Position numbers and translations under genes: made by a program. Of a stretch of 64,000 nucleotides of DNA, positions 1-64,000 are shown piece after piece. The stretch covers positions 288,001 through 352,000 of the forward strand of contig CBDDEL010000010.1 of NCBI GenBank assembly GCA_965226885.1, written 5' to 3'. Positions within the stretch are counted from its first letter, which is position 1; the number at the start of each line of letters is the position of its first letter. The notes beneath the pieces were generated by a model that had not been told where the DNA came from, did not search any database, and worked only from the letters and a program-made list of their open reading frames with translations. Source of the DNA: Opitutales bacterium. GTDB taxonomy: Bacteria; Verrucomicrobiota; Verrucomicrobiia; Opitutales; UBA2987.

Positions 1-566
1 CGTGCACCGGATTGTCGGTGGCGTCAAAGTCCAGGATGATCTCTTCGGGTTCCTCGGCAAAGGAGCCCATGAACTGTTCGACCAACAGCTCGTTTACCGC
101 AAAGGCCGCCCGCCGATCCTGCCCGTTTTCAAAACGACACAAAGTCGGCGCGCTGGCCAACGTTTCAATGCGCCCCGTTACCGTTTGCTAACAATGGATC
201 GTGGCGCAGGGTATCAAAGTCGTTCAAATCCTCATAGCCCGCCACCAGCCCGTAAACGCGCTGCCGCAGCATCCCCAATACCTCATGGCGTACTTTGCCC
301 TTCTGCCGTTTGTCCACTAACTGTCGGGCCGCTCGTTCGGTCAAGCCCAACTGCCGATCCACTTCCCGGATCAAAAGCAGTCCGGCATCCGAAGTAACCT
401 CTCCGCCCTTGAAATCAACCCGCACACGGCGGCCTTTTACCCTTGTCAACTGTAGCTTTAATTGTTTACCTTTTGTCATCGCTGATATTGCTTTAATTAT
501 TGATCTATCCTGCTGTATATCAGCAGTTAAGCATATCAACGATACTTTTTTTACGAAATATCCGGG
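1..566 (-). mobile_element. IS1380-family element, left (5') part, frameshifted; inserted in an IS5-like transposase
   Basis: Near-identical to the full copies at 32539-34137 and 41984-43550. Terminal GAAATATCCGGG is followed by TTAG. A 1-bp insertion near 189 shifts the transposase frame. Confidence 0.93.
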
Positions 567-1224
567 TTAGCCTCCAAACAGGTGCCGTCGATCAGGCAAA
601 TGGTGGGGTCAATCGGCTTGTCCAATCCCACCTGCCGGGCCAGAAGGGCATCGGCCACCACCTCAGTCAAGGTCCGGTGCAAGGCCCTCAACTGCTCTTC
701 GCTGAAAAACTTCGAGGCCCGCTCCAGGGTGCTTTTGGAGATGCCCCTGATGCCATCGATCTGCCGGACACGGCAAAAGTCGGCCAACAGATCGCTGCTG
801 CCCAGAGCCCGCGACAAATGCCGAAACGAAATCCCTCCGAGCAGACGGCCCAGCGTATCCATGCGCAGTGCCTTGATGGCAAAACTGGCCCGCTGCCGCC
901 GGGCCTTTAGACCCATTGGCGGCCACCCCTCCAAGGCCAGCTCAATGGCCTGCGATTCCACCTCCGAGTCGATCAGCAGCCGATCGATTCGATCAATGGT
1001 GGCGCGGAAGTTATCGTAATCGAGGCACCGGTCGACCACAGTTAAAGCTGGACGCAGGAGGCATTGGATGGCTATATTTTTCATAGAAAGGGCTATATTG
1101 ATTTTCGCTAACTCAATTATAGAACCCTTTTTTGGCCGGATCGAGCAAAAACTTGCTCTTTCCGGCTCTTTTTATCAACGTCATCCAGTTGACTATAAAA
1201 TCTTTATATTTTTGGGACAGCCTC
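567..1224 (-). mobile_element. IS5-like element copy 1, 5' part, interrupted by IS1380
   Basis: Matches the 5' third of the 1817-bp element. Terminal repeat TTTTTGGGACAGCCTC then TA. The transposase is cut at LEAN. Confidence 0.92.
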
Positions 1225-2661
1225 TATTTTACCCATTTGCCAATAATCTTGCTGGCAACTTTGCTCTTGACGGCGGCCCCTGTTGAGGCCGCTTTTGGCG
1301 GCTTGCTCAAACAAGCGGCCAAGCAGGCCGCAAAAAAGAAAGCTGAGCGGGAAGCGGCCAAAGTAGCTGCCAAGGTAATTGAGGAGGCATTGGAAGGGAA
1401 GGAATCCGCCGAGGCCGTCGAACAAAGCGAGAATACAGCGAAAGATTCCGATGATGGCGTGGCCGCTCAAGCGGTCTCTGAAATAAGCAAGGAGATCGCC
1501 AATTCGGCGCAGAAAGCGGCCGGGAATCTCACCCCGTCAGCTACATCCGTGGTGGCATCGGCAAATCCATTTGCGGGGGGCATCCTGGGGGGGCTGATTT
1601 ATGCCAATCCGGAGAAAAAATTTGCCAGGGTGGCGGCCGAAACCCTCAATGTCACTCTGCCCGAAACGATTGATCCGGATACGATTTCTGTGCCCGTCAT
1701 CGATACCGGAAGGAACGGTTTCAACAAAAAAGCGCTGAATATTTTAGGCAAGGCAGACAAAGTTGCGGTGGCTGGATTTCGGGTCGTCTTCATCACCACC
1801 AATTCCGACACGGCGACCTCGGATGGTCGAGCGACCGCTCTTGTCAACAGGGGATTAATGCGTTCCGGGGCAAAAGTGTATAAAAAAGATTCCTCCCATA
1901 CCTTAAACATCCAACTGCTGGGGGTGGAACCTTCCATGATGCAAATGCTCGCAGATGCCGCCTATCAAGACTTTATGATGCGTTTGGAAGAAACCGGAAG
2001 GGAGATCGTTCCTGCCGAAACCATCCTGGCCAATGAAGGATTCAAAAGCCTGAATACCTACGGATTTACAACCGAACATCCTTTTGTCAAAAAAGCCAAG
2101 GTAAGCGAGCCTCACACCTATATTGTTTTCAGCCCCGAAAGCCTGCCGCTTTGGTTCACCCATGCCGATGCCGGCAGCGTTGGCAATGTCGCGCCGATGG
2201 CATTGAAAAATTGGCGAGCGCTCAACCAGCTATCCTTTGACACGGGATCGGTGGTTATTGTCCCTCAAATCACGATCGATTTTGCCAAATTCTCGGCCAG
2301 CGGCCGCCTCAATATTGTCGGTTCTGCAAAAGTGATTGCCGAGCAAGTGATAAGTCTAGTACCCAAGCATACCCAGTTGTATGTTTACCAGGCCAAGGCA
2401 AAAACAGCCGGTCCCCTTGCCACTACCGAGCTGAATAGGGCTGTTGAAATTCACGGAAACTATGCCGCCGGAGAAATGATCAGCAGAAAAAATTTGAACC
2501 TTTCGGATGCGTTCGGAAAATATGGCGACTTTAATTTTAGTTCCAAAGCTGAGCAGGAATACGCTTTCGTGGCCAATCCCGACTCCTACTTGATCCTGGC
2601 CGGGGCGGGCATCCAGGCGGCCAACCAGTATTTTGCCCAAGCAGTTAAATTGAATAGATAA
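1225..2661 (+). pseudogene. Secreted/lipoprotein-like hypothetical protein, 5' end replaced by the IS5-like element
   Basis: Long open frame with a signal-peptide-like stretch (PIILLATLLLTAAPVEA) starting at the IS end. The annotated start lies inside the IS. Confidence 0.65.
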
Positions 2662-2842
2662 AGTATATACTAATCCTACTACTTCTTTCCAGATTCGAAT
2701 TATTGATTCGCAACCTGGACATCTCCCATTGAGGGAGATGGGGACATTTCCTTTAATCGATCCGGCAAGCGTCAATCCAGGGGTGAGGGTTTCCTCATCC
2801 TTGTTTGATCCGGTCGCCATTTAAGCTTATACTCGAATTAGA

Positions 2843-4888
2843 ATGCGTAAAATTTCCACAGTTTTGAATACCTTGATCTGGGGCGCCCTTTCCGTTTGGG
2901 CGGGCCCGGTCTTTATCAATGAAATCCACTACGATAATGCGAGCTTCGATGTGAACGAAGGGGTTGAAATTGCCGGGACTGCCGGGACCAATCTAAATAA
3001 CTGGAGCCTTGCCCTCTACAACGGCAACAACAAAAAGGTTTATGACACCATTGCCTTGATCGGACTTATTCCGCAGGAAAGCAATGGGGCCGGAACGATA
3101 TTTTTTCTCTTCGAACCCCTGCAAAATGGTCCTAACGATGGCATTGCCTTGGTCAATTCCTCCGGCTCTGTGGTCGAGTTTTTAAGCTATGAGGGAACCC
3201 TCCTGGCTCTGGATGGACCCGCCGTTGGATTGACCAGCGTTGATATCGGCGTCGAAGAAAGTAACTCCACAACACCCATCGGCGATTCCCTGCAACTTGC
3301 GGGCACGGGAAACGATTCGACCGACTTTGCCTGGGTAAGTCCTTTGGCTCGCAGTTATGGCGCCATCAATGCCAACCAGACCTTTACCGCCTCGACCACC
3401 GATCTGGCGCCATCGGTATTCGAGACAAACCCTGCCGATGGGGCCGCCAGTGTTTCCGTGGATGCGGATATTGTCGTCACATTCACCGAAACGGTCGATG
3501 CGACCGGCCAATGGTATTCGGTCGAGAGCAGCCTATCGGGGGCGGTATCGGTTCAAGTCACCGGCGGCCCTACGGTTTATACCCTCCAACCGTTGATCGA
3601 TTTTGCGGAAGGGGATACGATCACAGTAACCGTTTTCGGTGATAACGTTGAGGACCTCGATGGCGATGCCGACAACATGGCCGCGGATTTCAACTGGAGC
3701 TTCATAGTGTTCGACAGCTCGCAATTCCAGATCGATCCGATTCCTGCCGGCTACTATTCCACGGCCGAGGGAAAAACCGGAACGGATCTGGCCGACGCCC
3801 TGCATGACGTCATCGAGGGCCATACGGTGGTCTCCTACGATCTGGCCGATGAGGCCTTTCAGATGATGCTTGACCTCGATCCTTTCAGCCAGGGAAACGT
3901 TGTTTTGATCTACTCCCGTGCCCCCGCTGCCTTTGGCGATTTTCCCAGTGTATGGAACCGTGAGCACCTGTGGGCGCGTTCCCGCGGACTCGATGATTCG
4001 GGGGCGGATCATGCCGATCTTTTCAACCTCAGGCCGAGTTATGCCTCCATTAACAGCAGCCGAGGCAACCTCATTTTTGACGATAGCGATCCGGGCGATT
4101 CCGCTTATCTTCCCCCCGGTTCATTCGTGCTGGCCCCGGAAGTGTCCCGCGATGCGGATTCCTGGGAGCCGCCCGACAGCGTGAAGGGAGAGATCGGCCG
4201 GGCCATGTTTTACATGGCGGTGCGGTATGATGGCAGCGATTCCTCGACCCAGGACCTGGTTTTAAACAACGATCCCCAATTTATCAGTGGCAACTTTATC
4301 CCCCAAATGGGAATTTTGGATACCTTGCTGGACTGGAATCGCGAGCATCCCGTGACCGATGCCGAACGCCTTAGAAACCAGAAAATCTACAATGATTTTC
4401 AGGAAAACCGAAATCCATTCATCGACTATTCGGAGTTTGTGGACGTTATATATACGGCCGATCTATTCATCACGGAAGGTTCCTGGAAAGTAACGCACTT
4501 TACCCTCAATGAAATATTGGATGCCGACATCTCGGGCAGGGACGCCGATCCCGATAATGAAGGGGTTAAAAATTTACTCGAATTGGCTTTTAATATGAAC
4601 CCCAAAGCGCCGGATCTGGAGCATTTGCCGCAGATAGTTTCAAATGAAAATGGCGTTCCAGTTTTTAACTACCGGAGGCTTTCCAACCTGGAAAAATCCG
4701 GTCTCGAATACACGTTGCAATACACGGACGATTTATCGGTGGAAGGTGGCGGATGGGTCGCCCTGGACCTGCAACAGGTTGTTGTTACTGAGACGCCCAT
4801 GGGAATGACGATCCAGGTTGATGTGGAAGATTCCACTTTTATTCCTGGAACAACCGCTGCCCGGTTCTATCGTCTGGTGGTTGATTGA
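2843..4888 (+). CDS. Extracellular nuclease: lamin-tail domain + Ig-like domain + endonuclease I (Bsn-type) + C-terminal secretion/anchor-like domain
   Basis: VFINEIHYDN (LTD), WNREHLW, GEIGRAMFYMAVRYDG, RNPFID; ends DADPDNEGVKNLLE...RFYRLVVD. Confidence 0.88.
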   Translation: MRKISTVLNTLIWGALSVWAGPVFINEIHYDNASFDVNEGVEIAGTAGTNLNNWSLALYNGNNKKVYDTIALIGLIPQESNGAGTIFFLFEPLQNGPNDGIALVNSSGSVVEFLSYEGTLLALDGPAVGLTSVDIGVEESNSTTPIGDSLQLAGTGNDSTDFAWVSPLARSYGAINANQTFTASTTDLAPSVFETNPADGAASVSVDADIVVTFTETVDATGQWYSVESSLSGAVSVQVTGGPTVYTLQPLIDFAEGDTITVTVFGDNVEDLDGDADNMAADFNWSFIVFDSSQFQIDPIPAGYYSTAEGKTGTDLADALHDVIEGHTVVSYDLADEAFQMMLDLDPFSQGNVVLIYSRAPAAFGDFPSVWNREHLWARSRGLDDSGADHADLFNLRPSYASINSSRGNLIFDDSDPGDSAYLPPGSFVLAPEVSRDADSWEPPDSVKGEIGRAMFYMAVRYDGSDSSTQDLVLNNDPQFISGNFIPQMGILDTLLDWNREHPVTDAERLRNQKIYNDFQENRNPFIDYSEFVDVIYTADLFITEGSWKVTHFTLNEILDADISGRDADPDNEGVKNLLELAFNMNPKAPDLEHLPQIVSNENGVPVFNYRRLSNLEKSGLEYTLQYTDDLSVEGGGWVALDLQQVVVTETPMGMTIQVDVEDSTFIPGTTAARFYRLVVD

Positions 4889-4966
4889 GGCTATGATCCG
4901 CGCTTTAAATAATTGTAACGAAATGAAATGAAGTGAAGCCTATACCTATATGATTATAATAATACC

Positions 4967-5218
4967 ATGAAGGAAGACTCTAACGATCCAAAAACGAAAA
5001 TCGCTCAATCGTCTGTGTTGACCGTCATCGGCCAGCATCCCGTCATGGCGGTTGTTTTGGTTAGCTTTACAATTTTGGGGGCCGTCGCGGGTTATTTCCT
5101 ATTGACAGGCGAATGGTCCGTTCTTCGGCGGATTGCGGGGGGCGCCATCGGTGGTTGTGGAGTCGGTTTTCTGCTCACCGTATCTCGAATGATAGGGGCC
5201 TGGAAAGGCGAATTATAG
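4967..5218 (+). CDS. Small two-TM membrane protein
   Basis: 83 aa with two hydrophobic helices. Confidence 0.6.
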   Translation: MKEDSNDPKTKIAQSSVLTVIGQHPVMAVVLVSFTILGAVAGYFLLTGEWSVLRRIAGGAIGGCGVGFLLTVSRMIGAWKGEL

Positions 5219-5232
5219 CGCTGGTATTAACC

Positions 5233-6543
5233 CTAATTGCGATCTTTTTTAATCTTTCTGTGGACGCCGTTTTTGTCTCCGTAGGGCAGCGGTTTAGGAT
5301 CCAGCATTGCGACCAGTTTTTGCCTGATTGCCGAGGCGCAGAAAACGTTCCCCCTTGGGTTGTAGTGGCCGATGTAGTAACGCTCAAGATATTCCTTAAC
5401 GCCAAGTTTGAACTGGGAAAACTCCTTTTGATGGGCCTCCAATAAGTCGATATAGGGCAGTTTTTTTCGATTCATGTAATCGACAAATGTTTGATCGGGG
5501 CGGGCTCCGTTCTCCAAATATTCAGCCAGGTAGCGCGCGGGATAAGAAAGGACGTAGAGGACTTTTTTATCGTGATTTTGGGCAAAGGCTTCGATCTTGT
5601 CGACCATGGGCCGGGAAGAGAAATAGGCGGCTTTTCGATGCAGGTCGCTGGCTGTCCGGTCGAGGGCTTGGCTGGAATCGATGCTCGAAACCACGCCGTG
5701 GGTGGTGGCCAGTTCCATGATATCGGCAAAGGCCTGGGCGGGGTTGCCGCTTTTTGCGTTCAGATGAGCGACAATGATTTTTAAAACGAGGTTGTCTTTA
5801 AAGGTTTCGTAAACCCAATCAAAATCGGTTAGATGGTAAACGCTTTGAGGCGTAGGGCAGGGATTGGGCTCCTCCGAAATCGATTCTTCCCTCGGATTGA
5901 CTTTCAAATAAGGAAGCGTCGGTTCGATAAACAGGTTGTGTTTGCGTGCCCGGATATTTCTCCAAGCGTCGAGGTTGCGAAAATGATCGTCTTCGTAAAT
6001 GTTGAACAGTATCATCCTGGCGGGATTGCGCTTTTCCTCTTTCAACATTCGCAGGTAGGCCTGGTAAACCGACCAGCCCCCCACGCCGAAATTTCTGACC
6101 GGTTCGAGCAAATGCGCTGCCAGGACCTCCTGCCATGTCTCGGCATCGTTCACCTGATGGCATTGTGTAAAGCTGTTGCCATAGGTGTTGATGCGGCAGG
6201 GCTGGTCGGCGTAATTGAGAAGAATTCGTTCGTCTAATGCACCAAAGGTATAGGTGCAAATGGAATTGTCCACGCCGTCCACGAACCGTCCGCTGCGCAG
6301 CAACCAACCGAATTCACTGCTGTATTTTGCAAAAGGAAAAGCTTTCCCCGCCAGCCAGTCGTCCACCTCCTGCCGGGAATAAAGAATGCTCCGCAAAAAC
6401 GATTCAGTCGTCACCGGTTGGCTGCTTTTCATGATCGGGTCTGAACTTGGGGTATTATTTCTGTTATCGGCAGAATAAGCGCGAGCTGACTGCACTCCAA
6501 GACCAGCCAAGGCGCTTTTTTTCAAAAATTCCCTACGACGCAT
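5233..6543 (-). CDS. Tat-exported SGNH/GDSL-like hydrolase-fold protein
   Basis: MRRREFLK twin-arginine signal; YGNSFT, NFGVGGWS and C-terminal GHYN motifs. Confidence 0.7.
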   Translation of the reverse strand: MRRREFLKKSALAGLGVQSARAYSADNRNNTPSSDPIMKSSQPVTTESFLRSILYSRQEVDDWLAGKAFPFAKYSSEFGWLLRSGRFVDGVDNSICTYTFGALDERILLNYADQPCRINTYGNSFTQCHQVNDAETWQEVLAAHLLEPVRNFGVGGWSVYQAYLRMLKEEKRNPARMILFNIYEDDHFRNLDAWRNIRARKHNLFIEPTLPYLKVNPREESISEEPNPCPTPQSVYHLTDFDWVYETFKDNLVLKIIVAHLNAKSGNPAQAFADIMELATTHGVVSSIDSSQALDRTASDLHRKAAYFSSRPMVDKIEAFAQNHDKKVLYVLSYPARYLAEYLENGARPDQTFVDYMNRKKLPYIDLLEAHQKEFSQFKLGVKEYLERYYIGHYNPRGNVFCASAIRQKLVAMLDPKPLPYGDKNGVHRKIKKDRN

Positions 6544-6615
6544 TCTTCAACTTATGGCCATTAGCAGCCGGAAACAATCAGAAATAGCGGCGCAGTTCAA
6601 TTTTTTCGTTAGGCT

Positions 6616-7593
6616 TTACTCGACTGTGCTTTGGAATTTGGCCATTAGGTAGGCGCCTGCGGTGACGGGTGGGTATTTTGGCTTTTCTCCTTCTTTCAGG
6701 CAGGTGGGTATGCAGGCGATTTGCGCGTCCCAATTGGGCATGTGGAAAAACGCCATTGATTGGCGGCGGGGGAGAACCTGCACGGAATTTTGCGGAGCTT
6801 TTACCCGGTGCAGGGTGGATACCCAATGGTCGTTGGTCCAGGTCGATAGCATGTCCCCGATGTTGACGGCAAAGGCTCCGGGGATTACGGGCACTTCCTG
6901 CCATTCTCCTTTCGGGGTAAATATTTCCAGGCCGCAGGAACCTTCTTCGGGCAGGAGTATGGTGAGGCTTCCATAATCCGAATGGGCGCCGGCCCTTTGC
7001 TGGCCTTTTTTTGGTGGATTGCGGTTTTCGGGGTAATTGATGGCCCGCATGGCGCTGGCCGGGGTGTCGATATAGGGATCGAAATAATTCTCCGGCAGGT
7101 CTAGCGCGAGGGCGAATATTTTCATGATAGTGGCCCCTAGATCGCTCAATACCCTGAAGTAAGAGATGAAGGCATCTTTCAGTTCGGGTGGATTTTCCGG
7201 CCACAGGGTTGGTGAATAGGTAAATTTAGCCCCTGGCGCGTCTTCTAAATTGTCCGGGCGTTGGAGAGGGCCCATGTTGAGTGTTTCCTTGAGATCGGGC
7301 GGCGTGTCCACGCCCCGGGATTTGGCCAGGGCCTCCACCGCAAAGGGGATATAGCCGTAGGGATTGCCCCCATCGAGAGCCTTGTTTTTCAGCTTTTCCT
7401 CCGGGGGAAGGTCGAAAAACCGCCGGGCTGAATTCCACGCGGGGTCAATGGTGGTTTTATTTATCCGATGTCCCGTTATGGCTAGAAATCCGGTTTCCCG
7501 GCAAATGGAATCGACCCGCTTGGCCAGTGCCATCTTGTCAACACTGTCACCATTAGAAAATGGAGATATATCAACAATCGGAAAAAAACTCAT
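6616..7593 (-). CDS. Isopenicillin N synthase-family 2OG-Fe(II) oxygenase
   Basis: FPIVDIS, HSDYGSLTIL, NIGDML, STLHRV and RQS motifs. Confidence 0.92.
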   Translation of the reverse strand: MSFFPIVDISPFSNGDSVDKMALAKRVDSICRETGFLAITGHRINKTTIDPAWNSARRFFDLPPEEKLKNKALDGGNPYGYIPFAVEALAKSRGVDTPPDLKETLNMGPLQRPDNLEDAPGAKFTYSPTLWPENPPELKDAFISYFRVLSDLGATIMKIFALALDLPENYFDPYIDTPASAMRAINYPENRNPPKKGQQRAGAHSDYGSLTILLPEEGSCGLEIFTPKGEWQEVPVIPGAFAVNIGDMLSTWTNDHWVSTLHRVKAPQNSVQVLPRRQSMAFFHMPNWDAQIACIPTCLKEGEKPKYPPVTAGAYLMAKFQSTVE

Positions 7594-7683
7594 AATTCCA
7601 AAAATGAATACTATTTATTGGTATACTGCAAAAGTAATAAGCACCCGACCAATATTCAGGGTAGAATTATTTCTTTCACAGGG

Positions 7684-8928
7684 TTAAAAATAGCGGCGTA
7701 TTTCTATTTGCAGGAAGTTGTCTTTGCGGAGTGAGTAGGTGGGGTCGTTGGGGGCTGATCGGTGGAAGGATTGCCCTTCGATGATAAGTTTGTATTTGCT
7801 CCCGATGCGGCGCTCGAATTCGGCGCGGAGAGATGTTGCGCCGTTGTCGGGATCGTAAATGACTCCGCCCAGGAAGGAGGTGTCCCGCTCGTCGTTGAAG
7901 GCCAGACGGGCGCCGCTGAAGATGTCGTGGTTGAATGGGGTGTCGGCCCTGTCGCCACGGCTGTCGTAATGGTATTCGGCGATGGTGCCAATATCCATGC
8001 TGGAGCCGAAAACTCCGTAAAAAGTGTATTCAAAACCTCCCGTAAAAGCCTCGAAATTCTGGTGTTGGCCGGAGCAGGAGATGCCTTCAAATTTTAGCAA
8101 CCAGCCGCCAGTGGTATATTGCAGGTCGAGGCCAACCTGCTGGATGAGAAAGTAGGCCGGACGGAGAAAAATCTCCCCATTGGGCCGGGCATCGGGTATG
8201 AATACGGGATCCCTGCCGGTGCCGTTAAAATAGGAGAGGCCGACATCGATATTTCCGAAATAGTTGGCATAACGGAGAGCGAAATCAGGATGCCATTGCT
8301 CGGAGGAAGATTCGTAGATGGGGCGGCCGGTGTCCACCTCCGGTTGAGAGCGCAAACGGCCTTCGGGGCCTGGAAAGGTGCGTTCCCGGAAATAGGGAAG
8401 GAGGTAAAAATCGAAGGTTCCCCAGTTGGATGGAATACTAAGGTTGACCATGGGCTGGCCCAATTTTTCCTCCCCGTCGATGTTTTCCACGAGGTCGGTC
8501 TGATTGATGATATCTACCAGGTGGCGCGATTCGGTGACGCCCCAGAACACTTTGCCCACGCCGACTCGAAGCTCCCAAGCGTCGCTGATTTTTTGAAAAT
8601 AAAATTCCCGAAGATCGAAATGGGAGCGGTCGGGATCGGAGGTGTCGAGGCGGAAGTATGGAGTGGCGGTGAAGGAAAGGTCGCGGTTTTCCGATTCCTT
8701 GAAGAGTTCAATCTCCAAACTTAGAGAAGCGGAAGCCCTGCCGGACTGTCGATCGTCCAGGGGTTTTTTTGCGAAACCCCGAATTTCGCTTCCCACATAA
8801 CCGGTGGCCTCCCAGTTCTCGAAAAAAGCGGCATTGAGCACGGGGCTGGAGAACGCCAACCCCAAACTCAAACCCAACCCCGCAAGCCTGAGACCCTTTC
8901 GGGTAAAATATTGATCGTTAGCGGACAT
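7684..8928 (-). CDS. Outer-membrane beta-barrel protein of the MMPL/LolA cassette
   Basis: Signal peptide, WGVTESRHLVDIINQTD, C-terminal Phe; overlaps the LolA-like gene stop. Confidence 0.8.
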   Translation of the reverse strand: MSANDQYFTRKGLRLAGLGLSLGLAFSSPVLNAAFFENWEATGYVGSEIRGFAKKPLDDRQSGRASASLSLEIELFKESENRDLSFTATPYFRLDTSDPDRSHFDLREFYFQKISDAWELRVGVGKVFWGVTESRHLVDIINQTDLVENIDGEEKLGQPMVNLSIPSNWGTFDFYLLPYFRERTFPGPEGRLRSQPEVDTGRPIYESSSEQWHPDFALRYANYFGNIDVGLSYFNGTGRDPVFIPDARPNGEIFLRPAYFLIQQVGLDLQYTTGGWLLKFEGISCSGQHQNFEAFTGGFEYTFYGVFGSSMDIGTIAEYHYDSRGDRADTPFNHDIFSGARLAFNDERDTSFLGGVIYDPDNGATSLRAEFERRIGSKYKLIIEGQSFHRSAPNDPTYSLRKDNFLQIEIRRYF

Positions 8929-9799
8929 TGCGCAGGGTGTCGCGCTCGAAGTCGCGATCCTTGAAACCTTGGGTGAATTCATAACCGTCCCATTCCAGAA
9001 GGGTGCTCTTGCCCGTCTGGTGGTTGACCATGTTGAATTTCTCCGCCCTCCAGAAGCCATTCCCATTCCCATAGAGGTTGAAGTTGTGCTGGGTGAGGGT
9101 TTTCAACAGTTCGCCTTTGCGATCGTAATAATCGATCTTGAGGCTTCGGTATTCCTCCTTGTCGTACCAGGCCACCTGCCTTGTGTAGCCCGAATTGGGA
9201 TCGACCGGGTAGCGCTCGACAACGTAGCTGCTTTTGCCGTCAAGAACCTCTTCGCGGAGGTATTTGTAAGTGTATTTTTCCACCTCCTGAGAAGAGAGGT
9301 CTTCGTAGGAGAATTCGCTGCCCACGAAGGGGCCGGATTTGTTGTTGGCGGAAATGCGCTTCACCCTTTTCAAGGCGGGCAAGTAGAGCCATTGGTCGTC
9401 ATTGCCGACAATCTGGGTGTGGACGAGAAAAGCGGTTCCTTTGACGTCGCGCGGATAGTCGAAAACGATGAGATTTTTATCGCCCGCATCGAGCTGTTCG
9501 AGGGAGCGAAAACGCATTTGCCTTGAGCTGGAATCGCCGTGGCGGTTGCGCAGAATCATTTTGGCATCGGCAGCCCAGTCTCCCCAACCGGAGTCCCTGG
9601 CTTCGACCGCTTCCGCAATGGCGAGGCCTTTTTCGGCGGGAGATTGTATTTTATCGATGGTGGGTTCGGCAATGTCCGCCAAGGCCAGGTTTCCCGACAA
9701 GAGGAGGGTGAGGGCGAACGGCAGGATTTTGTTGCTAACCCGGCCGTGGCGGCTGGATGGATTGGCGATTGAATTATAAGGTGATAGGTTCGTTTTCAT
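8918..9799 (-). CDS. Outer-membrane lipoprotein-sorting (LolA-like) protein
   Basis: DDQWLYLPALKRVKRIS and FVGSEFSYEDL motifs. Confidence 0.88.
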   Translation of the reverse strand: MKTNLSPYNSIANPSSRHGRVSNKILPFALTLLLSGNLALADIAEPTIDKIQSPAEKGLAIAEAVEARDSGWGDWAADAKMILRNRHGDSSSRQMRFRSLEQLDAGDKNLIVFDYPRDVKGTAFLVHTQIVGNDDQWLYLPALKRVKRISANNKSGPFVGSEFSYEDLSSQEVEKYTYKYLREEVLDGKSSYVVERYPVDPNSGYTRQVAWYDKEEYRSLKIDYYDRKGELLKTLTQHNFNLYGNGNGFWRAEKFNMVNHQTGKSTLLEWDGYEFTQGFKDRDFERDTLRNVR

Positions 9800-10250
9800 A
9801 GGTAAGTGTTCCTTTAATAGATTCCAGTTTTTGAGTTTGTGATTTTTTACGATCGAAAGTGAGAAGCAGGGCGGGCAGGAAGAGGAAATCGGCAATCAGG
9901 GCGAAGGCGATGACGATGGCCGTTAGCTGGCCCATCCAGGCGTTGAGCCGGAAGGTGGAAAGGCTTAATATGGCGAATCCCACCACAAGTATGATTGTGG
10001 TGTAGACAAGCGCCTCACCCACCCGGTTGAAGGCGAACCTGACGGCATCTTCGGCATCAAGATTATGCTCACGGCGGCCCCTCAGGTACTTGCTTAAAAA
10101 GTGCACCGTATCGTCCACCACGATGCCGAGGGTCATGCCGGTGACAGCGGACAGTGAGAGGCCCATTTCGCCAATGAGCATTCCCCAAAGACCAAACCCA
10201 AGAATGGCCGGCACGAAGTTGGGGACGAGGCTGATGAACCCATATCGGCT

Positions 10251-10330
10251 ACTACGCAGGGCAATTGCCAGTATGAATGAAATGAGAAGGACTACGCAGG
10301 GCAATTGCCAGTATGAATGAAATGAGAAGG
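10251..10330. repeat. Perfect tandem duplication, 40 bp x2
   Basis: ACTACGCAGGGCAATTGCCAGTATGAATGAAATGAGAAGG twice. Confidence 0.97.
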
Positions 10331-11452
10331 ACAGCGAGGGCCGTTCCGGTGAGCATGCCCTTGATGTTGCGCTCGGAAAGGTGGGCGAACATGACCGAAG
10401 GGCTGGTGGCCTCCGCCTGCATGATCTCCGGAAAATTCTCCTTTTGCCAGAGTTCGGCCCGGTCCATGAGTGCCCTCATTTTCTGGGTCGAAATATTGGC
10501 CAGGACGACGGTCAAGCGTGAGGCCGACTTGTCCACGTTTATCACGTTGTTCACATCGAGGCCGTAAGGCAGGGACATTTCGTAAAGAAGAAGGTATTGG
10601 GCGGCCAGGTTTCGTTCGTCCGGGATGCGATACCAGGAGGGGTCGTCGCCGTGCATGTTTTTATTGAGCTTTTTGAGGGTGTCCGAAAGGGTGACCACCT
10701 GCTGCACTCCGGGCTGCTCCCGATACCAATGAGTAAAGGCATCGAGGCCCTCGAGGTAAGAAGGGTTGCTGATGCCGCTGGATTCGCCGGAGGGGATCGA
10801 ATACTCGATGCTGTATATACCGGTCAGGTTATCCATGGAATAATCGGTATCCTGCCGGAAAGTGGTATCGGTGCTGAAGTATTCGACCCACTGGTCGTTG
10901 AGTTCGATGCGGGTCAGAAAAAACGCCAGCAGAGCGGTAACTGCGACCGAACCCCAAAGAAAGACCGGCCTATTCCGAATAAGGGCGTTGGCCAGGCCAT
11001 CCATCCAGACCGGCGTTTCCCTTTTGTGTTTGCCAGCCTTAACGGGTAGCAAGGACATTAATGCGGGCAGGAAAAATATGGTGAATAACCAGGCCGCCCC
11101 CACTCCCATGGCGACCACGTTGCCGAGATGGCGGAAAGGCGGCGAGTCGCTGAAATTCATGCTCAGGAAACCGATGGCGGTTGTCAGGGAGGTGAGAAAG
11201 AGCGGTTGGAAATTAGTCCTTACGCTTTCCACTATTGCATCCCTACGGGTACGCCCGCGGCCCATCTCCTTGAAAAATGTGACCAGCAGATGGATGCTGT
11301 CGGCCACCGCCAGGGTCATGATCATGGTTGGCGCGGTGGAGACTATGGGGGACAGCGGGATGCCCAGCCAACCCATCAGGCCCATGCCGGTGATGACGGA
11401 GAAGAAGATCATCATAACAGCCCCGAAGGTGCCCGCCACCGAGCGCAAGAGG

Positions 11453-11502
11453 AGGGCCATGACAGTGAAAATGCCTAAGGGCCATGACAGTGAAAATGCC
11501 TA
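11453..11502. repeat. Perfect tandem duplication, 25 bp x2
   Basis: AGGGCCATGACAGTGAAAATGCCTA twice. Confidence 0.97.
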
Positions 11503-12235
11503 GATACATGAGTGGCATGATGGAGGACATGTCTTGAATACTCGATTCGCCAAAGGCGTTGTTGAGCATGACGATACCGGTCAGTCGCACATCGAAGCCG
11601 GGATACTTTTGCTCAAATTCGGCAGCCAGTTCTCGGGAAGCAGCAGCCACCTTCATGGCTTCGGTATTCTCCTTTTCAGGTAAAGTGAGAGTGACGCTTA
11701 TGCCGGTAACCTTTTCATTTGCGCCAATTAAGCGGTTGTTTAAAAGCGGTTCGCGGTAGGCGATCACTTTGGCTTGGTCTAATTCTTGCGGGGTAACATT
11801 GGCCGGATCGGGCACCAGGTCACCGACCAGCAGATCGTCTTCTATGGCCTGGGAATGCTGAAAATTGGTGATCGAATCGACCCGGGTGGCAAAGGGGAGC
11901 TTCCAGGCTTGATCGGTCAGCCACGAAACCGCCTGGAGGTAATTTTTGGAAAAGACTAAATCTTTATCCTGTGTGAGGACGAAAATCACATTGTTGTCTT
12001 TGGTGTAGGTATTGCGGATGGCTTCGTAAGCAACCAATTGTGGGTTGTCCTTGCCAAAAAATACCCGGTAGTCGTTTTTCATTTCAATGCGGCCAAGACC
12101 AGTGCCGGCTGCGGCAACAAGGGCCAGTGTGGCTACGATAATGGGCCACCGCCAGCGCAGGACCCAGCGGCCAAATCGTTCCGGGGAGAAGGTGTTCAGG
12201 AGATTTTTTGTATTCATGTTATATTAGTGTTAGAA

Positions 12236-12251
12236 GTGAATATTTACTTAC
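12236..12251. promoter_or_regulatory. Putative TetR operator upstream of the MMPL gene
   Basis: GTGAATATTTACTTAC; 19/22 identical, with flanks, to the palindrome at 12985-13000. Confidence 0.65.
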
Positions 12252-12269
12252 ATTTTAAATTAAATTTTT

Positions 12270-12971
12270 TTACTCAATATGCTTCAGCATCCGGTTGAAG
12301 TCTCTGTCCAGCTTATCGAAGTCCAGGTATTTTTCCATGGCTTCGTCTTTCAGGCCCATGCCTCGAAGGGCGAACCAGGTGGTATCCTGAATCAAGGCTT
12401 CGGAGTTTCGCTGGTAGTTGAAGACCGGCTCGGGCGGAAGGCTGTTTAGGCGCTGTACGATAGTCATGTTGTGGGTAAACCAGAGCCGCTCCTCTTCGCT
12501 GAGGGGAGAGGCAACCATGTCGCCCGCCTCGGTTGCCGCCTGCAAGGAGGCCTTGAAGGGCTTCATTATTTTATAAAAACTGCCTTCCAGAAAAGTGCGG
12601 GCGAATTTGCCGTCTTCGGTCATGCTTTTGAACATAAGGCGCGGCAGGGCATCGGTATCCGCTGTGCCCATGGGATCCTTAATACAGCGAACCATTAAAT
12701 AGGTGAATAGAACCAGCGTTTCAGTTGAAGGCTCGAGTTTAAAAATCTGTGACATGACGCTGGCTTTGGCGGTGCACAGGCAATCTTGAATAGCCCCAAA
12801 AAGGCTTTCTTTGCCGGGAAAATGCCGGTAGAGGAGGGCTTCGGAAACCTCGGCTGCCTCGGCGATGTCTTTTGTCGTCGTGCCCACGAACCCCTTTCTG
12901 GCAAAGAGCGGGGTGGCCGCATCGATGATTGCCTGTTTTCTTTCCTCTGAACTGAGTCTGATTTCTACCAT
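12270..12971 (-). CDS. TetR/AcrR-family transcriptional regulator
   Basis: HTH GFVGTTTKDIAEAAEVSEALLYRHF. Confidence 0.93.
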   Translation of the reverse strand: MVEIRLSSEERKQAIIDAATPLFARKGFVGTTTKDIAEAAEVSEALLYRHFPGKESLFGAIQDCLCTAKASVMSQIFKLEPSTETLVLFTYLMVRCIKDPMGTADTDALPRLMFKSMTEDGKFARTFLEGSFYKIMKPFKASLQAATEAGDMVASPLSEEERLWFTHNMTIVQRLNSLPPEPVFNYQRNSEALIQDTTWFALRGMGLKDEAMEKYLDFDKLDRDFNRMLKHIE

Positions 12972-12984
12972 GATTAAACAAGAA

Positions 12985-13000
12985 GTAAGTGTTTACTTAC
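12985..13000. promoter_or_regulatory. Putative TetR auto-operator
   Basis: GTAAGT-GTTT-ACTTAC palindrome just downstream of a minus-strand TTGACA (13004-13009). Confidence 0.7.
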
Positions 13001-13063
13001 ATGTGTCAATGCTTTTTTTTATTTTTTTAATAAATTTTCATGCCTGGGTTTGCCGGAGGGGAC

Positions 13064-13092
13064 TTGACAAGCACAAGAGGGGGATTAATAAT
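13064..13092 (+). promoter_or_regulatory. Sigma70-type promoter for the nusA operon
   Basis: TTGACA-N17-AATAAT. Confidence 0.6.
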
Positions 13093-13120
13093 ATTTTTTT
13101 TCTAAAACCTCTTTTCAATT

Positions 13121-13150
13121 AAGAGTGGGTTTACGCCCGCTTTTTTTTTT
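13121..13150 (+). terminator. rimP-leader-like attenuator/intrinsic terminator upstream of nusA
   Basis: AAGAGTGGGT-TTAC-GCCCGCTTTT hairpin followed by a T10 run, between the promoter and nusA. Confidence 0.75.
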
Positions 13151-13199
13151 CTATATAAACTTTACTCAACATCTTTCTATATAAACTTTACTCAACATC
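13148..13199. repeat. Perfect tandem duplication, 26 bp x2, in the nusA 5' UTR
   Basis: TTTCTATATAAACTTTACTCAACATC twice. Confidence 0.95.
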
Positions 13200-13208
13200 G
13201 ATACAGCA

Positions 13209-14468
13209 ATGAGCAGCGAAATTCTCTCAGTTCTCGAATATATGGAGAAGGAAAAAGGCATTAGCCGTGATGACATGATCAGCGCCATCACCAATGCCAT
13301 CAAAGGGGCTGCCCAAAGGGGGGTCAACGCGGGACAGGATTTGCGGATAGAGATCGACCCGAAAACGGGCGCTCTGAATGCTTGGGCGATGCTCGATGTG
13401 GTCGATTCGATGAGCGACCCGAAAACGGAAATCCATATCGAGAAGGCGCGTCTTTTTTCTCCCGAAGCGCAAATTGGGGGGCGTATTGAGAAGGAGATCG
13501 ATCCGGCCTACCTGGGGCGCATCGCAGCTCAAACCGCGCGGCAGACCATTATGCAGCGGCTTCGCCAATTCGAAAAAGAGCGTATATACGACGATTATAA
13601 GGACATGATCGGCGATATTGTATCCGGGTTAGTGCGCCGCCGGGAGCGCGGGGACCTCATTGTGGACCTGGGCAAGGCGGAGGCGGCCCTGCCGCACCGC
13701 GAACGCGTACCGAGCGAAGATTATTCACCGGGTGAACGCATTCGCTGCCTTCTTTTGGCCATAGAGCACACCAACCGGGGACCGGAATTGATTTTAAGCC
13801 GGGCCAGTGTACGGTTTGTGCGGAGGCTTTTCGAGCTAGAGGTTACCGAAATTGCCGATGGCACGGTGATCATCGAAGCCCTTTCCAGGGAGCCTGGCTA
13901 CCGGACAAAAATTGCCGTCAACAGCAGAGACCCGCGGGTGGACCCAGTGGGCGCATGCGTGGGCGCTCGCGGCGCGCGCGTGAAGAGTATCGTGCGGGAG
14001 TTGGGGGGTGAAAAAATCGACATCATCCGCTTTTACAGCGATCCCGTCAAGATGCTGGAAGAAGCCATCAAACCGGCCGTGCCGAGAAACATCCGACTCG
14101 ATGAGGCGGGGCGGCGCATTTATTTTGAGGTTCTGGAGGAAGACCTATCCATCGCCATCGGCCGCCGTGGCCAGAACGCGCGCCTGACCAGCCGCTTGCT
14201 GGGGTGGAAGCTGGACATCTCGAAGGAGAAGAAAGTCGTGCTTGGATTCGACGCCCGGGTGGAAGCCGCCATCGCCGGCTGGCATGGAGTTCCGGGGATT
14301 TCCGACGAATCGGCCCAAAAGTTAGTCAGTCTTGGCATCGTCAATCCAGAAGCTTTTGTCGGGGTAGAGGCCGATGACCTGGTGGGAGCGGGATTTACCC
14401 CGGAGGAAACAGCCGATGTCATCACTAATGTAGAAAAATTCCGAAACCGGGATAAAATTGACGTTTGA
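13209..14468 (+). CDS. nusA: Transcription termination/antitermination factor NusA
   Basis: [40 protein letters not shown]. Confidence 0.98.
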
Positions 14469-14540
14469 GAATTTTTGCAAGAGACCGCAGGCGGTGGTTG
14501 CCGCCATTTATCCAGTCATCCTTTTTGATTTAAACACAGC

Positions 14541-16946
14541 ATGAGCGTCAGAGTATACGATCTTTCCAAGAAAACCGGGATGACTAACGTTGAACTCGTT
14601 AAGTTACTCCGGGAGCGTGGTTTTATTGTCAAAAGCGCCTCCAGCACGGTCGATAATATATCTGCGGAAAGCCTGGTCGAGGAATTTGGGCAGAAAACGG
14701 AAGCTCCCCAGGTGGAGAAAGCCGTTGCGCCCCCGGTCCTGGCTCCTGCCATTCCGGTAGTTCCCAAACCAGCTTTACCTCCGGGGATTTTCGTAAAATC
14801 GAGGGCCGATGTGGAAAAGGAGCGGAAGGAAAAACTGGAAGCCGAGGGTCGTTTGCGGAAACCAATCAAGCCCATCAAGCCGAAGGTGATGCCCCCTGTG
14901 CAGACCGTGAAGTCGCCACCCCGGCCACGGCATGTGGCCATATCTACATTCAGGAAGCAACCGATCGAACCGATGGTTACCACTCCGCCGAGCAGAGAGG
15001 AATCTGCCAAGCTGCCGGAATCGCCCGCCTCTCCCGTAAATGTGGTCCCCTCCATGGCCACCAGCCCCCAGCAGCCAGCCATTCCGCCTAAACCGCCTTC
15101 GCTTTCTGCGAAAGCGCCTTCAGCCGAGGCCGAGGCCGGAAAAGAGGAAGCGGAGCCCGTCGAATTGAAGATGCTTCAGGTGAAACCGCCCATCGTAGTG
15201 CGCGATTTTGCCGAAATCATAGGGTTAAAGCCCTTTCGCCTCATTTCGGAGTTAATGGAAAAGGGTATATTTGCCTCCATGAACCAGGTCATTGAGGAAG
15301 ACATAGCCCAGTTAATTGCCCAGAAGCATGGGTATAAACTCGATATCCGGCACCGGGGCGAAGGCCAGCCGGAAGCCCAGAAAGTGAAAAAAGCCGAACC
15401 GGTTATCGATGAGAGCAAGCTGCTTGAGCCGCGACCGGCGGTGGTCTGCATTTTGGGGCATGTGGATCATGGCAAGACGACTTTGCTGGATACCATACGC
15501 AACGCCAATGTAGTGGCTGGCGAGGCGGGGGGAATTACCCAGCATATCGGGGCTTACCAGATAGAGCACAAAGATCAGAAAATCACTTTTATCGATACTC
15601 CCGGCCATGCCGCCTTTTCCCAAATGCGCGCGCGGGGGGCGGGCATCACTGATATCGCCATTTTGGTGGTGGCGGCTGACGATGGATTTATGCCGCAAAC
15701 GGATGAAGCACTTGGGCATGCGCAGGCGGCCAATGTCCCATTGATTGTGGCCATAAACAAGATCGACACCAAGGGGGCTGATATCGATCGCGTCAAAACT
15801 CAGATGCAGGATCGCAATATCGCCGCTGAAGACTGGGGCGGGGAAATTCTCACCGTTTCCATTTCGGCCCTCAAAGGGGAGGGGATTGATGCCCTGCTCG
15901 ACAGCATCAATTTACAGACGGAAATTATGGAAACCTTGAAGGCCAACCCCAAGTGTCCGGCCGAGGGTGTGATTTTGGAGACGCAAAAGGAGATGGGCAG
16001 GGGGGCCACCGCGTCCGTAATCATCCAAAAGGGAACTCTAAAGCAGGGTGATGCGCTTTTATCTGGCCCCTGCTACTGCAAAGTGCGGGCCATGATGGAT
16101 GACACGGGAAAACCGTTAAAAAAAGCTGGGCCGTCCACTCCGGTAAAAGTAATAGGCTGGTCCGGGCCTCCGAATTCCGGGAACCTCTTTACAACGGTCA
16201 AGAATGAAAGGCAGGCTAAAAACCTGGCTGAAGAAAATGCCCACCAGCTCAAATTGGATGGGCAAGCAGCGCCAGTTGAGGATCAGCCGGTTTCCCTGGA
16301 GCATCTTTTTGCGGCCATAGCGGAAACGAAGAAGAAGATTTTCCGGGTGGTGGTAAAGGCGGATGTATTTGGCACGGCGGAAGCATTGGCGGGCAGCCTT
16401 CTGGATATTAAAAGCGACAAGGTCGATCTGGAAATCGTGCAGACTGCGGTTGGCCCCATCAGTAAGAATGACGTGCTTATGGCGAGCGCCTCGGAGGCGT
16501 CGATAATAGGATTCAATGTCAACCTGGAAGCGGGAGTTGCGGGGGATGCCAAGCACCGGGGGATCACCATCCACCTGCACAACGTAATTTACGAACTCGT
16601 TGATCTGGTGAAGGAAGCCATGGTCCTCACCCTTGATGTGGAGCTTCATGAGAACAAAATCGGGGCGGCCCAGGTGCGGCAGGTCTTTCCCGTTGCCAAA
16701 GGCGGACAAGTGGCTGGCTGCCTGGTCACAGAAGGTCGTCTGGTGAGGGATGGCAATGCCCGCTTATTCCGCGATGGCGAGGTTTTGCACGAGAATAAAA
16801 TATCCACCCTGAAGCGATTCAAGGACGATGCTACGGAAGTGCGCGCTGGTTATGAATGCGGCTCCAGGCTGGGCGATTTTGACGATTACAAGGAAGGGGA
16901 TTTGATTGAATGTTACGAAATCCTGAAAGTCCGGCCCACCCTGTAA
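14541..16946 (+). CDS. infB: Translation initiation factor IF-2
   Basis: [34 protein letters not shown]. Confidence 0.98.
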
Positions 16947-17068
16947 TCTCACTGGTCAAACTGTGCCTCTGTAAGACATAAATTGGGTAGTAGAAAGAAT
17001 TTCCGGGTTGCGTTCGGGCTGGAAAAAGAATTTTTACATCGGCATTAAAATTTCAACCAGACAGAAAT

Positions 17069-17419
17069 ATGGTCAAACGAATGGTCCGAGTAAATGAGCT
17101 GGTGCGGCGTGAAATCAGTGAAATTTTGCATACCCGGTTTCGGAGTGAATGTGTCGCCATTACTATTACAGAGGTGAAGGTGGCCAGCGATCTGCGCAAC
17201 GCGAGGGTTTTTTATGCCGTGTTGGGCGACAATGAGAATACGCAATCGGCGCAGCTTTTTTTGAAAAAACAGGGGAGGGAAATACGTCATCTATTGGGTC
17301 GGCGAGTGGTCCTTAAATACACACCTTTTCTCACCTTCGAACACGATGAGTCCATTGCCAGGGGATTTCACTTAAACAGCCTTATAGACGAACTCGATCT
17401 GGAAGAAGAACCTATTTAG
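17069..17419 (+). CDS. rbfA: Ribosome-binding factor A
   Basis: RMVRVNELVRREIS, DLRNARVF, KYTPFLTF; operon position. Confidence 0.95.
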   Translation: MVKRMVRVNELVRREISEILHTRFRSECVAITITEVKVASDLRNARVFYAVLGDNENTQSAQLFLKKQGREIRHLLGRRVVLKYTPFLTFEHDESIARGFHLNSLIDELDLEEEPI

Positions 17420-17426
17420 CTCAAGT

Positions 17427-18416
17427 ATGTATTACCCTCAATTCAAATCATCCTTTCTCGAAATGCTGGAAGCCCTGAGGGGCCAAAAAGTGGTAGTCTT
17501 GGGGCACCTTCGGCCGGATGGCGACTGTGTTGGGTCGCAGGTCGCTTTCTGCCGGTGCCTGCTGTCCCGGGGGATCGAAGCTGTTTGTCTCAATGCGCAT
17601 CCGGTTCCGCGTGTTTTGCGATCCTTTGTGGGGGACACCCCTTATTATTTGCCTGAAAAATTTAATCATGAAGGGTTCCTGGCGGCCAATATGGATTGCG
17701 CCGATGAAGTCCGCATCGGCCGGGAGCTGCAAGCGCGGTATCCGGAAATTCTGGTCAATATCGACCATCACATATCCAACCCGGCCTACGGCCGATTCAA
17801 CTTTATCGACTCCACTTCATGTGCTACAGCGGAAATCCTGGCAGGGCTTTTTTTTGACTGCGGTATTTCCATCGACCCCATAACCGCTCAGGCCCTTTAT
17901 GCCGGCATCGTTACTGACACAGGGCAATTCCGATTTCCTTCGACCACCCGCCAGGTTTTCGAAATCTGCCGTTTATTGATGGAAAACGGGGCCGACCCGG
18001 CGGCCGCGGCGATGGAGCTTTATGAAATGGAAAGTCTCTCCAAGCTGCAACTGCTGGAGCGCTTTCTGGCCTCACTGCAATTGGAGTGCGATGGCCGGGC
18101 TTGCATCGGGGTGTTAAAAAACGGGGTTTATGAAGAGACCGGTTCGGACAGCGAAGACTCCGAGGGATTGGTCGATTACGCGCGATCGATCGAGGGGGTG
18201 GAGGTGGCCGTATTGCTGGAAGAGCGCAGCGGCGCGATTAAAGGCAGTTTTCGGGCAAAAGACCCTGTGCACCGGGTGGACCGGCTGGCCGCAAAATTCA
18301 ATGGGGGAGGCCATGCCTGCGCCGCCGGCTTTAATTGCAGCGGAATACTGGCAGATTTTTACCCAAACCTGGTGGCAGTATTGCAGGAACATTTTCAAAG
18401 TCCCGGAATTTCATAG
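17427..18416 (+). CDS. nrnA: DHH/DHHA1 bifunctional oligoribonuclease/pAp phosphatase
   Basis: [26 protein letters not shown]. Confidence 0.88.
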
Positions 18417-18435
18417 ATTTAAAAATCAAGATAAT

Positions 18436-19161
18436 ATGAACCCTAATCCACACCCATTTGAAGGTCTCCTCTTAGTTGACAAGCCCCGCGGACCGTCCTC
18501 CCATGATATAGTGGACCGGGTGCGCCGTAAATTGGGCATGAGGCGGATCGGCCATGCCGGCACTCTTGATCCTAACGCGACTGGTTTGCTCATCATTCTG
18601 GTGGGCAAAGCGACCAAAGTGTCCCAGTATTTAATCAATCTGGACAAGTTTTACGAGGGAGTCATAAAATTGGGGGAGAAAACCGATTCGCATGATTCGG
18701 AGGGAAAAATAGTGGCGGAGATTCCCGTTCCCGCCCTCAGCGAGGAGCAAATTATGGAATTCATGAACGGGTTTGTGGGCGACCAGTATCAGACCCCGCC
18801 TATGTTTTCGGCCAAAAAAATCAAGGGAGTTCCTCTCTACAAGCTGGCCCGGAAAGGAAAAGTTGTGGAAAGAGAGCCGCGTTTTATCCGTGTTTCGGCA
18901 ATGAATTTGCTGAAAATCGAGCTGCCTTTTATATCCTTTTCCATACATTGCAGCAAGGGCACCTATGTTCGCACTATCGCCCATGATCTGGGCCATAAAA
19001 TTGGCTGCGGCGCCCACCTGTCGGAATTGCGGCGCACAGGCATCGACAAGTTTCTCCTGGCCGATGCCGTTTCCCTGGAGAAGTTCGAGGATTTTTCAGT
19101 GAGGGAAATCCAGAGGAGCCTGCTGCCGGTTTATCAGGCCATTCCTAGCAATGTCTTGTAA
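18436..19161 (+). CDS. truB: tRNA pseudouridine(55) synthase
   Basis: [27 protein letters not shown]. Confidence 0.96.
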
Positions 19162-20146
19162 AAGTGTGAGTGCGAAAACGGATTTACCGGCCACAGTGGA
19201 ATCCTGCGAAGGGCTCGATTTGGGCGGCAAGGCGCTGCACCTGGCTATCGGCATGTTCGACGGGGTACATCTGGGGCACCAGGCGGTAATCGATGCGGCA
19301 ATTCACACGGCCACGGCCAGCAGCGGCGGTCTTGAAGGCATCAGTGGGGTGCTTACTTTTTGGCCCCATCCCAGTTGCATTATTTCTCCCGAAAATCCCG
19401 TCCGGCAAATAATGATGCCCCAAATCAAAAGTCAATTCCTGCATGAGCTGGGGGTCCAACTGGTTATCCAGAAACGCTTTGATTCCGAATTGGCGAAAAC
19501 CGCAGCAGAGGATTTTTTGCCGGGTTTGAAAAAAGCACTCCCTACTTTGAGATCCATTTATGTTGGCCAGAATTACCGCTTCGGCAGTGGCAGGAGAGGA
19601 GATTTGCCGCTTCTTGTCGAACAGGCCAAGGGTCTCGGGCTCGGTGTTTACAGCGCTCAGCGAATTGTTTGCAATGGGCGGGATATCAGCAGCACCCGGA
19701 TACGAGCCAAACTCATGGATGGGAAAATCGAAAAGGTGAATGATTTGCTTGGCTACTCTTATTTCAGTCGGGGAGCGGTAGAGTCGGGAATGGGGCGTGG
19801 AGCCAGTCTCGGGTTCCCCACCTTGAATTTATCCTGGAATCCGGAACTGCCGCCCGCTTTCGGGGTTTATGCGGTCATGGCAACTGCCACCGGTTCCGGC
19901 AAATACTACCCGGGCGTGGCCAACTATGGGGTCAGGCCCACATTTTACGACCAGAGCGTCCCCATTTTAGAAATACATTTATTTGACGAAACTTCTTTAG
20001 GGCCGGAGGATGAAATCAAGGTTCTGTGGAAATCCTTTCTGCGGCCCGAGAAGCGATTTTCCGATTCGGAGGCTTTAAAATCCCAGGTTTCCCTGGATAA
20101 AGCTCAGGCCATGAATTATTTCTCCGATAAAATCCATACCGGTTAA
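19151..20146 (+). CDS. ribF: Bifunctional riboflavin kinase/FAD synthetase
   Basis: [32 protein letters not shown]. Confidence 0.95.
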
Positions 20147-20217
20147 ATATTCAATTTTCAGAAATCCCCGCTTTTTTTATAAAACCGGCCTGAATCTCTT
20201 CGTTTTCAATTAATTCG

Positions 20218-20991
20218 ATGGCAGAAGACACAAAAAAACTTGTCCGGACCCTGCAAAACCGCCTGAAGGAAAAGGTTCATTTAGCGAGCATCGTGACGCA
20301 CGATTTGCGCAACCCTTTGGCTTCCATTAGAATGTATTTTGAAATGGCCCTCAGCGACAATGCCGCCTTGCGCGAACATAGCGAATCGATGAAGGAGCCC
20401 ATTCTGGAAATGTGCCAGAGTATGTCCCTGCTTCTAGACAACTATTCGGACCTGGTTAAAATCGAGGCGGGTTGCGAGCGGCTCGAGCGGCTGCCGTGCG
20501 ATTTGGTCCGGCTTGTGCGGGAGGCCAGGGATTCTTGCTCCGATATGATTGCCAGCGCGGGGACGGAGGTCCGGTTGAGCGCCGATGCGCCGGATTGCCC
20601 GGTTTATCTAGATCCCGGACTGTTTTCCAAAATGCTGCATAAGCTGCTCGGCGATATTGTTTTGCTGAGCCCGAAATGTTCCGCAGTGGAGGTGAGGTTG
20701 AGCCAAACCGGCCAGGATGCGGTTCTGGGCATTGAATATGTTGGCGCCTGGACGGCTGCTGAATTGCAATCATTGCTCGATATAGACCTTCTAAAGCTGA
20801 AGGAGGAGAGGGACAGCGAACGAAGGTTCCAATGCCTGGTATTTGGCATCGTTAAAAAAATCCTGTCCGCCCACGGTTTCGACTTTGCAGTAGATCCTGC
20901 CAATGGAAATGGAGCTTTATTAAATATTCAGATCCCCAGTGGGCAAGAATCTCAGGCTGCTTTAAATCCTGTTTCAACTACCTGTAGTTGA
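20218..20991 (+). CDS. HisKA-domain protein with a degenerate HATPase domain
   Basis: Intact H-box THDLRNPLASI; N, G1 and G2 boxes not recognisable. Confidence 0.75.
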   Translation: MAEDTKKLVRTLQNRLKEKVHLASIVTHDLRNPLASIRMYFEMALSDNAALREHSESMKEPILEMCQSMSLLLDNYSDLVKIEAGCERLERLPCDLVRLVREARDSCSDMIASAGTEVRLSADAPDCPVYLDPGLFSKMLHKLLGDIVLLSPKCSAVEVRLSQTGQDAVLGIEYVGAWTAAELQSLLDIDLLKLKEERDSERRFQCLVFGIVKKILSAHGFDFAVDPANGNGALLNIQIPSGQESQAALNPVSTTCS

Positions 20992-21078
20992 AGTGTTGAT
21001 CGAGTTGAAAACCGCATAAACGATGCCGATCAAGTTCTTGGGTGTCACCGGTTCAACACCCACTTTGGCATTATTCTA

Positions 21079-22919
21079 GAGGCTGTCCCAAAAGGGTGAT
21101 TTTTGCGAGGGCTTTTGATAGGCGCTCATTTTAGAGGTATTTGCATTTGGGAGAGTATCAACTTTGCTCTCCTATGACGTTAGGATACTGGTTTTGGGGT
21201 CCGGTTGCCTGGTTTTCTTTGTATGAGCCGACAGTACGGCTGTGAAAAAGTATTGTCCTTGCTTTTCCGCTCTCTAGGCCGCCGCTTTGGTTTTTAGTTC
21301 GTCTTGCTGGGCCAGCATCTTGGCTACTTTCCATAGGTTGTGCGAGAGTACCGACCAGGCGTTGTGCGAGAGTACCGACCAGGCTACGCTGATCGAGCGG
21401 TTGGCAAAGCCTTTGCTGCGCAACCGCCCAGCCTGCCAGCGATTCTTCAATACCCCGATCCGCCCTTCGGTGCTGGCCCGGCGCTTTTGCAATTGTCTGA
21501 ACAGTGGTTCCTCCATCCGTTTTTTCAACTGCTTCGGATCGCGTGGACAGAGCGCGTCGTAGATTCCCTCCTGGGCTAACTGCCGGCGGGCCCGCTGGGA
21601 GGCAAATCCCCGGTCCGCGCACATGGCCGCTATGGGTTCTTCCAGGTTGAAGCGGTTCTGTCTTTGCAAACTCTCTTGCATTTGTTCATTTTCGCTTGGA
21701 GTTCGGCTGCCGTAGAGTTTCCAGTCCAGCAGGTACCCTTCAACGCTTTCTCCCAAAAACAGGGTGTTGCCGAACTCGACCTCTTGGCCCGCTTTACCTC
21801 GCACAATCACCTGCCCATCGAGTTCGTAAACACTCAAGACTTTCTCTGCGTTTTTCACCTGGCGGCCGCCAATGATCCGCTCGTGCGCCTGTTTGATGAC
21901 CACCGGGATTTGCTCGCTCATGCGCTCCATCCGGGCGAGGATCTGTTGGACCTGTTTTTCGCTGTAATCGCTTTGCTCCCAGCAGGCTTGCAATAATTCC
22001 CGGTGACTGCGGGCATGCTCCCCGATCCGTTTGAGCAGCTTTTTCATCTGCCTCAAGATACCCTTGCGCTGCCGCGCGCTGTCCTTTCGCCGCCGGCTGT
22101 GGGTCATCTGTATGCACAGCCGATTCATCTGCCGAGCCAAGGGCTCCGGTTCGATCGGCATGCGATGGCGCAAACCGGCCTTCTCGCGGATCAGCCGGAT
22201 CGCTTTGAGCAACGTGCCGGCTACATCCTTGAGTAATACCCAGTCCGTCGGCCAATGAATGTTAGCCTCCAAACAGGTGCCGTCGATCAGGCAAATGGTG
22301 GTGTCAATCGGCTTGTCCAATCCCACCTGCCGGGCCAGAAGGGCATCGCCCACCACCTCAGTCAAGGTCCGGTGCAAGGCCCTCAACTGCTCTTCGCTGA
22401 AAAACTTCGAGGCCCGCTCCAGGGTGCTTTTGGAGATGCCCCTGATGCCATCGATCTGCCGGACACGGCAAAAGTCGGCCAACAGATCGCTGCTGCCCAG
22501 AGCCCTCGACAAATGCCGAAACGAAATCCCTCCGAGCAGACGGCCCAGCGTATCCATGCGCAGTGCCTTGATGGCAAAACTGGCCCGCTGCCGCCGGGCC
22601 TTTAGACCCATTGGCGGCCACCCCTCCAAGGCCAGCTCAATGGCCTGCGATTCCACCTCCGAGTCGATCAGCAGCCGATCGATTCGATCAATGGTGGCGC
22701 GGAAGTTATCGTAATCGAGGCACCGGTCGACCACAGTTAAAGCTGGACGCAGGAGGCATTGGATGGCTATATTTTTCATAGAAAGGGCTATATTGATTTT
22801 CGCTAACTCAATTATAGAACCCTTTTTTGGCCGGATCGAGCAAAAACTTGCTCTTTCCGGCTCTTTTTATCAACGTCATCCAGTTGACTATAAAATCTTT
22901 ATATTTTTGGGACAGCCTC
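21079..22919 (-). mobile_element. IS5-like element copy 2 (transposase 21274-22779, 501 aa)
   Basis: TIR GAGGCTGTCCCAAAA, TA flanks, DDE motifs IDGT, ADRGF and TEGRIG. 1817 bp plus a 24-bp in-frame duplication. Confidence 0.93.
21337..21384. repeat. Perfect tandem duplication, 24 bp x2, private to this IS copy
   Basis: GTTGTGCGAGAGTACCGACCAGGC twice (AWSVLSHN x2); single in copies 3 and 4. Confidence 0.97.
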
Positions 22920-23230
22920 TATTCTATCCTCTGGCCACACAGCTTTTACCTTCTCTTTTTAGAAGTTGATGAACGATTTGGTCCCCCCACTGGTTATGGT
23001 AAGCCACGATCATGCCCACTTCCAGTTGGTCGAATTCGATGGGTGTGATGACCAAAACCGTATTATCGCCATAAATCGGAGCCATGGAAATTCCCTCTCC
23101 TTTGTGCAACGTAGCATCCGCGACGCCCCATCGGACCGAGCGGGCGACATTCAAGATCGTAGCGCCGTCCACAGTGGAAGCCGGAGGGGTAGCAGGCAGG
23201 CTGTTTTTGGCCGTTTCTTGTCATTCTAAT
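22920..23230 (-). pseudogene. S26 signal-peptidase-like gene remnant; 3' end probably left of 21078
   Basis: GISMAPIYGD, VGMIVAY and IVHQL motifs, then ARG-stop; NNA continues beyond the IS. Confidence 0.6.
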
Positions 23231-23361
23231 GGTAAAAAATTATTGGCTGTCTGAGGTGGCCGATAATAGAGGAAATTTGTTAAGCCAGAAAAGCCCTTTA
23301 AGAAAATTGAAAGAGAATCCGTTAATCTAAACTGCTATCATTTGTATAAATCGCTAAAATC

Positions 23362-24831
23362 GTGGTAAAAGTAATTAAAAAAGTTGGTAGTGTATAAAAA
23401 AAGAATGTTATTTGGTATTTTTAGCTGTACAAATAGCGTTAGGTAGTTTATTCTTAGTGCATGGTTACTAAAATTATTAATTGTCGGCACTGTGGAAGTG
23501 AAAATATCATTAAATTTGGCAAGACGCCCAACCATAAACAGCGCTACCGCTGCCATGATTGTGGTAAACAAAGCCGCGAAAACCCCACAGTGAAATACAC
23601 CGAAGAGCAAAAAGAAATGATCCTTCGAGTCTATCAGGAACGCAGCAGTCTACGCGGTTTACAGCGCGCCTTCGGGGTGAGTCCCAACACCGTTTTGAGT
23701 TGGTTAAAAAAAACGACAATCGCTGCGACCGCTCAAAAGCACGATTCTTGCGGCCCGCCGCCATGATGTCATTGAACTGGACGAACTGTGGTCTTTTGTG
23801 GGGCGCAAGAGCGATGCCCAATGGGTTTGGATCGCTCTTTGCCGACGCACCCGTCAAATCCTCTCCTATGCCATTGGGCCTCGGGATTGGTATCGTTGCC
23901 GGGAACTTTACGAGCGTCTGCCACGGGCCTACAAAAGATGTGCCACCTACAGCGACTTTTGGAGCACTTATGATGAAGTCTTTCCTCATAACCGATCCGT
24001 GGGAAAAGAAACCGGTGAAACGGCCCATGTGGAACGATGGAACAATACCCTGCGCCAACGACTGGGTCGTTTCACACGCAAAACCCTCTCCTTTTCCAAG
24101 CTTAAGAGTATGCATGAAACCTGTCTGAGACTTTTCATTCATCAATATAATCAAGAATTAGCCACCATTCCTACTTAATACACTACCAAAAAGTTGTTGT
24201 TATAGAGGATCAGACGATCCTGAGGGACTTGATTTGCCGTTTGCTGGAATCCTATCCCACCTTTCAGCTGGCGGGCCGCACCGGGGACGGTTTGGAGGGT
24301 TTTGAACTTTGCCTGAAGCATGAGCCCGATTTGCTCATCCTCGATGTGATGCTTCCCAATTTGAACGGGATGGAGATTTTACACCGTCTGAAAACCCAGA
24401 AACCTCAGACCCGCGTGCTGGTGTTTTCGGCCATCAATAAGAACGAAGTGGTGAGAAAGCTGCTCGAATCCGGGGTGGACGGATTTTTAGAAAAGGATGC
24501 CGGGCTCGATGAAATGGAAAAAGCGGTGCATTGCGTGGCCAATGGGCAGCCTTATTTTGGGCCACGTATTGTGCGAATTATTCGAGAGTTGATGATCAAT
24601 CCGAGGGAGGCAGGCAGTGTTGAATCGCTCACCTCGCGAGAACGGGAAATCATTCAATTGGTGGCGGAAAGCAACAGCACCAAGGATATCGCGGAAAAGC
24701 TTTTCATCAGTGTCCGCACAGCCGATACCCACCGCAGCAATGTGATGAAAAAACTAGGCATTCACGATGTGGCCGGCCTGACCCGTTTTGCCATTGCCCA
24801 CGGTCTCGTGGAGACCGACTGTAGGTTTTGA
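23362..24831 (+). pseudogene. NarL/LuxR-family response regulator interrupted by IS1 at about codon 8
   Basis: Removing the IS and one TSD restores MVKVIKKVVVIEDQTILRDLICR; LDVMLP; LTSREREII HTH. Confidence 0.88.
23386..24187 (+). mobile_element. IS1-family element copy 1 (insA 23461-23766, insB to 24178)
   Basis: TIR GGTAGTGTAT, 8-bp TSD AAAAAGTT, Zn ribbon CRHCGS...YRCHDCG, ELDELWSFV, TAHVERWN. Confidence 0.95.
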
Positions 24832-24931
24832 AAAAAGGGGAGTTTGTTGAATCCTTAATTGATTATTCAACAACATTAATCTCCGCGGTCATGTGCAGGA
24901 TTCGGGTGTATGTAAATGGCTTCTGTTTCTC

Positions 24932-25759
24932 TCACTGAACTTGAACAAAATCGACGCCTTTAATCATCCAGTCTTTTAAAACGGTTTCGTCCCTTATCGA
25001 TCTGAGGGCCATTTTACGGTGAGCCTCATTTATGTCGATAGTGGCCATGACGAGTCTTTCATCAAAATGATTGGCTTCAGCCAGGACAACCCCGTCGGGG
25101 TCGACAATTTTGCTGTTGCCGTGGGATTGCGATTTGGAATTAACATCGTTCAAGTCTCCGGGAGCGTTGGCCATAACGAGGAAAATGGAGTTTTCGGTGG
25201 CCCGGGAAATGGGCATGGCATTGTAGGCTGACAGTTTGTGTTCTTTATAGAAACCCGCTTCGTTGCTGCAAAAATAACAGAGTTGCGTTCCGGCCAAAAC
25301 AGGAAGCCGAACCAGTTCGGGATACCGTATGTCATGGCAGATAATGAAGCTGGATTTCACACCGGCCACCGTATAAACCGGTATGTGGGTTCCCGGCACG
25401 GGCCATTCTTCCGCCAGGTGGGTTTTGGCATACCTTCCCCTGACAACGCCTCCTTTATCAATAACCAGCAAACTGTTGAAGAGCTTGCCTTCATGCCAAT
25501 GAACGGTCCCAAGGATAACGGCTATAGAAAGCTTCCGGGAACACGCAATGACCTCTTCTTCCGCTCGCCGGAAGGCTTCGGGGGCGGCATTTTCCCAATA
25601 TCCCTGATCGACCTGATATCCGCATAGACAGGCCTCCGGAAATGCGATGACATCCACATTTTCCTGTTTTGCCTTATCGATCCAGTGGAGGACTTTAGTG
25701 ACACTTTTTTGAACGTCCGGGTAGGTCAGGATCTGGCAACTGGCTGCTTTAAGTTTCAT
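24932..25759 (-). CDS. Carbon-nitrogen hydrolase (nitrilase superfamily)
   Basis: E-K-C triad: FPEAC, YAKTHL, IICHD. Confidence 0.92.
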   Translation of the reverse strand: MKLKAASCQILTYPDVQKSVTKVLHWIDKAKQENVDVIAFPEACLCGYQVDQGYWENAAPEAFRRAEEEVIACSRKLSIAVILGTVHWHEGKLFNSLLVIDKGGVVRGRYAKTHLAEEWPVPGTHIPVYTVAGVKSSFIICHDIRYPELVRLPVLAGTQLCYFCSNEAGFYKEHKLSAYNAMPISRATENSIFLVMANAPGDLNDVNSKSQSHGNSKIVDPDGVVLAEANHFDERLVMATIDINEAHRKMALRSIRDETVLKDWMIKGVDFVQVQ

Positions 25760-25779
25760 TTTATTTAGTTTTTTTCGAA

Positions 25780-26640
25780 TTAAATCATTTCCGTTAGGAT
25801 ATCGTAAACTTCCGGTCTGCGGGTGCGCAGGGTAAATCCCCTATGGCGGCGCGCCTGGGTCATGATGCCGGGATCCAATTCTCCCGTTATCATGAGGTCA
25901 TCGGTCGATAGTGGCCCCTGAGCGATCAGGTTGCTGAGGGGGTCCACGATTAAAGCGCCACCGTTATGGGTGGAATGTCCGTTGAAGCCCGCCTGGTTGC
26001 AATGGGCGACGAAGACTCCGTTTTCGGCTGCCATCATTCCCCAACGTCCCGGCATGGAATCGCGTTTTTTTTGTAGATTTTCCAATTGTTGCTGTGGCGA
26101 AACTTTGCTTCCCATGCCGCCTTTTCGCCCCGCATGAGGTGTCATAATCAGTTCGGCTCCCTTCAGCGCGAGGATGCGCCAACTTTCGGAGAATGCGACA
26201 TCATAACAGATGAGAGTGCCGACCTTGGCGAACCCGAGATCATAGACATGGAAGCTGCGCCCCATTCGAAAGGTGAAATATTCGTCCCCCGAGGCATGAA
26301 CCTTGCGCTGTATGCCGAGCAACCCTTTCGGTCCAACCAGAGCCTGGGAGTTGTAATAGGTTCCATGGGCCTTCTCACAAAAGCCGTAGGAAACCACCAA
26401 ATCGTGCTTTTTGGCCTGTTCGGAAATGCAAGTGAATACGGGTCCATTGCCCGCTTCCTCGGCAAATTGGACAACCCTTGGATCGCCGTAATGGGCTGTT
26501 GTCGAAATTTCCGGAAACAAGATTAATGCGCAGCCTTGACCGGCAGCCTCTTCAATAAAACGCACGTGGGTATTCAAATTATGCTCCACATCATCCATCA
26601 ACGCATTCATCTGAACGGTTGCCACTTTTATTTTTTCCAT
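25780..26640 (-). CDS. Carbon-nitrogen hydrolase (nitrilase superfamily)
   Basis: FPEIS, QRKVH, LICYD; C-terminal RRPEVY. Confidence 0.92.
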   Translation of the reverse strand: MEKIKVATVQMNALMDDVEHNLNTHVRFIEEAAGQGCALILFPEISTTAHYGDPRVVQFAEEAGNGPVFTCISEQAKKHDLVVSYGFCEKAHGTYYNSQALVGPKGLLGIQRKVHASGDEYFTFRMGRSFHVYDLGFAKVGTLICYDVAFSESWRILALKGAELIMTPHAGRKGGMGSKVSPQQQLENLQKKRDSMPGRWGMMAAENGVFVAHCNQAGFNGHSTHNGGALIVDPLSNLIAQGPLSTDDLMITGELDPGIMTQARRHRGFTLRTRRPEVYDILTEMI

Positions 26641-26674
26641 TTAATCTCTTTCCTCTCAAAACATTGTTGTTACG

Positions 26675-26706
26675 CGACTGTCAGGCTTTCCGACTGTCAG
26701 GCTTTC
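26675..26706. repeat. Perfect tandem duplication, 16 bp x2
   Basis: CGACTGTCAGGCTTTC twice, upstream of the CN-hydrolase genes. Confidence 0.9.
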
Positions 26707-26719
26707 CAATTGATAATTA

Positions 26720-28536
26720 GAGGCTGTCCCAAAAGGGTGATTTTTGCGAGGGCTTTTGATAGGCGCTCATTTTAGAGGTATTTGCATTTGGGAGAGTATC
26801 AACTTTGCTCTCCTATGACGCTAGGATACTGGTTTTGGGGTCCGGTTGCCTGGTTTTCTTTGTATGAGCCGACAGTACGGCTGTGAAAAAGTATTGTCCT
26901 TGCTTTTCCGCTCTCTAGGCCGCCGCTTTGGTTTTTAGTTCGTCTTGCTGGGCCAGCATCTTGGCTACTTTCCATAGGTTGTGCGAGAGTACCGACCAGG
27001 CTACGCTGATCGAGCGGTTGGCAAAGCCTTTGCTGCGCAACCGCCCGGCCTGCCAGCGATTCTTCAATACCCCGATCCGCCCTTCGGTGCTGGCCCGGCG
27101 CTTTTGCAATTGCCTGAACAGTGGTTCCTCCATCCGTTTTTTCAACTGCTTCGGATCGCGTGGACAGAGCGCGTCGTAGATTCCCTCCTGGGCTAACTGC
27201 CGGCGGGCCCGCTGGGAGGCAAATCCCCGGTCCGCGCACATGGCCGCTATGGGTTCTTCCAGGTTGAAGCGGTTCTGTCTTTGCAAACTCTCTTGCATTT
27301 GTTCATTTTCGCTTGGAGTTCGGCTGCCGTAGAGTTTCCAGTCCAGCAGGTACCCTTCAACGCTTTCTCCCAAAAACAGGGTGTTGCCGAACTCGACCTC
27401 TTGGCCCGCTTTACCTCGCACAATCACCTGCCCATCGAGTTCGTAAACACTCAAGACTTTCTCTGCGTTTTTCACCTGGCGGCCGCCAATGATCCGCTCG
27501 TGCGCCTGTTTGATGACCACCGGGATTTGCTCGCTCATGCGCTCCATCCGGGCGAGGATCTGTTGGACCTGTTTTTCGCTGTAATCGCTTTGCTCCCAGC
27601 AGGCTTGCAATAATTCCCGGTGACTGCGGGCATGCTCCCCGATCCGTTTGAGCAGCTTTTTCATCTGCCTCAAGATACCCTTGCGCTGCCGCGCGCTGTC
27701 CTTTCGCCGCCGGCTGTGGGTCATCTGTATGCACAGCCGATTCATCTGCCGAGCCAAGGGCTCCGGTTCGATCGGCATGCGATGGCGCAAACCGGCCTTC
27801 TCGCGGATCAGCCGGATCGCTTTGAGCAACGTGCCGGCTACATCCTTGAGTAATACCCAGTCCGTCGGCCAATGAATGTTAGCCTCCAAACAGGTGCCGT
27901 CGATCAGGCAAATGGTGGGGTCAATCGGCTTGTCCAATCCCACCTGCCGGGCCAGAAGGGCATCGCCCACCACCTCAGTCAAGGTCCGGTGCAAGGCCCT
28001 CAACTGCTCTTCGCTGAAAAACTTCGAGGCCCGCTCCAGGGTGCTTTTGGAGATGCCCCTGATGCCATCGATCTGCCGGACACGGCAAAAGTCGGCCAAC
28101 AGATCGCTGCTGCCCAGAGCCCGCGACAAATGCCGAAACGAAATCCCTCCGAGCAGACGGCCCAGCGTATCCATGCGCAGTGCCTTGATGGCAAAACTGG
28201 CCCGCTGCCGCCGGGCCTTTAGACCCATTGGCGGCCACCCCTCCAAGGCCAGCTCAATGGCCTGCGATTCCACCTCCGAGTCGATCAGCAGCCGATCGAT
28301 TCGATCAATGGTGGCGCGGAAGTTATCGTAATCGAGGCACCGGTCGACCACAGTTAAAGCTGGACGCAGGAGGCATTGGATGGCTATATTTTTCATAGAA
28401 AGGGCTATATTGATTTTCGCTAACTCAATTATAGAACCCTTTTTTGGCCGGATCGAGCAAAAACTTGCTCTTTCCGGCTCTTTTTATCAACGTCATCCAG
28501 TTGACTATAAAATCTTTATATTTTTGGGACAGCCTC
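26720..28536 (-). mobile_element. IS5-like element copy 3 (transposase 26915-28396, 493 aa)
   Basis: 1817 bp, TIRs, TA flanks. Confidence 0.94.
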
Positions 28537-28815
28537 TAGTTAATGTTGAAAAGCCGGATATTAAACCTTTCCGATTATATTGATCAGATGGGTTTAATTG
28601 ACAAGAACCTATCTCATATTGCCGGAAAAATAATGAAGGTCTGCGAATTTATTCAATGTTTCGACCTTGGTTTTTAAACACAGCTATCTTGGCCCGTTAT
28701 TCGAGAATTATTTCAGCCATAATTTTCAAATGTAATCACAGTTTTCCTTGGATGAAATAACAGTAAATTGGAAAGCAGGGCAAAAGGTCCTGTATTTGAC
28801 AAATTAGGATGCGGG

Positions 28816-29844
28816 TCAGGGCAAAATTTTCCAGAAACCGAATTTGTGTCCGAGTTCAAGACAAACTTCGAGTGGGAGGATGCCATTTGAGGCAGTTGAG
28901 TCGAAGAGGCAGCTTGCCGCCGCGCATACTCCGAGTTCGAGACATTGATTCATGGCCCATTCTTGGTGTAGAGCATAAAGGAAACCAGCGGCGAAAGCAT
29001 CGCCCGCTCCGACAGATCCGGCAATTTTTTCCTCGGGTATCCGGACAGAGCCTTGCCGCCATATCCTACCGTCATTTTCCAATCCCATAGCGCCCTCGGG
29101 AAAATGGATGACGACTCGATACTTAGCGCCCATGCTCAAAATGATGCCAAGCGCCTTCTCCACTTCTCCTGGCAGGATGCCCGATTCGGTTTTTAGCTTC
29201 AATCCTGTCAGCCAGGCAGCCTCGAGTTCATTTAAAAAAAGGGTGTCGATATAGGGCAAGGAAGGTTTGACCGTTGCCGCAAAATCATCGCGGGGAAAGC
29301 TGACTAAATCGACCGAAGTTTGCAAACCCGCTTCTTTGGCTCGCCTGAGAACGTTGGCGGCGCCAGTGTTTCCGTCCTGGTTAATATTTTCCAGCGAATC
29401 AAGGAGATTGATGTAGGCCAGGTGAAATATCTTTGCTTTTGTATTATCGAAATTGAAATGATTTTCCGACAGCAGGGCGTTGGTTCCTTTTTGATGAAAG
29501 AAACTCCTTCGAGCTGAAGAATCGACACTCATCACATCCGTGTAGGAAGTGGGCGCTTTGTGTGTTAAAATCAATTGCTTGATATCAATTCCGAGCGCAG
29601 CGCATTCTTCAATGATATACCGGCCGTTTTCATCATCACCGAGCAGACCGATTCCGATGAGAGAAAAATCTGCTCTCATTTTGGCCAGGTCTTTGAGCAA
29701 ATTATAGGGGCCCCCTCCATTGCTCCTTTTTTCGCTTAAAATAACGCCCAGAGCGTCGAGCGGGGGATAGGAGTCGATTGTTTTGACATGATCCACGCAC
29801 CAGTTGCCGCCCGCCATGATCCCGCTTCTATCGTCGTTGCTCAT
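28816..29844 (-). CDS. PfkB-family carbohydrate kinase
   Basis: NGGGPYN, NELEA, GSVGAGDAFAAG. Confidence 0.92.
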   Translation of the reverse strand: MSNDDRSGIMAGGNWCVDHVKTIDSYPPLDALGVILSEKRSNGGGPYNLLKDLAKMRADFSLIGIGLLGDDENGRYIIEECAALGIDIKQLILTHKAPTSYTDVMSVDSSARRSFFHQKGTNALLSENHFNFDNTKAKIFHLAYINLLDSLENINQDGNTGAANVLRRAKEAGLQTSVDLVSFPRDDFAATVKPSLPYIDTLFLNELEAAWLTGLKLKTESGILPGEVEKALGIILSMGAKYRVVIHFPEGAMGLENDGRIWRQGSVRIPEEKIAGSVGAGDAFAAGFLYALHQEWAMNQCLELGVCAAASCLFDSTASNGILPLEVCLELGHKFGFWKILP

Positions 29845-29852
29845 AGTAGTGT

Positions 29853-31231
29853 TTATTCGCTTATCAGATAGACAAGTGGTGGTTCATCTTCCTCAATCTG
29901 AGGGGGTAGTGTATTAAGTAGGAATGGTGGCTAATTCTTGATTATATTGATGAATGAAAAGTCTCAGACAGGTTTCATGCATACTCTTAAGCTTGGAAAA
30001 GGAGAGGGTTTTGCGTGTGAAACGACCCAGTCGTTGGCGCAGGGTATTGTTCCATCGTTCCACATGGGCCGTTTCACCGGTTTCTTTTCCCACGGATCGG
30101 TTATGAGGAAAGACTTCATCATAAGTGCTCCAAAAGTCGCTGTAGGTGGCACATCTTTTGTAGGCCCGTGGCAGACGCTCGTAAAGTTCCCGGCAACGAT
30201 ATCAATCCCGAGGCCCAATGGCATAGGAGAGGATTTGACGGGTGCGTCGGCAAAGAGCGATCCAAACCCATTGGGCATCGCTCTTGCGCCCCACAAAAGA
30301 TCACAGTTCGTCCAGTTCAATGACATCATGGCGGCGGGCCGCAAGAATCGTGCTTTTGAGCGGTCGCAGCGATTGTCGTTTTTTTTAACCAACTCAAAAC
30401 GGTGTTGGGACTCACCCCGAAGGCGCGCTGTAAACCGCGTAGACTGCTGCGTTCCTGATAGACTCGAAGGATCATTTCTTTTTGCTCTTCGGTGTATTTC
30501 ACTGTGGGGTTTTCGCGGCTTTGTTTACCACAATCATGGCAGCGGTAGCGCTGTTTATGGTTGGGCGTCTTGCCAAATTTAATGATATTTTCACTTCCAC
30601 AGTGCCGACAATTAATAATTTTAGTAACCATGCACTAAAAATAAACTGCCTAACGCTATTTGTACAGCTAAAAATACAAAATAACATTCTTTTTTTATAC
30701 ACTACCTCTGAGGGAAACGTCCGATCTTCGGATTGACGAAGAAATTGTCATGGAGGTCGTCATTTTTTGTGGAAACTTCTCCGATGACGCATTCTTCGCT
30801 TTCTGGATAAAATTCATGGTATATACCGGGAACCAGGGTAATGCGTTGACCTGATTGTAATACAACCTTTTCTCCAGACCTAATAATCTTCGTTGTTCCG
30901 TTTATCTTTACGGGGAAGGATTCATTTTCCTCCGATTCATTTGGATGACGCGGCCACACTATAATGGCGAGAACGCCGTTTCGACATATGATGTCTTCTT
31001 TTTTTGTTTATGACAGTGAGCCGGGGTAATCTGGTTTTTTCGCGCGTACATCAACTTTTCACAATATTCCGGTTCATCAGTCAAATTGATCAAAACCAGA
31101 CCATATCGATCGAATTTCCCTAACCCAAGATCGGTGACGTCCCAACGCGCGCCAGGTGGCAGGGTCCACCCGTTTTTTGCAAAGCAGGACTTGGCTTGAA
31201 GGAAAGCTTTGTTAATTTCCGATCGTTTCAT
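29853..31231 (-). pseudogene. D-lyxose/D-mannose-family sugar isomerase; 1-bp frameshift plus IS1 insertion
   Basis: MKRSEIN, YCEKLM, TPAHCH, GEVSTKNDDLHDNFF, IEEDEPP. Frame break in an A7 run near 31000. Confidence 0.9.
29905..30706 (-). mobile_element. IS1-family element copy 2; insB carries two nonsense mutations
   Basis: 802 bp, TSD TCTGAGGG; two TGG->TGA changes relative to copy 1. Confidence 0.95.
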
Positions 31232-31261
31232 TTCATTATCTTAATTAATAAATTTTTAAAA

Positions 31262-32314
31262 TTATTCTTTAATTAAAATGGAATCCGTTATTTGCAAATC
31301 CTGGGCCAGAGGCCGTAACGGTTCCAATTTCCGAAGGTTTAATTCGTTGTGGTATGCTTTCACCGCTTCTTTGGGAGCTATATCGGCGTCTGCAATTTTT
31401 TTGAGAAATTCGATAAAGGTGAGGGGTTCTTCGGAAAGATTGATTTTTCGCCCGAAAAGCGCCGCCCGAGCGCCGTGTTTGCGCGCATTATGAATAAGTT
31501 GAAAAGCATCCATGGTGGTTCCCGAGCTTCCACCCAGAATGCCGACGATTAAGCCGGGGTCGTAAGCCACAAGCTCTTCCAATGACTTTGCGCCGTTGTA
31601 GGGAATTTTCAAAAAGAGGGGGCGGCCAACATCCGTTACCCCGGCCAGGCAACGAACGATGTGGTCATTAAGGAAAGAGCCAATTTCTTGCGAACGGAAG
31701 CCCAGATCGATGTTTGGGTTAAACACTTCCAAAAAGTAGCGAAAATGCTTTTTCTCCGCTTCCAATCGAAAAGCATGAAATTCTTCCAGCGATCGATGAT
31801 CGTGGGCAATGTCGTTATTGAATGTTATTGAATACAGGCCGAGATCCGCTCCCGTTGCCGGTTTTGAATGATCTTTTTCCAACCGCCCGTATTTGATGTG
31901 ATCAATCGTGGCAGTACGAAAGGGGCGGGATGGGTGTTCAATGTAATTTCCGCCGCGCATTATCCAAATGTCGGTGGTGTCGTTGGCCCTCGCGGCTGGA
32001 GTGATGAGCGAATTTTCGAAAAGAGATTCCTTGATGGCGAGCTGCTCCAAACTGGAAGCTGAAAGAAGCACTATATCGACGATATCCTGTCTGATTATGG
32101 CCCTGATTTGATTCCGGATATCTTGCAGCGATTTCCAGGAACTCTCCGCACTTTCTATACCGTTGCGAGGTTTATGAGATGCCGGTCCCGGCGCCGCTAT
32201 TCCGAAGGCCATGTCGGCGTCCTTAGCGTCGGCAATTATAAAATCCTTGGAACCCGAAGGATCGTTTCGAATTCGCTCGATTTTAAGGTCTAATCTATTC
32301 TTTCCACTTTTCAT
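31262..32314 (-). CDS. Uncharacterised class I aldolase-like TIM-barrel protein
   Basis: Start MKSGKNRL; FLEVFNP, PLFLKIPY, GILGG, ALFGRKI; clustered with the isomerase and kinase. Confidence 0.65.
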   Translation of the reverse strand: MKSGKNRLDLKIERIRNDPSGSKDFIIADAKDADMAFGIAAPGPASHKPRNGIESAESSWKSLQDIRNQIRAIIRQDIVDIVLLSASSLEQLAIKESLFENSLITPAARANDTTDIWIMRGGNYIEHPSRPFRTATIDHIKYGRLEKDHSKPATGADLGLYSITFNNDIAHDHRSLEEFHAFRLEAEKKHFRYFLEVFNPNIDLGFRSQEIGSFLNDHIVRCLAGVTDVGRPLFLKIPYNGAKSLEELVAYDPGLIVGILGGSSGTTMDAFQLIHNARKHGARAALFGRKINLSEEPLTFIEFLKKIADADIAPKEAVKAYHNELNLRKLEPLRPLAQDLQITDSILIKE

Positions 32315-32538
32315 TTTACGGTTATACGAGAAAAAATTTGATCGGGGAATAAAAAAATAGTTGAGGCCGGTGTGCACATGGGGGCCGTCAAGCTTGAAAA
32401 CCTCGGGGCAAAGGTGTTGTTCTGGAAAAGAATCTGGACTAATGTAGCTGTCAAAGCTTAAAAGTGATGTGCACTGGAAAAAGTGGACACGAGATTCTCC
32501 TAAATGGAGAATCGAAGCATGGGAAGAAGACGCTTTAG

Positions 32539-34137
32539 CCCGGATATTTCGTAAAAAAAGTATCGTTGATATGCTTAACTGCTGATATACAGCAGCGTTG
32601 ATATGCTTAACTGCTGATATACAGCAGGATAGATCAATAATTAAAGCAATATCAGCGATGACAAAAGGTAAACAATTAAAGCTACAGTTGACAAGGGTAA
32701 AAGGCCGCCGTGTGCGGGTTGATTTCAAGGGCGGAGAGGTTACTTCGGATGCCGGACTGCTTTTGATCCGGGAAGTGGATCGGCAGTTGGGCTTGACCGA
32801 ACGAGCGGCCCGACAGTTAGTGGACAAACGGCAGAAGGGCAAAGTACGCCATGAGGTATTGGGGATGCTGCGGCAGCGCGTTTACGGGCTGGTGGCGGGC
32901 CATGAGGATTTGAACGACTTTGACACCCTGCGCCGCGATCCTTTGTTGCAAACGGTAACGGGGCGCACTGAAGCGTTGGCCAGCGCGCTGACTTTGTGTC
33001 GTTTTGAAAACGGGCAGGATCGGCGGGCAGCCTTTGCCCTGAACGAGTTGCTGGTCGAACAGTTCATCGGATCCTTTGCCGAGGAACCCGAAGAGATCAT
33101 CCTGGACTTTGACGCCACCGACAATCCGGTGCACGGGCTCCAGGAGGGACGTTTTTTCCACGGTTATTATGATCATTACTGTTTTCTGCCGCTATATGTT
33201 TTTTGCGGTGATCAGCTGCTGGTGGCCTACCTGCGGCCGAGCAAGATCGATGCCAGCAAGCATGCCGGGGCCATCCTCAAATTGCTGGTTAAACGGATTC
33301 GCCAAAGCTGGCCCCGTACGCGGATTATTTGGCGCGCCGACAGTGGATTTTGTCGAGACCGGATACTCTCTTGGTGCGACCGCAACGAAGTTAGTTACAT
33401 CGTGGGGATGGCTCGCAATGCACGCTTGCAGCAAGACGCCCAGCAGTTGCAAAAGCAGGCCAAAGAATGGTTCGAACTAAGGGGTAAAAAACAACGGTTA
33501 TTCCAGGACTTCGTCTATGCTGCCGATTCGTGGCGCTGGCTGCGGTTGGTCATCCATAAAGCCGAACACACCGCACAGGGGTCCAACCCGCGCTTCGTGG
33601 TGACGAACCTGCCGGGCGATCCCCAGGAGCTTTACGACAAGGTATACTGTGGCCGCGGTGAAATGGAGAACCGAATCAAGGAACAGATGCAATTGTTCAG
33701 CGAGCGCACCAGCGCCCATCAATGGTGGGCCAATCAGTGGCGATTGCTCTTGTCGGCGCTGGCCTACACCTTGATGGAAGCCATGCGCCGGTTAGCCTTA
33801 AAAGGGACGAAGTGGGCGCGGGCCCAATGCCACACCCTGCGGCTCAAATTAATCAAGATCGGAGCGGTCATCGTGCGCAACACCCGAACGATTCACTTTC
33901 ACCTAAGTGAGAGTTATCCTTGGGCCAGTCTTTTCAACCATGCGGCCCGCCGATTGGTGCCAACCTAAAGGGTGCATTGGTGCTGCCCCCGGCACTACCG
34001 AACCAATGGGGGAAAGGGGGCAGTGTCTCTACACCCTGAAAAACACCTAAAAATCAAGACGATCTGCTCAAAATACAAAGAAATCCATCTCCAATAGCAA
34101 TAACGAGCCAAACTTTACCCTTCATGAAATATCCGGG
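32539..34137 (+). mobile_element. IS1380-family element (transposase to 33968)
   Basis: TIR CCCGGATATTTC, TSD TTAG; LDFDATD, RADSGF, RGEMENRIKE. Confidence 0.95.
32564..32627. repeat. Perfect tandem duplication, 32 bp x2, private to this IS1380 copy
   Basis: CGTTGATATGCTTAACTGCTGATATACAGCAG twice; single in the four other copies. Confidence 0.97.
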
Positions 34138-35398
34138 TTAGTATAGAGTTCAAAAATGAGGCAGTTCAACTGATGATACTCGATGGTCTGAGCGCCACCG
34201 AGGTATCGACCAAACTTGGGGTCAACACCAACCAATTGTATAGGTGGAAGAGGCTCTATCTGGACGATCAGCAGGGCGAAGCCACCTCAAAGCGACAGAG
34301 CAGTCCGAAGGAGATGGCGGCCGAGATAGATCGTCTTCGCAAAGAGCTGCGCCGCTCGGAGCGGATCAACCAGATACTAAAAAAAACGGTGGGCTACTTT
34401 GCCAAGGACGAACAATGAAGTACCAGTTTGTCAAAGACAACGAGGGGCGCTTCAAGATCGAGGAAATATGCTCGGCGATGGGGATTTGTCGCAGTGGCTA
34501 TTACTGCTGGAGGCACCGAGCGCCCTCGGCCCGGCGGATCGAGGACGAGGGAATCAAGGGGGCGATCCTGAAGGTACACAAAGAGGCCAAGGGCCGCTAT
34601 GGGCATCGGCCAATGCACCGCCATCTGAAGGATGATGAGGGCATCGATTGCGGCCGTGACCGGGCTCTGCGTCTGATGCGTGAAATGGGAATCAAAAGCA
34701 CCCAGAGTAAACGCTTTAAGCCATTAAAAACCAACAGTAACCATCCCTATGGTTACAGCCCCAATGTGCTTAAAAAGCATGGCCAGCCGACCCATATCGA
34801 CGAGGTCTGGGTGGCGGACACGACCTACCTACGGACCCTGGCCGGTTGGATGTACTTGGCCACGGTGATGGACCTGTTCAGCCGACGCCTGCTGGGCTGG
34901 AGCGTTTCCAACCACAACGACGCGAAGCTGGTTGGCAAGGCCCTCAAAGCCGCGGCCATGACCCGCGGCACACTGCGCACCGGGATTATTCATCACAGCG
35001 ATCGGGGCAGCCCCTACGCCAGCGACGACTATCAGAGGCTGGTCTCTGAACTAGGCATGAAGCCGAGCATGAGCGCCCAAGGCAACTGCTACGACAACGC
35101 GGCCATGGAATCGTTCTACGGCCGCTTCAAGACCAGCACGATTCGAGGCCGCCACTTTGCCGACGAGCGCGAACTGCGATCAACTGTCTTCGAATACGTG
35201 GAAATCTTCTACAACCGATATCGCAAACATTCCTCTCTGAGTTACCAAAGCCCAGTCCAATTCGAGGAAAATATTTGCCCCCCATGGGGGGCAACGAGAA
35301 AACAAAACCCTTTACCAAAACAAGCCGCCTGACACACTAATCAATAAACAATGAATATAAGAGAATCCCGTGTCCAACAAATCCAGTACACGTCAAAG

Positions 35399-35488
35399 CA
35401 CCCGGACTGATAACCGCGAACTCCCGTTTGTTGATGAGCGATTTGCCATCGGCGGCAACATCGAAAGCAATCATATTTTGGTAGTGTA
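35399..35488 (-). pseudogene. Possible SMP-30/gluconolactonase gene sliver between two IS elements
   Basis: Reads HYQNMIAFDVAADGKSLINKREFAVISPG, resembling the segment before the PDG motif. Confidence 0.35.
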
Positions 35489-37312
35489 GAGGCTGTCCCA
35501 AAAGGGTGATTTTTGCGAGGGCTTTTGATAGGCACTCATTTTAGAGGTATTTGCATTTGGGAGAGTATCAACTTTGCTCTCCTATGACGTTAGGATACTG
35601 GTTTTGGGGTCCGGTTGCCTGGTTTTCTTTGTATGAGCCGACAGTACGGCTGTGAAAAAGTATTGTCCTTGCTTTTCCGCTCTCTAGGCCGCCGCTTTGG
35701 TTTTTAGTTCGTCTTGCTGGGCCAGCATCTTGGCTACTTTCCATAGGTTGTGCGAGAGTACCGACCAGGCTACGCTGATCGAGCGGTTGGCAAAGCCTTT
35801 GCTGCGCAACCGCCCGGCCTGCCAGCGATTCTTCAATACCCCGATCCGCCCTTCGGTGCTGGCCCGGCGCTTTTGCAATTGTCTGAACAGTGGTTCCTCC
35901 CTCCGTTTTTTCAACTGCTTCGGATCGCGTGGACAGAGCGCGTCGTAGATTCCCTCCTGGGCTAACTGCCGGCGGGCCCGCTGGGAGGCAAATCCCCGGT
36001 CCGCGCACATGGCCGCTATGGGTTCTTCCAGGTTGAAGCGGTTCTGTCTTTGCAAACTCTCTTGCATTTGTTCATTTTCGCTTGGAGTTCGGCTGCCGTA
36101 GAGTTTCCAGTCCAGCAGGTACCCTTCAACGCTTTCTCCCAAAAACAGGGTGTTGCCGAACTCGACCTCTTGGCCCGCTTTACCTCGCACAATCACCTGC
36201 CCATCGAGTTCGTAAACACTCAAGACTTTCTCTGCGTTTTTCACCTGGCGGCAGCCAATGATCCGCTCGTGCGCCTGTTTGATGACCACCGGGATTTGCT
36301 CGCTCATGCGCTCCATCCGGGCGAGGATCTGTTGGACCTGTTTTTCGCTGTAATCGCTTTGCTCCCAGCAGGCTTGCAATAATTCCCGGTGACTGCGGGC
36401 ATGCTCCCCGATCCGTTTGAGCAGCTTTTTCATCTGCCTCAAGATACCCTTGCGCTGCCGCGCGCTGTCCTTTCGCCGCCGGCTGTGGGTCATCTGTATG
36501 CACAGCCGATTCATCTGCCGAGCCAAGGGCTCCGGTTCGATCGGCATGCGATGGCGCACACCGGCCTTCTCGCGGATCAGCCGGATCGCTTTGAGCAACG
36601 TGCCGGCTACATCCTTGAGTAATACCCAGTCCGTCGGCCAATGAATGTTAGCCTCCAAACAGGTGCCGTCGATCAGGCAAATGGTGGTGTCAATCGGCTT
36701 GTCCAATCCCACCTGCCGGGCCAGAAGGGCATCGCCCACCACCTCAGTCAAGGTCCGGTGCAAGGCCCTCAACTGCTCTTCGCTGAAAAACTTCGAGGCC
36801 CGCTCCAGGGTGCTTTTGGAGATGCCCCTGATGCCATCGATCTGCCGGACACGGCAAAAGTCGGCCAACAGATCGCTGCTGCCCAGAGCCCGCGACAAAT
36901 GCCGAAACGAAATCCCTCCGAGCAGACGGCCCAGCGTATCCATGCGCAGTGCCTTGATGGCAAAACTGGCCCGCTGCCGCCGGGCCTTTAGACCCATTGG
37001 CGGCCACCCCTCCAAGGCCAGCTCAATGGCCTGCGATTCCACCTCCGAGTCGATCAGCAGCCGATCGATTCGATCAATGGTGGCGCGGAAGTTATCGTAA
37101 TCGAGGCACCGGTCGACCACAGTTAAAGCTGGACGCAGGAGGCATTGGATGGCTATATTTTTCATAGAACATAGAAAGGGCTATATTGATTTTCGCTAAC
37201 TCAATTATAGAACCCTTTTTTGGCCGGATCGAGCAAAAACTTGCTCTTTCCGGCTCTTTTTATCAACGTCATCCAGTTGACTATAAAATCTTTATATTTT
37301 TGGGACAGCCTC
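35489..37312 (-). mobile_element. IS5-like element copy 4 (transposase 35684-37165)
   Basis: 1817 bp plus a 7-bp duplication CATAGAA at 37163-37176. Confidence 0.94.
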
Positions 37313-37437
37313 TAACTATGCATTTCCAAACCGGCTCATTAACGGAGGCTGGTGGCCGCGAAATTGGCCTTTCCCGCATCTGGTTTTGCCTTCAACGCCT
37401 CAATCGGCCCATATTGAACACGTCTGGTTTTTTGAGG

Positions 37438-37986
37438 TTATTGGGATCCGCCTGTTTCTAATAGGTGATCGACAACGATCATGCTCAGAGCCAGGCGTTC
37501 TTCATGTGATCCCGAGATGGGGACGTCTTTAATTTTACGTCGATTCAGCTCCTTCCGTATCAATTTTTGCATATTTTTCCGAGCTTCCGGCCGGGTTCGT
37601 TGAATGGGATCGGGAACCCACGGAATATCATCCTGGGCAAAGAGGGTCAGATCGTAATTCTCCTCCTTCGCCTCTTGTCGAACCGCTTCCGGACATTCCC
37701 CGAAGTAAAATTCGCTGTAAAGAACCGTCATCATGAGGTTGGTGTCGCAGAATAATATCCGGTTGGCTTGGGCTGTGAGGGCGGTTTCCCTTTCCATCTG
37801 GCCGCGGGCAATTTTGGCAATATCGACAGCCGCTGGTAGGGATTTTTTTTTATCGACGAATTCCCGTACGCACTCAGGAACCCAAACCGTTTTATAATGC
37901 CGGGCCAATGCGCGGGCCAGAGTCGTTTTGCCGGTGCATTCGGCCCCCACGATGGCCACCCGTTTTATTTGAGTGTCTTTTTCCAT
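37438..37986 (-). CDS. NadR-like AAA ATPase/kinase
   Basis: GAECTGKTTLA P-loop, VPECVREF, LFCDTN; overlaps pnuC. Confidence 0.85.
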   Translation of the reverse strand: MEKDTQIKRVAIVGAECTGKTTLARALARHYKTVWVPECVREFVDKKKSLPAAVDIAKIARGQMERETALTAQANRILFCDTNLMMTVLYSEFYFGECPEAVRQEAKEENYDLTLFAQDDIPWVPDPIQRTRPEARKNMQKLIRKELNRRKIKDVPISGSHEERLALSMIVVDHLLETGGSQ

Positions 37987-38543
37987 TCGATAAAACCGAG
38001 AGCTGCCAGGACGAGGAAAAAAGCGTATAGCCCGGCCGTCGGGTAGAGACCCTTATAGATATAAATGGCCACATAGAGGGTGTCCACAGCCAGCCAGACA
38101 AGCCAGCATTCGAGGACCTTTCGGGCCATCAGCCATTGGGCCATCAGGCTGACCACCGTGGTGGCGGAATCCCAGTATGGAATATCGGCGTCGGTTCTGG
38201 TCTCCAATAGCCAGCCGACCAGGGGTATGGCTGCCATGCCAGTGAAAACCAGAGCGAGCCCATGTCGCCGATGCAGCCGGGACACCTGCAATTCACTTTT
38301 TTTATCCGGGCCAGGGCCGGCATCGCCATGAAGCCAATGCCACCAGCCGTAAAGAGATACCCCTATATAGAAAGCCTGCAGGCCCATATCCGCGTATAAA
38401 CGGACTTGAAAAAAGATATAGAGGTATAAGATGATATTGACCAAGCCAACTGGCCAGCACCAGATATTCTGGCGAATGGTTAGCCATACGCCGGCCACTC
38501 CAAATATTACTCCGAAAATTTCAATCCAATCGAATTCCATCAT
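37965..38543 (-). CDS. pnuC: Nicotinamide riboside transporter PnuC
   Basis: WCWPVG, LYADMGLQ, YGWWHW, AQWLMARKVLECW. Confidence 0.9.
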   Translation of the reverse strand: MMEFDWIEIFGVIFGVAGVWLTIRQNIWCWPVGLVNIILYLYIFFQVRLYADMGLQAFYIGVSLYGWWHWLHGDAGPGPDKKSELQVSRLHRRHGLALVFTGMAAIPLVGWLLETRTDADIPYWDSATTVVSLMAQWLMARKVLECWLVWLAVDTLYVAIYIYKGLYPTAGLYAFFLVLAALGFIEWKKTLK

Positions 38544-38604
38544 GCATAGTGAATAAAGAGACTCATCCAACGATGGCACCCAACCCGAAGCAAGATAAAA
38601 CACT

Positions 38605-39354
38605 GTGTTAAAATTTCACTACTCCCACCCACTTGCACTCGGCCTCGGCCTCTTGGTCTTGGCGTTTCATTTTCCCCTCCAGGCGGAGGTCGAGCAGATC
38701 GAGATGAAAATTCTGCCAGGGCTCATGGAGGCGGCAAAAGTCAGCGGCAAGGTCTTTTTTGAGTTCAAAGGCCAATCCTTCCGCGTAAAAAAACGATCCA
38801 GGGCGGTTCAGGGAGTGGTCGTCAACGCCCATCCCAAAAGCAGCGTCGTTTTGTTAATGGCCAACGGGACCGCTATCTCCCTGCAAGGACCCGCCAAAGT
38901 AAAAATCGAACGCTTTCTAGTCGAGGCATACAACCAGCCACCCGTCTCCCCGTCGCGCTCAAAGACGGAACCCGAACCCAGTTCCTCCGACACCCTTCTG
39001 CGGCTGTTTTTCGGGGACATTGTTATCGAAACCAAAGTTTTGCACGAAAACTCCAGCTTCATCGTCCAAACGCCCTTCGGAAACGTCAGCCCCATTCCCA
39101 ACGATTACGGTTTTAAGACCCTCTTTCGCATACGCTACAGCGAAGATTACCCCATGCTGGCGGCCTGGGAAGGCCTCGTGAAACTGGAATCGCCGGAAAA
39201 CGAACCCCGCATAGTGGCCCGCGACGAGCAACTATTCGTCCACCCCGAAAAAGGCCTCCTGCTGGCCCCCGGCCTGACCGCCGGCAACATCCGCCGCTTC
39301 GAGCAAACCATGGCCATCCTTCAAAACACCCAACAACGCTTCCGCACGAAGTAA
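38605..39354 (+). CDS. FecR-domain-like secreted protein
   Basis: Signal peptide; VLLMANGT, LRLFFG, SFIVQTPFG. Confidence 0.6.
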   Translation: MLKFHYSHPLALGLGLLVLAFHFPLQAEVEQIEMKILPGLMEAAKVSGKVFFEFKGQSFRVKKRSRAVQGVVVNAHPKSSVVLLMANGTAISLQGPAKVKIERFLVEAYNQPPVSPSRSKTEPEPSSSDTLLRLFFGDIVIETKVLHENSSFIVQTPFGNVSPIPNDYGFKTLFRIRYSEDYPMLAAWEGLVKLESPENEPRIVARDEQLFVHPEKGLLLAPGLTAGNIRRFEQTMAILQNTQQRFRTK

Positions 39355-40722
39355 AAGCAACCAAAACTACATTCCGCCCTTGACATCCAAACTAGGTTAT
39401 GCTTAATTATTGCATTCCGACCTGCAAAGCTCGATATGCGCCAAAACATGACCAAGCCCAGCCTGGCGGCAACTTTTCTAACTTTTCTACTGCTGCTGTT
39501 TTTCTTGCTCCTTCCGATAGCAGGAAATGGGGAAGAAGTCACCTTGGTCAAAGATATTGAGGATGCTGTAATCGGAGGGTATAAGGGAAATCCCGTCGCA
39601 CTGAATGGATATCTTTATTTTTTAGGCGAAGATCTTGCCCACGGTGTAGAAATTTGGAGAAGCGACGGCACTACGGAAGGCACGGAGCTTTTCGCGGATA
39701 TCAGGAAAGGGCCGGAAAGTGATTTCGCACATCCCAATCCGTTTTCCGGCGATTACCGCGCACCCAGATTAGCGCGCTCGGGAGATTATATTTTTTTTCC
39801 GGGAAACGACGGCGGGGGGTACAATGGCTTATGGAAAACCGATGGCACAATTGAAGAAACGCAACCGGTCAAGAATTTCCCATCGGATGAGCAAACCCCG
39901 AACCTGGGAAGTTTAACCGATGTCGCCGGCAACCTATATTTTACGGCTTACGGGGATAGGGAATTATGGATTTCGGACGGCACAGAGGAAGGCACGATTC
40001 TTTATATGGAATCTGATGCCGAAAACGATATCGAGAACTTCCGGCGCTTAACCAATGTAAATGGAGAGCTGTTTTTTTTCAGCAACCACGGCACTAAAAT
40101 GTGGAAAATCAACGGCGCACAGGCAGCCGCTGTTGAATTGTGGGATTTCGAGGATAACCGTGTTACCTTTATTGGCGAACCCAATGATGATTATAATGGA
40201 TTCCTGTATTTTGCGACCACAGATGGAAGAAACCACCAAATGTGGAAAACCGATGGCACCGAAGGCGGCACGACGCCTATAGAAAATCCAGGTCTATCTA
40301 ATTTCGGAATGTTTCTACCCGTAGGCGACAGCCTTATTTTTGTGGCGGACTCTCCCGAAACAGGGACAGAACTATGGGTTACGGACGGTGCCGATAATGG
40401 AGCGCAGCTCTTCGTTGACGTAAACCCCGGCGCAGACGATGGATATCCACATGATCTAATCTATTTTTCTGGAGAACTTTTTTTTACAGCTTTGAACGGC
40501 ACATCAGGTGGAGAACTTTTTCGATCGAATGGAACGCCAAAGGGAACACATCTCCTCAAAGATATTTATCCGGGAAAACGAAGCGGTGCGGGCGGTGAAA
40601 TGGTCCTGTTCGGCGATTATCTTTATTTTCGAGCTTTGGACCCCACAAATGGAGTCTCCCTTTGGCGAACGGATGGAACCGAAGATGGAACGAAGTTGAT
40701 TCATTCGATAAATGATTGGACA

Positions 40723-43624
40723 TGACGTGTACTGGATTTGTTGGACACGGGATTCTCTTATATTCATTGTTTATTGATTAGTGTGTCAGGCGGCTTGTTT
40801 TGGTAAAGGGTTTTGTTTTCTCGTTGCCCCCCATGGGGGGCAAATATTTTCCTCGAATTGGACTGGGCTTTGGTAACTCAGAGAGGAATGTTTGCGATAT
40901 CGGTTGTAGAAGATTTCCACGTATTCGAAGACAGTTGATCGCAGTTCGCGCTCGTCGGCAAAAAAGTGGCGGCCTCGAATCGTGCTGGTCTTGAAGCGGC
41001 CGTAGAACGATTCCATGGCCGCGTTGTCGTAGCAGTTGCCTTGGGCGCTCATGCTCGGCTTCATGCCTAGTTCAGAGACCAGCCTCTGATAGTCGTCGCT
41101 GGCGTAGGGGCTGCCCCGATCGCTGTGATGAATAATCCCGGTGCGCAGTGTGCCGCGGGTCATGGCCGCGGCTTTGAGGGCCTTGCCAACCAGCTTCGCG
41201 TCGTTGTGGTTGGAAACGCTCCAGCCCAGCAGGCGTCGGCTGAACAGGTCCATCACCGTGGCCAAGTACATCCAACCGGCCAGGGTCCGTAGGTAGGTCG
41301 TGTCCGCCACCCAGACCTCGTCGATATGGGTCGGCTGGCCATGCTTTTTAAGCACATTGGGGCTGTAACCATAGGGATGGTTACTGTTGGTTTTTAATGG
41401 CTTAAAGCGTTTACTCTGGGTGCTTTTGATTCCCATTTCACGCATCAGACGCAGAGCCCGGTCACGGCCGCAATCGATGCCCTCATCATCCTTCAGATGG
41501 CGGTGCATTGGCCGATGCCCATAGCGGCCCTTGGCCTCTTTGTGTACCTTCAGGATCGCCCCCTTGATTCCCTCGTCCTCGATCCGCCGGGCCGAGGGCG
41601 CTCGGGGCCTCCAGCAGTAATAGCCACTGCGACAAATCCCCATCGCCGAGCATATTTCCTCGATCTTGAAGCGCCCCTCGTTGTCTTTGACAAACTGGTA
41701 CTTCATTGTTCGTCCTTGGCAAAGTAGCCCACCGTTTTTTTTAGTATCTGGTTGATCCGCTCCGAGCGGCGCAGCTCTTTGCGAAGACGATCTATCTCGG
41801 CCGCCATCTCCTTCGGACTGCTCTGTCGCTTTGAGGTGGCTTCGCCCTGCTGATCGTCCAGATAGAGCCTCTTCCACCTATACAATTGGTTGGTGTTGAC
41901 CCCAAGTTTGGTCGATACCTCGGTGGCGCTCAGACCATCGAGTATCATCAGTTGAACTGCCTCATTTTTGAACTCTATACTAACCCGGATATTTCATGAA
42001 GGGTAAAGTTTGGCTCGTTATTGCTATTGGAGATGGATTTCTTTGTATTTTGAGCAGATCGTCTTGATTTTTAGGTGTTTTTCAGGGTGTAGAGACACTG
42101 CCCCCTTTCCCCCATTGGTTCGGTAGTGCCGGGGGCAGCACCAATGCACCCTTTAGGTTGGCACCAATCGGCGGGCCGCATGGTTGAAAAGACTGGCCCA
42201 AGGATAACTCTCACTTAGGTGAAAGTGAATCGTTCGGGTGTTGCGCACGATGACCGCTCCGATCTTGATTAATTTGAGCCGCAGGGTGTGGCATTGGGCC
42301 CGCGCCCACTTCGTCCCTTTTAAGGCTAACCGGCGCATGGCTTCCATCAAGGTGTAGGCCAGCGCCGACAAGAGCAATCGCCACTGATTGGCCCACCATT
42401 GATGGGCGCTGGTGCGCTCGCTGAACAATTGCATCTGTTCCTTGATTCGGTTCTCCATTTCACCGCGGCCACAGTATACCTTGTCGTAAAGCTCCTGGGG
42501 ATCGCCCGGCAGGTTCGTCACCACGAAGCGCGGGTTGGACCCCTGTGCGGTGTGTTCGGCTTTATGGATGACCAACCGCAGCCAGCGCCACGAATCGGCA
42601 GCATAGACGAAGTCCTGGAATAACCGTTGTTTTTTACCCCTTAGTTCGAACCATTCTTTGGCCTGCTTTTGCAACTGCTGGGCGTCTTGCTGCAAGCGTG
42701 CATTGCGAGCCATCCCCACGATGTAACTAACTTCGTTGCGGTCGCACCAAGAGAGTATCCGGTCTCGACAAAATCCACTGTCGGCGCGCCAAATAATCCG
42801 CGTACGGGGCCAGCTTTGGCGAATCCGTTTAACCAGCAATTTGAGGATGGCCCCGGCATGCTTGCTGGCATCGATCTTGCTCGGCCGCAGGTAGGCCACC
42901 AGCAGCTGATCACCGCAAAAAACATATAGCGGCAGAAAACAGTAATGATCATAATAACCGTGGAAAAAACGTCCCTCCTGGAGCCCGTGCACCGGATTGT
43001 CGGTGGCGTCAAAGTCCAGGATGATCTCTTCGGGTTCCTCGGCAAAGGAGCCCATGAACTGTTCGACCAGCAACTCGTTCAGGGCAAAGGCTGCCCGCCG
43101 ATCCTGCCCGTTTTCAAAACGACACAAAGTCAGCGCGCTGGCCAACGCTTCAGTGCGCCCCGTTACCGTTTGCAACAAAGGATCGCGGCGCAGGGTGTCA
43201 AAGTCGTTCAAATCCTCATGGCCCGCCACCAGCCCGTAAACGCGCTGCCGCAGCATCCCCAATACCTCATGGCGTACTTTGCCCTTCTGCCGTTTGTCCA
43301 CTAACTGTCGGGCCGCTCGTTCGGTCAAGCCCAACTGCCGATCCACTTCCCGGATCAAAAGCAGTCCGGCATCCGAAGTAACCTCTCCGCCCTTGAAATC
43401 AACCCGCACACGGCGGCCTTTTACCCTTGTCAACTGTAGCTTTAATTGTTTACCTTTTGTCATCGCTGATATTGCTTTAATTATTGATCTATCCTGCTGT
43501 ATATCAGCAGTTAAGCATATCAACGATACTTTTTTTACGAAATATCCGGGCTAAAGCGTCTTCTTCCCATGCTTCGATTCTCCATTTAGGAGAATCTCGT
43601 GTCCACTTTTTCCAGTGCACATCA
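40723..43624 (-). mobile_element. Composite IS3(a)::IS1380, copy 2 (inverted)
   Basis: Same nested TTAG site as copy 1; TSD ACA with an extra TCA at 43625-43627. Confidence 0.94.
41984..43550 (-). mobile_element. IS1380-family element, 1567 bp
   Basis: TIRs, CTAA flanks, open transposase frame ending at 42153. Confidence 0.95.
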
Positions 43625-44846
43625 TCAACATTTGATTCTTATCTCGGCGACCTGACACCTACTGAGAGTTTGCTTTACTTTAGGGCAGAAACATCGGAAA
43701 CGAACGACAGAGAAATGTGGGTATCGGATGGGACTGATGAAGGATCGGTTCGCGTTCGGGATTTCATCCAAAAGGAAATCGGAACCTTTTATTCCTCTCT
43801 TACCAATGTCAATGGAGTCATTTTTTACGAAGCATATTCAGAAGAATTTGGGGTGGAACTTTGGAAAACCAACGGCACACCTGAAGGCACCGGCCTCGTC
43901 AAGGACATTGCCCCGGGTCCAGATAGTTCGTCACCCTTTCCTTTGGGACAGCACGATGGCATTTTGTATTTCGCGGTTACATTCGACTATCCAAATGGTG
44001 AACTTTGGAGGACCGATGGGACAAGAGATGGAACCTGGGTGATTAAAAGAACTTGGGGCGAACTCGTCGAAGTGCGTCCCCGGCAACTAGAGGTGGCCAA
44101 TGATACCTTATTTTTCTTTGTGGGAAGACTTGGCAAGTTAAGCCCAAGGAGGCTTCAACTCTGGAAAAGCGACGGCACACCGGAAGGAACGGAAATGATA
44201 TTACTGCCAATTGAAGAAAATTTGGTTGGATTTAATACAAAATTGAAGGCGTCCGGTGGTCAGGTTTTTTTTTACCAAGCATTTGACGGATTTAGCAAGG
44301 AACTATGGCGCACGGATGGAACCCCGGAAGGAACCTATTCAATCGATATCAATCCGGGACCGGAGGATAGTTATATTACGGATCTGACGGATATCAACGG
44401 CACATTATATTTCCGGGCCTATACGGAAACTCATGGCAGTGAATTGTGGAGAAGCGATGGCACGGTAGAAGGCACTTACATGATCAAAGATATCTATCCG
44501 GGACCACTTCCAGAATATGAAACCCCCGGCACCTTCCATCAAAACATTGATTTTGAACAAGGCCGCCTGGTTTATTCCAATGGGTATATCTATTTCCTAG
44601 CGGACGACGGCATCCATGGCGGCGAGCTTTGGCGGACCGATGGCACTTCGGCGGGAACTATGCTGGTACGCGATATCAATCCCGGCCCGGAAGGCTCCTT
44701 CCCCTTTAACGTAACCGATGTCAACGGTGTGCTTTATTTCATCGCCTATCCTCAGGAAGTGCACAACGAACTGTGGAAAAGCGACGGCACGGAAGTGGGA
44801 ACTGTGCACATAGCAAACCTGATTTCGGCGCCGGGACTCGATTGGG

Positions 44847-46179
44847 TGAAATGGACGGGGAGAACTGGACAGTGGAATAAGGTGGTCTTGAACCACTAAA
44901 TCCGCTAACCTATGAATGTTATTAAATCACGAAAGAGAAGACAATACAGTGCTGAGTTTAAAGCCCGAGTGGCCCTGGAAGCCATCAGGGGCGCTCATAC
45001 CATCAACGAGATCGCCGGTCGTTTTGAGGTGCATCCCAACCAGGTGACCCAATGGAAGAAGCAGCTTTTGCAGGGAGCAACGGAGCTGTTTTCGCGCCAG
45101 CGGCAGACTCTCAGCAAGGACAACGAGACGGAAAAAGATCACCTTTACCAGGAGATTGGAAAGCTGAAAGTAGAATGCGATTGGCTAAAAAAAAAGTCTG
45201 AACAATTCGGTTGGTGAGAGGCGCAAGATGGTGCAACCACTTCAAGGAAAAATCAGTATCGGCAGGCAATGTCAGTTGCTGGGGCTGGCCCGCGGCAGCT
45301 ATTACTATCGGGCCCGTGCCCAGTGCGAGCAGAACGTTCTCTACATGCATCGCATGGATGAGCTCTACACCCAATATCCGTTTTTTGGTTCTCGCCGGAT
45401 GACCCAGTGGCTGCGTCGAGAGGGCCATGCAGTGGGACGAGGCCGCATCCAGCGGCTCATGCGCCAAATGGGCCTGGAGGCTATTTATCCGCGTCGAAAC
45501 TTGAGCCAGGGGCACCGGCAGCACCGCATTTTCCCTTATCTGCTGCGGGGTTTGGCGGTCGAGCGGCCCGACCAGGTATGGTGCAGCGACATCACTTACC
45601 TGCGGCTGAGCCGAGGATTCCTTTTCTTGACCGTGGTGTTGGACTGGTTCAGCCGCTACGTGTTGAGCTGGCAGCTTTCCAACACCCTGGAGAGCCGCTT
45701 CTGTGTGCTCGCCCTGGAGGAAGCTCTGAGGCGGGCCCAACCTCAAATCTTCAACACCGATCAAGGCAGCCAGTTTACCGGCAGCGAGTTCACCTCGGTG
45801 CTGGGGCAAGCCGGGGTGCGCATCAGCATGGACGGGCGTGGCCGCTACCTGGACAACATATTTGTTGAACGCTTTTGGAGAACCCTCAAGTATGAAGACA
45901 TTTACCTGCGCGAATACGCCACGGCAAAGGAAGCCAGCGAAGGGATAGCCCGCTACCTGGACTTCTACAACCACCTGCGCCCCCACCAAGCCCTGGGCTA
46001 CCGGACCCCGGCCGAAGTCCATGCAATCGGAGCAAAACCAACCTCCCCGCCAATACAGCTTGCGGGCACCTGCGTGCCCGTCTTTGGCTAAGGACAAAAT
46101 ATATTTTTAAAAAATAATATGAACACGATTTCCACCTTAATCCCACGTCAAAATTGTCCAAACAACCCCGTCCACTTCA
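44847..46179 (+). mobile_element. IS3-family element (b), orfA 44912-45217, orfB to 46091
   Basis: TGAAATGGACGGGG...CCCCGTCCACTTCA, TSD GGG; WCSDITY, NTDQGSQFT, DNIFVERFW. Confidence 0.94.
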
Positions 46180-46737
46180 GGGTGACTCATTTCCCCGCAA
46201 ATCAATTCGTGTCCTTCAAGGATCAATTATATTTTGTGTATTATCGGGTAGAAACGGGGTCCGAGCTTTACACCTTAAAATGGACGGAAGCCGATAGGTA
46301 CTTCCCTCTCTCGGTGGATATCGGGAATGGATGGAGGGAAAGCGATTGGTTGGGAATCTTTTTCACTCCCAATCTGCCCTGGATTTGGCATGATGCTCAT
46401 GGGTGGCTCTATTTCCCCGAAAAGGAAATTACCGACAGATGGTTTTGGGATTTGGCACAGGGCTGGTTATGGACCTTGGAAGACCAATACCCGCTCCTTT
46501 ATCGCCACAACGATAATAGTTGGCTCTGGTATTGGATCGGCACATCCGATCCGCGAATTTTCTACAACTATAAAACCGGGCAAACTGAGGAATTTGCAAA
46601 GTCCGATTAAGGATTATTGTGGATTCCAACTCCTTCCAACATTCCTTTTGAGTTCAAAGAAAGTATTGCCAGAAGGAACCGGAATGGCAGTCTTCGGGTC
46701 TTTTCCACCATTCTAACCTCAAACTGTATTAATTTTT

Positions 46738-47187
46738 ATGGAATCCAATTATCCCGATCTTACTGTGCGTCCGCCTCGCGGGCCTCGCGGGCTCCTGGGC
46801 GGCTTTGTTTGTCTGCCGCGTATTCTTGACAAATGCCGGGCCGTTCTAGCGGGCAAGAATGGCGAATATAATTACGACTGTCCCATGGACCAACATTTCC
46901 TCTCCTTCACCGGTATTACCGCAGATGACCTCAAGGCGCAGGTGGCCGGCGGCCAGGGAGATGGTGAAATTCTGGCCTGGGTTCTGAAAAACATGCGCTC
47001 AGCCATCACCGAGGCCGATATTCGAAACTGGTCCGAGTATATGGAACCGCGCAGCCCTTCCGATTGCGAATCGCGGGAGTTTTATCAGGGTATGCATTCG
47101 CAAGTGGCCCCCGATCGGGAGGACCTCGCCACCTGGTTCGATCTTCTTGATATTGACGACTATGTCTCCTTCGGGGGCAAACCGTGA
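46738..47187 (+). CDS. DUF5069-like protein
   Basis: LPRILDKCRA, GEYNYDCPMD, TWFDLLDIDD. Confidence 0.8.
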   Translation: MESNYPDLTVRPPRGPRGLLGGFVCLPRILDKCRAVLAGKNGEYNYDCPMDQHFLSFTGITADDLKAQVAGGQGDGEILAWVLKNMRSAITEADIRNWSEYMEPRSPSDCESREFYQGMHSQVAPDREDLATWFDLLDIDDYVSFGGKP

Positions 47188-48337
47188 GCCGGATTTTCGC
47201 TTTCCTCTTGCCAGGCTTAATTGCCCTTGCCATTCCGTCAGCGAAGGCGGCCAATGATAACGGTTTTACGCTTTCCGGACGGGTCTTGCATCCGCCGGAA
47301 GATGGCGGGCGGATTGTTCTCAAGCGCAATCAGGTCCTTGACCGCAGGATGATAACCCTGCAAACCTTCGAACTGGATGAGGACGGTTTTTTCGAGGTTC
47401 AATTCGATGGCCAACCCGGTATTTTCGAACTTGATTTATTTGGGTTAAGAAAAGTTCCCCTGGCCCTCGATGGTGGGCAGTCCGTGCAAATCGAACTGTC
47501 TTTGGACAACTCGCAATTGGAGCCCACTGTAACCGGTTCGGCTGACACCGAGCTGCTTCTGGCCTACGAGAAATTTCGCCGGGAATCCTTCCAGCGCCAG
47601 GTCATACCGGCCCGCAGAGAAATGAGAATCCTGCGCCAGTCGGCGGAGCCCGATGAGAAACTTCTGGCCGAGCTGACGGCCAAAGAAATTGAAAGTTACG
47701 ATCTTCACCAAGATGAATTGCTGGAGTTCACCCATAAAATAAAAACATGGGGCATTCAATAGCCGTTTATGCCGCCGCCCTGAGATGGGACGCGGAGTTG
47801 GACCTCAAGGTCATGGAAGAGATCGGGGAAAAATTTCAAACAGCGCATCCGCACCTGGAAATTACCAGCAAACTGAATGAGGCCGTGCAAGGTTTTCAAA
47901 GGGTAGCCATCGGGGCCAGGGCAGCGGAAATCCAATTGCCCGATGCGAGCGGCCAAGCTCACCGTTTGTCCGCATTGAGGGGAAAACTCGTATTGCTCGA
48001 TTTTTGGGCCTCGTGGTGTCCTCCCTGCCGAGTGGAAAATCCCAAATATGCGAAATTATACTATAAATACCGGGACCGGGGATTAGCTATTTACAGTGTT
48101 TCATTGGATGAAAATAGGGGGCAATGGCTCAGGGCCGCCGAAAGGGACGGGATTGCCTGGACCAATGTTTCCGATCTGGCCGGGTACCGTTCACCCACCG
48201 CCAGGGACTACAGCATAAGCGCCCTGCCAATAAATTTTCTCCTTGATGGCGAGAGCCGTATAATCGCCAAAAACATCAGGGGCGAAGCGCTCAGGGAAAA
48301 AATCGCCGCATTGCTGCCCGATGAATCCAGACATTGA
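47184..48337 (+). pseudogene. TlpA/AhpC-TSA disulfide reductase with N-terminal extension, frameshifted by a 5-bp duplication
   Basis: LDFWASWCPPCR. Removing one ATAAA (47734-47743) fuses the two ORFs (FTHKNMGHS). Confidence 0.85.
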
Positions 48338-48363
48338 TTAAAACTTTTTATAAAAACAAAACT

Positions 48364-48990
48364 ATGAATGACAGGGATGAGATTTTTACCCGGATTGGCA
48401 AAGCGCTGGAACCACTGAAAGAAAAAACCCCGTATCCCGATTGGGAGGATGCCCTGGTGGTCTCCCGCGGGCTGGAAGAATTTTCGTCGCTATGGGAAAT
48501 GTTTTGCCATAAGATGAAGGAAGTTAATGGCATACCGCTGGAGGGAATCGAAGCATTGGGCGCCTTTCTCAAAGAAAAGGGCCAAACGTTGGGCTACTGC
48601 GATCCCGTAATCGCCCTGGAATTGGAAAAATTGCCCGCATTTGAAGGCATCGAATTGGCCACCGCCTACGACCGCGAGCGAATCGACGATTATCAGTTCG
48701 GCATCACGCGTGCGGCCGGCGCCATCGCCGAAACTGGCACCATCATCCTCAAGGACAAATCCACCTCGGCCCGGCTGGGCGCCCTCAGCCCCTGGACTCA
48801 TGCCGCCATTTTGGACCCGAAAAACTTATGGCGGGATGTGCCCGCAGCCCTCCAACGGGCGCTGGATGACGACCCCTCCGTCATTCTCGTTACGGGCCCT
48901 TCCAAGACCGCCGACATCGAAGGGGTACTCATCGAAGGGGTGCATGGTCCGGGAGTGCAAATTTGCTGCCTGCATTCCTCCAATGGCTAA
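48364..48990 (+). CDS. LutC/YkgG-family (LUD domain) protein
   Basis: AIAETGT, TGPSKTADIE, GVHGP. Confidence 0.88.
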   Translation: MNDRDEIFTRIGKALEPLKEKTPYPDWEDALVVSRGLEEFSSLWEMFCHKMKEVNGIPLEGIEALGAFLKEKGQTLGYCDPVIALELEKLPAFEGIELATAYDRERIDDYQFGITRAAGAIAETGTIILKDKSTSARLGALSPWTHAAILDPKNLWRDVPAALQRALDDDPSVILVTGPSKTADIEGVLIEGVHGPGVQICCLHSSNG

Positions 48991-49117
48991 ATGACGATTC
49001 TTCCCGATTGTTCTTGGAATCCCTGGTTTTCATGGGATATTAGGAATTCGTTACCTCATTCATGCTTTGAGAAAGTTTTTTTAATCGTTTTCATTTAAGG
49101 AACAGGAGTAAATCGTT

Positions 49118-50005
49118 ATGCAAAAAGTATTTTATGTCATTATCGGCGTGGTTGTCGCGCTGGTATTCTTTGGATCCAGGATCGCCAAGACCGTCCCCGC
49201 CGGATACGTTGGGGTGGCCACTCTCTTTGGCGAGGTCCAGGATAAGGCTTACCCCGAAGGTCTCAATTTTCCGGTCAATCCATTGTATAAATGGACCAAT
49301 TTCGATGTGCGTGAGCAGACTCTTGAGGAGACTGCCAATGTGCCCACACAGGATCAATTGCAGACCCGGATCGACGTCAGTGTGCAATTTCGCCTCAATG
49401 GTGAGATGGCGCCAACGATCCGCCAAGACTCCGGCATCTTCACCAGAGCCGTGCAGGTCCACCTGATTCCCAAACTGCGCTCCCTTCTGAGGGAACAAGG
49501 CAAAACCATCAAAAGGGCGGAAGATTTCTTCCTGGAAGAAACCCAGGCCAATCTGCAGGCCTCGCTGGAGGAGGGGATGCGAGAGTTTTTAGCCCCCAAA
49601 GGCATCCAGATTCAGGCGGTGCTTTTACGGGATATTACTTTGCCGCCATTCATCACCAGGGCCATTGAGTCGAAAAAGGAACGGGAGCAGGAAGTGGAAA
49701 AACAAAAGGCCGAACTGGAGCGTTTTCGCACCGAGCAGCAGCAAGTGATCGCAACCGCCTCAGCCGAGCGGAAAGCCGCCGAAGAAGATGCGGCCAAACG
49801 CAGGGTTCTGGCCGACGCCCAAGCCTACGAGATTGAAAAGATCAACGAAGCCATATCCACCAATCCGGCCTACCTGCAATTACAGGCCCTGGAAGCGCTT
49901 AAATCGATCAGCAAAGACCCCGCGACTAAAATTTACTTTCTCGACGGCGACAGCCCAGCCCCCCTGCCCCTCATGCACATGGGTGATTTGCTTAAAGAAA
50001 ACTGA
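49118..50005 (+). CDS. SPFH/prohibitin-family membrane protein
   Basis: N-terminal TM, VPAGYVGV, LLRDITLP, coiled coil. Confidence 0.88.
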   Translation: MQKVFYVIIGVVVALVFFGSRIAKTVPAGYVGVATLFGEVQDKAYPEGLNFPVNPLYKWTNFDVREQTLEETANVPTQDQLQTRIDVSVQFRLNGEMAPTIRQDSGIFTRAVQVHLIPKLRSLLREQGKTIKRAEDFFLEETQANLQASLEEGMREFLAPKGIQIQAVLLRDITLPPFITRAIESKKEREQEVEKQKAELERFRTEQQQVIATASAERKAAEEDAAKRRVLADAQAYEIEKINEAISTNPAYLQLQALEALKSISKDPATKIYFLDGDSPAPLPLMHMGDLLKEN

Positions 50006-50098
50006 ACGGAGCCACCCGGAGAAATGGCCCTGAATCCAGGGTTGAATCCTCGTTTTCCTCTCTATTATTTTGAAAGCGCTTAATGGACGAAGAGGACG

Positions 50099-53000
50099 AT
50101 GGAGATTTCCAGCTTGAGTTCGCGCCAATCGTCTCCGCCCGAAATATCGAAGCTGTCTCGGTCGCCTTGGATGCCGGCCCTTTTTTTTCTCTTTGCCCTC
50201 GTTGTGTTGGGGGGAGGAACAACCCTTTGGACTCAGGGCATCGCCTTGCTGGGCATAGGACTTTTCGTCATTTACGCGCCGCGCCGCCAGGGTCCGGGCA
50301 AGCTGGCGGACGCCGCCGTGCTAGGCTTTTTAGGAATCATCCTGGCAGGTTTTTTGCCGGTCCCGGCATCGCTCAGGGACTCCTGGTGGATTGAAGCGGT
50401 TCAAGAACTGGGCATCCATTTGCCTGCCACGGCATCCTTTCAGCCCTGGCTTTCCGCGGAGGCGCTGGTGCCGTTTCTCGGTGGTGTGGCCTGGCTTTAT
50501 GCGGCCATCTCCTGGAAAACGGGGCATGAAATGCGCGCCAAGCTGCTATGGGCCTTTGCCTTCTCCGTCACTGTGCTGGCGATCGGCGTTATAGTTGGAA
50601 CTTTATTACAGCTACAATATCCTTTTGCCACCGAGGTGCAAAGTTTCAGCTATTTCCCCAACCGCAATCAAACGAGCAATTTATTGGCTCTGGGCGGCAT
50701 TGTCTCATTCGGGGTGGCCATGCGTTTCCTGCGACGGCGTCCACTTTATACCTTGGCCGGCTTGGCCTGTGTGGGAATCATATTTTTCGCCCTTATTTAC
50801 AGTCTTTCCCGGGCCGGCCTGTTTTTATTTGTCATAGGATGCCTGGTGTGGGTTGCTTTGTCCGTTCGTCCCACCAATACGGCCCGTGTTGCCATTTTGT
50901 CCGTCTCCGGGGTCGTCGTTCTGTTCAGCCTGCTGGTATTCTTCGGGGGTTCCACCATTGACCGGAGCAACCGGTTTATTACCGGCCTGCGGGGAGACAC
51001 GTCCGATTTCCGGATGCTCATATACAAAGATTCCTGGAACATGATTACCGATTTGCCCTGGACCGGCGCCGGTATGTCGAATTTTTCGGTAGTTTTTCCG
51101 CAATACCGTGAGGCCTCGGCCAATCATAATAGCATTCTTCATCCGGAGAGCGATTGGCTGTGGCTATGGGCAGAGCTTGGCCTGCCCGGGATAATATGCG
51201 CCTTGGTGCTGCTTTTCGCCCTGCTGCGTGGCCTGCATCTTGCGCGAAAATACCGCAGAAGTTCCAATGCCCTGGCCGCGGTGGCCGCACTACTCATATT
51301 TATCCTGCATTCCATGATCGATGTGGCCGGGCATCGCATGGGCACATTCATGGCTGCTGCCTGGCTTTACGGCATTGCCCGGCGCACCTCTTCTTCCTCC
51401 AAATCTCCTTCTCAGAAACCGCTCTGGTTATCCCCTCGAAGATGGCGCCTGGCCGGAGCCCTCATCGTGGCCTCTGGAATTGCCTCCATTGCCGCGGCGG
51501 CATTTTCCCTGCCCTGGCGCATTCCAGCGTTATCCTCAAACGCAGCGAGGCCATGCTGAGTCCTGCTTCCGAGACGCAACCGCAAGACCTTGAGCATGTC
51601 CGCCAAACTGTCGATCTTGCGGTGCGCAGGTATCCTCTGGACTGGAGGGCTTATTTCAACCGGGCGCAGGTCGGGCTTTATCGACTGCAAGACCCGCAAC
51701 AGGCGCTCGATGATTTTCGCCGGGCCCGGTTTCTCGAACCCATTGCCGCACAACTGCCGTATTACGAGGGCCTGGCCTGGCTGCCCTTTCAACCGGTGCT
51801 GGCGGTTTCCGCCTGGAGGGAGGCTTTGGCCCGGCAAACCGATGACCGGGCGCTCATCATTCGCGGCATTCTGGCCAATGCGAAGTATTCCCCCCGCGTC
51901 ATGTCTCTGGTCTCCGATTTATCCTTCATCGAACCGAATTTACGTTATCAATTTTTGAACCGGTTAAGAGGGGACGAATTTCTTCACCAATTCAATCGCG
52001 ATTTGGCCCGCGAACCGGCACTCGAATCCTTCAGTTTCGGGCAAAAGGATAATCTCCTCAACCGGTGGCTGTCCGCCGAAAAGCTAGCCATTATCAATGA
52101 TTTCCTCATCCGTCATCCCGCTCTGGCGGAAGAACATTGGTTGTTTCAGGCCAATGTTCTGGTGCGGCAAAAACGCTTTCAAGAAGCGCTTTCAATCGTT
52201 TGGAATAAACTTGCCGCTCCTTCCATTCCGGATTTCAGGGATGGAGACAGCATTGACGCCTTGCGAGTGGACTTATACCAAATCTCATTAGGTATGATAA
52301 TAAGTTATTTGGCAGAAGCGTTTGCTTGAATGTGCTGCCAGCCTCCGCCAACTAAAGAGAGGACTTTTTCAGTGTCCTCCCACCAGTCTTTGAGATGGGT
52401 TGCGACGACTTCTTCGAGTCGCTCAATGCTCGGCCACAGTTTGTTGGCCGTTTGATCCTGTATCATATCCCAAAGTCTTTCAATCGGGTTGAGTTCAGGA
52501 CTATACGGCGGCAAATTCACGATATGTATGCCCGGGGGGACGTTGGGGTGCTCCGAGTCGTGCGGATGGAAGCCTGCCCCGTCCCATACAACCACATGTT
52601 CCTCCTCAGGATATTGCTTTTTGATCTGTTGGAGGAAAGCCTCCGTCCACTGTAGATTCGTGCTAGGGGTTTGGATGCATACCATCTCGCCGTTGACCAC
52701 GTCGAGGGCTCCGTAACAGTAGCTCCACTGGTATCTTGTCTGATATTTTTTGTGCGGCCGAAGCCCTCTTTGCGTCCAGCACCGGCGGTACACCGGAAGC
52801 AAACCAAAACGGCTTTCATCGGCAAACCACACCCGAACCCGATTGCCTCGGGTGAGGGAAAGCTCCTGGAGGATCTTAAAAAAGTCTCGCTTGAACGCTT
52901 CCGCTTTTGCCGAGTCCCGTTTCTCATGCACGGGGCGAGGGACTCGAAGCACCCCGGCGCATTTTTTTAGCCATCGCCACACCGTCTTGTAGGCGAAGGA

Positions 53001-53634
53001 GCGCCCGAAATGTCGCTCCAGCTCTTGCCCCGCCTGAACGGCTGTGTTCCAGCGCGCGACCTTCAAACCATTGAGCAAGAAGGCCTCCACCTCTTTGTCG
53101 CAACGGCTTTTGATCCCGCCTTTGTAGGCGCGTGTAAGCACCGCCCCGAGCCCTGCAGCACGATATTTGTCAAACCAACGCTGGATCGTCGCTTTGCCTC
53201 GGCCCACGATGGCTCCAATTTCATCAATGCTGTGGTGCGGCTGGAAGCCCATTTTTAATGCCACCAAACGCTCTTTACGCCAGCCGACAGCCTCTTTGTT
53301 GAGCAATTTCTTGATACGTTCACGGTCTTCATCGGTTCCCATATATCTTCTCATTCCGCCTTTATAGCTGTTTTTTAATCTTTATCAATCCTTTTGCGAT
53401 TTGGTATTACTCGGCTCACCCACAAACATTGCCGTCGCCACCTCGCTCTTGAACAGGCAGGTGGCCGCATCCGATTGGTGCGGTGTCGAAAAAATCTTGA
53501 CCATATTGGAAAGCCAGGACCCCTTTCCTCCATTTGTTCCTTATTGGCGATCCAGAATACAGTTTAATCAGGGCCTCTACGAGCAAAGCTGGCATTCCTT
53601 GCAGGTTTTTTTAAATACGGCTTCATCCCGGTAA
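50099..53634 (+). pseudogene. O-antigen ligase-family (Wzy_C) membrane protein with a TPR-like C-terminus; 2-bp frameshift plus IS630 insertion
   Basis: NRNQ, SLSRAG, HPESDWL. Frame break at TGGCGCATT near 51517. RVDL|LGSP is restored across IS630. Confidence 0.85.
52276..53406 (-). mobile_element. IS630-family element (transposase 52305-53354)
   Basis: TIR TACCAAATC, (T)TA duplication; FADESRFGL, WDGAGFH, LPPYSPELNPIE. Confidence 0.95.
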
Positions 53635-53649
53635 ACCCCTGTCTCCTAC

Positions 53650-55250
53650 CTACCTCCGAACCACCATTGCCCTGTCCAAAAAAGCTTTCGCCTGGGTTCG
53701 GACCCTGGCAATCGAATCCACTCCCGTGACGATTATTTCGAGAGAACGCCGCCCCTTTATTTTTTCTCCCGCAAATGCCGCCCGCAAACGATCCTGGGCC
53801 GTTCGTGCCATGGGTATGACCGCCTCATTCTGATTGTCGTTCCAAACCGCAAAAAGTACGTGCACCTTTTGGCCCCTCGCGCTGAAAGTATAAGATTTCA
53901 GGTTTAGTTGGAGGCCGTCTTTTTCCCACAATAGCGGTTTGTCCGTGGCCGATAGCTGAAAACCGGCTGCCGGCAGACAGACCTCCGGCTTGTGGACATC
54001 GGCAAAGGAGGAAATTTTTCCCTCCTCCCAGACGAAAAAATAGGCGTTCCATTTTTCACTTTTGCGAGGACGCCAACTGGCCTGCGTCCCTTCAGAATAT
54101 CGCAGAATGGAGCGTATCTGAGATGGTATTTTTTCAAACTCCACTGTGGAGCCGACCTGCGACCATTCGATCGATGCAATCAATGGATCGGCTGTTTCCT
54201 GGGAATCTCCCCGCTGGAACCACCAGGCGGATACGGGGTAACTGAGCAGGCAGATAATGACCAATATTACCGCTTCCCTCCGGCCCAGCCAGTTGAGGGG
54301 GGATTCGCCCATGGGGCGGCTTTGCGGCCCTTCCGCCGCACCCTTTCGGCGCAAATTATTAATGACCAGGGTCAGGCCCAGGATGATGAGAAAGGCGCCG
54401 AAAGAGACCAGGTAGCCCACCGGATCGTGCCAGTTTTGCATAACATCTCCGCCATCTTTATAAGTGATATAAGTTAGCAAAAACGTCCTCCCCAATAAGT
54501 TAGCAAAACCGTCCTCCCCACATTGAGGATGACGGAGACTATCGAACCGAATACAATCAAAACGAGGCGCAGCCACAACCGGTAGCGAAATAATTCGCCC
54601 AGAAAATAGGCTGCCATAATGGTGGACTGAAAAGACCTCACTCCGCTACAGGCTTCCTCCACCCCGACCCACCCATTGGCTAGTTGGATCAAATTACCTT
54701 CCCGCACCGCGTAAAATCCCAGCAAATTCATGAAATCAACCGTTATGGCGGCCACCATGCGCATGAGTCCCTGAGTCAGGTTTTGCTCGAATTGCATGGG
54801 CCAGGGAACCGCGAAAAGGAATATGGCCAGCGCCGGAGCGAACCATCTGCCCCACGATTTGCCACCCAAAATTACCAGGAAAGCCCATGACACCGCATAA
54901 ATCAGAAGAGCCTGAGCCCAGTAAACCATGCGCCAGTCGGGATTGGATTCCCAGATGATTTTCAGGGGAAAAAGGAGGAGGGCGGCAGCCCAGAGCAATC
55001 CCTTAACGGGAAATTTCGAAGCATTGCCGCTTTCAATTCGAGGCCTGTTCAACCACCTCAGGTAAAGAAGATACAGGGTGATAAATGGAACCAGATAACC
55101 GAAACGGTACTGCTCGTTGATCGACCATTCAAGGCTCAAAACCCGTATCAGGTCGCCCCAGAAAATAGCCAGCAGGAGAAGATTTACGGCTGCCAGCCCC
55201 GACCAGTTCAACTTCGTCCTGATCCTAGTCCTCCTCTTTCGCTTTTTCAT
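53650..55250 (-). pseudogene. Exosortase with an EpsI-like C-terminal domain, frameshifted by a 26-bp duplication
   Basis: EEACSGVRS (Cys), NVGR (Arg), WHD (His), HKPEVCLPAAG. Confidence 0.88.
54469..54520. repeat. Tandem duplication, 26 bp x2, one mismatch
   Basis: ATAAGTTAGCAAAA[A/C]CGTCCTCCCCA twice. Confidence 0.95.
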
Positions 55251-55289
55251 TGAGATCGGCTTGAAATACGCGCCGGACGGCCATCGGTA

Positions 55290-57269
55290 TTAGAAGCTAT
55301 TGGCCGCCTCGACAATGCTTTCGGGTTTCATGCCCATTTCTTTTAAAACGGTAGCCCCTGGAGCGCTCAGGCCGAACCGGTCGATGCCGATTACCTTCCC
55401 CTCCATGCCCACATAGCGATACCATAGGCCCGTCACCCCAGCTTCGATGGCGATTCGTCTTCGGCAGCCTGAGGGAAGCACGCTCTCCCGGTATTCGGCG
55501 GACTGCCGGTCGAAACGCTCAAAAGAGGGCATTGAGACGACCCTGGCGCCATTACCCAACTCATTGGCGGCCGTCATGGCATGCTGCAATTCACTTCCGG
55601 TCGCCAATATGATTAGGTCCAATTCTCCCCTTTCCCGTCTCGCAATATAGGCTCCACGAAGAACCCCGGCCCTGCGGTCGGAAACCGGAATCTCGCTCAA
55701 ATTGGGGACGTTTTGGCGCGACAGAATGATAGCGGTCGGCCCATCCGTTTTTTCCAATGCGCCCACGAAGGCGCCCGCTGTTTCCTCTGGATCGCCTGGG
55801 CGGATAACATCAAGATTAGGCACACAGCGCAAGGAACTGACCATCTCCACCGGCTGGTGGGTCGGGCCATCCTCGCCCACCGCTACCGAATCGTGCGTAA
55901 AAATATAATTGACCGGCAACTTCGACAAAGCCGCCAGGCGGATGGAGGGGCGCATATAATCTGAAAATGCCAAAAAAGTGGCTCCAGACACCCGAAAGAC
56001 GCCGTAATAGGCCATTCCGTTGAGCATGGCGGCCATGGCGTGTTCGCGAATTCCAAACCAGATATTGCGGCCCGCATGATTTTCCCGGGAAAAATCCCCG
56101 CCCTCGGGCAGGTAGTTTCTGGTTGAACCGTAGAGATCGGCGCTGCCGCTTACAATCAACGGAAGAGCTTCGGCCAGGCATTGCAATACGGTTCCACCGG
56201 AGGCGCGGGTGGCCGCAGAATCCTCCGGCCCAAATTCCGGAATTTTATCGAGCAAACCCTCCGGCGTTTTCCCGCTCAGCGCATTTTCCAGCAAGGCGGC
56301 TTTGTCCGGGTTGGCGGATTCCCAGGCCGAAAAAACTTCCAGCCATTGGGCGTGTTGTTTGGCCAAGTCATTTTTGTGCTCGGCGAAATACGCCCTCACC
56401 TCATCCGATACATAAAACTTTTCTTCGGGCAGACCGAGGCCCCGCCTTGCCGAATCGGCAAACTTGGCCCCGCCTTCCCCGTGGGCCTTGTTGGTTCCGG
56501 CCACTTCGGGAATGCCCCGCCCGATTTCGGTTTTAGCAATGATGAACTTCGGGCGGCCATTGTCGGCGTTTTTGGCCGTTTCGAGGGCTCTCAGAAAGGC
56601 TTCCATGTCGTGCCCGTCCACGGTGGAAACATCGAAGCCATAGGCCTCGTAGCGCTTGGCCGTATCCTCGCTTTGGGTCACGTCCGCCATAGCGTCTAAA
56701 GTTACATCGTTGGAATCGAAGAGGAGGATGAGGTTGTCCAGGCCATTGTGACCGGCGAAGGAAGCGGCTTCGGCCGAAATGCCTTCCTGCAGGCAGCCGT
56801 CCCCGGCCAGACAAATGATGTGGTGGTTGAAAATTTTGTGCTCCGGGGTATTGAACATGCGCTCCGCCATTTTTGCCGAAACCGCCATACCGACGGCATT
56901 TCCCACCCCTTGCCCAAGAGGACCAGTAGTAGATTCAACACCGGGCGTCTCGCCAAATTCGGGATGTCCCGGCGTTTTGCTGTGCAACTGCCGAAAAATG
57001 CGAATTTCCTCCATAGGCAGATCGTAACCGCTCAGGTGAAGCCAGGCATAGAGAAACATGCTGCCGTGCCCGGCCGAGAGGACAAAACGATCCCGGTCCA
57101 GCCAATGCGGGTCCGCCGGATTCATTTTCAAAGCCTGCCCAAAGAGCACAGCGCCCATCTCGGCTGCGCCAAGAGGTAGTCCCAGATGGCCGATGCCCGC
57201 CGCATGAACGGCGTCGATGGCCATACCCCGCGCCTCGGTGGCCGCTTTTTGAAGATTTTCAGTATCCAT
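55290..57269 (-). CDS. tkt: Transketolase
   Basis: [35 protein letters not shown]. Confidence 0.98.
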
Positions 57270-57377
57270 AAAAATAATTTCTAAGCTGGTTATTGGTTAA
57301 AAAAGAAGCCATCTAGGCTAAAACTCCTCTTTGAGCAAGGCAATCGAGAAAAAGGTGCGTTCGCCAATACATGTAAC

Positions 57378-57713
57378 TTAAATGTTATTTCTATTATAAA
57401 TTTGGTATTTCAGGCCTTGGTCAATCGCAGCCGTCGGGAGATTCTCGATCTTGACGTGACCGCCAAAAACACAACCATTTCCAGTGAGAGCCTTTCCGCA
57501 GAAATTACCGGAAAAATATTTGAAGCAAAAATGATTCACCCCAGAACAGATCATAACGATACTGCGCAAAGTAGACTCAGGCCAAGGCATTAATGTTGCT
57601 CGCTCACCCAATACATTTGCCAGACTCTGGCCAACTTGCAACAAAGCAGCTACGGGCTGTACTGCTCCCTTTTCTGCGGCCTTAAATATACCGGAATTAA
57701 TCCGATTGTTCAA
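57378..57713 (-). pseudogene. Possible decayed ankyrin-like gene remnant
   Basis: IFKAAEKGAVQPVAALLQVG resembles one ankyrin repeat; the rest is unrecognisable. Confidence 0.25.
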
Positions 57714-57745
57714 GATTGAAAGGTTTCCCGATTGAAAGGTTTCCC
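57714..57745. repeat. Perfect tandem duplication, 16 bp x2
   Basis: GATTGAAAGGTTTCCC twice. Confidence 0.92.
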
Positions 57746-57807
57746 AATAGAAATGTTGCTGGGAAAACTTGCCAGATTGACAGGCATCCCTACTATAGTT
57801 AGCCGTT

Positions 57808-58218
57808 ATGAGTCATGAAGAACTGGAGGAAGGATCGAATCTGCAACTCGATTTTACGAAATTGGCCAAGGCCACGGCCTGCGGGGAAGACCTCGTGCCC
57901 GCCGTGGCTCAGGATGCCGATACAGGGGAAGTGCTTATTGTTGGTTACGCCAACCGTCTGGCCCTGGAAACGTCTTTAAAAGAGGGTAAGGCCACCTTTT
58001 GGAGCACTTCGCGCAATGAGCTATGGATCAAAGGCGCCACCAGCGGCGATTATCTGGAAATCGAGCAAGTGCTGGTCAACTGCGAGCAAAACGCGATTCT
58101 CTACCGCGTGCGCCCGGCCGGAGAAGGCGCCTGCCACACCAAAGGACCCGATGGGCGAGCCCGCAAGAGCTGCTATTATCGCAAAATCCAGCCCGATGGG
58201 AAGCTGGAGCATCTTTGA
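57808..58218 (+). CDS. hisI: Phosphoribosyl-AMP cyclohydrolase
   Basis: FWSTSRNELWIKGATSG, NCEQNAIL, GACHT, SCYYR. Confidence 0.93.
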   Translation: MSHEELEEGSNLQLDFTKLAKATACGEDLVPAVAQDADTGEVLIVGYANRLALETSLKEGKATFWSTSRNELWIKGATSGDYLEIEQVLVNCEQNAILYRVRPAGEGACHTKGPDGRARKSCYYRKIQPDGKLEHL

Positions 58219-58297
58219 TAGGGAGCTATTGGTGCGGAAAAAAGTATTTATCCAACTTTCCCTGATTGCGAAGACGCACAATAGCTTGCTAGCTAAA

Positions 58298-60193
58298 TCA
58301 TTCCATCACTTTCACTAAGTGTTTCTCAATTTTGGCGTAAAGTTCATCGCTTTGGAAAGGTTTGGCCAGATGGTCCGTGCAGCCGGCGGCAATCTGCTCA
58401 GCTACCGCATCTTTGCCGGTTGCGGCTGTCAGTGCTATTATGGGTGTGTTGGCGAATTCAGGGAAGCTCCGCAATTTTTTAGTTAATTCCAATCCTCCCA
58501 TCAAGGGCATTCGCATATCCACAAGTATAATCTCTGGCTGATGATTTGGGGCAATTTTGAGAGCTTCTTGTCCGTTAAGGGCTACAGCCACTTTGTGATT
58601 GTAGGCTTCAAGCATCTGGCTTCAAGCATCTCCAGGATCATGGTTATCAATTCTTTATTATCTTCAACCACGAGTATTCGCCTGCCGGTTAGAAATGCTT
58701 CAATTGTTTCAACTTCCAACGTCGTCACCTGTTCGGTACTCGAATCCGCTGACTTTACAAGAGGCAAAGGGCAAAGTAAACCAGAATTTACTGCCCTGAC
58801 CTGGTGTGCTTTCCACTCCTATCTTTCCGGCGTGCAACTCCACCAACCGCCGGGTTAGAGCCAGCCCAATGCCGGCTCCTCCCATTCCCTCGTCTCGCAC
58901 CCTGTCCACTTGGTAAAACTCGGAAAAAATGTCCTCGATCTGATCGGCCGGAATACCAACACCGCTATCCTGAACTGAAATCCTGATTGCTGAATCACCC
59001 ACCAACTCTGTGCGTATTACAATGAGGCCATTTTCCGGAGTATATTTGATCGCGTTGGAAAGCAGGTTGAGCAGGATTTGCTTGCATTTGCGAAGATCGC
59101 ACCAAATTTCGCTTATCGCTGGATCGATCGAAGATTCCACATTTATTCTTTTCTTATCAAACTGCGTTTTCAATAGAGATAACATAGCATCAATAAGGTC
59201 CTCGGCCGAAAATACCTCCATCTCGATTTCAGTCTGTCCGGAATCGATTTTAGTGAGATCCAAAATATCATTAATTAAGTTCAAAAGATATTTACTACTT
59301 TCCTCGATCATCTCCATTGAAGCTGTCTGCTTTTTATTCAAGGTACCGAAAAAATTCCTTAACATCATGTCGGAATATCCAATTACAGCACTGAGAGGGG
59401 TTCGTAACTCATGACTCATGTGAGACAAAAATCTACCTTTTGCCTGGTTGGCTAAGGCTGCTCGTTTGGTCGAAATTTCGGCCTCATTGATAGCTCTCTT
59501 CAACTTTTCCTGGGCTTCCTTGTAATCAGTAATGTTCTGATCGAATCCGATGGCCCCAACATGACGGCCTTCTTTGTCCAAGCCACCCGACCGGCCTGCA
59601 CAATGGATGTGACGGACAGAACCATCCTTTAAAATTATCCGGAACTCTATATGTCGTAATTCTCCTTGGGGCAAAGTAACCCAGTTGATTTTATTCAACA
59701 TCTCTCGATCATCTGGATGGACCTGTGCCATAACAGATGCTTCTATTGGTGTTACCTCACCAGGTTCAAACCCGTGAATTCTATAATATTCCTCCGACCA
59801 ATAGCCCTCTCCGGTGACATTATCATATTCCCATTGGCCGATATTTGCAATACGCTGTACCTCAGAAAATCGTTCATCTCTTTTCCTGAGAGCTTCTTCC
59901 GCCATTTTTCGATAAGTAATATCGACGTTTGATACTATTACCCTGGACCAGGTATCCTCGTAACCGGAAACGATAGTTATAACAGCTAAAGTGTGATTGA
60001 TCCCACCCTCATTATCGTAGGCGGTAAATTCCGATTCGAAGCTGTTCATCCCATCAATAAAAGAAAGCAGTTCCTCGCCAAAAGACTCAAGGGAATCGCG
60101 GGTTAATACTTTATCTAAGGGGATAAAAAGATCTGCTTTTTTACTGGCTTTTCGAAGCACAACCGTAGCTTGGTTCGCATCGACAAGTGGTAG
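58298..60193 (-). pseudogene. PAS-HisKA-HATPase-REC hybrid sensor kinase; 5' end cut by the IS nest, with 7-bp and 14-bp duplications
   Basis: MSHELRTPL, NLLSNAIKYT, GAGIGLAL, ILVVEDN, DMRMP. GGCAAAG x2 (58763-58776) and GGCTTCAAGCATCT x2 (58604-58631). Confidence 0.92.
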
Positions 60194-60232
60194 TGATGTG
60201 CACTGGAAAAAGTGGACACGAGATTCTCCTAA

Positions 60233-61798
60233 CCCGGATATTTCATGAAGGGTAAAGTTTGGCTCGTTATTGCTATTGGAGATGGATTTCTTTGTATTTT
60301 GAGCAGATCGTCTTGATTTTTAGGTGTTTTTCAGGGTGTAGAGACACTGCCCCCTTTCCCCCATTGGTTCGGTAGTGCCGGGGGCAGCACCAATGCACCC
60401 TTTAGGTTGGCACCAATCGGCGGGCCGCATGGTTGAAAAGACTGGCCCAAGGATAACTCTCACTTAGGTGAAAGTGAATCGTTCGGGTGTTGCGCACGAT
60501 GACCGCTCCGATCTTGATTAATTTGAGCCGCAGGGTGTGGCATTGGGCCCGCGCCCACTTCGTCCCTTTTAAGGCTAACCGGCGCATGGCTTCCATCAAG
60601 GTGTAGGCCAGCGCCGACAAGAGCAATCGCCACTGATTGGCCCACCATTGATGGGCGCTGGTGCGCTCGCTGAACAATTGCATCTGTTCCTTGATTCGGT
60701 TCTCCATTTCACCGCGGCCACAGTATACCTTGTCGTAAAGCTCCTGGGGATCGCCCGGCAGGTTCGTCACCACGAAGCGCGGGTTGGACCCCTGTGCGGT
60801 GTGTTCGGCTTTATGGATGACCAACCGCAGCCATCGCCACGAATCGGCAGCATAGACGAAGTCCTGGAATAACCGTTGTTTTTTACCCCTTAGTTCGAAC
60901 CATTCTTTGGCCTGCTTTTGCAACTGCTGGGCGTCTTGCTGCAAGCGTGCATTGCGAGCCATCCCCACGATGTAACTAACTTCGTTGCGGTCGCACCAAG
61001 AGAGTATCCGGTCTCGACAAAATCCACTGTCGGCGCGCCAAATAATCCGCGTACGGGGCCAGCTTTGGCGAATCCGTTTAACCAGCAATTTGAGGATGGC
61101 CCCGGCATGCTTGCTGGCATCGATCTTGCTCGGCCGCAGGTAGGCCACCAGCAGCTGATCACCGCAAAAAACATATAGCGGCAGAAAACAGTAATGATCA
61201 TAATAACCGTGGAAAAAACGTCCCTCCTGGAGCCCGTGCACCGGATTGTCGGTGGCGTCAAAGTCCAGGATGATCTCTTCGGGTTCCTCGGCAAAGGAGC
61301 CCATGAACTGTTCGACCAACAGCTCGTTTACCGCAAAGGCCGCCCGCCGATCCTGCCCGTTTTCAAAACGACACAAAGTCGGCGCGCTGGCCAACGTTTC
61401 AATGCGCCCCGTTACCGTTTGCAACAATGGATCGTGGCGCAGGGTATCAAAGTCGTTCAAATCCTCATAGCCCGCCACCAGCCCGTAAACGCGCTGCCGC
61501 AGCATCCCCAAGACCTCATGGCGTACTTTGCCCTTCTGCCGTTTGTCCACTAACTGTCGGGCCGCTCGTTCGGTCAAGCCCAACTGCCGATCCACTTCCC
61601 GGATCAAAAGCAGTCCGGCATCCGAAGTAACCTCTCCGCCCTTGAAATCAACCCGCACACGGCGGCCTTTTACCCTTGTCAACTGTAGCTTTAATTGTTT
61701 ACCTTTTGTCATCGCTGATATTGCTTTAATTATTGATCTATCCTGCTGTATATCAGCAGTTAAGCATATCAACGATACTTTTTTACGAAATATCCGGG
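60233..61798 (-). mobile_element. IS1380-family element, full length
   Basis: Both TIRs present; open transposase frame ending at 60402. Confidence 0.95.
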
Positions 61799-62620
61799 CT
61801 AACTTCGTTGCGGTCGCACCAAGAGAGTATCCGGTCTCGACAAAATCCACTGTCGGCGCGCCAAATAATCCGCGTACGGGGCCAGCTTTGGCGCATCCGT
61901 TTAACCAGCAATTTGAGGATGGCCCCGGCATGCTTGCTGGCATCGATCTTGCTCGGCCGCAGGTAGGCCACCAGCAGCTGATCACCGCAAAAAACATATA
62001 GCGGCAGAAAACAGTAATGATCATAATAACCGTGGAAAAAACGTCCCTCCTGGAGCCCGTGCACCGGATTGTCGGTGGCGTCAAAGTCCAGGATGATCTC
62101 TTCGGGTTCCTCGGCAAAGGAGCCCATGAACTGTTCTACCAACAGCTCGTTTACCGCAAAGGCCGCCCGCCGATCCTGCCCGTTTTCAAAACGACACAAA
62201 GTCGGCGCGCTGGCCAACGTTTCAATGCGCCCCGTTACCGTTTGCAACAATGGATCGTGGCGCAGGGTATCAAAGTCGTTCAAATCCTCATAGCCCGCCA
62301 CCAGCCCGTAAACGCGCTGCCGCAGCATCCCCAACCTCATGGCGTACTTTGGCCTTCTGCCGTTTGTCCACTAACTGTCGGGCCGCTCGTTCGGTCAAGC
62401 CCAACTGCCGATCCACTTCCCGGATCAAAAGCAGTCCGGCATCCGAAGTAACCTCTCCGCCCTTGAAATCAACCCGCACACGGCGGCCTTTTACCCTTGT
62501 CAACTGTAGCTTTAATTGTTTACCTTTTGTCATCGCTGATATTGCTTTAATTATTGATCTATCCTGCTGTATATCAGCAGTTAAGCATATCAACGATACT
62601 TTTTTTACGAAATATCCGGG
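61799..62620 (-). mobile_element. IS1380 left half, frameshifted, cut at an internal CTAA
   Basis: Begins at the internal CTAACTTCGTTGC; 2-bp deletion near 62334. Confidence 0.92.
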
Positions 62621-62759
62621 CTAAATGGAGAATCGAAGCATGGGAAGAAGACGCAGTATAGAGTTCAAAAATGAGGCAGTTCAACTGATGATACTCGATG
62701 GTCTGAGCGCCACCGAGGTATCGACCAAACTTGGGGTCAACACCAACCAATTGTATAGG

Positions 62760-63562
62760 TGACGTGTACTGGATTTGTTGGACACGGGATTCTCTTATAT
62801 TCATTGTTTATTGATTAGTGTGTCAGGCGGCTTGTTTTGGTAAAGGGTTTTGTTTTCTCGTTGCCCCCCATGGGGGGCAAATATTTTCCTCGAATTGGAC
62901 TGGGCTTTGGTAACTCAGAGAGGAATGTTTGCGATATCGGTTGTAGAAGATTTCCACGTATTCGAAGACAGTTGATCGCAGTTCGCGCTCGTCGGCAAAG
63001 TGGCGGCCTCGAATCGTGCTGGTCTTGAAGCGGCCGTAGAACGATTCCATGGCCGCGTTGTCGTAGCAGTTGCCTTGGGCGCTCATGCTCGGCTTCATGC
63101 CTAGTTCAGAGACCAGCCTCTGATAGTCGTCGCTGGCGTAGGGGCTGCCCCGATCGCTGTGATGAATAATCCCGGTGCGCAGTGTGCCGCGGGTCATGGC
63201 CGCGGCTTTGAGGGCCTTGCCAACCAGCTTCGCGTCGTTGTGGTTGGAAACGCTCCAGCCCAGCAGGCGTCGGCTGAACAGGTCCATCACCGTGGCCAAG
63301 TACATCCAACCGGCCAGGGTCCGTAGGTAGGTCGTGTCCGCCACCCAGACCTCGTCGATATGGGTCGGCTGGCCATGCTTTTTAAGCACATTGGGGCTGT
63401 AACCATAGGGATGGTTACTGTTGGTTTTTAATGGCTTAAAGCGTTTACTCTGGGTGCTTTTGATTCCCATTTCACGCATCAGACGCAGAGCCCGGTCACG
63501 GCCGCAATCGATGCCCTCATCATCCTTCAGATGGCGGTGCATTGGCCGATGCCCATAGCGGC
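62760..63562 (-). mobile_element. IS3(a) copy 4, right part, inserted in copy 3 orfA
   Basis: IRR TGACGTGTACTGG; orfB C-terminal portion. Confidence 0.92.
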
Positions 63563-64000
63563 TGATCGGACCCCATCTTTGCTACCACTTTAAGTGAGAG
63601 TATTTCCGTAGGTTTGGTATTGTAGGTTTTGCAGCGGGTGGCGCAATGAGGCCGTAGGCCGAATGGAGCCAGCCGCTGCTTTGTTGATTGTTCGCCAGAG
63701 TCTGGCAAATGTATTTGGGGAGAGAAAGCCTAATCGGCTGTGGGGGTGTTTCGCGTTGTATTTGTGTCGCCATTGTTCGACCACCACACGCGCTTCGGTC
63801 ACGCTCAGGAACAGTTCCTGGTTAAGGCATTCATCGCGCAAACGATTATGAAAGGATTCTATATGTCCATTCTGCCAAGGGCTTCCTGGATCAATGTATG
63901 CGATGGCAATTTCCTGTCGCTGCAGTTCTTCTTTGACTTGGTGGGCTATAAACTCCGATCCGTTGTCCGAGCGGATGCACTGAGGTTTGCCGTTCTCTCT
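63563..64000 (-). mobile_element. IS3-family element (c), IS407-group-like, right part, inserted in IS3(a) copy 4
   Basis: End TGATCGGACCCC; IRSDNGSEF, PGSPWQNGHIESF, RDECLN. Confidence 0.88.

Follow-up and report, generated by a model that had tools for sequence, protein, structure and literature searches.

A C five bases from the boundary marks recent, blunt tandem duplications in an IS-laden Opitutales-like bacterium and points to a possible role of its Topo III-type enzyme

Short head-to-tail duplications in an IS-laden, Opitutales-like member of the Verrucomicrobiota are recent, derived, blunt and insertion-biased mutations found in one strain cluster. What is new is that a C located five bases on the 5' side of the boundary, denoted as C(-5), marks the blunt duplications and also tends to appear at the 3' end of the duplicated unit; the two joined ends bear it on the same strand, one strand per event. 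We consider it about equally probable that these duplications are, or are not, made by the sole type IA topoisomerase of the genome, which is of the Topo III type, through escape, extension and resealing of a cleaved 3' end. The proposal covers the form of the duplications, and the excess of this strain over its relatives is not explained by it.

In the window, the whole 64-kb stretch of DNA that was analysed, the two-copy repeats listed in an earlier note were all recovered in place (11/11; Table 1), and the microhomology claimed for them (none in 9/11, 1-2 nt in 2/11) equals the extension lengths measured at the junctions. The window contains 9 exact repeats with a period of at least 10, whereas 100 dinucleotide-preserving shuffles gave a mean of 0.1 and a maximum of 2. 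The 2-5 bp cases (47734, 51517 and 43622) and the 7-mers are indistinguishable from chance; as a chance control for short repeats, E. coli K-12 carries 104 exact 6-7-mers in 200 kb. According to Pfam matches, the frames flanking the duplications at 10251 and 11453 belong to a single broken MMPL/RND transporter gene, and those at 58604 and 58763 lie in one hybrid histidine kinase/receiver gene. The statement that no duplication falls in a housekeeping ORF is true for this window. Genome-wide, 80/119 duplications in long frames whose length is not a multiple of three break the frame, and removing one copy reopens it, which makes them a real source of gene inactivation.

Table 1. Tandem duplications in the 64-kb window, with their context and boundary marks
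Position	Strand	Duplication	Context	Further observations
10251..10332	+	40-bp x2, exact; 2-nt junction ambiguity	frameshifts MMPL/RND transporter gene	C at -5 in left flank; span in closest relative (G004) shorter by 40 bp; X6 contig skips one 40-bp copy
11453..11502	.	25-bp x2, exact; blunt (extension 0)	same MMPL/RND transporter gene as 10251	polymorphic across samples: X1 and X5 contigs with the 25-bp second copy, X3 and X6 without; relatives shorter by 25 bp; no outward C(-5) in flanks
13148..13199	.	26-bp x2, exact; blunt (extension 0)	nusA start 10 bp downstream	gapless bridging by X1 and X3 contigs; no outward C(-5) in flanks
21337..21384	+	24-bp x2, exact; blunt (extension 0)	private to one IS family A copy	single-copy form in 142 other IS family A copies; C at -5, + strand, in both left flank and unit end
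26675..26707	-	16-bp x2; 1-nt ambiguity	intergenic, IS A end 10 bp away	outward C(-5) on - strand
31814..31833	.	10-bp x2, exact		extra repeat, absent from the earlier list
32564..32627	-	32-bp x2, exact; blunt (extension 0)	private to one copy of 2.9-kb IS element C	single-copy form in 272 other IS C copies; C(-5) pair, both on - strand
37163..37176	.	7-bp x2; extension 0	IS family A, transposase start	within insertion hot spot
54469..54520	.	26-bp x2, one mismatch (96% match)	overlap of exosortase (EpsH) and DUF3485 frames	at exosortase/EpsI-like junction
57714..57757	-	16-bp x2, exact; extension 0; partial diverged third copy	upstream of hisI	array of 2.8 copies at 89%, two of them exact; C(-5) pair, both on - strand
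58604..58631	-	14-bp x2, exact; blunt (extension 0)	receiver domain of hybrid sensor kinase truncated	outward C(-5) on - strand
58763..58776	+	7-bp x2; extension 0	histidine-kinase frame, near 3' end	C(-5) pair, both on + strand; chance origin possible given the 7-bp length

An assembly or polishing artefact is extremely unlikely, while the source is a metagenome-type assembly of 17 contigs and the comparison with other runs covers three duplications. For these three, contigs assembled from runs of three studies were compared over region 4500-21050, to which they are ~99.8% identical. Two of the three duplications, the 26-bp and the 25-bp repeats, are present in contigs of other studies, and at two of the three one copy is missing in some contigs, so that the duplications occur in real DNA. 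Furthermore, an open frame of at least 600 nt is found at 48% of duplication sites compared with 81% of random unique positions, duplications in IS elements are private to a single copy (142/227) or common to 2-6 copies, and the duplications are marked by a specific sequence motif, all of which speak against an artefact.

The pattern of the window extends over the whole genome: the 5.48-Mb assembly contains 608 two-copy repeats with a period of at least 10 and with junction microhomology at the level of chance. Their density, ~110/Mb, is alike for unique DNA and repeats. No such repeat was found in 200 kb of E. coli; among three relatives, one has a single repeat over 120 kb, and the other two have 2 and 3, each over 200 kb. 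The closest relative, G004, has 46 in 984 kb, and the six other relatives sampled lack a comparable excess of duplications. A comparison with sister genomes showed a single copy in relatives at 3/3 sites tested, so the duplications are derived. In unique DNA, repeats with a period of 18-60 are mostly perfect (176, compared with 12 having a single mismatch), which marks them as recent. The lengths in the set with a period of at least 10 have a median of 16 bp and a 90th percentile of 28, with some above 50, and the length distribution is smooth, with 153, 125, 70, 62 and 51 events at periods 8-12.

The junction extensions of the 608 repeats were 0, 1, 2, 3 and at least 4 nt in 333, 146, 69, 23 and 37 cases, respectively, compared with a calculated expectation for blunt events of 56, 28, 10.5, 3.5 and 1.6%. 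Apart from a small excess at 4 nt or more (6.1%), the extension tracks chance, and the duplications are unrelated to pre-existing repeats. Slippage or microhomology-mediated duplication is not supported, with only 37/608 having at least 4 nt at the junction. Faulty processing of Okazaki fragments or flaps, as in rad27/FEN1 defects, has to be weighed because the genus has a stand-alone 5' nuclease without the polymerase domain of Pol I: the TIGR00593 match covers only positions 2-285 of a 317-aa frame in the genome under study (G000), likewise in G001, G002 and G004, whereas genus g2 has a full-length PolA. As far as the available text of the source goes, however, duplications of the flap type have short repeats at their ends (10.64898/2026.02.28.708716), while microhomology here is at chance. 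Moreover, G001 shares the same PolA state and has 1 duplication in 120 kb, neither the C(-5) motif nor the strand rule that it obeys follows from the flap reading, and we saw no strand bias toward the G-rich strand (22/49) or the sense strand (30/62), which makes this origin distinctly improbable. Loss of mutS, mutL, recJ or the 5' nuclease, which had been put forward earlier, does not apply, as all four are intact. In the accessible portions of the reports on MTD, a route linked to rad27/FEN1, it is claimed to be the dominant source of tandem duplications across life (bioRxiv 10.64898/2026.02.28.708716; PMC13167724). The duplications described here resemble those MTDs in being short, two-copy, able to seed tandem repeats and depleted from coding DNA, but MTDs are described there as requiring flanking microhomology.

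To describe the boundaries, we counted bases at each offset from them. C occupies position -5 in 46-47% of flanks, whereas its share at offsets 2-4 and 6-9 is 12-26%. Of 299 blunt events, 235 have one or more outward C(-5), where 45.5% would be expected (p = 2e-31), and 64 have none. Outward C(-5) marks on the left and right are mutually exclusive (odds ratio 0.31), and each is associated with C(-5) on the same strand at the unit 3' end, with odds ratios of 2.62 (p = 8e-5) and 1.66 (p = 0.04), the second of which is weak; other offsets are noisy, with odds ratios of 0.15-2.4. Among the 154 oriented events, 51% have C(-5) at the unit end. The blunt events of at least 4 bp derived from IS copies, a set that overlaps partly with the genome-wide set at periods of at least 10, have C at offset 5 in 33/68 cases. 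The flank consensus, TTnC[A/T]A[T/A]n|, is short and degenerate, with T in 49% at -2 and with A at -4/-3 and T at -8/-7 favoured; C is at 100% at -5 in the oriented set by construction. A preference for T at +2 and +3 was not seen at the duplication boundaries. The blunt duplications of G004 (n = 23) exhibit no C(-5) signal (14/46 flanks, p = 0.28).

The strand rule largely refutes the reading of staggered nicks on opposite strands followed by fill-in and end joining. That route, like the one proposed here, would give a blunt duplication of the stretch between two nicks, and the IS elements are very active, so that abortive transposition or excision of an element with variable TSDs was considered alongside it. 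However, the motif is found on one strand per event and the outward motifs of the two sides exclude each other. Ku (PF02735) and ATP-dependent ligase (PF01068), looked for on account of the Ku/LigD idea in the earlier note, were not found in the 96.3%-complete genome, nor was Cas1. Of the nicking and end-joining activity suggested there, a nicking enzyme is likely, whereas opposite-strand nicks with fill-in are not. DDE and rve transposases join transposon ends to the target at a fixed stagger. Read by eye, IS B in the window has fixed 8-bp TSDs in 2/2 copies and IS A has no long TSD in 3/3 copies; IS C1 at xseA has a 4-bp TSD. The smooth length distribution shows no spike at these 4-bp or 8-bp sizes, the duplicated copies abut exactly, and duplications arise privately within IS copies themselves, none of which fits a footprint of abortive transposition or excision. 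Taken together, opposite-strand nicking and transposition are very unlikely origins.

The mutation spectrum was read from private changes in 641 IS copies (858.6 kb), which comprise 442 substitutions, 111 insertions, 98 of them pure tandem duplications, and 44 deletions, with IS-derived events of 1-60 bp. In the 1821-bp IS A, a single 50-bp bin takes 13/37 insertions of at least 4 bp, and this hot spot contains the site-like TTTTTCATAG. The spectrum bears on the reading in which two same-strand Topo III cleavage complexes on sister duplexes swap partners, giving a duplication and a matching deletion. Such a swap would need no polymerase and would account for the presence of C(-5) on one strand at each of the two joined ends. 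Equal numbers of blunt deletions would be expected, yet changes of at least 4 bp in the IS copies, where selection on single copies is expected to be weak, consist of 76 insertions and 20 deletions, and 14 of these 20 deletions have microhomology of at least 3 nt. We therefore regard a partner swap as quite unlikely.

The genome has one PF01131 match and thus a single type IA topoisomerase. It scores 1072.3 bits against the NCBIfam Topo III equivalog NF006032 (cut-off 1058), and its closest relative of solved structure is E. coli Topo III with 293 bits, compared with 124 for Topo I, while topA_bact is above its cut-off in 0/21 genomes of the order, G000 included. The columns aligned to Glu9, Asp111, Glu115, Tyr319 and Arg321 of E. 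coli TopA (E9, D111, E115, Y319, R321) are conserved, and the motifs AEKPS, CDAGREGE and ITYPRTDS are found. Judging from its sequence, this topoisomerase belongs to the Topo III type. The same type occurs in 150/151 genomes of the order, and the enzyme of G004 is 92% identical. As the six other relatives sampled are without the excess, the enzyme class alone is insufficient. In the mechanism we propose, the enzyme would cut one strand after a site of the form C-N4, within the consensus given above, and remain linked to the 5' end. The freed 3' end would escape, and a polymerase would extend it by 2-60 nt, displacing the enzyme-bound strand. The lengthened 3' end would then be recaptured and resealed, preferably with C again five bases from the tip, and the next round of replication would turn the looped-out copy left behind into a blunt tandem duplication. 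The enzyme as the agent, the order of escape, extension and resealing, and the involvement of a polymerase are what we infer here, and the duplication boundaries suggest that this enzyme may cleave single-stranded DNA with C at -5.

A similar phenotype is known from the E. coli topA R168C mutator, in which a Topo I mutated in the laboratory gives duplications of 2-19 bp (Bachar et al., Nucleic Acids Res 2020, PMC6954433); in the available part of that paper, the hot spots showed no cleavage-site motif, and how tandem repeats form de novo is described by the authors as unknown. Both systems produce short head-to-tail duplications independent of repeats, raised insertions that are mostly tandem duplications, and mutational hot spots, and a type IA topoisomerase is implicated in each. 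In contrast with topA R168C, the present case concerns a natural population, has a same-strand C(-5) motif at the boundaries, and involves no R168 substitution, as there is no Topo I gene and the arginine equivalent to R168 is retained in the Topo III-type enzyme. As to length, 10% of the set at periods of at least 10 measure 28 bp or more, next to 2-19 bp in that mutator. As for cleavage sites, the portions available of the respective papers report that human TOP3B favours C-5, T-2, T+2 and T+3 and that replacing C-5 suppresses cleavage (Yang et al., Nat Commun 2022, PMC9363430; PMC11999072), that Topo I prefers C-4 (PMC3467081; PMC7587558), and that bacterial Topo III does not follow this C-4 rule (PMC9363430; PMC11999072). 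In the accessible literature on C-5 and C-4 preferences, a cleavage preference of bacterial Topo III itself was not found. The flank consensus shares C at -5 and T at -2 with TOP3B, and its distance differs from the C-4 of Topo I. Unlike TOP3B, it lacks T+2/T+3 and favours A at -4/-3 and T at -8/-7. The TOP3B preference was obtained in vitro with the human enzyme and is described without a link to duplications, whereas ours is read from duplication boundaries.

The likeness to TOP3B could be coincidental if some other single-strand nickase, bound to one end, cuts and rejoins the DNA; an HUH or relaxase-type enzyme might act in this way, as might a nicking activity from one of the very abundant IS families. 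Repeats make up 36.7% of the genome with IS families of ~100-300 copies each, the boundary motif is short and degenerate, and G004, with a near-identical Topo III, has far fewer signature events and no C(-5) signal, all of which would suit such an enzyme. On the other hand, the window shows IS transposases of DDE or rve types, no length spike appears at resident TSD sizes, and no type IB topoisomerase was found in the genome. We hold another nickase to be unlikely.

Returning to the Topo III-type enzyme, its substitution A14T is strain-specific and is the sole departure from the consensus of at least 90% that is not shared by the three closest homologues; it adjoins the catalytic Glu-Lys of the TOPRIM motif. 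In addition, xseA carries a strain-specific inactivation, being broken by the insertion of an IS and by a 1-bp deletion. In other genomes that have A14T alone or a dead xseA alone, the phenotype is absent. An intact exonuclease VII (ExoVII) would normally break down the 3' end that has escaped, or else the enzyme-linked strand that was displaced. It is conceivable, though doubtful, that A14T and the loss of xseA together have unleashed a natural mutator that cleaves, extends and reseals, and that a Topo III-type cleavage preference has thereby been written into the genome. If true, it would represent a general enzymatic route by which tandem repeats are born from unique sequence.

The head-to-tail duplications in the window were examined with Tandem Repeats Finder and an exact scan, and every repeat that the earlier note had listed was recovered at its position, together with a 10-mer duplication absent from that list (see table). 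Exact repeats of period at least 10 numbered nine in the window, against an average of 0.1 and at most two in 100 dinucleotide-preserving shuffles of it. The 2-7 bp duplications, which had been assigned to the same process, were indistinguishable from chance, as E. coli K-12 has 104 exact 6-7-mers in 200 kb. Two duplications break an MMPL/RND transporter gene, another breaks an exosortase/EpsI-like gene, and a hybrid histidine kinase/receiver gene is also broken in the window. The other sites lie upstream of nusA, upstream of hisI, within copies of insertion sequences (IS), and between one such copy and a CN-hydrolase gene.

Features of the window and of the rest of the studied genome (C8, C11 and C16 are other contigs)
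Feature	Position	Period (bp)	Remark
Tandem duplication	10251 (start)	40	2 nt past two exact copies
Tandem duplication	11453 (start)	25	extension 0
Tandem duplication	13148 (start)	26	extension 0
Tandem duplication	21337 (start)	24	extension 0
Tandem duplication	26675 (start)	16	extension 1 nt
Tandem duplication	31814	10	found by exact scan
Tandem duplication	32564 (start)	32	extension 0
Tandem duplication	37163 (start)	7	extension 0
Tandem duplication	54469 (start)	26	copies differ by one mismatch
Tandem duplication	57714 (start)	16	extension 0
Tandem duplication	58604 (start)	14	extension 0
Tandem duplication	58763 (start)	7	extension 0
infB indel	15122-15140		27 bases, polymorphic
IS A hot spot	28368-28418; 37140-37190		IS A positions 1650-1699
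Composite element C	32466-35394; 40724-43623; 60195-63562		third copy rearranged
Type IA topoisomerase	C16:753075-755564		intact, 830 aa
xseA pseudogene (locus L114)	C11:253518-256458		IS insertion and 1-bp deletion
5'-3' exonuclease	C8:34005-34850		stand-alone, about 317 aa

The stretch 9500-19499 is present in six public sequencing runs from three studies, and assembled contigs from four of these runs (X1, X3, X5 and X6) were compared over 4500-21050, which covers three duplications. Long contig pieces from the other runs showed about 0-2 differing bases per kb against the window. The 26-bp repeat was crossed gaplessly by contigs of X1, which may be the source sample, and of X3, which belongs to a different study, and the 25-bp copy was present in X1 and X5 and missing in X3 and X6. 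One 40-bp copy was skipped by X6, and the X1 and X3 contigs stop within that repeat. The comparison with sister genomes that the earlier note had proposed showed the duplications to be derived at the three sites it reached: relatives of the same genus have only one copy at each, with spans 40, 25 and 21 bp shorter. The duplication burst is a real feature of this genome. Among repeats of period 18-60 in unique DNA, 176 were perfect and 12 carried one mismatch, whereas steady accumulation would give about equal counts of the two; since perfect copies prevail to this extent, the duplications are recent or short-lived. Separately, a 27-nt insertion in infB (initiation factor 2), found in X3 and X5 contigs from two other studies, was considered as a further duplication and rejected. 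Flanked by two 12-nt direct repeats, it is an ordinary indel of the repeat-mediated type that keeps the frame, and it is polymorphic in the population.

Throughout the assembly (5.48 Mb in 17 contigs, 96% complete), in which the window occupies C10:288001-352000, we found 608 two-copy exact repeats of period at least 10, with 381 in unique DNA and 227 in repeats. Their density of about 110 per Mb is alike in both compartments, repeats of at least 200 bp making up 36.7% of the genome and several IS families reaching about 100-300 copies. Junction extensions of 0, 1, 2, 3 and at least 4 nt were seen in 333, 146, 69, 23 and 37 of the 608, and the calculated expectation for blunt joining in random flanks is 56, 28, 10.5, 3.5 and 1.6%. 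Based on this fit, the duplications are blunt, that is, without junction microhomology, and the minor excess of long extensions (about 4-5%) may reflect slippage. By the same count of period at least 10, E. coli K-12 as an outgroup gave none in 200 kb, the same-genus G001 one in 120 kb, and G005 and G008 of the same family two and three in 200 kb each. G039, from the same order, gave nine rows in 400 kb, about three of which are not microsatellite arrays by reading. The closest relative, G004 (about 85% DNA identity), has 46 in the 984 kb of its contigs C27 and C28, an intermediate load of 46.7 per Mb compared with 111 per Mb in the studied genome.

The IS copies served as a record of mutation. 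Duplications in repeats were private to one copy in 142 of 227 cases and common to two to six copies in the other 85, and the single-copy form of the window duplications at 21337 and 32564 is carried by 142 and 272 other copies, respectively. For a mutation spectrum we took 642 full-length copies from four repeat units, dropped a divergent one, aligned the other 641 (858.6 kb) and counted variants found in at most three copies. These comprised 442 substitutions (302 transitions), 44 deletions and 111 insertions, of which 98 were pure tandem duplications; several of the 13 others are nested duplications by reading of the sequences, notably at a hot spot in IS A. At sizes of at least 4 bp, 76 insertions stood against 20 deletions, and pure tandem duplications occurred about once per seven substitutions in these near-neutral copies. 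The usual indel bias of bacteria is toward deletions, and the insertion excess in this genome runs against it. The hot spot lies at the transposase start of the 1821-bp IS A, where one 50-bp bin holds 13 of 37 insertions of at least 4 bp; several private insertions there are nested around TTTTTCATAGAAAGGGCTA. The 2.9-kb element C, considered as one repeat family, was rejected as such and proved nested or composite. An rve-integrase IS (about 125 copies) carries within its left end a 1571-bp IS that encodes a DDE_Tnp_1_4 transposase and has about 221 full copies. The two have also multiplied as a nested unit, whose third copy in the window contains inverted pieces.

To describe the duplication boundaries, we used 299 blunt events of period at least 10 that remained after removal of copies shared between repeats. 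Five bases outside the unit, C was found on the left in 46% and the mirror G on the right in 47%, while the control offsets 2-4 and 6-9 gave 12-26%. At least one outward C at this position, C(-5), was present in 235 of the 299 events against 45.5% expected (p = 2e-31), and the left and right marks were mutually exclusive (odds ratio 0.31). The outward C(-5) pairs with a same-strand C(-5) at the unit's own end, with an odds ratio of 2.62 (p = 8e-5) in one orientation and 1.66 (p = 0.04) in the other; pairing at the other offsets was not significant. When the 154 of 234 events (period at least 12) with exactly one outward C were oriented, the flank site had the consensus TTnC[A/T]A[T/A]n|, where the bar marks the boundary, and 51% of the unit 3' ends had C(-5). 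The mark recurs in blunt IS-copy events of at least 4 bp, in which offset 5 carried it in 33 of 68 and other offsets in 7-21 of 68. The new joint is therefore made on one strand, between a 3' end ...C-N4 and a 5' end that ...C-N4 likewise precedes in its natural context. This one-strand rule at both joined ends contradicts the paired nicks on opposite strands that the earlier note had invoked. Neither the G-rich replication strand by GC skew (22 of 49), a skew that is weak in this rearranged genome, nor the sense strand (30 of 62) was favoured. The motif was rejected as a lineage-wide trait, as it is not seen in the 23 blunt duplications of G004, with C(-5) in 14 of 46 flanks and on either side in 11 of 23. 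The duplications of G004 are also richer in long microhomology (at least 4 nt in 9 of 46). Given this microhomology and the absence of C(-5), the genus seems to have a further background process of a different kind.

The model that fits best is one of cleavage, extension and resealing. A strand would be cleaved at the flank site and its 3' end would escape, a polymerase would extend the escaped end, and the lengthened end would be recaptured and resealed once a C again lay at -5. Such a process would account for the blunt joints, the same-strand rule, the weaker context of the second site, the insertion excess and the hot spots. Alternatively, two cleavage complexes on sister strands could cross-join. 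This appears improbable, as cross-joining predicts as many blunt deletions as duplications, a balance that was not seen in the IS-copy spectrum.

The candidate enzyme for cleavage and resealing is a type IA topoisomerase. The genome has one PF01131 match, an intact protein that scores above the NCBIfam Topo III equivalog cut-off, with E. coli Topo III as its best solved relative and named Verrucomicrobiota (Opitutales or Puniceicoccales) as its closest homologues. Canonical bacterial Topo I (topA_bact) was above cut-off in none of 21 genomes of the order, against 10 of 14 control genomes. The sole type IA enzyme found is a protein of the Topo III type, about 830-860 aa long, which 150 of the 151 genomes sampled in the order possess. 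According to PMC3467081 and PMC7587558, bacterial Topo I prefers C at -4, with R169, R173 and Y177 as the ruler, and Topo III carries other residues at these positions. Human TOP3B is described in PMC9363430 and PMC11999072 as preferring C-5, T-2, T+2 and T+3, with cleavage suppressed when C-5 is replaced; of these positions, C-5 and T-2 recur in the present motif and T+2 and T+3 do not.

The enzyme class is not sufficient for the phenotype, because relatives share it and the blunt duplications of G004 are without the motif. Measured against a consensus (at least 90%) built from 117 homologues, the topoisomerase of the studied genome deviates at only two positions. One is A14T, within the motif AEKPSV-T; the other, L517, also occurs in its three closest homologues. 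T at position 14 occurs in 4 of 120 homologues. In addition, xseA, which encodes the large subunit of exonuclease VII, is dead: a C1-type IS interrupts it after about codon 118, and 1 bp is deleted near codon 270. This IS has a CTAG target duplication and is 92% identical to the C1 copy in the window. The gene is intact in all five relatives checked, and no internal stop was found in other xseA genes among the matches listed (128 of 151 genomes have a match; 39 matches lie outside the list). Neither lesion is enough alone, since each fails in a natural replicate. A14T alone was rejected as the cause because G039 has T yet shows only the roughly three genuine two-copy duplications by reading, and xseA loss alone because no excess appears in three reduced genomes that lack the gene: G011 has no blunt two-copy event in 400 kb, G015 has six rows in 200 kb, every one with 2-13 nt of extension, and G026 has two rows in 200 kb. 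According to Huang et al. (PMC7929499), ExoVII removes 5'-tyrosyl adducts and degrades single strands, and its loss did not worsen toxicity from a trapped type IA topoisomerase. The combination of A14T and dead xseA is unique to this genome among those looked at, and is a candidate cause only. Loss of mutS, mutL, recJ or the 5' nuclease, for which the earlier note had proposed a search, does not apply, as all are intact, as is a RecQ-like gene. Likewise, the proposed search for Ku/LigD and Cas1 found no Ku, ATP-dependent ligase or Cas1 in the 96% complete assembly, and a type IB topoisomerase was not found in it either. The 5' nuclease is a stand-alone 5'-3' exonuclease here and in G001, G002 and G004 of the same genus, and a Pol I polymerase (Klenow) domain was detected in none of these genomes; full-length PolA is present in the sister genus (G005, G007 and G008).

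Many genes are broken by duplications in this genome. An open frame of at least 600 nt covers 81% of random unique positions (n = 3000) but 48% of duplication sites (n = 381), which were scored after removal of one copy. Among duplications of length not divisible by three in such frames, 80 of 119 break a frame that reopens upon collapse. Enrichment of lengths divisible by three in coding DNA, considered as a sign of selection, was rejected, as such lengths were not in excess (65 of 184).

Among known cases, the nearest is the laboratory mutator E. coli topA R168C, for which PMC6954433 describes the same kind of event and hot spots. In that mutator the enzyme is Topo I rather than Topo III type, the events are shorter, and no motif was found at its sites. 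Bachar et al. (PMC6954433) call the origin of tandem repeats from non-repeated DNA an open question, and a 2026 survey argues that microhomology-mediated duplication dominates across life (bioRxiv 10.64898/2026.02.28.708716). A search of full-text literature open without subscription turned up no study tying Topo III to bacterial tandem duplications and no account of such a natural spectrum. New here are the cross-run check, the IS-copy spectrum, and the boundary motif with its strand rule, as well as Topo III as the sole type IA enzyme and two strain-specific lesions whose single-cause tests failed. The burst is a natural counterpart of the laboratory mutator with a proposed, testable enzymatic mechanism, and the studied genome represents a natural population where repeat-independent duplications dominate. 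Because the motif points to a candidate enzyme, to a rule for cleavage with C at -5 and to a rule for the strand, the origin of such repeats can be put to a direct test. The motif also suggests that topoisomerase cleavage preferences may be readable in a genome sequence without further data. In degenerating genomes rich in IS copies, mutators of this kind may accelerate the formation of pseudogenes.
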